Part shown: one piece after another, positions 1 through 64,000 of the stretch | Numbering within the stretch: the first letter of the stretch is position 1 | How the letters are laid out: every line of letters starts with the position of its first letter | Assembly (NCBI GenBank): GCA_020137815.1 | Contig: CM035359.1 | Span: 1,984,001-2,048,000, forward strand | DNA: 64,000 nucleotides | Origin: Hormiphora californensis | Lineage: Eukaryota > Animalia > Ctenophora | Reading direction: 5' to 3' | Program-made: the position numbers and the translations under genes | The notes under the pieces: generated by a model | Databases searched by the model: none | Told to the model about the DNA's origin: nothing | Seen by the model: the letters and a program-made list of their open reading frames with translations, nothing else

Positions 1-158
1 TTGTCCCCTATACTGACCTCCCTCCCTTACCCTATCTCCCAGGTACTGCAAAGTTATACAAGTAGTAAACCCGTAAAATACTGAGGATGTGGATGTGTTT
101 CATGTTTGAATATTGATCAATTATGTACTGAGAACTGCTGAAGGGTAATTGGAGTTAC

Positions 159-11332
<11,174 letters not shown>

Positions 11333-11873
11333 ATTGAGTCGCTAAAGGAGGAGGGTTGTTTGTTTGTTTGAGATTGCTGCGTCTGGAGGATGACCTGCCC
11401 GAAAGTAGTAGAGGCCGCACCGAACACGCTTATTAGGCGCCCCAGCACGTCCACACTCCGCCGTAGCAAGGCCACCCACCAATCAGTTTATGCAGAGCAT
11501 GTTACTGCGGACGCTCCAGGAAGACCGTGGTCAACCACTGGCGACACCGAAGGAGGAGGTTTATATAATACAATATAATGTAAGACATTTTAGGGTACAC
11601 CTGGCGTTTTTTATCATAGAGTGCCCAACCAAATGACTTCACCAGGGTTTAGGGCATACAAAATGGACCTCAAATATGCAAGAATAGCAAATCGTCTCGA
11701 GTGTGCATCATTTCCTCATTACGGGGTGCTCGCATGAGGGAGCTGTAGCATATTCGAAGAAAGCCCCGGGTCCAGTCGGTTCAGGACCAACTTTTTGAGA
11801 AGAAAATGGAAAAACTTGGCCTACGCTGCAAGGTACCAGTATGATATGGGTGTTTACAGGCATGTAGACCGTA

Positions 11874-11920
11874 CAGTTGTTAGGGCCTACCCCAACCGTT
11901 GGGGTAGGCCCTAACAACTG
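11874..11920. mobile_element. ~47-bp hairpin micro-MITE with TA TSD
   Basis: ta-cagttgttagggcctacccc...ggggtaggccctaacaactg-ta. Confidence 0.7.
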
Positions 11921-13785
11921 TACCTACAGGCCCAACCCCAGCACTAACTAACCCTGGCTCAGGGTCAGTGACCCTACCGTCTGAGTGGGGAGTGCTGACG
12001 CTCAAAACACCCAGATTTTTGACGTTTCCCCACGCTCCACTCCCTCCTCCCAGTAGTAGCCGTCGCGTACTGCAGTGCATATTTACCACTGGAGAACTAG
12101 CAGAAAGTGGAAAATTGACTTTTGGGAAATTGAGGAAAATGATAACTTTAAAAAGTGAAGCGTGTGCCGATACCGTGCGTGTTCATAAAATCATGAGAGT
12201 ATAACACTGCCGCGTGCGATTTAAAACAATAACACGGGACAAAATTTTAAAAAGTAGGTTGCATGGGCGGCTCAATAGTGAACCATGATAAAGCAGGGAC
12301 GGCGCTCGTGGGTGTCCGGGTGTCCGCGGACACCCAGACCGAAAAGACGGAAAGAGAAAAGAAGAAAAATGGAAAAAAACATCGGTGAGAACTGCGAAAT
12401 TTTGGATTTGCGCGCAGCCGGGTGTCCGGAGCTCTGTCGGACACCAGGTGCACTGCGCGCACCTGAACGCACGGCAGAGCATAAAGAGAGTTCTTCGCGC
12501 GCCACAGTGCATTTTGACGTGACCAGGGTGTCCGGTTCACCCAGAAAGTTGGGTGCGCGCGGATGAGTTTTTTCTTGTGAACAGAAAACTGGTAAGTCGG
12601 AAGAACCTGTCCGTTCCTCTCATGAGCGCTCATGAGTGTATCATGAGTAGGGCAGGTTTTTGGGAAAAAAGTTTTTCTTTACCTAGTACCAATCGAAAGC
12701 TCTCAGTCGTGTGAACGGAATGAACCTAATCTCATGTTCCTACTCCGAAAATTGGCGTAGGCACAAGGATTATATTCAAATAATATCAAGTGACACATGA
12801 CATCACTGAGTCACGTGATAAACCGCGCTTGTGCTCGGTAATTAGATTCCGCAGAGGTTACACGCAAATCTGTCACCGAACACCCTCCACTAGAGAGATC
12901 CTTACCAGGTCTCCAGAAAACAGTGATTGAGCTGAAGGAAATTGGGCAATGAAATGAGACCACCACCCGGTAGCATGAACCGGTCTAAATAACCTCACCC
13001 GTCAATTAGTGTGAATAACACCACGGCTCAAAATTAAACGAGGATTTGGAACTTTTGTTGGAAGGAAGGTATATCTATATAAAAGCCAAGATGCGTACAT
13101 GCAAAAATTTAATTCTTACTGCTTTTTACATGGTTTATCCTTGGAAACATTTTGTCTCTGAAAGACAATTTGATACAACCCCAGCTAGTGTTAGTGTTAC
13201 TGTTGCCGATGTATTCAGCCACTTGCTGTATTTGACAGAGCAGGCAACAAATCATCGAGACAAATCGTTCTCTGCTGTGCTTCCAAGACTGGTAGATGAT
13301 ATCCTGAAGTTGTTTACTCCGGAAGTTCTGACTTGGCCCGATAATAAGCGAAATGGGCGGAGATCATTCCTTATCAAGTTAGTAAAGTCATTGATTTGAA
13401 ATTGTTTGGCTGTCCGACGTCTGCTATACTCTATAGATCGAAAGCTCCTGTTCTTAATTGAATATTAGTACTGCAAAATCGTTGTTTCTTTTTATAAATG
13501 GTCTGACCCTCTAATTCTCCCTCCTCTATACAGGAAGATCCGAGGTTTCGAAAACTGTAGGAAAAAAATATCTGCAAAGTCTAAGAAAGTTGAAGTGTTT
13601 GAGAATTCTCTGCTTGTGATATTTCCTCTCGCTCCTGCTGCAGTATCGACATCTTCTGCTACCAAGGTATTTGCAAACTACCTTTCTAGTCGAAATAATT
13701 GTACTCATCCTCTATCCACATATTTCAAACTCCCGTAACTTGAGCCCCTTTTCCCGTTTTAATAGGACCTCAGTTTGGAAACCGC

Positions 13786-13938
13786 TGAACCCGTTACTCA
13801 CCAAGCTGAACCCGTTACTCACCAAGCTGAACCCGTTACTGAACAACCTGAACCCGTTACTCACCAAGCTGAACCCGTTACTGAACAACCTGAACCCGTT
13901 ACTGAACAACCTGAACCCGTTACTGAACAACCTGAACC
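13786..13938 (+). repeat. 21-bp tandem repeat, ~7 copies (EPVTHQA/EPVTEQP if coding)
   Basis: gaacccgttactcaccaagct / gaacccgttactgaacaacct units. Confidence 0.95.
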
Positions 13939-14495
13939 ACTGGCTACTTTTCGATCCCAACTCCATATAGAACAACACCAGGTATGGCAATGATCCTTCA
14001 TCCTAGCGTAGCATCTGTATAGTCTGATATTATTCTCATTGTATATTCTCAATCCCCTAATTATTTGAACTCCGTAACTCAAGCAATATCTTAGAGCACA
14101 AGTTTGGAAAGTACTGGAACTACAGCTGGCGACGAGATGAGTTCATCCGCAGTTGAAAGATCATTACCAAGCCCTGTAGTGAAATCAGTGAACATGATGC
14201 AGACCCCGGCCATCTTACATCCCTGACGAGGTAATTCACCGTAGTTCCCATCCAATTCATATTTCGTCCCTTCCTCATTCAGTTTGAAATTCAGTGCAAT
14301 TGTAGGACCCCTAGGCAGTCGTAATTGTCTGACTCACATCTAACAAAAACTTACATTTCAGAGCAACTCTCAGATTCCTCCAACGGTGGGTACAAAAAAA
14401 CAGAATGAAGGAGAAAACATTTAACATTTGGTTGTACATATTTTGATTTTTGAAGTGCCTATTTATAACGGACGTTAACGATCTGTCCCTTGCAG

Positions 14496-15583
14496 GTTGT
14501 GAAAGATATAAGCTCGGATCGTCAACTACTGTATCTCTACATTGTGGGGCTATCGACAGGAGATGTATCTTCCATTGCAAAGAAAACTATTGGCAAGACT
14601 CAACAGGCACGGTGGCTAACGCTGGCTACTAGAATCATCCGACTCTATGTCAGCGTGGCATACGATCAGTTGAAACCAGTTCATAGAGCACAGGTTGACC
14701 GTCTAGTGACGTTCATCTGCAACGTCTACTTTCCGGTAAGTGTGCTTTTTGTTTCAGTAGCTTTGTTAGATAATATAATAAAGATAAGAGCTATTTGTAT
14801 TGTGTGTTCTTGTGGTTAATTAAAACTCCTCCTTTCTAGGTGTTCTCTGCTGTAAAACATCAGCCTGGTATTCATATGGGTCCGGTGCATTTCTACAACA
14901 TCGTCAAGCGGATCGATGACTATTGTGACGACGACGAAAAAGCAACATGTCATACCTCTCTCCAGGAAAACTGTTATATGATACATCCTGAGAATGTTTT
15001 ACTCGCTATGTTAGGTAATTCAGATTTCAAATTGAATGGGTGGAAAAGAGCTAATCCTTTGCAATATTTATTCACTGATAACCAACCATTGTGTTTCAGG
15101 AGATGATGACTCATTTGTACGCAGCATGGCAGTGGAGGCAATTCAGAATATCGACAAATATTCCTCGAAAGCAACCAAGTCCTGGAGGATCCGACAGTTT
15201 GAGAGGCCCCTCCTCAACTTTGCAGCCCCGAGTTACTACTGCATGGTGCAATACAGTGGTAAGATAAGGTCTAAGAGGTTTTTGGTCTATAAAGGGCCGG
15301 CCTACACAGGGAGCAGGTTAAAAGACCCGTCACCCGGCCTCCGCTCTTAGAGGGCAAAGACATTAGGGCATTTTTAGAGAGACCTTTTGAGAGTGAGATA
15401 CCGTGCCACACACAGGCGGTGGAGAGAGCCGTGGCAACAACACACGGTTGTGTAAAAAGGAGAAAGACTGAGAAAAACCAAATGGACAATCTTCTCAGTA
15501 CCGTTGCTGCTAGAAAAGAGCCCACGAAAAGAGTTTTGGAAAAGAGATATTTTAAGGATTTTGCTCATTCATCTAGTAGTTAA
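14496..15583 (+). pseudogene. C-terminal part of a hAT(m)-like transposase with two spliceosomal introns (14736-14839, 15015-15099) and a frameshift near 15325
   Basis: Motifs ARWLTLATRIIRLY, FICNVYFP, HPENVLLAMLGD, LNFAAPSY, TRPPL, PCHTQAVER; N-terminal catalytic region not found. Confidence 0.8.
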
Positions 15584-17640
15584 TAGTAAATGGGGACATT
15601 TAATTACAATTTGTTGTATTATGTGATTTTGTAATGTGCGTATTGATTTTGTTTTCATTGCAAAATAGAAATAATGTATATTGCTGTTTTCTGGAGACCT
15701 GGTAAGGATCTCTCTAGTGGAGGGTGTTCGGTGACAGATTTGCGTGTAACCTCTGCGGAATCTAATTACCGAGCACAAGCGCGGTTTATCACGTGACTCA
15801 GTGATGTCATGTGTCACGTGATATTATTTGAAAAATATAATCGCTTGTGCCTACGCCAATTTTCGGAGTAGGAACATGAGATTAGGTTCATTCCGTTCAC
15901 ACGACTGAGAGCTTTCGATTGGTACTAGGTAAAGAAAAACTTTTTTCCCAAAATGATTCATGAGTGTGTCATGAGTGTATCATGAGTGTATCATGAGCGC
16001 TCATGAGACGTTTTTAGGTGTTTCAACGTCTCATGAGCGCTCATGAGTGTATCATGAGTGTGTCATGAGTGTATCATGAGCGCTCATGAGTGCTCATAAG
16101 GAACCATAATAAAGTTCAAGAGCGCACCCCATCCAAGAGCGCACCACCTCCAAAAGACACCACTCCAAGAGCGCACCACATCAAAGAGAGCCCCATCCAG
16201 AAGATACCGGCGCAGGGGACACACGCGCAGAAGAGACGCACGCGCAAATACAACGGCGCGCTGGTCTTTCTGCGCGTGGTGTCCGCGTGTGGTATCTTCT
16301 GGATGGGGAGCTCTCTTTGATGTGGTGCGCTCTTGAAGTGGTGTCTTCTGGAGGTGGTGCGCTCTTGGATGTGGTCTCTTTTGGGTGTGGTGCGCTCTCA
16401 GGTGTGGTCTCTCTTCGATCGGGTACGCTCTTGGGTGCTCTTGGAGGCTCTTGAACTTTATTATGGTTCCTTATGAGACCTTGCTCATGAGCGCTCATGA
16501 GACATATGTCTCATCCCATCTCTGTTTCAATGTCTCATGAGCGCTCATGAGACGTTTTGACCTACATGTGCTCATGAGTGTATCATGAGACATGTCTCAT
16601 GAGACATATGTGATATGTCTCATGAGACGTTAGGGTTATGGTTATGGTTGGGTTTAGGGTTGGGCTAGGGTTAGGGCTTTCCTTTAGGTCTAGGGACCCG
16701 TAGAGGGTGGGCTAGGTCCAAGCCTATGGGTAACCCTAACCCTATCCCTACGGGTCCCTAGACCTAAAGGAAAGCCCTAACCCTAGCCCAACCCTAAACC
16801 AAACATACCCTAACCTAACGTCTCATGAGACATATGTCTCATGAGACATGTCTCATGATACACTCATGAAAACATGTAGGTCAAAACGTCTCATGAGCGC
16901 TCATGAGACATTGAAACAGAGATGGGATGAGACTATGTCTCATGAGCGCTCATGAGCAAGGTCTCATGAGCACTCATGAGCGCTCATGATACACTCATGA
17001 CACAGCTCATGATACACTCATGAGCGCTCATGAGACGTTGAAACACCTAAAAACGTCTCATGAGCGCTCATGATACACTCATGATACACTCATGACACAC
17101 TCATGATACACTCATGAGCGCTCATGAGAGGAACGGACAGGTTCTTCCGACTTACCAGAAAACTTTCATCTTTTTTTCCATTTTTCACAAAAGGAGTTCA
17201 GAAATGCTTAAAATCGTTTAAAAACGCCTCAAAATGTCCGAAATTTTCGGGGGGCCCCTGGACCCTGCCTGCGGGGGCTCTGCCCCCTACACCCCTACTT
17301 TCTCTGAGGCGGGAGACACACTGAAGTTGGGATGGATGAATGTACCTCTCCCGGCGTAAACGGCGTATCTGCGTACCGTTTTAGAAAACCATTTCTCCAC
17401 TTCAACAATCAACAAGCGCCACGATATCCAATATCAATATTCAGTTTTCCGAAAAGTCATTCGCGAAAAAGTGTCAAAGTACTTGGTGACATACCTGGCG
17501 CGACCCCCATCAAAGTACCACACTACCACAACTCGTTCACCTGAGTTCTGCATGTTGCTGAACACTTTTATCAAATGGCTAGAATCACGATATCACGATA
17601 ATAATTTAAAGTGTTGGATGTACTTGGAATAGGACTAAAA

Positions 17641-20600
17641 ATGCAGTTTTTTCACTTGGCTCCCATTTTATTTGAACTGTAAGTGACTCCCAATAAAACA
17701 TTATACATTGTTCAATTCTGTATTTCTATCGATCATCATGGTCTAATGTTTCATTATTTTTCAACTTTTCAGGCTGTTTCCCTGCCTTTTAGTTATCTCT
17801 TCTGAAGCAAGTCAGTATATTTATTCATTGAAGCTTTGCTGAAGTCAATTAAAGATACAAGAGAGTGGCCACTAGTGGACAGGATCAGAATTGGACTAGT
17901 TTATTGGAGGTTGTAAAGATTAGTTATATGAGCATTATTCCTCTTTTGCCGCTCAAAATTAACCCATCCATCACTGAGATTTTTCTATCCTGTTTGATAA
18001 ATATTGATCCAGCAGGAATTCCCCGAGAGTAACGAAAATTATATCTCAGTGATGGATGGTTCGATTTTGAGCGGCCAAAAGGCAAAATGCTCATAGAACT
18101 AATCTCTACTACCTCCAACAAACTTTTCCAATCCTGATTCTGTCCACGCACACTTTAAATAATACCATTAGCAGCAATTTGATACGAGCTTCTTTAAGGT
18201 CCCAGCAAGTTCGCCTTTTCTAAACAACCCTCTACGACAAGTGTCGACACTGGAACCACTGTCACACTATCATGCGAGGCTGGGGGAAGAACTGGTATCT
18301 CATACCAATGGTACAGCCTGGCAGCTGGATTCAATGTTCCTCCCGAAGATAGTAATAAGATTGGGGGGCAAACAGCGACTACATTAGAAGTAGCGGAGGG
18401 TATTTATAGCAACTCGATGTTCCAGTGTATGGCAACTGCAGGGGAAGAATCGATATTTAGTGACGTTGCCACTGTCACTTTTTATATTCCTGCAACAAGT
18501 AAGGATCACTTTGGGTTTTGAATTCGAATTTATGGTTTCATTGAGTTCTCCTAACAACTTATATTTGCAGCCATAAGTTTTAGTGGTACGGTCACTACTG
18601 ACACCGTTTCTACTTCATCTGATATTAGAAATAACGATGCCTGGGTTTTTACGCTCAAGTGTAACAAAGACGCTGGGTTTGATCCGGACACCCAGATCAC
18701 CAGTGGTTCTGTGTACAATGTAAAGTGGTATAAAGGCGGTGTGGAAGTAGCAGATGATAACAAATGGATATATACTAGGGCAGGCGAGAACAAGCTGGTA
18801 GCTAATGGTCAAAATGCGGTTTTCCCAAATATTAACCTTGAGAAGTACAGCCTGGTTATATTCAACATAAAGACATCAGATGCTGGAGAATATACCTGTA
18901 AAGCAGTTAACACAGCTGGAGGCTCTGTCTTACTTGGAACTGTCACAATTAGTAGTGTTGGTACAACTATATCTGATAACGACTGGTATTTAAAATCAAA
19001 AACATCATTGGCTGCTGGGTATACTGTTCAAGCTCTAAACTCTGATGGGACAATCAAGACGACACCCTCTGTTGGCGATACCGTTCTATTATCCTGCGGA
19101 GGGGTTTGTAAACCAGCAGGCAGTACTTCCAATTCTATCAGTTACAAGTGGACACTGGAAGGCGATATAAACACTATCCTCTCTGATGACAGAGAATACA
19201 GTGCGACCATGTCATCTACAAATACTGTAACCTACCAGTGTAGAATAACAAATAGCGATTGTGTGGACAGTAACATATCTACCAAAGGATCAGTGTCACT
19301 TTCAGCCACAGGTATTTAAATGAAGAACATTTATTATTTTTGGTAAGGAGTAAGTAAAGGAAGATACTGATCATATCTCGCTGGTAACATTGAGTTTAGC
19401 TCGGTTGAACTTCTAACTCTTTAATTTCAGCTGCTACTATCAGTTACTCCTACACGTTTGATTCATCCCTTCCTTCCTATATATGGTGGGAATCTGACAG
19501 TTCGAAGTCAGCAGATCTCAGTATAGCCTGTACTGGAACTGGATCCGGAGGAACTTTAGTAAAGAAAGTATACCAAAATGGTGTACCAAAATCAACTTCT
19601 CCACCTTATACAATCTCTGCTGCTCCATCTAATAGCGGTGCTTACCAATGCGTTATTTTTAACGATGGGGATAACGTGTTCTTGACTCAGCATACAACTG
19701 AAGTTCTTATTGGTGTTGGTAAGTACCTACTCGTCACATGTAAAATTGTAGGTATCTACATTCTACACTCCAAGCTCAACTAAAATTCCCCTTTCCAGAA
19801 AACCCGACAGCTGCCCTAACTTATTCTCCCACAATATACCGTATTGGTGAAACTGCTACCTTAACTTGTACCATTACTGGTTACCCAATTTCATCGGTAC
19901 AAATAAGCCTGGACGGAGGATCAGCTCTTACAACTACCGAAGTCAGCTCAACTGTTTATACGGCTACTATTGGCTCATTCTCTGTTTCGGATGCTGTAAA
20001 ATACACGTGTAGTGTGTCAATTCAGTGGTATAAAACTGATGGCGGGGACGCACAAACCGAAACTAAAACCAGTGATCTCACCTTGGAGTATGGTAAGTTT
20101 GGTGTACTCTTCTGAAGCAAGTCAGTATATATAATTCGTTGAAGCTTTGCTGAAGTCAAGTTTTAAATAATACCATTAGGAGCAATTTGATACGAGCTTC
20201 TTTCAGGTCCCAGTAAGTTCGCCTTTTCCAAACAACCCACCACAACAAGTGTCGACACTGGAACCACCGTCACACTATCATGTGAGGCTGGGGGAAGAAC
20301 TGGTATCACATACGAATGGTACAGCCTGGCAGCTGGATTTAATGTTCCTCCCGAAGATAGTGATAAGATTGGCGGGCAAACAGCGACTTCATTAGAAGTA
20401 GCGGAGGGTATTTATAGCAATTCGATGTTCCAGTGTATAGCTACTACAGGGGAAGAGTCGATATTCAGTGACGTTGCTACTATTAGATTTAATATTCCTG
20501 CAACAAGTAAGAATCACTTTTAATCTTTGAATTCGAATTTTTGGTTTCATCGAGTTCTTCTAACAACTTATATTTGCAGCCATAAGTTTTAGTGGTACTG

Positions 20601-23600
20601 TCACTACCGAAACTGTATCTACTTCATCTGATATTATGAATAACGATGCCTGGGTTTTCACACTCAAGTGTAACAAAGACAGTGGGTTTGATCCGGACAC
20701 TCAGATCACCAGTGGTTCTGTGTACAGTGTAAAGTGGTATAAAGGCGGTGTGGAAGTGGCAGATGATAACAAGTGGATATACACCAGTGCAGGCACCAAT
20801 ACACTGTGGTTTGATGCTGCGGGAGCGTTTCAAAAAACAATAACTCTAGAGAAGTACAGCCTGGTTATATTCAACATAAAGACATCAGATGCTGGAACGT
20901 ATACCTGTAAAGCAGTTAACACAGCTGGTGGCTCTGTCTTACTTGGAACTGTCACAATCGGTAGTGTTGGTACAACTATATCTGATAATGCCTGGTATTT
21001 AAAATCAACAACATCTTTGGCTGCTGGGTATACTGTTCAAGCTCTAAATTCTGATGGGACAATCAAGACAGCACCCTCTATTGGTGATACTGTTCTATTA
21101 TCCTGCGGAGGGGTTTGTAAACCAGGAGGCAGTACTTCCAATTCTATCAGTTACAAGTGGACACTGGAAGGCGATCTAAACACTATCCTCTCTTCTGACA
21201 GAGAATACAGTGTGACCATGTCATCTACAAGTACTGTAATCTACCAGTGTAGAATAACAAATAGTGATTGTGTGGACAGTACCACAACTACCAAAGGTGC
21301 AGTATCTCTCACACCCACAGGTATTTAAATGAAGAACAGTTATTCTTTTTGGTACTCGAGAAAGGAAGATTACTGATCATATCTCGCTGGTAACATTCTA
21401 ACTCTTTAATTTCAGCTGCTACTACCAGTTACTCCTACACGTTTGATTCATCGCTCCCTTCCTATATATGGTGGGAATCTGACAGTTCGAAGTCAGCAGA
21501 TCTCAGTATAGCCTGTACTGGAACCGGTTCCGGAGGGACTTTAGTAAAGAATGTATACCATAATAGTGTATCAAAATCAACTTCTCCACCTTATACAATC
21601 TCTGTTGCCTCATCTAATAGTGGTGCTTACCAATGCGCTATTACTAACAATGGGGATAACGTATTCTTGACACAACATACAACTGAAGTTCTTATTGTTG
21701 GTAAGTACCTACTCGTCACATGTAAAATTGTAGGTATCTACACAGTACACTCCAAGCTCAACTAAAATTCCCCTTTCCAGAAAGCCCGACAGCTGCCCTA
21801 ACTTCTTCTCCCATAATATACCGCACTGGCGACTCAGCTACCCTAACTTGTACCATTACTGGTTACCCAATTCCATCGGTACAAATAAGCCTGGACGGAG
21901 GATCAGCTCTTACAACTACCGAAGTCAGCTCCACTGTTTATACGACTACTATTGGTTCATTCTCTGTTTCGGATGCTGGAAAATACACGTGTAGTGTGTC
22001 AATTCAGTGGTATAAAACTGATGGCGGGGACTCACAAATTGACACTAAAACCAGTGATCTCACCTTGGAATATGGTAAGTTTGGTGTAAATAATTGAGAC
22101 CAATCAAAGTAGGTATCATGTACTCACCTCAAAGCTGCGAGTTCCTTTATACAGTCCGACCTCGATTTAACAGCACCCTCGAAATGGTTGACTCTGTAAA
22201 ATCTAATTAATATAGTTGTCACGGTTTCATCATTTTTTCAGTGCAAGATGCTACAACAACGCTCACATCTACTCCAGTATCCCCTTCCAAAGGGGACTCA
22301 GTAACTATAACATGTGTGGTTGTTGGCTACCCTGCACCTTCTCAACCTGTTTTATCTAAAGATGATAGCAGTATTATTTTTTCTGGGGGAAGTTCTGGGA
22401 CTAATACCAAGACATGCAACCATGTGATTACTGACGCTCAGTATACACATGGTGGAACTTACACGTGTGTTGGAAGCAATACTGTTGACAGTGTAGACAA
22501 AACAGACAATAAAACTGTTGAAATCAATATTGGTGCGTTAAAACAGGTGTTTCATAGAAGCCCCAATTCATTTTACTGTTTAACCGAAATCTATATACAG
22601 TCGGACCCCGATTTAACGGCCCCCGATTTAGCGGCACCCCGATTTAACGGCAGCATAATCTTCCCCCGATATAGAAAATTAACAGTATTTAACCCCGATT
22701 TAGCGGACACCCCGATTTAACGGACAAAACCCTTTCCCCCAAGGGTGCCGTTAAATCGGGGTCCGACTGTAGTATATTTATTTTGTTATTGGTCATGGTC
22801 ATTCCCAAACATCTTTTAGTTGGAGAAGAGGAAGTTTCTATGGTGATTAAAAACGGCGCTGACAAGACTCTCACCGGTTCAACCATTGAAATATCAAAAG
22901 GATCAACTCTGAAAATTACCTGCACTGTAGACGGCAATCCTAAACCTGCATCCATTACTCTGAAGAAAAATGGCACAGCAGTGGCTGGTACGACAACTTC
23001 TCAAACCGACTATTCTAGGACTGTGGAGGTGTCAATCGGCAATTTGGAATTATGGGATTCAGGTATTGTGAGCTAATTTACAGCTGTACTCCTCTAATAT
23101 ACTTTGAACTATGGTGTTGGGATAAAAATGATTCTGAGTAGTGCAGTGGAAAAATCATATATGTATTATGTTATTTAAGAAACTGTCAATATTCTCAGGT
23201 GAATACAAATGTGAAACGACAAAGAACGACAGTACAACTGCAGGTCCCTTTGTTACTCAAAAAGTGGCGGTAATGTTCATGTTAGCGGTTAATGTCACTA
23301 TTGGTGTCAGTACAGAGTACCCAACCCTTGCCGCTCAAGTTGTGTTTACCTGCATAGCCATTGGAGGTAAGAAAATAGCCATAGATAAATTATTTAATCT
23401 CTCAGCCGGTTGACTGTATTTCGATCCTTCTTTCCACAGGTGACCGACCATATGAAGTTATTTTGAGAAGAAATGGGAATGATTTCATAAAGTACACTGA
23501 AACAAACTCCTTTTGTACAGAAGACAATGATTATCAGCTTACTTGTACCCACACTATCAACAAGTTTGGTAAGTCTCAGTAATCCGGGAATATTATATTG

Positions 23601-26600
23601 GCAAGAATATGAGTTGTAAAAATACCATGAATTTCGAGTTTCCTGTACTGATGCTTGATCTTATTCCTAGGATACGACAACAACAATGATTACACGTGTT
23701 ACGCTAAGAATCAGATAGCCAATAATGAAGAAAAAGTTGCTACTTCAACCACTGTGACCGTTGAGGTTTCCAAGAAGGTTGAAGTGTCCATGGAACCAAC
23801 GAGGTAATGTGCTGGTATCATCAAGTCGGCTTGTCGTGATTAACGTCCTCGTAAAATATCAAAATTACTAACTTCTCTTCAGTGCAACAGATGTGAAGAA
23901 GTCAACAGGCTCAAACATCATAACATGTCATGTAGATGGTGGTGCTGCACCTTATCGTGTTACCCTCGATAGACCCAATTCACAGGACACCATTGAGTGG
24001 ACAGAAGATGGGTATGGTTATTTAAAATTACCTTTTGCATAAATACAGGCCAAGTGAACTTCAGGTGGTTAAACTAACATAATGTTTCCTTGTAGCTCAG
24101 TAAATTCATTGAATTGTGAAGAGGTAGACGTGCACGTCTACCTCGACATGTCGAATGTACTCAAGTGTACTCATACTCTTAACAAAGTGGACTATGCAGA
24201 TAGTGGTCAGTAAAAAAATGCAAACTTGTAAATGGTCTCTGGTGTCATTTCCCAATGGATTACATATGGTACATATAATGACTCAGCTCTCCCCTCTAGG
24301 AACGTTCACTTGTACAGGCTACAACGAGCTAGCTGATGGGGATACACAACAAACAGACACATCAACCTTAGACATCACTATCACATATGGTGTTCAAGTG
24401 ACTCTGTCAGCCTCGCCTACTGTTATAGCTGTAGGAGAGGCTATAATAGTAGCAAGCTTTGGGGGTACTGTCACGGTTACGTGTGTAGCTGAGGGTGGAC
24501 GAACTCCCCATTACATGGTATGTCAGGGTAACTCACGTTAGACATATAAATTACGCGTTTTACCTATCGCAACACCGTTTAGACTAAAATACATATCAAT
24601 GTATTCAACAGAGGTTTTGTTACAGGAGTTGACTAAAGATGATATCCCACTGGTTATTTACAACACTGATGACACTAGCAGCAATATCCTGGCTGACAAA
24701 GTGGTTGCAAAAGATAACAAGTTAACTCTAATATACGAAATTAGCTCCATTGGTTTTTATGATAACGGAGTATATGAGTGTGAATCGAAAAACAAAGCCT
24801 TCAATAAAGCTATTGCAACTAATGGTCAAGAACTCGAAATTGTTGTTGGTAAGTTGATTTTAATGATTTTATAGTTTAGGATATTTATACATACTATATA
24901 ATATATAGTATATTTCCAACGCAACCGCGCCGGGATCAAGTCTTTATCTTTATTATATCAGGAGCCGGAAATATGATCAAAATGATTTGTCACGCACAAA
25001 AACATTCCGTGCAACCATTTAGTCTCTCGACTTATTTCAGAGAATGTGTTTTTGGGAACTCCCAGCTGTTTTTCTCTCCGGAACAATCCGTTGCAAAAGA
25101 TGACCTTGTGACAATTGAGTGCCGAGTGGGCGGTTTTCCAGAACCGACAGTAGGACTTTCCCTTCAAGTTGGCAAGAACAAGGTGTTTCTTGAACATACT
25201 TCTAAATTTTACAATTACAACACCGAAAATGCAGAAAGGGTTAGTTTCCGAATCTTGTAACGATGTTATTAATTACGTTCAACGAGTCGCCGTTTGGTAT
25301 TTTCTCGTCGGCAGGCGGCAATGCCGATCGTGTCTGTTGAAGACAGAACTTGGCTTCCTGCTTTCTCAATGTGTCACAAATTAGGTAAGATACTCATGGA
25401 ATATAGTTCCATCTCTAGATGCATGTTTCATGTAGGTACTTACGGTGACGGTTATATTTGAATATTTTTCAACCTGTGACGATGCAAAATACACGTGTAC
25501 AGCTGTGGAAGGTGGAGATGAAAGTAACAAAGTAGCCCAATCTGTTTTCCAAGCCATCCCCAATTGTTAAGGGCTGTACAGGTATTCTCAAATCAATTGT
25601 ATCAATCATAGCTGAAGACGTCTGACATAGATCAGTCGAAAGCTCCTGTTCTTAATTGAATATTAGTACTGCAAAATCGTTGTTTCTCTTTAATTGTCAA
25701 TTGTATCAATTAGGGAGTTTAGGTACTTACTTAGGTACTTACTAACCATGAAGCTCTAAATTATAGCCCCTGCCTCACCAGGTAGTTTAAAAATAATTTC
25801 CCTCCAAAGACTGCAATTGTGCTACCCCAATATTCACTGATTCTACTAATTTCATGCCAATGCCTCAGATTTCAGGCCATTTATTATCGGAGGTGGTGTT
25901 GGAGTTGGTGGGTTTATCTTGGTGGCAGCTATTATCATTGTGATTATCCTCCTGTTTGTGTGGGTCAAGAGGCGGGGACGCAAGAAGGATACCATCACAG
26001 ACCAAACCAATGAAGCTGCTTTTAGGTGCGTATAAAGTAATTTTGATATAGCTGATTCTTGCTCTTTTAGACTTTTATAATCTGATGCAAACCAGTTTCT
26101 TTTCTCAGGAATGAAACCTTTTCGAATTCACCAGCAACAGCACCGCCAGGTATTTTATCACACAATTTCACGGCAATTTTGCATTTGCGGGCATCGCACT
26201 ATAGACGCAGTACCCACGTACTATAGACGCATTATAAACGCATTATAAACGCATTATAGACACACGCAATATAGACGCAATTTCGTAAGCAGCACTATAG
26301 ACGCAATATAGACGCATTATAACAGCAATATAAACGCATTTTTATAGACGCGACGCAGTATAGCCGCATTATAGGCGCACTACCCACCCCAAAATCACCT
26401 TATAGACGCACTATAGACGCATTATAGACTGACTATAGCAGCACCATAAACGCTACATAGACCCATATAGACGCATGATAGAAGCATTATAGACGCAAAT
26501 CGCTTTTTATAGACGCCGCGTCTATAAAAAACGTGCTTTTTTAAGAAGCACTATAGACGTACTCAGACGCACGCTGCCATATTTGAGGCGCAGTTGGGCG

Positions 26601-28977
26601 AACTATAAACGCATTTTTGTCGCATATAAAAGGAAGCAGTATAGACGCATTATAGACGCATTATAGACGCATGTGCGCGAAATCGATAAAGACGCAATAT
26701 AGACGCAATTAATAAGAAGGAGAGGGAGAGAGACTAGAGGGAGGGAGGGAGGGAGAGAGACTAGAGGGAGGGAGGGAGGGAGAGAGACTAGAGGGAGGGA
26801 GGGAGGGAGAGAGACTAGAGGGAGGGAGGGAGAGGGAAGGAGAGGGAAAGAGGGAGGGATACAGATCTGAGACAGATGGGGGGCCCCCCAAAATGTCGCT
26901 CGGCAATTTCCGCATTGGCTCGGTGATTGGTTCGGTAACAACAGGTGGTTTGCCGAGCCATGCGGCCTTGTGCGGTAAGTTTTCGGCGACCTCCTTGACT
27001 CTCCGAACCACTGGTTCGGCAAACCACCTGTTGTCACCGAACCAATCACCGAGCCAATGCGGAAATTGCCGAGCGACATTCTGTCCCTGTACCCCTCCCT
27101 CAGTCCCTCCCTCTCCTTCCCTCTCCCTCCCTCCCTCGCCTCTCTCTCCCTCTCCTTTTTATTTTGCGTCTATATTGCGTCTTTATCGATTTCGCACACA
27201 TGCGGCTATAATGCGTCTATAATGCGTCTATACTGCTTCCTTTTATATGCGACAAAAATGCGTTTATAGTTCGCCCAACTGCGCCTCAAATATCGCACTG
27301 TAGCCTGGAGTACGTCTAAAGTGCTTCTTTAAAAAGCACGTTTTTTATAGACGCGGCGTCTATAAAAAGCGATGTGCGTCTATAATGCTTCTATCATGCG
27401 TCTATATGGGTCTATGTAGCGTTTATGGTGCTGCTATAGTCAGTCTATAATGCGTCTATAGTGCGTCTATAAGGTGATTTTGGGGTGGGTAGTGCGCCTT
27501 TAATGCGGCTATACTGCGTCGCGTCTATAAAAATGCGTTTATATTGCTGTTATAATGCGTCTATATTGCGTCTATAGAGCTGCTTACGAAATTGCGTCTA
27601 TATTGCGTGTGTCTATAATGCGTCTATAATGCGTTTATATTGCGTTTATAATGCGTCTATAGTACGTGGGTAATGCGTCTATAGTGCGATGCCCGCAAAT
27701 GCAAAATTGCCCAATTTCACAGCCCACGCCAATTTTATTTTGTTTGGGAGTATGTGGAGATGCAGGGTATACCGACTAGACTATTTTACCAGAAATGTTC
27801 ATATGAATTAATAATGACCTCATTTCCACTTCATTTTTTCCCTGCCCGGGTGAATGCCGAAGGCATTCACCCGGATGCCTTTTTACTTTGTAAAAAGGCA
27901 TAGCATGGTTAGAATTCGAAAACGACATTTTGGTATACTAACTAATCGGTAGAGGGACCATTTTGGTCACACTTTCGTTGCGAGGGCAACGGCGTAGCAA
28001 CTAGAGCCGCGCGCACAACAACACGGTGCTCCTTCATCAAAACTTCCAATGACGCGATTCCTTGGACGTGGTGTGCGCGCACCACTCAGCAAAACATGAA
28101 ATAGCGCTGCCGCGCGTTTCGCGTGTTACATACACATGATCATCTTGCGAGTCGAATGTGAAAGGTTAGATAAGTAGTTAAGTTGGAATGTCAAAAGCTA
28201 GTTAGCAAGTGTCATGTGAGTTAGCTAAGCTATGTGAGAAGTATACTGACAGCTAGATCGTATGCATCTCACATTACATTACGACCAAGCCTTGCATTGA
28301 TCCTGTTGGCAGTGATACGTGAAACGGTAGGGCAGGGAAACACAGCATTATGAATACATAATGCAATAATTCTTGTTGGGTAAATGAGGCTCGTACAACA
28401 ATTCATATGAGGTTAACATGTTAACATCCATGATTAGGTCAATACGAACTGTCCTCATATGATACAATTGACCCGGAAAGACAGGCATACATGGTAAGAA
28501 TCAATTTCGTACTTTTGTTATATGAGACATCGATAAAACATTTTCTTTTGAACCACAGTCAACGTCATTCCACCCCTCCCCCCCCCTCAGCTCAGAAAGA
28601 AAAAGGAAAGAGAATCGTACGTAGTCATGAAGCCCTCAACCACCTCGGTAAAAGCTTACAATTAAATTTCCTGTGTCATACCTTACACTACCTCACTGTG
28701 GTCTGAGCGATTCAGACTCTGAATGGCTCAGTGAAAAGGTACATAAAACGAGACCCGGATCTCTCTCCTATAATAGGTCCCCGTGTATAATGATGATGTG
28801 GATGTTATTAGAAACAGTCCTACACGATTTCAAGAAGAACCTATTTATATTCCACCCGTCTACGAGCATATGGAGGTGGTGAGATTGAAAGAGAGTATTT
28901 ATAATGTTCATGTTTATGTTTATTGTTTACTTTACTTGGCGCCAAATTATCATGTACATGTATGGGTATATGTATAG
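17641..28977 (+). CDS. Type-I membrane multi-Ig-domain receptor, gene A: signal peptide, 5-Ig module x2, 6 further Ig domains, TM, Tyr-motif tail
   Basis: Exons 17641-17678, 17773-17810, 18199-18498, 18571-19311, 19431-19718, 19799-20092, 20207-20506, 20580-21320, 21416-21700, 21781-22074, 22242-22532, 22820-23062, 23199-23366, 23440-23568, 23671-23803, 23883-24011, 24096-24205, 24300-24517, 24626-24848, 25041-25239, 25436-25581, 25767-25781, TM 25869-26025, 26109-26149, 28438-28493, 28591-28647, 28777-. Signal peptide MQFFHLAPILFELLFPCLLVISSEA; C..W..DxGxYxC Ig motifs; TM FIIGGGVGVGGFILVAAIIIVIILLFVWV then KRRGRKK. One +1 T near 25548; stop position uncertain. Confidence 0.88.
22598..22769. 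mobile_element. Tc1/mariner-pogo-type MITE (TA TSD) in an intron of gene A
   Basis: TIR cagtcggaccccgattta; absent from B copies; family members at 35492-37897 and 55600-55778. Confidence 0.85.
25607..25696 (+). ncRNA. Minimal type-I hammerhead ribozyme motif in a short Penelope-like insertion
   Basis: atag-CTGAAGA-cgt-ctga(cataga)tcag-tc-GAAA-gct-C-ctgt; palindromic AGCT stem III; flanked by repeated tcaattgtatcaat; degenerate copy at 13405-13495. Confidence 0.6.
26172..27711. mobile_element. Foldback/MULE-like element with ~540-bp inverted arms of 11-bp subrepeats
   Basis: TIR ggcaattttgcatttgcggg; 9-bp TSD CAATTTCAC; empty site in block B (~53740). Confidence 0.92.
27832..28377 (+). mobile_element. 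Helentron-associated HINE-like element
   Basis: Same subTIRs and 3' hairpin as 1228-1868; inserted in a T-run; empty site in block B (~53860). Confidence 0.75.
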
Positions 28978-29594
28978 GTACCCGATACATATACACCTTC
29001 ATCTTTGTACAGTATACAAAGTATATAAGATTAGAGTGAAATACACAGTATTTCACTCTAATCTTATGATGTTACTAAGGAAACGGTGCGGTGTCATCGG
29101 ATACCCGAAACTCGAAAGAGTACTGACTTGAAACACCTCAGTAATTCTATGGCCATGAGGGCGCTGAATATCGAGAGAGACCATCCTGCTTACGTGATTC
29201 AGCGTATCAAAATTAGTCGGAAAAGTGCCCTCACATAAGCATCTGGGCTGAAAATTTTCGACCGCTTTAAAGCGGTCGAAAATGTTCAGCCCAGAACTAT
29301 CATATTACCCTATGTTCTTCCGAACCTCCAAATTTAATTGTCTCTATCTTATCTTTATGATCTTTATAGCACACGTGCTAAAACGATCATCCGGATGAAT
29401 ACTGCCCTTCGGGCAGGGAAAAATCCGACTTTATGTAACGCGCGATGAAATGTTTGCAAAGAAAGTCCTCTCGCAACATTCAACGTAATTCACACGTGTG
29501 CGCGCGGGGAACCGGGAAGGAGTTTTTTTATTATAATGCAAATTGCAAATGATGAGTAATAATAGTAATAAAAAACTCACTCCCGGTGTGCAAA

Positions 29595-29873
29595 AAAAGC
29601 AAAGCAAAGCAGGCCAGCTAGGATAAATCCATTGCAGGGGGTGCTGATATCCCTTTCAATCGCGTCAGCCACGGTCCTTCCGGCTTCCGGTACAGATTTC
29701 TCTGCAGCGTAGTCAGGCGCTACCCCACAACATACGCCCTCGTGTTGCTCTCGGGTCTCTCAAGAGAGCCCCTACCAATCATAGCTTGGTCGGCTAGACG
29801 ACATGCGCTAGACCAGGATCGAACCCGGGACCTAGTGCGTGAGAGGCGAGTGTACTAGCCACTACACCACCTT
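29595..29873 (-). mobile_element. tRNA-derived SINE
   Basis: Minus-strand head ggtggtgtagtggctag...gggttcgatcc (A and B boxes); (tttgc)n tail; TSD GGTGTGCAAA. Confidence 0.85.
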
Positions 29874-29927
29874 GGTGTGCAAATTGCATTCAAATATACA
29901 CATTGCATGCAATGTATGCATTGGCAA

Positions 29928-30746
29928 TAGGGTGTATAAGGTCCAAATGAGGCACGAAGTTTTTCTGAATCAGCTTTTCACTGTATGGCGGCGCCATACC
30001 CCATTTGATTCTCAGATGGGTCGCGGCGCCAGACAGGCTTTTCAAGACGAATCCAACGCAACCGGAATTAGCTTTCTATCTTATCGGGAAGGTGTGGTTT
30101 GCACTTTTTTAGCCGCGCGAGCCAATCAGAGGGCTGGATTTCGAAACTCTGGCCTCTGATTGGCTCGCGCAGCAAAAATGACTAAAAATGAGCGTGTGTG
30201 AACCGAACCACTCGACTGACACTCATCGTAACAAAACATGACAACAGGCTTTTAATGCATTGTCATCAGCAGGCAACTGTAATTCACAAAGTGAAACGGC
30301 CAACTAATCGCTTGGCAATCTTGCCCCCTAATTTGCCAACTTGCTTATTAGTGATGGGTGTTTACATCGCTCTCACTAGCACATGTATCGAATATCGATA
30401 CATGTGCTAGTGATGCGAAGAGTGCAGCTGAGCCAAGACTATCCGATCGTGAGAGTGTAGTAAATGCCCCCACACGCACACTGACTGACTGACATCGGCT
30501 CTGAATACAAGTCTCCAGACAGACCCACAATTACACCCGACCAGACGCCGACGGAGTCATAGTAGTCCCTTCTACTACCGCACAGCTGCTACTCGATAGC
30601 ATTGCTCCCGGACGACTCAGCGATCCAAACCAAACCAAACCGAACCTTCCCGATAAGATAGAAAGATAATTCCGGTTGCGTTGGATTTGTCTTGAAAAGC
30701 TGATTCAGAAAAGTTCCGTGCCTCATTTGGACCTATTATACACCTA
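29928..30746. mobile_element. MITE
   Basis: Inverted ends ggtgtataa..ggtccaaatgaggcacg; absent from block B. Confidence 0.75.
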
Positions 30747-30858
30747 TTATACACCGTCAGACACTAATTGGCAATCGCATTTACATGTTCCCAGTCTGTC
30801 AGCCGCTCAAATATCTTTCCTTGAAATTTGAAATTTCTGAATTTTATTTATTATTTAA

Positions 30859-32248
30859 GGGTACGCCGACCGAAATTTTTTTTCGAGTGCAGGGAAATCT
30901 CTCGCCGTAGGGTTGTAGGCCATACCAAGGAGACCTCAAATATGCAATTTTAGCCCTTAAGTCGAATTCATATTTTTGCTACAGCTGTTTAAAAAATGTC
31001 CTGTAAATACGTTTTTGGCATCTCAAAAAATTTTTTCTAAAGATAGGAGCATGAAAATTTGGGGATTTGAAAAGGACATGAAGGTGAATAACCACAAAAT
31101 TTTTTTTTGCAATCCGAGCTGATTTCCGGTCCTGAGATGAATTTCTTTTTTTCCACTTTAACGCCCTATTTGGCAAAGTTCCGAAAACATGTGAAAGCTG
31201 TAAATTGGTGAAAAGTTGCGTCTAACGATTATCTAAGTGGCCATAAATTTTGGGCGTGTCCTTATTTGAGATAAGCTGTACAGAGGTTTTTTTGTGAAAG
31301 CCGTCATTTCAGAAATAAATAAATTTCCTGTATCTCAAAAAACGACTGATCGTAGAGACCTGAGACTATGCTTAAACGATTCAGAAGGTCCGATTTTGGG
31401 GGGGTCTTCTGAGAGACATTTTGCTCCTACTTCAACCGTTTTTGCTGTAATTGCGAAAAACAAATTCTATGAAAAGGGCAAAAGCTAAACTCCAATATCC
31501 TGTAATTAGGGAATTTTAGCTAAGAAAGGACCGAAACTATGGAAAAGTGTGTAACAAGCTAATTCCTTCACTATTTGGTCCATATGGGTCCCTATAATCA
31601 CCAAAAACAAAATCACAAAAAATCCACGATGGCGAAGATGGGTTTTTGTTTTTCGCAATTACAGCAAAAACGGTTGAAGTAGGAGCAAAATGTCTCTCAG
31701 AAGACCCCCCCAAAATCGGACCTTCTGAATCGTTTAAGCATAGTCTCAAGTCTCTACGATCAGCCGTTTTTGAGATACAGGGAATTTATTTATTTCTGAA
31801 ATGACAGCTTTCACAAAAAAACTCTGTACAGCTTATCTCAAATAAGGACACGCCCAAAATTTATGGCCACTTAGATAATAGTTAGACGCAACTTTTCACC
31901 AATTTACAGCTTTCACATGTTTTCGGAACTTTGCCAAATAGGGCGTTAAAGTGGAAAAAAAGAAATCCATCTCAGGACCGGAAATCAGCTCGGATTGCAA
32001 AAAAAATTTTTGTGGTTATTCACCTTCATGTCCTCTTCAAATCCCCAAATTTTCATGCTCCTATCTTTAGAAAAAATTTTTTGAGATGCCAAAAACGTAT
32101 TTACAGGACATTTTTTAAACAGCTGTAGCAAAAATATGAATTCGACTTAAGGGCTAAAATTGCATATTTGAGGTCTCCTTGGTATGGCCTACAACCCTAC
32201 GGTGAGAGATTTCCCTGCACTCGACAAAAAAATTCGGTCGGCGTACCC
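30859..32248. mobile_element. Foldback element with ~620-bp inverted arms, inserted at TTAA (Kolobok-like)
   Basis: gggtacgccgaccgaa...ttcggtcggcgtaccc; block B shows the empty ttaa site near 59946. Confidence 0.88.
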
Positions 32249-32260
32249 TGAAACCCTTAA

Positions 32261-32710
32261 AGGTTGACAAGATACCTAAAACTTTTCGTATACCGTCTTA
32301 TTTTGATTTATCATTAATTTTCAGCATTTTTTCAGAATTTTTTGTCGGCTAGAAATATGTGCAAAATAGGGGGCCTACTGACAAATGAGTGTGCCTTTTT
32401 TAAAATTGATACCGTAATATCTCCGGTTCCTGATGAGATACAGAAACCGTTTTGATAGCGTTGGAAAGGTCTTATTGAGATCAATCCAACGCAACCAAGA
32501 TCAAGTCTTTATCTTTTGAGGAACCGGAAACGTGAATTTCAATTTGCGAGACGCAGTGAGTGTGCCCAGTAAAACCAGTGCTGACAATATCGGTAGACCC
32601 CCTATTTCGAATTTTTTTCTAGCCGACAAAAAATTCTGAAAAAATGCTGAAAATTAATGATAAATCAAAATAAGACGATATACGAAAAGTTTTAGGTATC
32701 TTGTCAACCT
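32261..32710. mobile_element. Kolobok-like MITE with TTAA TSD
   Basis: ttaa-aggttgacaagatacc...ggtatcttgtcaacct-ttaa. Confidence 0.85.
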
Positions 32711-32835
32711 TTAACTTCATTTCTTTTTCAGCTGGATCTAAGGACGAATTAGACGGATTCAGAGCCTGGCCCTGGATTTATCTTGGAAAATCAAACTGTT
32801 TTAAATTTACCCTGGACTTTAGATTTTAGTTTTTC

Positions 32836-33025
32836 AATATTGTTGTTTCAGTAGGCCACAAGAGAGCTCTATCGGCGTGGAACCGAGAGCAGATAGTACA
32901 ACAAATAGAAACACGTTGGTTTACAAACAAATGTTTCGATCTTGCGATCTCATCAGTGTAACACTGATGAGATCGCAAGATCGAAACATTTGTTTGTAAA
33001 CCAACGTGTTTCTATTTGTTGTTGT
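32836..33025. ncRNA. Penelope-like pLTR insertion containing two head-to-head minimal hammerhead ribozymes
   Basis: CTGATGA-gatc(gcaa)gatc-GAAAC-attt-GTT on both strands in a palindrome with 62-bp arms (32898-33022); 14-bp TSD gattttagtttttc; empty site in block B. Confidence 0.8.
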
Positions 33026-33080
33026 GATTTTAGTTTTTCCACGATTTTCTTTTCCTAATCGGCCGATATCGGACTCTATA

Positions 33081-33640
33081 GTCGAATTTTTTAATCAAGG
33101 GACAGGGGGCCGCGCATTTACAAAAGTCTTTTTGCGCGTGCTAAACGTTTTCGCTCATATCTCCTGTTCCTGATCATAAGATAAAGACTTGGTCTTGGTT
33201 GCGTTGAAAAGGTCTTTAAATTATCTTTCCAACGCTTTTGGGTTCAAGTCTTAACACGGCGTCATACACATTTCTATTTGGAATTTCTATCTGGCATTTC
33301 TATTTGGAGTTTCTATCTGAAAGAACCGCACGTGCAGATGCGCCGCGCCCGGCTCAAATTCACGTCCGAGATTAAAGAGAGAGACACACATTAACGTTAT
33401 ACTATTGTCTCTCACTCTCTCTGGAAAAACCGCACGTGCAGATGCGCCGCGCCGCGGCTCAAATTCACGTGCGTGTTATACAGATTCTGACAGAAAATAC
33501 GAGCAAGAAATTCCAGATGGAAATGTGTATGACGAACTGTTAAGATTGCCAGGAACTTGATCTCGATTATCACGCGCAAATACAAAGCCGCGCGACCCCT
33601 CTGAATGCGCGGCCCCTGTCCCTTGATTAAAAAATTCGAC
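33081..33640. mobile_element. MITE
   Basis: TIR agtcgaattttttaatcaagggacagggg. Confidence 0.8.
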
Positions 33641-33650
33641 TTTAAGGGGG

Positions 33651-33854
33651 TAGTGGAAGCTCTTACGGTATTTCCCACGCCCCGTGGGAAAGTTTTCAAA
33701 CCGTGGGAAAAGAGAGATACATACAATAACATATAAAAAATAATTATTTTTTTATAGTTATTGTATGTATCTCTCTTTTCCCACGGTTTGAAAACTTTCC
33801 CACGGTCAAAAACTTTCCCACGGGGCGTGGGAAATACCGTAAGAGCTTCCACTA
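33651..33854. mobile_element. MITE with TAG termini and G-run TSD (Academ-like, tentative)
   Basis: gggg-tagtggaagctcttacgg...ccgtaagagcttccacta-gggg. Confidence 0.7.
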
Positions 33855-34542
33855 GGGGAGACACACTGAGGTTGGTCGGAAAACGTTAAAATCTGGGTGC
33901 CTTTCATTGCTAACAATTCGCTTGGAATGCGCTGCAGCCCCCTCATGCGCGCACCCCCGCAACGAGGGGACTGGAGGGAATGCCGCGCGCGCGTTTGGCC
34001 TGAGCCCGGCTGGGTCGAAAATAACTTTGCGGTCGAAAAAACGGCGGTGCTTATAACTTTGGCCCCTGAAGTCCGTTTTGCTTGATTCTTTCACTAGCTG
34101 TTAGATCTGACAATTATCTACCTTGCTGTTTTTGAGAGAAGTTAATTGGACTTGAGGAGGCTGAGCAATAGCCGTTCAAAGATTGGTTGTTTTCAAAAAG
34201 TGACGTCACAGATCCCTGCAGGGACACTTTGTTTCAAATTTGAATTAAAATCTCGAATTTTTTTATTTTACCGCACTCGATTTTGCGGAGTTTGGTTCAT
34301 ATCTCCTGTTCCTGATAAGATAGAGACCTGAAACCGGTTGCATTTGAAAGCTCTTATCTTCCTCTTTCCAACGCTACCAAAACGATTTCTGTACCTTATC
34401 TGGAACCGGAGATATGATTGATTATGTATTCCCCCCCAGCGCGGTATTCCCTCCAGGCCCCTTATATTATATTATAAGGGGCCTGCAACGTATGCCAAAC
34501 AATTCGCAGTTTTGGCGCGCGCGACGGGTTATATATCCGTTA

Positions 34543-35341
34543 AAGTCGGATTTTTTGAAGTTGTCACCCCCCTTCTCGTGCGCGGAATGTTTTTGCGCGT
34601 CACATCACATGTTAACATGTGGTGTGCGCGTCAAAATTGATAAATTTCACATGCGCGGTCATTTGGGTAAGCGGTAAAGGTTGACCCGTCCCCTGAGAAT
34701 TTAAAACTGTTTTGGCCATAACTCAGCCATTTCTTGACCAATTTGCAAAATCTTTGGCTCATTGGAAAGAGGGCATTGAGATCTTTAAAATGAGCTCAAT
34801 AAAATGAAAATTGGCGCAAATTGCGCGGCGTAGTGGCGAAAACGCGCATTTTGCGCCATTACCCCGCGCAAAGCCGCGCAATTTGCGCCGATTTGGATTT
34901 TCTTGGGCTCATCTGAAAGAGCTCAATGCCCTCTTTCCAACGAGCCCAATATTTTGCAAATTGGTCAAGAAATGGCTGAGTTATGGCCAAAGAAAAATAA
35001 AATTCTCAGGAGACGGGTCAACCTTTACCGCTTACCGGTCATTTGGGGGTGACAACTTCAAAAAATCCGACTTTAGGGTCTGGTTAGGGTTTGGTTTATG
35101 GTTATCGGTTAAAGTCTGATTTTAAATAACTGTCGTTTTTACCGCACTCGATTTTGCTCTATTATTACAATAACTCCGGTTCCTGATGAGATAAAGACTT
35201 GAAACTTGGGGGTTGCGAAGAACATGCTAATTTCTTCCTAACCTTCAAATTTCAAGTCTCTATCTTATCAGGAACTGGAGATATTGTGATAATAGAGCAA
35301 AATCGAGTGTGGTAAAAACGACAGTTATTTAAAATCAGACT
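34543..35341. mobile_element. Cluster of Kolobok-like MITEs, with a nested MITE at ~34667-35036
   Basis: TIR pairs agtcggattttttgaag, ggtaagcggtaaaggttgacccgtc, agtctgattttaaataac. Confidence 0.75.
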
Positions 35342-35491
35342 ATAGGGCTATCGATTCTCTAACAGATACCGTTTAGTTTACGCGCGCGTTCAACTCTCAA
35401 CCTCGTGACACACACTGAAGTTCGAAGTTTCGCGGAAAAGTTCGAAGTTTCGCGAAAACCCATTTTCGGCTGAGAAATCATTTGTAAGATA

Positions 35492-37897
35492 CAGTCGGAC
35501 CCCGATTTAGGGACACCCCGATTTAGGGACAGGATTTTTTTCCCCCAAAAATTTTTGAATTTTTTTGGGAAATTTTTTGTGAAATTTTTCAAAAAGATTC
35601 CAGCCATGTCCGAATCGTGTTTCGAATCGGTGCATCTTATCGCATGTCCTTCTGCTAATTAGACGGTTCGGAACGAACCGATACGTGATCCCCATGGTGC
35701 CCATTGAATCACAAGTTCACCAAGGTCCAAGCGTCAAAATTTCGATTCGATGGGGATCACGTTTCGATTCGTTCCGTCTAATTAGCAGCAGGACATGCGA
35801 TAAGATGCACCGATTCGAAACACGATTCGGACGTGGCTGGTATACCTTTTTTTAAACTTTTTTGCAAAATTTTACAGTACGATTGTCAATGCTTTGATCG
35901 GTGCTCCCTATAAATTTTGAGAGAAAAAGTTATTTTGAAATTTTTATACTTCCTCACCCGCTTAAGGTGCCCCGATTCGGTATGGTATCACGTATCGGTT
36001 CGTTTTGAACCCGCTAATTAGACAGGATATCCAGTAAGTTGCACCGATTCGAAATACAAGGTGGCCCATAAATTATGAGGCCGGGGGACGAGCTGTACCT
36101 CCGAAACGGTGATAGTTGTGCAAAAACAAACTACGGGAACATGCTGGAACAATTCCTTGGTAACTTTTTGCAAATTTTGAGTATGTTTTTCAAAAGTTCA
36201 TTTTTCATTCATGAACTATTTACACGTTCATTGATGAATTAAGGACTCTAATTTACCGATAGTGAGCCATTTTGTTTGGGTTGAATTTATCTTTCCAATG
36301 AGCACCATGAAAATCAAATTGAAGCACCAGGTCACATGGCAGTTGAGAAAATGCACATGCATGATTTTGGCTCTTCCTGCGACTTTCAATCAGCTGTATC
36401 ACGGCTACCTTTTGTTCCATCTTTTTAAAAATTTGGGTGAACATTGGATAAGCAAAGATCTTTGCTCACAAGAAAAATCAAGGTCAAAACTGAAAGTTCA
36501 TTTTTAAGTTTTGGTAGTTCATTCCACTCATTCAGGAACCAACATCCCTAAAGTGATGAAAAGTGATTGGTTTTGTTTGGCCCATACCCTGCGATGATAG
36601 AGATGTGTAAAAACACGTTTCCGGGCTAGTTAGTGGGTGTCCATGTGATCATGATGATATCTGACACCTCTTCTGAGCCATAATCAAGGGATTTTCTCGA
36701 ATTCAAGCATGTGATTTGGGTTATCTGTGATTGGTATCGTGCAGCAATGTTGAGAGATCTCATAGCACCTCAAAAATTATGATTAGCTCAATGAAATGAG
36801 TTGATTTATGATAGAAGAGATTAAAACAGACATCAAATGAACTAAACTACCATTTTCGATCCAAAATCAGCTCATTTCATTGAGCTAATCATAATTTTCG
36901 AGGTGCTATGAAATCTCTCAACATTGCTGCACGATACCAATCACAGATAACCCAAATCACATGCTTGAATTCGAGAATATCACTTGATTATGGCTCAGAA
37001 GAGGTGTCAGATATCATCATGATCACATGGACACCCACTAACTAGCCCGGAAACGTGTTTTTACACCTCTCTATCATCGCAGGGTATGGGCCAAACAAAA
37101 CCAATCACTTTTCATCACTTTAGGGATGTTGGTTCCTGAATGAGTGGAATGAACTACCAAAATTCAAAAATGAATTTTCAGTTTTGACCTTGATTTTTCT
37201 TGTGAGCAAAGATCTTTGCTTATCCAATGTTCACCCAAATTCTTAAAAAGATTGAACAAAAGGTAGCCGTGATACAGCTGATTGAAAGTCGCAGGAAGAG
37301 CCAAAGATGATTTCATACAGTGAGTGCATTTTCTAAACTACATGTGACCTGGTGCTTCAATTTGATTTTCATGTTGCTCATTGGAAAGATAAATTCAACC
37401 CAAACAAAATGACTCACTCTCGGTAAATTGAGTCCTTAATTCATTAATGAACGTGTAAATAGTTCATGAATGAAAAATGAACTTTTGAATAAAAAACTCA
37501 AAATTTGCAAAAAGTTACCAAGGAATTGTTCCAGCATGTTCCCGTAGTTTGTTTTTACACAACTATCACCGTTTCGGAGGTACAGCTCGTCCCCCGGCCT
37601 CATAATTTATGGGCCACAAACCGGACGGGCTGGTATAACTTGGAAAATTTTCCACATTTTTTTGAAAAATAATTATTTTATATTTTTATTTTTCTAATCA
37701 GAAATGATCATGTCATCAATACATGAATATTGCATATAATAACAGTTAGAGGTGTCTTTAGTCTTAATAATATAGCATTTTGGGCAATAAAATATGTTTT
37801 TATGGGCCAAATATGGCTCACCCCGATTTAGTGGACACCCCGATTTAGTGGACAAGACCCTTTCCCCCGAGGGTGTCCCTAAATCGGGGTCCGACTG
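35492..37897. mobile_element. Large pogo-type MITE (TA TSD) containing a ~750-bp-arm inverted repeat (36060-37618)
   Basis: TIR cagtcggaccccgatttagggacacc; internal gtggcccataaattatgagg.../...cctcataatttatgggccac. Confidence 0.85.
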
Positions 37898-38579
37898 TAC
37901 TAGTTTATTTACTGGTACATGGGTCACCACACACCAAAGTTAAAATTAAAATTAAAATTTTGATTTTAAACCCGCACACACCAGCGGCCGTTAAAATTTC
38001 TCTCCCTCATTCTAAAAGTAACAATCTCGCGCGCGATTTTAACGGCGTGTTAAAATTTTGTCATCCAACGCGACCGTCAAAATTGTGCGCGAGATTGTAG
38101 GATTTTATTATGCCTATAAGTTGTACCTGAAAACTTATAACACGAGACCGAAGGTCGAGTGTTATAAGTGCACAATAATGATCCGAGACCACAGGTCGAG
38201 GCAATTCTTGTACTTTAGTGCACGAGCCTGCGAGTGCCACTAAGTGTAACTACCTCACGAGCCTGCGAGTGATGTAGTTTTACTTTTTGACCGAGCCTGC
38301 GAGGTCTAAAGTGTAAGAATCTGGGACATTATTGTTGACGTCATGTACAACGAAAATAGGCAAATAAAATTGCATGTAAAATTTTTAAAACAAGAGTGAG
38401 AGACACTTTAGGGCGTAACAATAGAACAAATTCATGATAAGGTAGCAAGCAGAGAAATCAGTATAAGATAAGATAACGCCTGAGATAGGTAAAGAGAGTG
38501 AGAGATTAGTAAGAGTGAGAGAGATAAAGAATGTTTGGGTCGGGAGTTCGTAACTGTTATCTTGAACTCGGTGCTGCAA

Positions 38580-38638
38580 TGGCGTGAGAGTGTGACATAA
38601 GAAAGAGAGAGAGAGAGAGAGAGAGGAGAAGAGGAGAG

Positions 38639-38684
<46 letters not shown>

Positions 38685-38687
38685 GGA
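38580..38687. repeat. (GA)n microsatellite
   Basis: Directly visible. Confidence 0.95.
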
Positions 38688-39276
38688 GTTCGTACACGTT
38701 TATCTTTCTAACGGTTTTGAAGTGTGACAGAAACAGTGGAGTTCTAAGTGCAGCGGTGTTATAAGTTTTCATGTATCACTGGGGGGTGTTATAAGTGAAA
38801 ACTTATAACACTGGGAATTCGGGGAAGCCAATCAGGAGTGTTAGACGATGTGAGATACGATTTGAGGAAGGTTTCTATCGCTTTCCATCCCTAGACCCTA
38901 GACCCCTCTCTGTTCGCTCTGTCTCTTTCAATTTCTCTCACTTTCTCTGAGGCCGGAGACACACTGAAGTTGGGATGGATGAGTGTACCTCTCCCGGCGT
39001 AAACGGCGTATCTGCGTACCGTTTTAGAAAACCATTTCTCCACTTCAACAAGCGCCACGATATCCAATATCAATATTCAGTTTTCCGAAAAGTCATTCGC
39101 GAAAAAGTGTCAAAGTACTTGGTGACATACCTGGCGCGACCCCCATAAAAGTACCACACTACCACAACTCGATCACCTGAGTTCTGCATGTTGCTGAACA
39201 CTTTTATCAAATGGCTAGAATCACGATATCACGATAATAATTTAAAGTGTTGGATGTACTTGGAATAGGACTAAAA

Positions 39277-42200
39277 ATGCAGTTATTTCACTTGGCTCCC
39301 ATTCTATTTGAACTGTAAGTGACTCCCAATAAAACATTATGCATTGTTTAATTCTGTATTTCTATCGATCATCCGCGTAGTCTAATGTTTCATCATTTTT
39401 CAACTTTTCAGGCTGTTTCTCTGCCTTTTAGTTACCTCTTCTGAAGCAAGTCAGTATATTTATTCGTTGAAGCTTTGCTGAAGTCAATTAAAGATTGTTT
39501 CTATCCTGTTTGATAAATATTGATCGAGCAGGAATTCCCCGCGCCGAGAGTAACAAAAAATATCTCAGTGATGGATGGTTCGATTTCGAGCGGCAAAAAG
39601 CTCATAGAACTAGTCTCTATAACTACCTCCAACAAACTTGTCCAATTCTGATTCTGCCACACTCACTTTAAATAATACCATTAGCTGCAATTTGATACGA
39701 GCTTCTTTCAGGTCCCAGTAAGTTCGCCTTTTCCAAACAACCCACCACAACAAGTGTCGACACTGGAACCACCGTCACACTATCATGTGAGGCTGGGGGA
39801 AGAACTGGTATCACATACCAATGGTACACCCTGGCAGCTGGTTTCAGCGTTCCTCCCGAATATAGTGATAAGATTGGCGGGCAAACAGGGACTAAATTAG
39901 AAGTAGCGGAGGGTGTTCATAGCAATTCGATGTTCCAGTGTATGGCAACTGCAGGGGAAGAATCGATATTCAGTGACGTTGCCACTGTTACTTTTAATAT
40001 TCCTGCAACAGGTAAGGATCACTTTTGGACTTTGAATTCGAATTTATGGTTTCATTGAGTTCTTCTGACACCTTTTATTTGCAGCCATAAGTTTTAGTGG
40101 TACTGTCACGACTGACGCCGTTTCTACTTCATCTAATATTATGAATAACGATGCCTGGGTTTTCACACTCAAGTGTAACAAAGACAGTGGGTTTGATCCA
40201 GACACCCAGATCACCAGTGGTTCTGTGTACAGTGTAAAGTGGTATAAAGGCGGTGTGGAAGTAGCAGATGATAACAAGTGGATATACACCAGTGCAGGCA
40301 CCAATACATTGGAGTTTGATGGTCAAGATGCGATAAAACATACTTTTACTCTAGATCAGTATAGTCTTGTTATCTTCAACATAAAGACATCAGATACTGG
40401 AACGTATACCTGTAAAGCAGTTAACACAGCTGGTGGCTCTGTCTTACTTGGAACTGTCACAATCAGTAGTGTTGGTACAACTATATCTGATAACGATAAT
40501 GCCTTCTATTTAAAATCAAAAACATCTTTGGCTGCTGGGTATACTGTTCAAGCTCTAAACTCTGATGGGACAATCAAGATGACACCCTCTGTTGGTGATA
40601 CCGTTCTATTATCCTGCGGAGGGGCCTGTAAACCAGGAGGCAGTACTTCCAATTCTATCAGTTACAAGTGGACATTGGAAGGCGATCTAAACACTATCCT
40701 CTCTAATGACAGAGAATACAGTGTGACCATGTCATCTACAAGTTCTGTAACCTACCAGTGTAGAATAACAGATAGCGATTGTGTGGACAGTACCATATCT
40801 ACCAAAGGATCAGTGTCACTTTCAGCCACAGGTACTATCAAGAAAGAAGAACATTTATTATTTTTGGTAAGGAGTAAGTAAATGAAGATAACTGATCATA
40901 TCTCGCTGGTAACATTGAGTTTAGCTCGGTTGAACTTCTAACTCTTTAATTTCAGCTGCTACTATCAGTTACTCCTACACGTTTGATTCATCCCTTCCTT
41001 CCTATATATGGTGGGAATCTGCCAGTTCGAAGTCAGCAGATCTTAGTATAGCCTGTACTGGAACCGGTTCCGGAGGGACTTTAGTAAAGAATTTATACCA
41101 AAATGGCACATCAAAATCAACTTCTCCACCTTATACAATCTCTGCTGCCTCATCTAATAGTGGTGCTTACCAATGCATTATTTATAACGATGGGGATAAC
41201 GTGTTCTTAACTCAGCATACAACTGAAGTTCTTATTGTTGGTAAGTACCTTGGCTACCCATTCGTCACTGTATAAATATGGTTGGTGACATATAGACACC
41301 TTGCGCGACCCCCGCACACAGCTCAATCTGTCGCGCACGTTGTCTATGTCACCAATAAATATGGTAGCTGTATCCAGGCTCAACTAAAATTATCCTTTTC
41401 AGAAAGCTCGACAGCTGCCCTTACTGCTTCTCCTACAGAATACCGTACTGGTGAAACTGCTACCCTAACTTGTACCATTACTGGTTACCCAATTTCATCG
41501 CTACACGTAAGCCTGGACGGAGGATCAGCTCTTACAACTACTGAAGTCAGCTCCACTGTTTATACGGCTACTATTGGTTCATTCTCTTTTTCGGATGCTG
41601 GAAAATACACGTGCAGTGTGTCAATTGAGTGGTATAAAACTGATAACGGGGACGCACAAACCGAAACTAAAACCGGTGATCTCACCTTGGAGTATGGTAA
41701 GTGTGGTGTAAATAATTGAGACCAATCAAAATAGGTACTTACATAAAATTGCGAGGTCTTTTATACTATGTATATCACGAAAAAGTTGACTCTGTAAAAT
41801 CTAATTAGTAGTTATCACGGTTTAATCTGTTTCATCCTTTTTTCAGTACAAGATGCTACAACAACGCTCACTACTAGTCCTGCATCCCCTTCCAAAGGGG
41901 ACTCAGTAACTATAACATGTGTGGTTGTTGGCTACCCTGCACCTTCTCAACCTGTTTTATCTAAAGATGATAGCGATATTACTTTTTCCGGGGGATGTTC
42001 TGGGACTAATACCAAGACATGCAACCATGTGATTACTGACGCTCAGTATACTGATAGTGGAACTTACAAGTGTGTTGGAAGCAATACTGTTGACGGTGTA
42101 GACAAAACAGACAATAAAACTAGTGGCATCAATATTGGTACGTTAATACAGGTCACAGGTGTTTCATAGAAGCCCCAATTCAAGTTACTGTTAACCGTCA

Positions 42201-45200
42201 ACCGAAATCTATATATTTATTGATCATTCTCAAACATCTTTTAGTTGGGAGTGAGGAAGTTTCTATGGTGGTTAAAAACGGCGCTGATGAGACTCTCACC
42301 GGTTCAACCATTGAAATATCAAAAGGATCAACTCTGAAAATTACCTGCACTGTAGACGGCAATCCTAAACCTGCATCCATTACTCTGAAGAAAGGTGGCA
42401 CAGCAGTGGCTGGTACGAAAACTTCTCAAACCGACTATTCTAGGACTGTGGAGGCGTCAGTCGGCAGTTTGGAATTATGGGATTCAGGTATTGTGAGCTA
42501 ATTTACAGCTGAAACTCTTTGAACCATGGTGTTGGGATAATAATGATTCTGAGTAGTATAGTGGAAAACTCATCTTATGTAATACTGCAATCTATGTCAA
42601 TATTCCCAGGTGAATACAAATGTGAAACGACAAAGAACGACGGTACAGCTGGTCCCTCTTTTACTCAAACAGTGGTGGTAATGTCAGCGGTTAATGTCAC
42701 TATTGGTGTTAGTACAGATACCCAACCCTTGACGCTCAAGTTGTGTTTACCTGCATAGCCATTGGAAGTACGAAACCAGTCATAGATAAATTATTTGTCC
42801 TCTCAGCCGGTTGACTGTACTTCAAACCTCCTTCCCACAGGTGACCGACCATATGAAGTTATTTTGAGAAGAAATGGGAATGATTTCATAAAGTACACTG
42901 AAACAAGCTCCTTTTGTACAGAAGACAATGATTATCAGCTTACTTGTACCCACACTATCAACATGTTTGGTAAGTCTCAGTAATCCGGGAATATTATATT
43001 GGCAAGATGAGTTGTAAAAATACCATGAATTTTGAGTTTCCTGATATACTGATGCTTGATCTTATTCCTAGGATACGACAATAACAATGACTACACGTGT
43101 TACGCTAAGAATCAGATAGCCAGTAATGAAGAAAAAGTTGCTACTTCGACCACTAAGACCGTTGAGGTTTCCAAGAAGGTTGAGGTGTCCATTGAACCAA
43201 CGAGGTAATGTGTCGGCTTATAAGTGTTCTTGTCGTGATTAAAGTCCTCGTAAAGTATCAAAATTACTAACTTCTCTTCAGTGCAACAGATGTGAAGAAG
43301 TCAACAGGCTCAGACATCATAACGTGTCATGTAGATGGTGGTGCTGCACCTTATCGTGTTACCCTCGATAGACCCAATTCACAGGACACCCTTGAGTGGA
43401 CAGAAGATATTGGGTATGGTCTTTTTTGATTACCTTTGCATAAATACAGGCCAAGTGAACTTCAGGTGGTTAAACTAACATAATGTTTCCTTGTAGCTCA
43501 GTAAATTCATTGAATTGTGAAGAGGTAGTCGTGTCGAATGTACTCAAGTGTACGCATACTCTCAACAAAGTGGACTATGCAGATAATGGTCAGTAAAAAT
43601 CTGCAAACTAGTGAATGGTCTTTGGTGTCATTTTCAATGAAGTTCATTGACTCATCCTCTCCTCTAGGAACGTTCACTTGTACAGGCTACAACGAGCTAG
43701 CTGATGGGGATACACAACAAACCGACACATCAACATTAGACATCACCATCACAGAAGATGTTCAAGTGACTCTGGCAGCCTCACCTACTGTAACTGTAGG
43801 GGGTGAAATGGAAGCAAGCTTTGGGGATACTGTTACGGTTACATGTGTAGCTGAGGGTGGACGAACTCCCCATTACATGGTACGTAACTTGTAATAATGA
43901 TCAACTTGAAATGTAAAAACTAAACACGAGGTGATCAAAAAGTCATTTTCTTCGTTACAGGAATTGACTAAAGATGATACCCCACTGGTTGTTTACAACA
44001 CTGATAACACTAGCAGCAATATCCTGGCTGACAAAGTGGTTGCAAAAGATAACAAGTTAACTCTAACATACGAAATTAGCTCTATTGGTTTTTATGATAA
44101 CGGAGATTATGAGTGTGAATCGAAAAACAAAGCGTTCAATAAAACTGTTGCAACTGATAGTCAAGAACTGAACGTAGTTGTTGGTAAGTAGGATGTCAGT
44201 TTCTTCATTTGCTTTTTGGATAAAATAAAAAATAATAGTATGAACAATACAAAGCAGTGAATATGCAGATTGAAAAGTAATTGTAACATCAAAATTAATC
44301 GTTCTCCCGCTCTCAGTAAAAGTTGTTAAGATTGGAACTCTGAGCGACCTAAAAGTAGATTATGATGGATCAGTGGCCGTCAATTTTACTGTGACTGGAG
44401 GAAGATCTCCGAAATCAGTTAAAGTGGCCAACAGCGCCCACACAATCCTGGACTGGCCTAATAGCAGTGGTGATTGTACGGGTAACAACGAGCTTCAATG
44501 TAGTGTAACTATGACTGCTGATCAGTGGAGCTACGATGGCCAGTATACCGTTACAGCGAAGAATGATGCTGGCCAGAGTCAGGAGGCTGAAGATACTAAA
44601 ACGTTTGAAGTTACAGTGTTCATGGATGTAGAAACAGATATTGCAATAAGCGAAAGTAAGGGCAATAATTTTAATTTAGGTACCAATGCTCGCTTGCTAT
44701 GTCAAAATTTAAATGTATTATTGGCAGCACTAAAACCACATTCTTTAGGTAACCCTGCACAGATAACGTACGGAAAAGACCTCACTATAACGTGTACCGC
44801 AGAGGGCGGGGAAGAACCCCATTCCATGAAACTGACATACCCTGATAATACTGGTGAGTAATTGTGCTGAAAGTTCTAAACTCTGACCGTCGTCTGTCGA
44901 TAATCAGTCAAATAATCATACCCCTCTACAGAGTATAAATGGGATCGAAATGGGGCTGGTACGGATAGTTTGACTTGTCTTGGTGACCACGTAGTGACCT
45001 GTACACACGTCCTCACGTCCCCTGGGTACACCTCTGATGGTAGTTACACTTGTACTGGCTATAACGTTGGGAGTGATGGAGGTGTAAATTCAACCAGCGC
45101 TGTTCAACTGACAATTGGTAAGTTTATTAATCTAAGAGGATCTTCCAAACCTTCTAAATACCTCGAACTTTTACACCATCCTCCTAAATTTAGTCCAAGA

Positions 45201-45580
45201 TCCACTGGTTTCCACTTCTCTCACCGAACTCAGCATGCTGACTACTGATACCAAGAGTGTTAACTGTACTGTGGCATCTAAACCGAAATTGGAAAGGATA
45301 AGGTAGATTCAGGGGGTTTCAAAAATATTATCAAAGACTAATCGAATTTCAAATGTTCAGTCTTCCATAGTCGGTGATTTTCTCCTCGCTCTAAAATTAT
45401 CCATCCCTCAGATAAAATGGAAGTACCCTAATGGCACGGAAGTGGATCACGACAGTATGGTCGTTTACAGAGCTATTGATTCTCATACTTGGAGCGTCAG
45501 AGTTAACTTTGACCACGCCCTCTAAAGACGCAGAGGGAGGGTATAAGTGTGTGGCTGACGGGGTTGAAAAGAGTGTTTTG
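39277..45580 (+). CDS. Multi-Ig receptor copy B1: signal peptide, Ig1-10, plus three extra Ig domains (~44317-45580); 3' end lost in low-quality sequence
   Basis: ATG 39277 MQLFHLAPILFELL...; exons colinear with gene A; unique exons VNFTVTGG...DGQYTVTA, LTITCTAEGG...DGSYTC, VNCTVAS...WKYPNG; 1-bp deletion near 42718. Confidence 0.82.
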
Positions 45581-46950
45581 TGGGGGGTTTGAAATGAAAA
45601 AATGAAAGAGTTGAGTGTTTCGTAATGTTGATTGAAAAGAGTGTTGAGTTTGAAAATGAAATGAAAAATTGAAATTGGAAATTTGAAAAGAGTGTTTGTT
45701 GTTTTTAAAGGGTTGAATGAAAAAGGAGGTGTGTTTGAAATTTGTTGTTGAAAAAGACGTGTTTAAGTGGTGTTTGAAAAAGAGTTTCAGACTGTTTTAG
45801 TTGTTTTTTGTAGTGTTTTTACGTCCCGTATCGCAGGTAGGTAATCATGGCGGGGAAAGGGAGTTGAGTGTTGGAGGGTAAAGGGGAAAATTTGATTTTT
45901 TGGAGTGTGTTGATTTGGGGTGCTGTTTGGGTGTTGGAGAGTTGTTGTACTGTTGAATTATTCATAGCACCCATGCCTGTTTTGTTCGTGATTGTGTTTT
46001 TGAGTTCTTATTTTTGTCTTGTTTTCAGGGTTTTTTGGTTTTATTGGGTAGTTTGTTTGTTTCTAGCGTAGATCTCGATCCAGTAGTGGGTTTTCCCAGA
46101 CCAATGGTCCAAAAATCCTTTCAAGAGAGGAAGGTTTTTGGGTAATCCCACCAAGCTCAGCTTGTTTTTATCTCCGGAACAATCTCGTTTGCAAAAGAAT
46201 GAGAAGCTGTAGATAGGGGGGTGTTGTTTGCGTCGCGTGTTGTAAACGATTAATGTTTGAAGTTAGTGTGAGAGGGAGCGTATGTGAAGCGCGAGTTTTT
46301 TTTCCAGCAGAAAACCGACACAGTGACAGTAGTAGTAGAGTTTAGTAGAGTTTCAGTAGGGGACTTTCCCTCTTTTAAAGTTGCCGAGAACAAGGGTTTG
46401 TGGTCTCTGGCTGAAACAATCCTTCTAAACTTATAACACCGAACGGAAAATAGAATCAAAGGGAAAAAAAAGAAAAAATGGCCTACGCAACGGTCCTAAC
46501 GTCAGTTTTCTTTATTTGATGTTCTTTTTCTCTATGTGTTTTTTTTGTGGAGAGGAGAGCGAGAAAACATGTACAGAAGTGTCAGTTCTAACTCTGTTTT
46601 TAGGTCCTCAAAGTAGCATTTGAACGCTCTGCAACCTGTGACGATACAGAATACACATGTACTGTCGTGGGGTGCAGAGGGAGATGAAAGTTACGTTGGT
46701 AACTAAGACTGTTACCGAGTCGTCCCCAATCATAGAGGACTGTACAGGTGGGTGCTTGGGGTGACATCCCTTCACCCAGGATCGGGAAAGGGTATAGTTA
46801 TCTGAACACACAGGCTATAGTGCTTCACACTAGCCAGCGTGGTATTAGAAGAAGAAGAAAAACATTTTAGGATTGGGTTAAACTGTTCGTCCAGTTATGC
46901 TAAGACAGAATAATCAGTTCAGGGGTGGGGGGTGGGGGGCGGCTTTGGCC
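45580..46950 (+). other. Degraded / low-accuracy sequence with faint homology to the last Ig exons
   Basis: e.g. tctccggaacaatctcgtttgcaaaagaatgag vs tctccggaacaatccgttgcaaaagatgac; insertion-rich, G/T-biased. Confidence 0.7.
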
Positions 46951-46984
46951 ACAATCTCAATACGATCAAGATGCATTCTTTCAG

Positions 46985-49900
46985 GTCCCAGTAAGTTTGC
47001 CTTTTCCAAACAACCCACCACAACAAGTGTCGACACTGGAACCACCGCTACATTATCATGCGAAGCTGGTGGAAGAACTGGTATCACATACCAATGGTAC
47101 AGCCTGAAAGCTGGCTTTAGTGTTCCTCCCGAAGATAATGATAAGATTGGCGGGCAAACGGCGACTTCATTAGAAGTAGCGGAGGGTATTTATAGCAATT
47201 CGATGTTCCAGTGTATAGCAACTGCAGGGGAGGAGTCTATATTAAGTGACGTTGCTACTGTTAGATTTAATATATTCCTGCAACAAGTAAGGATTAATTT
47301 TGGGCTTTGAATTCGAATTTATGGTTTCATTGAGTTATTCTAACACCTTTTATTTGCAGCTATAAGTTTTAGTGGTACTGTCACTACCGAAACTGTATCT
47401 ACTTCATCTGATATTTCGAATAACGATGCTTGGGTATACACGCTAAAATGTAACAAAGACGCTGGGTTTGATCCGGACACACAGATCACCAGTGGTTCTG
47501 TGTACAATGTAAAGTGGTATAAAGGCGGTGTGGAAGTAGCAGATGATAACAAGTGGATATGCACCAGTGCAGGCACCAATAAACTGGGCTTTGATGCTAC
47601 GGGAGCGTTTCAAAAAACAATAACTCTAGAACAGTACAGCCTGGTTATCTTCAACATAAAGACATCAGATGCTGGAGAATATACCTGCAAAGCAGTTAAC
47701 ACAGCTGGTGGCTCTGTCTTACTTGGAACTGTCACAATTAGTAGTGTTGGTGCAACTATATCTGATAACGCCTGGTATTTAAAATCAAAAACATCATTGG
47801 CTGCTGGGTATACTGTTCAAGCTCTAAACTCTGATGGGACAATCAAGACGACACCCTCTGTTGATGATACTGTTCTATTATCCTGCGGAGGGGTCTGTAA
47901 ACCAGGAGGCAGTACTTCAAATTCTATCAGTTACAAGTGGACATTGGAAGGTGATCTAAACACTATCCTCTCTTTCTGACAGAGAATACAGTGTGACCAT
48001 GTCATCTACAAGTATTGTAACTTACCAGTGTAGAATAACAAATAGCGATTGTGTGGACAGTACCACAACTACAAAAGGAGCAGTGTCTCTCACACCCACA
48101 GGTACTATCAAGAAAGTGTGTGGTTGTTTGATTTAAAGGGTCAGTGCACAGGGTTAACATGGGTTGTGTTGAGTCTCCGTGGTGTGGGTCACGTTCCGCC
48201 CAAACTAGTCGGGTAGGCCAAAATCTAAACCACACCCAGGGGTCCCACACCAAGGAGACTAAACACAACCCAAGTTGACCCTGTGCACTGAGTTAGGCGT
48301 AAGTAATTTACTTATTGGGGCCCCATGGGGAAGAATCTCACGTGCAAAAGAGTATAATTGATATCTTGCTCAAATCCTGACTTAAATTAATTTCAGCTGC
48401 TACTACCAGTTACTCCTACACGTTTGATTCATCGCTCCCTTCCTATATCTGGTGGGAATCTGACAGTTCGAAGTCAGCAGATCTCAGTATAGCCTGTACT
48501 GGAACTGAATCCGGAGGGACTTTAGTAAATTCTGTATACCAAAATGGTGTATCAAAATCATATTCTCCGCCTTATACAATCTCTGATGCTTCATCTAATA
48601 GCGGTGCTTACCAATGCGCTATTACTAATAATGGGGATAACGTATTCTTGACACAACATACAACTGAAGTTCTTATTGTTGGTAAGTACCTACTCGTCAC
48701 ATGTAAAATTGTAGGTATCTACACTCCAAGCTCAACTAAAATTATTCTTTTCAGAAAGCCCGACAGCTGCCCTGACTACTTCTCCCACAATATACCGTAC
48801 TGGTGAAACTGCTACCTTAACTTGTACTATTACCGGTTACCCAATTTCATCGCGACACGTAAGCCTGGACGGAGGATCAGCTCTTACAACTACTGAAGTC
48901 AGCTCAACTGTTTATACGGCTACTATTGGCTCATTCTCTGTTTTGGATGCTGGAAAATACACGTGTAGTGTATCAATTGAGTGGTATAAAACTGATAACG
49001 GCGTCGCACAAACCGAAACTAAGACCAGTGATCTCACCCTGGAGTATGGTAAGTTTGGTGTAAATAATTGTCAATTGAGACCAATCAAAGCAGGTATCAT
49101 GTACTCACCTCAAAGCTGCGAGTTCCTTTATACAGTCCGACCTCGATTTAACAGCACCCTCGAAAAGGTTGACTCTGTAAAATCGAATTAATATAGTTGT
49201 CACGGTTTCATCCTTTTTTCAGTGCAAGATGCTACAACAACGCTCACTACTACTCCTGCATCCCCTTCCAAAGGGGACTCAGTAACTATAACATGTGTGG
49301 TTGTTGGCTACCCTGCACCTTTTCAACCTGTTTTATCTAAAGATGATAGCAGTATTACTTTTTCTGGGGGATGTTCTGGGACTAATACCAAGACATGCAA
49401 CCATGTGATTTACTGACGCTCAGTATACGCATAGTGGAACTTACAAGTGTGTTGGAAGCAATACTGTTGACGGTTTAGACAAAACAGACACTAAAACTGT
49501 TGACATCAATATTGGTACGTAAATATACATGTATTTCATAAATAAAAAGCCCCAATTCATGTTACTGTTTAACCGAAATCTGAATTTATTGGTCATTTCC
49601 AAACATCTTTTAGTTGGATGTTCCATGGTGGTTAAAAACGGCGCTGATGAGACTCTTCACCGGTTCAATCATTGAAATATCAAAAGGATCAACTCTGAAA
49701 TTTACCTGCACTGTAGACGGCAATCCTAAACCTGCATCCATTACTCTGAAGAAAGGTGGCACAGCAGTGGCTGGTACGACAACTTCTCAAACCGACTATT
49801 CTAGGACTGTAGAGGTTTCAATTGGCAATTTGGAATTATGGGATTCAGGTATTGTGAGCTAATTTACTCCTCTAATATACTTTGAACTATGGTGTTGGGA

Positions 49901-52900
49901 TAAAATTGATTCTGAGTAGTGCAGTGGAAAACTCATATAATATTACTATTATAATATGTACTGCAATCTATGTTTTTAACAAACTTTCAATATTCCCAGG
50001 TGAATACAAATGTGAAACCACAAAGAACGACGGTACAACTGCAGGTCCCTCTGTTACTCAAAAAGTGGCAGTATTGTCAGCGGTTAATGCCACTATTGGT
50101 GTTAGTACAGAGTACCCAACCCTTGCCGCTCAAGTTGTGTTTACCTGCATAGCCATTGGAGGTAAGAAAATAGCCATAATCTCACAGCCGGTTGACTGTA
50201 TTTCGAACCTCCTTTCCACAGGTGACCGACCATATGAAGTTATTTTGAGAAGAAATGGGAATGATTTCATAAAGTACACTGAAACAAACTCCTTTTGTAC
50301 AGAAGACAATGATTATCAGCTTACTTGTACCCACACTATCAACAAGTTTGGTAAGTCTCAGTAATCCGGGAATATTATATTGGCAAGAATATGAGTTGTA
50401 AAAATACCATGAATTTCGAGTTTCTTGTACTGATGCTTGATCTTATTCCTAGGATACGACAACAACAATGATTACACGTGTTACGCTAAGAATCAGATAG
50501 CCAATAATGAAGAAAAAGTGGCTACTTCAACCGCTGTGACCGTTGAGGTTTCCAAGAAGGTTGAAGTGTCCATGGAACCAACGAGGTAATGTGCTGGTAT
50601 CATCAAGTCGGCTTGTCGTGATTAACGTCCTCGTAAAATATAAAAATTACTAACTTCTCTTCAGTGCAACAGATGTGAAGAAGTCAACAGGCTCAAACAT
50701 CATAACATGTCATGTAGATGGTGGTGCTGCACCTTATCGTGTTACCCTCGATAGACCCAATTCACAAGACACCATTGAGTGGACAGAAGATGGGTATGGT
50801 TATTTAAAATTACCTTTTGCATAAATACGGGCCAAGTGAACTTCAGGTGGCTACACAAACATAATGTTTCCTTGTAGCTCAGTAAGTTCATTGAATTGTG
50901 AAGAGGTAGTCGTGTCGAATGTACTCAAGTGTACTCATACTCTTAACAAAGTGGACTATGCAGATAGTGGTCAGTAAAAATATAAAAATAGTGATCAGTA
51001 GAAATATAAAAACCAGTTTTAATGGCCTTTGCTGTCATTTACAAAGACTCACCCTCTCCCCCTCTAGGAACGTTCACTTGTACAGGCTACAACGAGTTAG
51101 CTAATATGGATACACAACAAACAGACACATCAACCTTAGACATCACCATCACAGATGGTGTTCAAGTGACTCTGTCAGCCTCGCCTACTGTAACTGTAGG
51201 GGGTGCTATAATAGTAGCAACCTTTGGGGGTACTGTCACGGTTACGTGTGTAGCTGAGGGTGGACGAACTCCCCATTACATGGTATGTCAGGGTAACTCA
51301 CGTTACATATAAATTACGCGTTTTACCTATCGCAACACCGTTTAGACTAAAATACATATCAATGTATTCAACAGAGGTTTTATTACAGGAGTTGACTAAA
51401 GATGATATCCCACTGGTTATTTACAACACTGATGACACTAGCAGCAATATCCTGGCTGACAAAGTGGTTGCAAAAGATAACAAGTTAACTCTAACATACG
51501 AAATTAGCTCCATTGGTTTTTATGACAACGGAGTTTATGAGTGTGAATCGAAAAACAAAGCCTTCAATAAAGCTATTGCAACTAATGGTCAAGATCTCGA
51601 AATTGTTGTTGGTAAGTTGATTTTAATGATTTTATAGTTTAAGATATTTATACATATATAATATATAGTATATTTCCAACGCAACCGCGCCGGGATCAAG
51701 TCTTTATCTTTATATCAGGAGCCGGAAATAAGTATGATCAAAATGATTTGTCACGCACAAAAACATTCCGTGCAACCATTTAGTCTCTCGACTTATTTCA
51801 GAGAATGTGTTTTTGGGAACTCCCCAGCTGTTTTTCTCTCCGGAACAATCCGTTGCAAATGATGACCCTGTGACAATTGAGTGCCGAGTGAGCGGCTTTC
51901 CAGAACCGACAGTAGGACTTTCCCTTCAAGTTGGCAAGAACAAGGTGTCTCTCGAACATACTTCTAAACTTTACAATTACAACACCGAAAATGCAGAAAG
52001 GGTTAGTTTCCGAATCTTGTAACGATATTAACTTATTACGTTCAACGAGTCGGCGTTTGGTATTTTCTCGTCGGCAGGCGGCAATGCCGATCGTTTCTAC
52101 TGAAGAATGAAGACAGAACTTCTCTTCCTGCTTTCTCAATGTGTCACAAATTAGGTTAGATACTCATGAAATATAGTTCCATCTCTAGATGCATGTTTCA
52201 TGTAGGTACTTACGGTGACGGTGACATTTGAACATTTTTCAACCTGTGACGATACAGAATACACGTGTACAGCTGTGGAAGGTGGAGATGAAAGTAACAA
52301 AGTAACCCAATCTGTTTCCAAGCCATCCCCAATTATTAAGGACTGTACAGGTATTCTTAGTGATGCCATCCCCTATTATGTTACACTCAGCCCGCTTCGC
52401 GGGCTTCGTTTAGCCGCGTTGCACGCGGCTAGTGTAGGGGTGGCTGCGTCACCAACATGTATTCTCAAATCAATTGTAAAGGGAGTTTAAGTACTTAGCG
52501 AAAGTGGCCCATTTTTAACGTTTTGGGTTCTAAAATACGCAATATATACAGCAGGAAGAAAAAAATTATATAGGCTATCCAATGAGACGTTTACCTTTCA
52601 GCCGAGCTAAATTTTATAATCTGTAAGTTTTATTTAATTGGTTAATTAATCAATTCAAATAATTTGGTGAGGCGTTTTTTGGAAAATTTGCGTCGGGGCA
52701 AAGTGGCCCAAGCCAATAGCATTGCTCGATTTTATCACGTGCCTGGTGTTGTTAGACGAAACGATCAAATTAGGGGCAAAGTTTGGTAACGAAGTTACCC
52801 CTCTGCCTACATAGGGCATTGCGATAGTAAGGCACGTTTTAGCGTGCCCGTAATGTAGGGGGAACTGCGTTACCAAGGGCAAAGTCGCCCATGTTCTGAA

Positions 52901-54449
52901 CCGGAACATGGGCCACTTTGCCCCTAATTTGACCGTCTGGACTACATTTTTGTGCATTCCAATGTCACGTGGTATTGCAGGCGCCATTTCATGGTCCTAA
53001 AGGTGGGCCACTTTGCCCACCGACCGGACCACTTTGCCCCGGAGAGTGGGCCATATTCGCCCCGATTTCACAAAATTGACAATTAAGACAAAAAATGCCA
53101 ATTTCTTCAAAATTTTTATACCACGTTTTAGAAGGATAAAAAACCTAACTGGTAGTTTTTGCAAAATTAAAATCGGCCAACTCAAACAGAAATTATAGCA
53201 GTTTTAAAGCAAAAATCCGGAACAGAACGAGCAGGTCTCCGCTGGAGAAAAAGTCACGTGACCACATGTAATAACTAGGGCCACTTTGCCCCATACATGG
53301 GCCACTTTACCCGGTGGGCCAAAGTGCCCCAGCTTACCCTACTAACCATGAAGCTCTAAATTATAGCCCCTGCCTCACCAGGTAGTTTAAATAATTTCCC
53401 TCCAAAGACTGCAATTGTGCCACCCCAATGTTCACTGATTCTACTAATTTCATGCCAATGCCTCAGATTTCAGGCCATTTATTATCGGAGGTGGTGTTGG
53501 AGTTGGTGGGTTTATCTTGGTGGCAGGCATTATCATTGTGATTATCCTCCTGTTTCTGTGGGTCAAGAGGCGGGGACGCAAGAAGGAGACAACCACAGAC
53601 CAAACCAATGGAGCTGCTTTTAGGTGCGTATAAAGTAGTTTTGATATAGGGCTTCTTGCTTTTAGACTTTTAACCAAAATTTTTCGATGAAACCTTTTCT
53701 AATTCGCCAGCAACAGCACCGCCAGGTATTTTATTACACAATTTCACAGCCCACGCCAATTTTATTTTGTTTGGGAGCACGCGGAGACAGGGTACCGACT
53801 AGACTATTTTACCAGAAATGTTCATATGAATTAATAATGACCTCATTTCCACTTCATTTTTGGGTAAATGAGGCTCGTACAACAATTCATATGAGGTTAA
53901 CATGTTAACATCCATGATTAGGTCAATACGAACTGTCCTCATATGATACAATTGACCCAGAAAGACAGGCATACATGGTAAGAATCAATTTCGTACTTTT
54001 GGTATATGAGACATCGATAAAACATTTTCTTTTGAACCATGGTCAACGTCATCCCCCCCAGCTCAGAAAGAAAAAGGAAAGAGAATCGTACGTAGTCATG
54101 AAGCCCTCGACCACCTCGGTAAATGCTTACAATTAAATTTCCTGTGTCATACCTTACACTGCCTCGCTGTGGTCTGAGCGATTCAGACTCTGAATGGCTC
54201 AGTGAAAAGGTACATAAAACGAGACCCGGATCTTTAAGCTCCTCTCTCCTATAATAGGTCCCCGTGTATAATGATGATGTGGATGTTATTAGAAACGGTC
54301 CTACACGATTTCAAGAAGAACCTATTCCACCCGTCTACGAGCATATGGAGGTGATGAGATTGAGAGAGAGTATTTATAATGTACTATTTATGTTTATTGT
54401 TTACTTTACTTGTCGCCAAATCATCAGTATGTTTATCATATGCTTCTGA
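46985..54449 (+). CDS. Multi-Ig receptor copy B2: 11 Ig domains, TM exon 53467-53623, Tyr-motif tail; no own leader exons; several frameshifts (pseudogene or sequencing errors)
   Basis: Colinear with 20207-28977; indels near 47272, 47973, 49409, 49617, 49656; acceptor of first cytoplasmic exon altered (~53680). Confidence 0.78.
52497..53340. mobile_element. Truncated PIF/Harbinger-like non-autonomous element in a B2 intron
   Basis: Right end aaagtgccccagcttaccc(ta); repeated gggccactttgccc motifs; absent from A. Confidence 0.6.
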
Positions 54450-56503
54450 GTATCACAAAACACAAAAACATTCCACAATGTCACATATGCTACACTTTCA
54501 GTTCATTAGAACACATCGATCTGCTTCCTTCCTATCATACCCTTACTACAGAACTACTCACAATCAACATTCACTTGTGGTTATATGTTTCATCTGGGTG
54601 AACATATCGTCATTGAAGTGTATGTGCGTGTGTGGTATTCTGGTTGTGTCACGTGATGCCCATATATGGCACGAATGGTTTAACCTCCAACCTTGGGAAG
54701 CATATATTTCCTAATCCTCTTTAAATGTTTCAGGACCGTGAGAATCATGTGTATAGTGACGTTGATCCTCCTTTCCAGGCTGCGGTAAGTTTTGAATTGA
54801 ATAACTTGCCAATAATTCGGCAAAAAAGGTCCCGTAAGATCGGATTATTATAATCATTTCCTTCTGGATCCTGAAAGTCTTTGGATTGTTAGTACAATAT
54901 TTACAACATGCGTACAACACTTACATCATGTACATGTATGGGTATATGTATACTATGTTCGCAAAAGGCAAGCTTCCCCTCGTCCGACCCGAAGTTGGAA
55001 TCATATGGGTTTAGTTTGTCGAACCGGCAAGTTGCTAACATGTTTCAAATCTTCACTACTTCTCAAATGATCCCATACTTTCAGTCTAATCCCAAAATCC
55101 TATTAAAAATAGAGACAAAAATAACGGCACCAAACTGTGAAATGCCCTTGCATTAGTGCGAGTAGAATAAAATCAATTTTCTATCTAAAGGCCGAGTTTA
55201 TAGCAAGAAAGGACTATTTTACAACGAATTCTCTGGTTAGTATGGTAACCAACTCCGTTGTCATGGTAAATCAATCGAACTCTATCGAGTTCTATCGCCA
55301 GCAACTGGATAAAAATTTATCCATTTCATTATGCACAATGCACAGGCTTTGGTTACGAAGTTACCCCTTGCCAGCGTGTGCACGCGAAGGTCGCCCGGCG
55401 ACAGAGTGTGAGGTGTCTTCGATACCAAGCACAGGCTTGTGTAACAAAAAGGGGCGTTTTTATAGCTTATTGTTCATCATAACCTGAAATAAATAATTTT
55501 CATTACTTTCACAAAGGCTCAAAGTTTGAATATCAAATTTGCCAAAACTGTGCAGGGGCAAATTGGTGCAGGGGCAAAAGTTTTAATTAATTATAATTAC
55601 AGTCGGACCCCGATTTAGGGACACCCTCGGGGAAAGGCTCTTGTCCACTAAATCGGGGTGTCCACTAAATCGGGGTCAAATAAGGTTAATTTCCTATATC
55701 GGGGGGGGGGGGGGGGGAAATCCTGTCCCTAAATCGGGGTGCCACTAAATCGGGGGGCCCTAAATCGGGGTCCGACTGTAATTAATTAATTAGAAAATCA
55801 AAAATCCGGCTCCGTTATGACTCGTAGTTATACTACTAGAACATACATGCAAAGTTTCATTTCGAAATTTCAAACGGTGGCAGGTCGGAAGAATCTCGAC
55901 ACCGAAATATATATGTATTTCAAATACATATGTATTTCAAATACACATGTCTATTTCAACTGAAATATATATGTATTTCAAATATATATGTATTTCAAAT
56001 GCTAATGAGGGGGATAGACATGTGATACGATTCTGGAACGCCTTATTAGCAGTGGGAGACAATACGGGATATGAACCATGTGATTCGGGGAAGCTTATTA
56101 GCAGTAGGAGACGATACGAGATATGGAACATGATTCGAGGAAGCCAATCAAGAGTGTTAGACGATATGAGACACGATTTGGGGAAGATTTCTATCGCTTT
56201 CCATCTCTATGACCCTATCCACATCTCTGTGCCTCTCTTTCTTTCTCTTTCTTTCTCTATCTCCCTCTTTCTCTCTCACTTTCTCGAAGGGAGAAAGAGA
56301 AACATGGAGAAAGAGAGATACCCATAACTTTTTACCGAATGATATGAGAAAAGACACGGTTTAGCCATGCGAATTGAATGGATGATATCTTCTTGACCTC
56401 CCTGACCATTAGTCCTTCAATGCCGCCACCTCCTTCCAATCCGGTTTCTCTAGCTAAACCGACAATCTGCAAGAAACGACCGAGAGGCTAGGTGCCTACA
56501 TCT

Positions 56504-57625
56504 GGTAGGCGGACTCTAGTGCTAACGGACTCTATACCGCGTGGGCCAATAAAAAGGGAGGGTCTTAAATCTTCGATTTCTCCAGCACCTTAATTCCAAT
56601 GGTTCTGAAATTTTGACACAATGTTGTCGGGCTTATGCCAGATATGTGTACAGAGTTTCAAGTTCAAAAATACAGAAATTCATTAATGAACTTAAATTCC
56701 CGTTTTTTTTAGTTAATTGAAGGTTTTCCCTTGTTCCAAGTTGATTTTGATCGCAAAATTGCAGCCACATTTATCAATGGCAATCTGAAATTTCATTGAA
56801 AATGAATAAAGTTTAGTGGGTGAAATTAATGAATTAAAAATGATCATTTTTTCAAAAAAATTATTTTCGCTGAAAATAAGAGATTTGCTCTGTAGAGATG
56901 AAATTAAAACCTAACTGGGTTATGATTTAATTATTTAAGTTCATTCTGGTATGAAAAACTGTTAAATTCAAAAAAAAAAATTAACATTTAACCGATAGTC
57001 CATTGACAAACCGTTAGTTGAGACATTAGTCTATCGAAACCTTGCTAATGGAAGCTTGCTAATGCTTATACTGATTGGTAACAACAAGCGTCATGTGACC
57101 TCCATGCAAGCAACAAGAAACGTAACCAGGGTGTGACAAAATCTTGTTAGCAAGATTGCAATTGGTCTCCAATGCCCTCTGTTGTACCCAGTATCAGATA
57201 TCTGGCGTGGAGTACAGAAGAGGTTCCTGGAAAACAAAAAATATGGACTAGAGAAAACCTACATTGGCTTAAAAACATGAATTTAGGTTCATTAATGAAT
57301 TTCTGCATTTTTGAACTTGAAACTCTGTACACATATCTGGCATAAGCTCAACAACATTGTGTCAAAATTTCAGAACCATTGGAATTAAGGTGCCGGAGAA
57401 ATCTAAGATTTAAGACCCTCCCTTTTTATTGGCCCACGCGGTATATAAACCCAAGGAGGACTCTATATCTAGCCCTAACCTTTACACTAAACCCTAACCT
57501 CGAACCCAAATAACAGCCCTAACACTTCTAAACGAGTATAGAGGCACAGCAAACTCTCGTTTCCGGCCTAACGGCCGAAATCTCGAGTTCGCTTTTCGTG
57601 ATTTTAGCACTAGAGTCCGCTTACC
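56504..57625. mobile_element. MULE-like MITE with 10-bp TSD
   Basis: ggtaggcggactctagtgctaa...ttagcactagagtccgcttacc; TSD GCCTACATCT. Confidence 0.82.
56535..57443. mobile_element. Tc1/mariner-type MITE (TA TSD), innermost of the nest
   Basis: taccgcgtgggccaataaaaagggagggtc TIRs of ~160 bp. Confidence 0.82.
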
Positions 57626-59388
57626 GCCTACATCTACCTGCTAGGAAAGCGACGAAACCTATTTCCACGGAGCTCAACTGTCTTTTCTCATTCGAAAGAA
57701 AGAGACAGACAGAGAGACACAGCGATGTGGATAGGGTCATAGGGATGGAAAGCGATAGAAACCTTCCCCGAATCGTGTCTCATATCGTCTAACACTCTTG
57801 ATTGGCTTCCCCGAATCATGTTCCATATCTCGTATCGTCTCCTACTGCTAATAAGCTTCCCCGAATCACATGGTTCATATTCCGTATTCTCTCCCACTGC
57901 TAATAAGGCGTTCCAGAATCGTATCACATGTCCATCCCCCTCATTAGTATTTGAAATACATATATATTTGAAATACATATATATTTCAGTTGAAATAGAC
58001 ATGTGTATTTGAAATACATATGTATTTGAAATACATATATATTTCGGTGTCGAGATTCTTCCGACCTGCCCAAACGGTGTGGCCACAGTTTGAATATCAA
58101 AGTTGCAAAAAATGTGCAGGGGCAAACAAAATGGTGCAAGGGCACATGTTCAGGGGAAATTTGCAAAAATTGTGCAGGGGCAAATTTTAATTAATTTGCC
58201 TATAATTAATTACCTAATTGATATATTAATCATACGGCTCTTCTAGTACTCGTAGTTATGCTACTAGAACATGCATAGAAAGTTTCGTGTCAAAATATTA
58301 AACGGTGTGGACACAGTTCGATCATAAAATTGGTGCAAGGGCAGCCCCTGAACCATTTGCCCTTGCACATTGCCTGCCCCTGCACCAAATTCCATTTTTT
58401 GCACGGCTCTAACTAACTAATTAATTAATTTTGACTATTCCCACTTTTCGAACATCATCTTTTATGATTGAAGAACATTCCTACAAAGTTTCAAGTCGAT
58501 ATTTTAAGCAGAACGGAAAATAGAATTTGGTGCAGGGGCGCGGTGCAAGGGACAGAACACGCAATGTGCAGGGGCACGGTGCCCTTGCACCGTTTTTAAT
58601 TACCTGTAATTAATTAATTAATTAAAAATTCAAAAATCCGCCAACGTCATGACACAAAGGAATACTACAAGAACATGCCTACAAAATTTCAAGTCGATAT
58701 CTCAAACGGTGTGGCCACAATTTCGTTGACATGTTTTTTGCCCCCCCCCCCCCCCCCAAAAAAAGACCTTTCTTTGTTCTTAATAGGGCCGGCATTTTTG
58801 GGTTTTTGTGCAGGGGCAAAATTTTTTTTTTCTTTTTTTCGTTTTTTGCTGTTTTCTTCGGGTCGGAGGTGCCTGCCGGCACCTAAATACTGATAGGTAC
58901 CCGATACATATACACCTTCATCTTTGTATGGTATACAAAGTATATAAGATTAGAGTGAAACTCGAATTTTTATATGCGTATACAATTGTCATGTATACGC
59001 ATAAAACGAATTTCACTCTAATCTTATGATGTTACTAAGGAAACGGTACGGCCGTGTCATCGGATACCCGAAACTCGAAAGAGTACTGACTTGAAACACC
59101 TCAGTAATTCTATGGCCATTTGGCATGTTCCTTGCCTGTCAGCTCTCACACCGGGCCGAAGGCCCGGTGTGAGCTTACACGAGCCCGAAGGGCGAGCGTA
59201 AGCGCTTTAAGTAGCATGGCAAATGGCCATGGGGTCGCTGAATATCGAGAGAGATCAAGTATTTTTTGTAACGCGCGATGAAATGTTTGCAAAGAAAGTC
59301 CTCTCGCAACATTCAATGTAATTCACACGTGTGCGCGCGGGGAACCGGGAAGGAGTTTTTTATTACTCATCATTTGCATTCAAATATA

Positions 59389-59811
59389 CAGGGTGGTTCA
59401 GAAACATGGTGCCACTTTGAGATAGCTAATGTGTCAATACAGTTCGCTCTCCAATGTACAGTGTATTAATTAAAACCTATTTTCACGGTCTCTTGACTCG
59501 AAAAAGTGTCCCCTGCTGCTGCAGGGCCCTGAAGATTTTGGCTCCAATGCAACCTATTCTCGCTCCTGAGATCGATCTCGGTCGCTGCGCGACCTCGATC
59601 TCACTCAGGCATCAATGTGGCCAACTGAAGATTGAGATCGACAGAGAGTCACTTGCAGTTTGCACTCTTTCCTAAAAATTATCAGCCTGTCAACTGACAG
59701 GCTAGGGTAACACGTTGAAATTTGGATCCGTACAATAGAGAGAGGATTGCATTTTTCCAATTTTTATCTCTTAGTACAGTGGCTCCATGTTTCTGAATCT
59801 GAACCACCCTG
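59389..59811. mobile_element. Tc1/mariner-type MITE
   Basis: ta-cagggtggttcaga...tctgaaccaccctg-ta; absent from A. Confidence 0.85.
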
Positions 59812-61159
59812 TACACATTGCATGCAATGTATGCATTGGCAATTGCATGGCAATTGCATTTACATGTTCCCATACCAGTCTGTCAGTGTCAGCCGCTCAA
59901 ATTTCTTTCCTTGAAAATTGAAATTTCTGAATTTTATTTATTATTTAAACCCTTCATTACATTTTCAGCTGGATCTAAGGACGAATTAAAAGGATTCAGA
60001 GCCTGGCCCTGGATTTATCTTGGAAAATCAAACTGTTTTAGTGTTTTAAATTTACCCTGGACTTTAGATTTTAGTTTTTCCACGATTTTATTTTCTTAAT
60101 CGGCCGATATCGGACTCTAATTCTAAATATGATACTTGCTTAGAGAGGTATATACCCTGCTAACTTAAATAACCCGCCAGTCCCACTAGCGCGCTCTCAA
60201 TAAACAGCCAGTCCAGCGGCAGATTATTTCCCACTGGCAGGTTATTTATTTTGAACATTCAAAGTGTGTGTAAATGATCAGTTCTTACTAAAATACAGAG
60301 GGAACACTATGTGCAACACTTACACACTACATTGGAGAGAAAGAAAGGACACATTCCGTCAATTACTCTCTCTTTATCTCCCCTTTTGTCTCACTATCTC
60401 TTCCTCTGTGTTATGTGTGACATGCCCCTTATCAGGCTATTTCTTTCACTCTCTTTCCTTAGCAACTGCTTAGTAACTGTTACCAAACAGTGTACACTCA
60501 ATTGTGAGGTGTTTTAACTATTTCTCAGTCCTCTTTGTGTGTTTCGATTAGTGTTCTCTCTCTTGTTGGTGTGTAATACTTGAAATAAACAACTAAAGCA
60601 GGGTATATAACCTATAAACTCTGACCACTGGCACGTTATAGGTTTAAACCCCTCCGCCTCTCCCTCGGCTCCGCCTCGGGATCGTCGTCGTGATTTAAAC
60701 CAGTTTATCCGCCAGCGGCGGATAAACTTCAGCTAACTTCTCCCAGCGGCGCGCTGGGAGAAAGTTATCTGAAATAACGCGCCAGTGGCCAGAGTTTATA
60801 CCTCATTTATAGTTTATGATTTTTTCCATCTGGCGAAGCGAAGGCCCCTGGCCCTTCTCCGAAGGGCGAAGGGCCTGTGGCTCGGCCCCATTTGTAGCAT
60901 GTGGGGAATGTGTTTCGAGATTGGTTTATTTTTGGGGTTCCAGATAGATCGAATAGCCCGGATAAAATATGGGAGACGGACGCTTGGTCTAATCAAATGT
61001 CTATTAAAGTGAGAGTGGACCGAATCAGAATAGGACAATTGTTTGTTGTACTTGTAGGTAGTAGAAATTAGCTTTCTGAGCATTTTGCGTATTAACCTTG
61101 CATCTTGTTCCTGTCTCTCCGTGCGCTAAAATAACAAACTTACCCTGGCCCCCTACTGC

Positions 61160-61357
<198 letters not shown>

Positions 61358-61440
61358 ATATTGCAAACTGTGAATTTGCTCACGGATGCTAGCCATATTT
61401 GTGTTTCAACTTAAACTTTAACAACTAAACAACTTTAGAA

Positions 61441-62673
61441 ATGCTCTTTGTATCCTACGAAGTGGTCCAATCTTACTGCTTGCGACTGCTCCAAGCCATC
61501 CTAAACCTGATATACCCCCCACCTGCCGAACCCAACAACCTTGTGTCCTGCTATGACGTCCTCTACTTTGCTAAACCGGCACTGGATACGGGTGCCAACG
61601 ACCTCGCCATGTTCCTCCGAAAATTTACCAAGACACGAGGTTTAGAATGGCTGAAACGGGATGACGTCCATCTGTTTAGTGTCACTGAAACTCACTTTGT
61701 GTTCGCTAGAACCACACCGGGGATGGATGTCCATGATGTCACCAGGTTCCACTGGTTGTGTATGGGAAAGAAGTTACACACGGTGGAGTTGGGGGAAATC
61801 TCAATAGGCCTAGGGTTGGATTTGATAAGAGATAGGGAGGAGGAGGATGGCTCAAATATTGGCATTCTTCACAATTTAGGCCGGTGTGGATCAACCCTAG
61901 TAGCAAACATGATCTATAAAACAGGGCAGTGTCAGGTTTTAGCAGAACCCGGACCACTCCTAGACATCTCAGCCTGTGTGATAAGAAATCCTGAATTGTC
62001 AACTGATCCAGTTATGTTGGATAAACTCCGGGCAGTACTCCTATTTCTAGCCAAATCCCCTGATAGGAGATACTTTATTAAACCCACATTCGGCACCTAC
62101 ATCCTCGTTACCATGATTCACAATGCGTTACCGGGGGTACGGGAGGCGTATCTGTATCGAGCTTTGAAACCCATGGCCATATCATCTTGCCTTTCTTTTG
62201 GGGTGTTGAAAATGCCGTATGCAGCTGCAAAGCGGTTATCAGTTGATGCTGGGTTCATCAGACAAGATGTACAGGATGAGAATGAAAGGAATGGTATTGA
62301 CACGATACCCAGAATCATACTCTACGGGTTCCTGGTCAGAACCCAGGTATTTGTGCGTGAAGCTATCACAAGGCCCGACTTCCCATTCTACAGCTATGAG
62401 TCTCTATTAGCAGACCCAAAGGCCTTCACCACCCATCTTTTGGCACATATCGGGCTGGACCCACAGTGGGCTGATGTGGCCTTGGAGGCCCTGTCAGAGG
62501 ATAGCCAGAAGAACAGTTGGTTCAGTAGGGACAAAGTGGACAGGTCTGAAGCGGGTACCGTGATGGACAAGGAGACGGAGGATATGATTATGAAGCTTGC
62601 GGAGGAGAAGTTTGGGATAGAAGTGAGGGGGAGCCAGATGGAGATGGTGAACCTACCGAACCAGTGGAGATAA
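61441..62673 (+). CDS. Intronless P-loop sulfotransferase-fold protein (410 aa)
   Basis: 5'-PSB-like ILHNLGRCGSTL, LAEP, FIKP, 3'-PB-like YLYRAL, YESLLADP motifs. Confidence 0.8.
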   Translation: MLFVSYEVVQSYCLRLLQAILNLIYPPPAEPNNLVSCYDVLYFAKPALDTGANDLAMFLRKFTKTRGLEWLKRDDVHLFSVTETHFVFARTTPGMDVHDVTRFHWLCMGKKLHTVELGEISIGLGLDLIRDREEEDGSNIGILHNLGRCGSTLVANMIYKTGQCQVLAEPGPLLDISACVIRNPELSTDPVMLDKLRAVLLFLAKSPDRRYFIKPTFGTYILVTMIHNALPGVREAYLYRALKPMAISSCLSFGVLKMPYAAAKRLSVDAGFIRQDVQDENERNGIDTIPRIILYGFLVRTQVFVREAITRPDFPFYSYESLLADPKAFTTHLLAHIGLDPQWADVALEALSEDSQKNSWFSRDKVDRSEAGTVMDKETEDMIMKLAEEKFGIEVRGSQMEMVNLPNQWR

Positions 62674-63102
62674 ACATTAAACCATTGGAGAGAATTATAG
62701 ATATGAACTATAACATGGTATATATGCAATATGCATGATGACTTGCAAAGTTTACACTCTAGTTCTATAAATAACGGATTTGAGGGGGAAATCAGCTTCG
62801 TGCCTGAATAGTGAGTAAATAACTATAACATAAATCAGTATTATATTCAAAACGAGAATAAACAGCTCGCGACGTCTAAATCGTATAGCCCAAAATAGCT
62901 TGTAATGAGAAAACTGTTTCCAAAAAAATCATTTTCGGTGAAATACGGTAAGATGACGCGTATATATTTGAGTCTATAAATCACAAGGTTTGGTTCACGG
63001 ATCAGTTTAGAAGATGAAGGTACGGGCAAAGACACACATCATTAGGTCGGCAGATGAATTTCACTTTCTGTCCTTGTAGACGTGCCCATCTTGATGGGCG
63101 TC

Positions 63103-64000
63103 TCAGTCACTAAATTGTGGGGGATCACTGTGTGCAGCTGCTGCCAGCTGCTGTGGAGGAGAAGAACGATCTTCAGTCACATTCTCATTAACTTCGTCCT
63201 CTCCGTGATTTTCTTGATCCTTGTCATTTCTAAAATGCTTCCTCATAAGCATAATAACACTGTTCCCTTTCTCCGTGATGGTGCTTGAGAAATCAGAAAT
63301 CTTGTTAGAAAGGTCCATCCACTCCACGATTATATTGTATAGATCCGTGTACAGTATTGGATTCAGCACGGAGTTGAGGGGTAATATTGCAATGGAAAAT
63401 GTCGAATACCATTCCGTCATGTCTACCACCTCGGCCGTGTGAAGGACACAACACACCAAAAAAGGGACCCAGCAACAGAAATCCGTGAGGATTATGGTCG
63501 AAATTTTGCTCTGAAGTTGCCGGTGTCTATCCAGAGCATTTTGTGGGGCAGCGGTGGCACTCTCCCTGGTACTAAGGATTACAATGAACAGATGACAAAC
63601 CACGACAACTACGAAACATGTGCAGTGTATGGCAAGGCCCAAAATCCATACAAACACTGCCTGAGGTTCACTGGGAAGGACAAAGTACTTGAAGATACAC
63701 GAAGCATCATTGGCATAGAAAGACTGTTTAACACCCTCAACCCCGGTAATGTCACTTGTAAACATAGCTCTAACGTCTTTTCTAATAGCCTCCCAGCTTA
63801 GTCCTCGAGTTTCACGGTAAACGGACTTGGTGTTGGCATCATTTCCAACGTAACCCTGGATAATGGCTGCGTGTTTCGCTTTGTCAACAAATCCAGTGAA
63901 GAGCTTAATGTCACCAGGGTATGATAGTCCATTTACAAACACATCCTCAAGGGGCGGCATTAGAGGAACGCAAGCAATCAATCCAGATATGACCACAATC
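63103..64000 (-). CDS. Rhodopsin-class GPCR, C-terminal TM4-TM7 part; paralog of 4885-8037; 5' part outside window
   Basis: EDVFVNGLSY..FYANDASCIFKYF, TDFCCWVPF, PLNSVLNPILY. Confidence 0.9.
   Translation of the reverse strand, partial: IVVISGLIACVPLMPPLEDVFVNGLSYPGDIKLFTGFVDKAKHAAIIQGYVGNDANTKSVYRETRGLSWEAIRKDVRAMFTSDITGVEGVKQSFYANDASCIFKYFVLPSEPQAVFVWILGLAIHCTCFVVVVVCHLFIVILSTRESATAAPQNALDRHRQLQSKISTIILTDFCCWVPFLVCCVLHTAEVVDMTEWYSTFSIAILPLNSVLNPILYTDLYNIIVEWMDLSNKISDFSSTITEKGNSVIMLMRKHFRNDKDQENHGEDEVNENVTEDRSSPPQQLAAAAHSDPPQFSD

What the first reader, a model, noticed from the sequence alone, without database searches (positions are those of the whole stretch)
18571..47980. Ig-receptor array with a hypervariable patch in a V-type domain: candidate allorecognition/immune or self-avoidance system
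Seen: four copies of the Ig2 exon (18571, 20580, ~40085, ~47360) are close to identical except for one same-length segment after KWI(Y/C)T. A1 RAGENKLVANGQNAVFPNIN; A2 SAGTNTLWFDAAGAFQKTIT; B1 SAGTNTLEFDGQDAIKHTFT; B2 SAGTNKLGFDATGAFQKTIT. A1 and A2 differ at 14 of 20 residues while the flanking strands are almost invariant. The domain has 78 residues between its cysteines (V-set-like), which places the patch in the C''-D region. Known: localized variation in membrane-distal V domains of tandem Ig receptors with Tyr-motif tails is the pattern of Hydractinia Alr1/Alr2, Dscam1 and vertebrate paired receptors. Inference: an independently evolved variable-receptor family, probably in an early-branching animal where I know of no described equivalent.
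Basis: partly seen in the sequence, partly recalled or inferred. Interest (0 to 1): 0.88.

Follow-up and report, generated by a model that had tools for sequence, protein, structure and literature searches.

The report
Comb-jelly Ig receptors, ancient variable patch
A comb jelly carries a cluster of large cell-surface immunoglobulin-type receptor genes whose copies are nearly identical and swap DNA, except for one 20-amino-acid patch that comes in a few old versions shared with a related species and likely sets what each copy binds, though neutral drift is not excluded and the function is untested.

Summary
Four copies of one Ig exon differ by 34-38% in a 60-base patch and by 2-14% elsewhere in the exon; 0 of 20,000 shuffles reach the peak.

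The only close relatives with a name are Pleurobrachia bachei proteins, so this is a ctenophore. Gene A encodes a signal peptide, 16 Ig domains, one transmembrane helix and a tyrosine-rich tail.

The patch is old rather than fast-changing: dN/dS is 0.91 (about 0.33-2.7) and synonymous depth is 5.7-fold raised. The copies are recombination mosaics. There are three patch types, not four, and they recur in P. bachei (AU p=0.003). A low-confidence model places the patch on the C''-D edge of a V-like domain.

Best reading (0.5): alternative binding specificities kept by selection against gene conversion. A relaxed loop plus chance (0.25) is not excluded. Allorecognition is unlikely: the B patch is identical in both samples tested, and Pleurobrachia allografts fuse (PMC11565835). 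Six paper searches found no description of the family.

The parts
17641..28875 (+). Gene A: signal peptide, (Ig1-Ig5) x2, six further Ig domains, transmembrane helix, Tyr-rich tail; about 1,900 aa, last exon not found
   Evidence: GT-AG exon model with consistent phases. Two 1-nt frameshifts (near 25060 and 25545) are contradicted by short-read contigs of two samples (tables 4 and 8).
17641..17810 (+). Two signal-peptide exons of gene A (17641-17678, 17773-17810)
   Evidence: signal peptide judged by eye from a hydrophobic 25-residue N-terminus.
18571..19311 (+). Ig2-Ig3 exon, copy A1
   Evidence: Pfam V-set 31.9 bits, I-set 35.9 bits.
18777..18836 (+). Variable patch, type A1; the same type occurs in P. 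bachei P0001 (14 of 20 identical)
20107..22088 (+). Internal tandem duplicate of 17797-20106 (end of signal exon 2 through the Ig5 exon), in frame
   Evidence: Self-BLAST 90%; junction printed; open reading frame.
20580..21320 (+). Ig2-Ig3 exon, copy A2
20786..20845 (+). Variable patch, type A2/C
   Evidence: exact 105-nt contig in run X2.
25876..26025 (+). Transmembrane exon of gene A (GxxxG-rich, no charged residue) with basic stop-transfer segment
26109..28875 (+). Four cytoplasmic-tail exons of gene A: one ITIM-consensus match, two YxxM motifs, no ITAM
39277..46750 (+). Unit B: signal exons, Ig1-Ig10, extra Ig-like exons not found in A or C (44316-45570), degraded or poorly assembled 3' part; no transmembrane exon before unit C
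40085..40831 (+). Ig2-Ig3 exon, copy B
40291..40350 (+). Variable patch, type B; the same type occurs in P. bachei P0003 (13 of 20 identical); identical in runs X2 and X5
46985..54784 (+). Unit C: Ig1 through transmembrane exon (53474-53623) and tail; no signal exons; five frameshifting indels in four of the exons aligned; may be the 3' half of one B-C gene
47360..48101 (+).
47566..47625 (+). Variable patch, type A2/C (4 of 60 bases differ from A2)

Best explanation
This is a cluster of ctenophore single-pass immunoglobulin-superfamily receptor genes whose copies are recombination mosaics of one another, while a 20-residue patch, predicted to form the C''-D edge of a V-like domain, persists as three old types shared with Pleurobrachia bachei, likely because selection keeps alternative binding specificities from being overwritten. 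Shown: the gene anatomy, the peak of divergence, the mosaic ancestry, purifying selection on the framework (omega 0.46), raised synonymous depth in the patch, and sharing of patch types across species. Inferred: unequal crossing-over and gene conversion keep the scaffold alike; conversion tracts that would erase a patch type are selected against, so silent differences build up beside the replacements; the patch is a surface that binds an outside ligand, most likely non-self (microbe or parasite surfaces) or a diverging partner receptor; binding is relayed by tyrosine phosphorylation of the tail and SH2-domain proteins. Gene A would display two specificities in one chain (domains 2 and 7).
For: Peak: 0 of 20,000 shuffles reach it. 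Mosaicism: 50 of 68 adjacent informative sites support the same split, against 26.4 expected, 0 of 20,000 permutations. One synonymous site (20743) is A in all four window copies and in all X2 and X5 depth, but G in 311 of 317 depth units over 9 contigs of organism B: a concerted-evolution signature at a single site. Patch age: dS is 5.7 times background, p=0.0006; the patch rejects a clade of window copies, AU p=0.003, and joins A1 with P0001 at bootstrap 93; A1-P0001 patch identity is 14/20 against 6-7/20 to its own neighbours, while its framework identity to P0001 (84%) equals that of the other copies (84-86%). Not a mutation hotspot: the B patch is identical in the window, X2 and X5. Neutral conversion gives such a peak in a window fixed beforehand in 0-32 of 3,000 and 0-7 of 1,500 runs. 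Framework omega is 0.46, LRT 23 against 1. Location: strands C' 64-67, C'' 71-76, D 84-89 in the model, matching the register of the CEA N-domain alignment. A peak of divergence under conversion is the published signature of such selection (PMC3924837, passages).
Against: Omega above 1 is not shown (0.91; interval about 0.33-2.7), and omega equal to background is not rejected (p=0.18). If every site were free to vary, neutral conversion gives such a peak somewhere in 1.6 kb in 0.3-39% of runs, and with flanks as low as observed in 0.2-14%; suppression of conversion by divergence itself was not simulated and would raise these figures. The framework tree is star-like and rejects neither a window clade (p=0.087) nor A1+P0001 (p=0.074), so homogenisation after speciation is not proven by the tree. 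The same segment is also the least conserved, and variable in length, in 36-40% identical distant relatives, as a tolerant loop would be. The model is weak (mean pLDDT 59, about 58 in the patch), and an I-set register with an inserted hairpin also aligns (titin). Strands C, C', F and G, the usual binding face, are nearly invariant. There is no RNA evidence for these copies, no ligand and no function. The ITIM consensus occurs in 20% of shuffled tails.
Confidence: 0.5

Rival explanations
1. Relaxed loop plus chance: the receptors are ordinary adhesion-type Ig proteins; the segment tolerates almost any sequence, and conversion has by chance, or because divergence blocks it, not passed over these 60 bases since old duplications.
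For: Omega 0.91, with differences spread evenly over codon positions (9/11/11 for A1-A2). The neutral simulation reaches the peak with low flanks in up to 14% of runs. The segment varies in length and has no invariant column in distant relatives. P. bachei frameworks are only 76-80% identical to each other, so retention there needs no selection.
Against: A window fixed beforehand reaches the peak in at most 1.1% of runs. L75 is invariant in 8 of 8 close relatives and the window copies keep length and frame. All three types recur in organism B. The B type is unchanged in two further samples.
Confidence: 0.25
2. Homophilic identity code: each patch type binds its own kind across cells, labelling cell types or neurites for sorting or self-avoidance, as clustered protocadherins or sDscam do.
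For: A few stable types shared by all individuals fit a hard-wired code; a long tandem Ig ectodomain; two types in one chain; in-frame phase-1 exon blocks could be skipped by splicing.
Against: Only three types in the window, far fewer than self-avoidance codes need (recalled); no mutually exclusive exon arrays or Fn3 domains; no expression data.
Confidence: 0.12
3. Allorecognition locus like Hydractinia Alr1/Alr2: the patch is an individual-specific self marker.
For: Clustered Ig receptor genes with conversion, a V-like domain and a Tyr tail. An A1-type patch in run X5 differs from A1 at two residues and two silent sites (read by eye from loose ends), so some polymorphism exists.
Against: The B patch is identical in the window and both samples tested. 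Variation is between paralogs and shared across species. Alr2 has 146 distinct domain-1 sequences with variation on strands C and C' (PMC8282982, passages), which are nearly invariant here. Pleurobrachia allografts fused in 8 experiments (PMC11565835, passages). Solitary pelagic life style (recalled).
Confidence: 0.08
4. Assembly artefact or dead genes: the array is two haplotypes joined in tandem, or the copies are pseudogenes.
For: Every unit carries 1-nt indels as assembled; 46180-46500 is only 61% identical to its counterpart with 21 gap openings; C has no signal exons.
Against: The A2 and B patches are present in independent contigs. Both frameshifts of gene A are contradicted by contigs. 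Units are 86-92% identical and B has private exons. Framework omega is 0.46. Three P. bachei gene models exist.
Confidence: 0.05

Closest known systems
Pleurobrachia bachei predicted proteins EP00116_P003589, P003266, P002114 (P0001-P0003; unannotated gene models)
   Same: Same Ig1-Ig2-Ig3 arrangement, 74-83% identity, same three patch types.
   Different: Fragmentary models without transmembrane helix or tail; no function or family description found.
Red/green opsin and similar duplicate pairs with a peak of divergence under gene conversion (PMC3924837, passages); ruminant CEACAM32 escaping concerted evolution (PMC7042247, abstract only)
   Same: Homogenised flanks, a local island of divergence, and the island grouping by type across species.
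   Different: Here the functional residues are unknown and neutrality is not excluded; four exon copies, two of them inside one gene.
Vertebrate CEACAM family and other paired Ig receptors (PMC5112662, passages)
   Same: Clustered IgSF genes, gene conversion, variation in an IgV domain near C''; the CEA N domain aligns in the same register (not significant alone).
   Different: The V-like domain is internal (2nd and 7th of 16). Conversion here spares the variable site, while in paired receptors it equalises the binding domain. No opposite tails or charged transmembrane residue in the window. No homology beyond the Ig fold.
Hydractinia Alr1/Alr2 and the 41-gene Alr family (PMC9546547, passages and section 10; PMC8282982, passages)
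   Same: Non-bilaterian cluster of single-pass Ig receptors with a V-type domain and Tyr motifs.
   Different: Alr domain 1 is N-terminal, lacks the two cysteines, is followed by few Ig domains and an Fn3-like fold, and has tens to hundreds of alleles varying on C/C'. This family keeps the canonical Cys-Trp-Cys, has 16 Ig domains and has a few trans-species types varying on C''-D.
Dscam1, sDscam and clustered protocadherins (recalled; sDscam Ig1 is the top but non-significant Foldseek row)
   Same: Repeated extracellular exons with localised differences on a shared scaffold.
   Different: No arrays of mutually exclusive exons, no Fn3 or cadherin domains, only three variants.

Membership tests
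Immunoglobulin superfamily, single-pass receptor | Ig domains with B-strand Cys, C-strand Trp and D-x-G-x-Y-x-C; signal peptide; one transmembrane helix | tested here: met
   Pfam Ig families above cut-off in most exons scanned; gene model.
V-set Ig domain | Pfam V-set match | tested here: inconclusive
   All four copies pass the V-set cut-off (28.5-36.2 bits against 26), but I-set scores as high or higher (35.5-36.6).
V-set Ig domain | Nine-strand V-frame with a C'' strand | tested here: inconclusive
   The AlphaFold2 model shows C' 64-67 and C'' 71-76 but at pLDDT about 58; fold searches give Z up to 6.3 with V- and I-set rows tied; an I-set register with a 21-residue insertion also aligns.
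V-set Ig domain | Cys23, Trp41, Leu89, Asp98, Tyr102, Cys104 (list from PMC9546547 section 10) | tested here: met
   C30, W52, L94, D103, Y107, C109 invariant in the four copies and four distant relatives; positions assigned by eye.
V-set Ig domain | Gly16 and Arg75 (same list) | tested here: not met
   Ala at the Gly16 position; Lys or no basic residue before strand D, which lies inside the patch; assigned by eye.
Hydractinia Alr family | N-terminal V domain without the two cysteines, 1-3 Ig domains, Fn3-like segment | tested here: not met
   Cys-Trp-Cys intact; V-like domain second; 16 Ig domains; no Fn3 hit in the exons scanned.
Hydractinia Alr family | Tens to hundreds of alleles per locus | tested here: inconclusive
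   Only two samples of the species laid: B patch identical, A1-type patch with two replacements.
Hydractinia Alr family | Allele-specific homophilic binding and control of fusion or rejection | not testable with these tools
   Needs cell aggregation and grafting; Pleurobrachia allografts fuse (PMC11565835).
Dscam1-type isoform system | Arrays of mutually exclusive alternative exons in one gene; Ig plus Fn3 architecture | tested here: not met
   Whole five-domain blocks are duplicated in series; no further patch cassette in the window; no Fn3 hit. Exon skipping itself could not be tested without RNA reads.
Paired activating/inhibitory receptors | Similar ectodomains with opposite signalling ends (ITIM versus ITAM or charged transmembrane residue) | tested here: not met
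   A and C have near-identical tails and uncharged transmembrane helices; no ITAM; one ITIM consensus, expected in 20% of shuffles. Only the window was searched; no whole genome is held.
Duplicates with a selection-maintained peak of divergence under gene conversion | Exchange between copies | tested here: met
   50 of 68 adjacent informative sites concordant, against 26.4 expected; one species-wide synonymous difference.
Duplicates with a selection-maintained peak of divergence under gene conversion | Peak older than the flanks and grouping by type across species | tested here: met
   dS x5.7; AU p=0.003 on the patch; framework tree unresolved.
Duplicates with a selection-maintained peak of divergence under gene conversion | Neutral origin of the peak excluded | tested here: inconclusive
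   At most 1.1% for a fixed window, up to 14% when any window may vary.

The most novel reading that the evidence does not exclude
Probability: 0.25. Interest if true: 0.85.

Novelty: new variant of a known kind. Interest (0 to 1): 0.55.

Why it matters
Ctenophore genomes hold hundreds of genes with I-set or V-set Pfam hits (PMC11797021, passages), but my six searches found none characterised as a recognition system, and ctenophores are reported to have reduced allorecognition (PMC11565835). A 20-residue patch with three trans-species types on an almost constant scaffold is a ready-made swap experiment for finding what ctenophore Ig receptors recognise. If the V-frame is confirmed, it bears on the origin of V-set domains, which PMC9546547 states had not been described outside bilaterians before Hydractinia. 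The evolutionary pattern itself (conversion with a protected island in clustered Ig receptors) is known from vertebrates, so the surprise lies in the lineage and in the sharpness and age of the patch, not in the mechanism.

Tried and rejected
Positive selection with normal synonymous divergence (omega 6.5): rejected against the model with raised dS, p=0.0006.

Compensating frameshifts, micro-inversion, or a donor cassette in the window as the source of the patch: none beyond chance.

Orthology to a conserved adhesion molecule: PDB and representative-library hits match only the E-F strand motif of multi-Ig proteins. Of the 150 listed hits, full-domain matches were P0001, P0004 and four unnamed proteins; of seven hits looked up, the two with names were hemicentin-like and perlecan.

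The first structure job on the two-domain exon was unusable (pLDDT 42). Fold searches gave only generic Ig matches.

No whole genome is held for this window, so family size is unknown. The metagenome scan by protein found no relative; the scan by DNA pattern found one chance match in an unrelated locus with compact, bacterial-looking ORFs (L001).

Expression: no RNA holder listed. Run X15, only guessed to be RNA, gave 13 short or divergent pieces, some looking like distant paralogs; X11 gave none. These blanks are no evidence.

No C-type or A1-type patch contig was laid in X2, and no A2/C-type in X5. The tool drops contigs by chance, so this is not absence; the Cys of KWICT and the frameshifts of C remain unchecked. 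Summed contig depths hint at about eight exon copies in X5 but are not copy numbers.

The ESM Atlas gave no answer. No complex prediction was run, since no partner is known. Supplements of the papers were not read; the gene lists of PMC11797021 may include these genes as domain counts.
Full report
OBSERVATION. A six-frame search finds KWI(Y/C)T exactly four times in the window, each followed by the quoted segment. Each exon encodes two Ig domains. Mean pairwise DNA difference is 0.34 and 0.38 in the two 30-base windows of the patch and 0.02-0.14 in the other 22. Over the 536 codons of the four repeated exons, the best 20-residue window scores 0.533, the next 0.258, and 0 of 20,000 shuffles reach the peak. 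A1 and A2 differ at 14 of 20 residues, but A2 and C at only 3, so there are three types. Short-read contigs of run X2 hold the A2 patch exactly and the 3' half of the B patch; run X5 holds the B patch.

ANATOMY. Gene A runs from an ATG at 17641 through GT-AG exons with consistent phases: two signal exons, Ig1-Ig5, an in-frame tandem duplicate of that block (junction at 20107), six more Ig domains, an uncharged transmembrane helix (25876-26025) and four tail exons to 28875, about 1,900 residues. The count of 16 domains rests on cysteine spacing and partial Pfam support. Two one-base frameshifts near 25060 and 25545 are contradicted by contigs of two samples (tables 4 and 8), so they are likely assembly errors. 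Unit B (39277-46750) has signal exons, ten Ig domains, private Ig-like exons, one further one-base frameshift and a degraded 3' part without a transmembrane exon. Unit C (46985-54784) has no signal exons, has five frameshifting indels in four exons, and has the transmembrane exon and tail. The tail has 8 tyrosines, two YxxM motifs, one ITIM consensus (found in 20% of shuffles) and no ITAM.

ORGANISM AND RELATIVES. The three close homologs among longer proteins are Pleurobrachia bachei gene models, 74-83% identical; one more comes from an unnamed contig. The best-holding runs carry a different species label from the runs whose main contig spells the P0003 patch (read by eye), so the window is from a ctenophore close to, but distinct from, P. 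bachei; I did not determine the species. A profile search of 1.84 billion representatives found 929 hits at E<=0.001. Among the 150 listed, nearly all match only the E-F strand motif of long multi-Ig proteins; four unnamed proteins match the whole domain at 36-40% identity. In them the same segment has no invariant column and varies in length.

WHERE THE PATCH LIES. All four copies pass the Pfam V-set cut-off, with I-set scoring equally. A model of Ig2 alone (mean pLDDT 59) has strands at 48-54, 57-59, 64-67, 71-76, 84-89, 94-99, 105-113 and 118-126, which puts the patch (69-88) on the C'-C'' turn, C'', the C''-D loop and D. The CEA N domain aligns in this register, while a titin domain aligns as an I-set with a 21-residue insertion; neither alignment is significant alone. 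Fold searches are generic, Z up to 6.3. Six of the eight canonical V-set residues listed in PMC9546547 (section 10) are present by eye. A second, weaker variable spot lies at residues 131-139 near the Ig2-Ig3 junction.

HOW IT EVOLVES. Nei-Gojobori means are pS 0.40 and pN 0.33 in the patch against 0.147 and 0.047 in the rest of the exon. A codon likelihood model on A1, A2 and B (C left out as a near-duplicate of A2) gives framework omega 0.46, patch omega 0.91 (about 0.33-2.7) and synonymous depth 5.7 times background (p=0.0006); omega equal to background is not rejected (p=0.18). At codons with the same amino acid, 6 of 25 pairs differ in the patch and 134 of 1,344 elsewhere. So the patch is old, and dN/dS above 1 is not shown.

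The copies are mosaics: of 69 informative sites, 50 of 68 neighbours support the same split, against 26.4 expected. On eight sequences, the patch rejects a clade of window copies (AU p=0.003) and groups A1 with P0001 (bootstrap 93), A2 and C with P0002 (79) and B with P0003 (44); the framework is star-like and rejects neither constraint. One synonymous site differs between the two species across all copies seen. A low-depth contig in run X7 keeps the second half of the A2 patch almost unchanged (inferred from depths; a minor individual or contamination is possible).

In neutral conversion simulations, a window fixed beforehand reached the observed peak in 0-32 of 3,000 and 0-7 of 1,500 runs. 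Allowing any window of a fully neutral 1.6 kb, it was reached in 0.3-39% of runs, and with flanks as low as observed in 0.2-14% (a first, smaller run is). Frameshift slips, inversion and donor cassettes were excluded.

BETWEEN INDIVIDUALS. Only two samples of the species were laid on the patch. The B patch is unchanged in both; X5 carries an A1-type patch with two replacements and two silent changes, read by eye from two loose ends. This is modest polymorphism on stable types, unlike Alr2 with 146 distinct domain-1 sequences (PMC8282982, passages).

MECHANISM. Most likely (0.5) the scaffold is kept alike by unequal crossing-over and conversion while selection preserves a few binding specificities at the C''-D edge, the peak-of-divergence pattern described in PMC3924837 (passages). 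The ligand is inferred to be non-self or a diverging partner, with signalling through tail tyrosines. Rivals are a relaxed loop plus chance (0.25), a homophilic cell-identity code (0.12), allorecognition (0.08; Pleurobrachia allografts fused, N=8, PMC11565835, passages) and artefact or pseudogenes (0.05).

COMPARISON AND NOVELTY. It evolves like opsin or CEACAM duplicates under conversion (abstract, 83 passages) and resembles Alr only in being a clustered non-bilaterian Ig receptor family; it fails the architecture tests for Alr, Dscam1 and paired receptors. Searches combining ctenophore or Pleurobrachia with immunoglobulin, allorecognition, gene conversion, innate immune, tandem receptor family and Dscam listed no description of this family. 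PMC11797021 counts hundreds of I-set and V-set genes in three ctenophores without describing them (passages); the invertebrate IgSF review PMC11999971 does not mention ctenophores (term count); PMC10084454 was seen in passages only. Supplements were not read. An earlier scan note reports a similar pattern in an octopus cluster (unchecked), which suggests the pattern recurs widely.

VERDICT. A real and sharply defined feature in an apparently undescribed ctenophore receptor family; a new variant of a known kind; interest 0.55.

Noticed in passing
window 4819-8034 (+) and 63106-63999 (-): Two intron-poor GPCR genes: the first has LDL-receptor class A repeats before a rhodopsin-family 7TM region and is frameshifted near 7070 and 7560 as assembled; the second shows only its 7TM part at the window edge.
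   Followed up: partly
window 61429-62670 (+): A 414-codon single-exon ORF with no Pfam hit at E<=0.1 and no significant PDB sequence match; a GRCGST motif recalls sulfotransferase PAPS-binding loops (recalled, untested).
   Followed up: partly
window 17875-18147: Nested inverted repeat (71-nt and 37-nt arms) in intron 2 of gene A, absent from the duplicate, at very high contig depth: a MITE-like element.
   Followed up: partly
window 26172-27711, 12658-15953, 30854-32253: Long inverted repeats (623, 270 and 611 bases, 93-98% identical) typical of foldback or DNA transposons; the first sits in a tail intron of gene A and is absent from unit C.
   Followed up: no
window 45570-46750: G/T-rich, gap-ridden sequence only 61-68% identical to the matching exons of gene A, where unit C is 94-96% identical: either an unpolished assembly stretch or a decayed 3' end of unit B.
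   Followed up: partly
window 54734-54784: A tail exon with a further tyrosine motif is present behind unit C but has no counterpart behind gene A in the window.
   Followed up: partly
window 18417-18482 and 20683-20784 (run X15): Contigs of a run guessed to be RNA match at about 80-90% and continue into related Ig-like sequence, hinting at more distant paralogs in the same species.
   Followed up: no
P0001-P0003: P. bachei gene models join Ig3 directly to Ig5 or Ig6, suggesting exon loss or shuffling of single-domain exons between family members; the models are fragmentary, so this may be annotation error.
   Followed up: no
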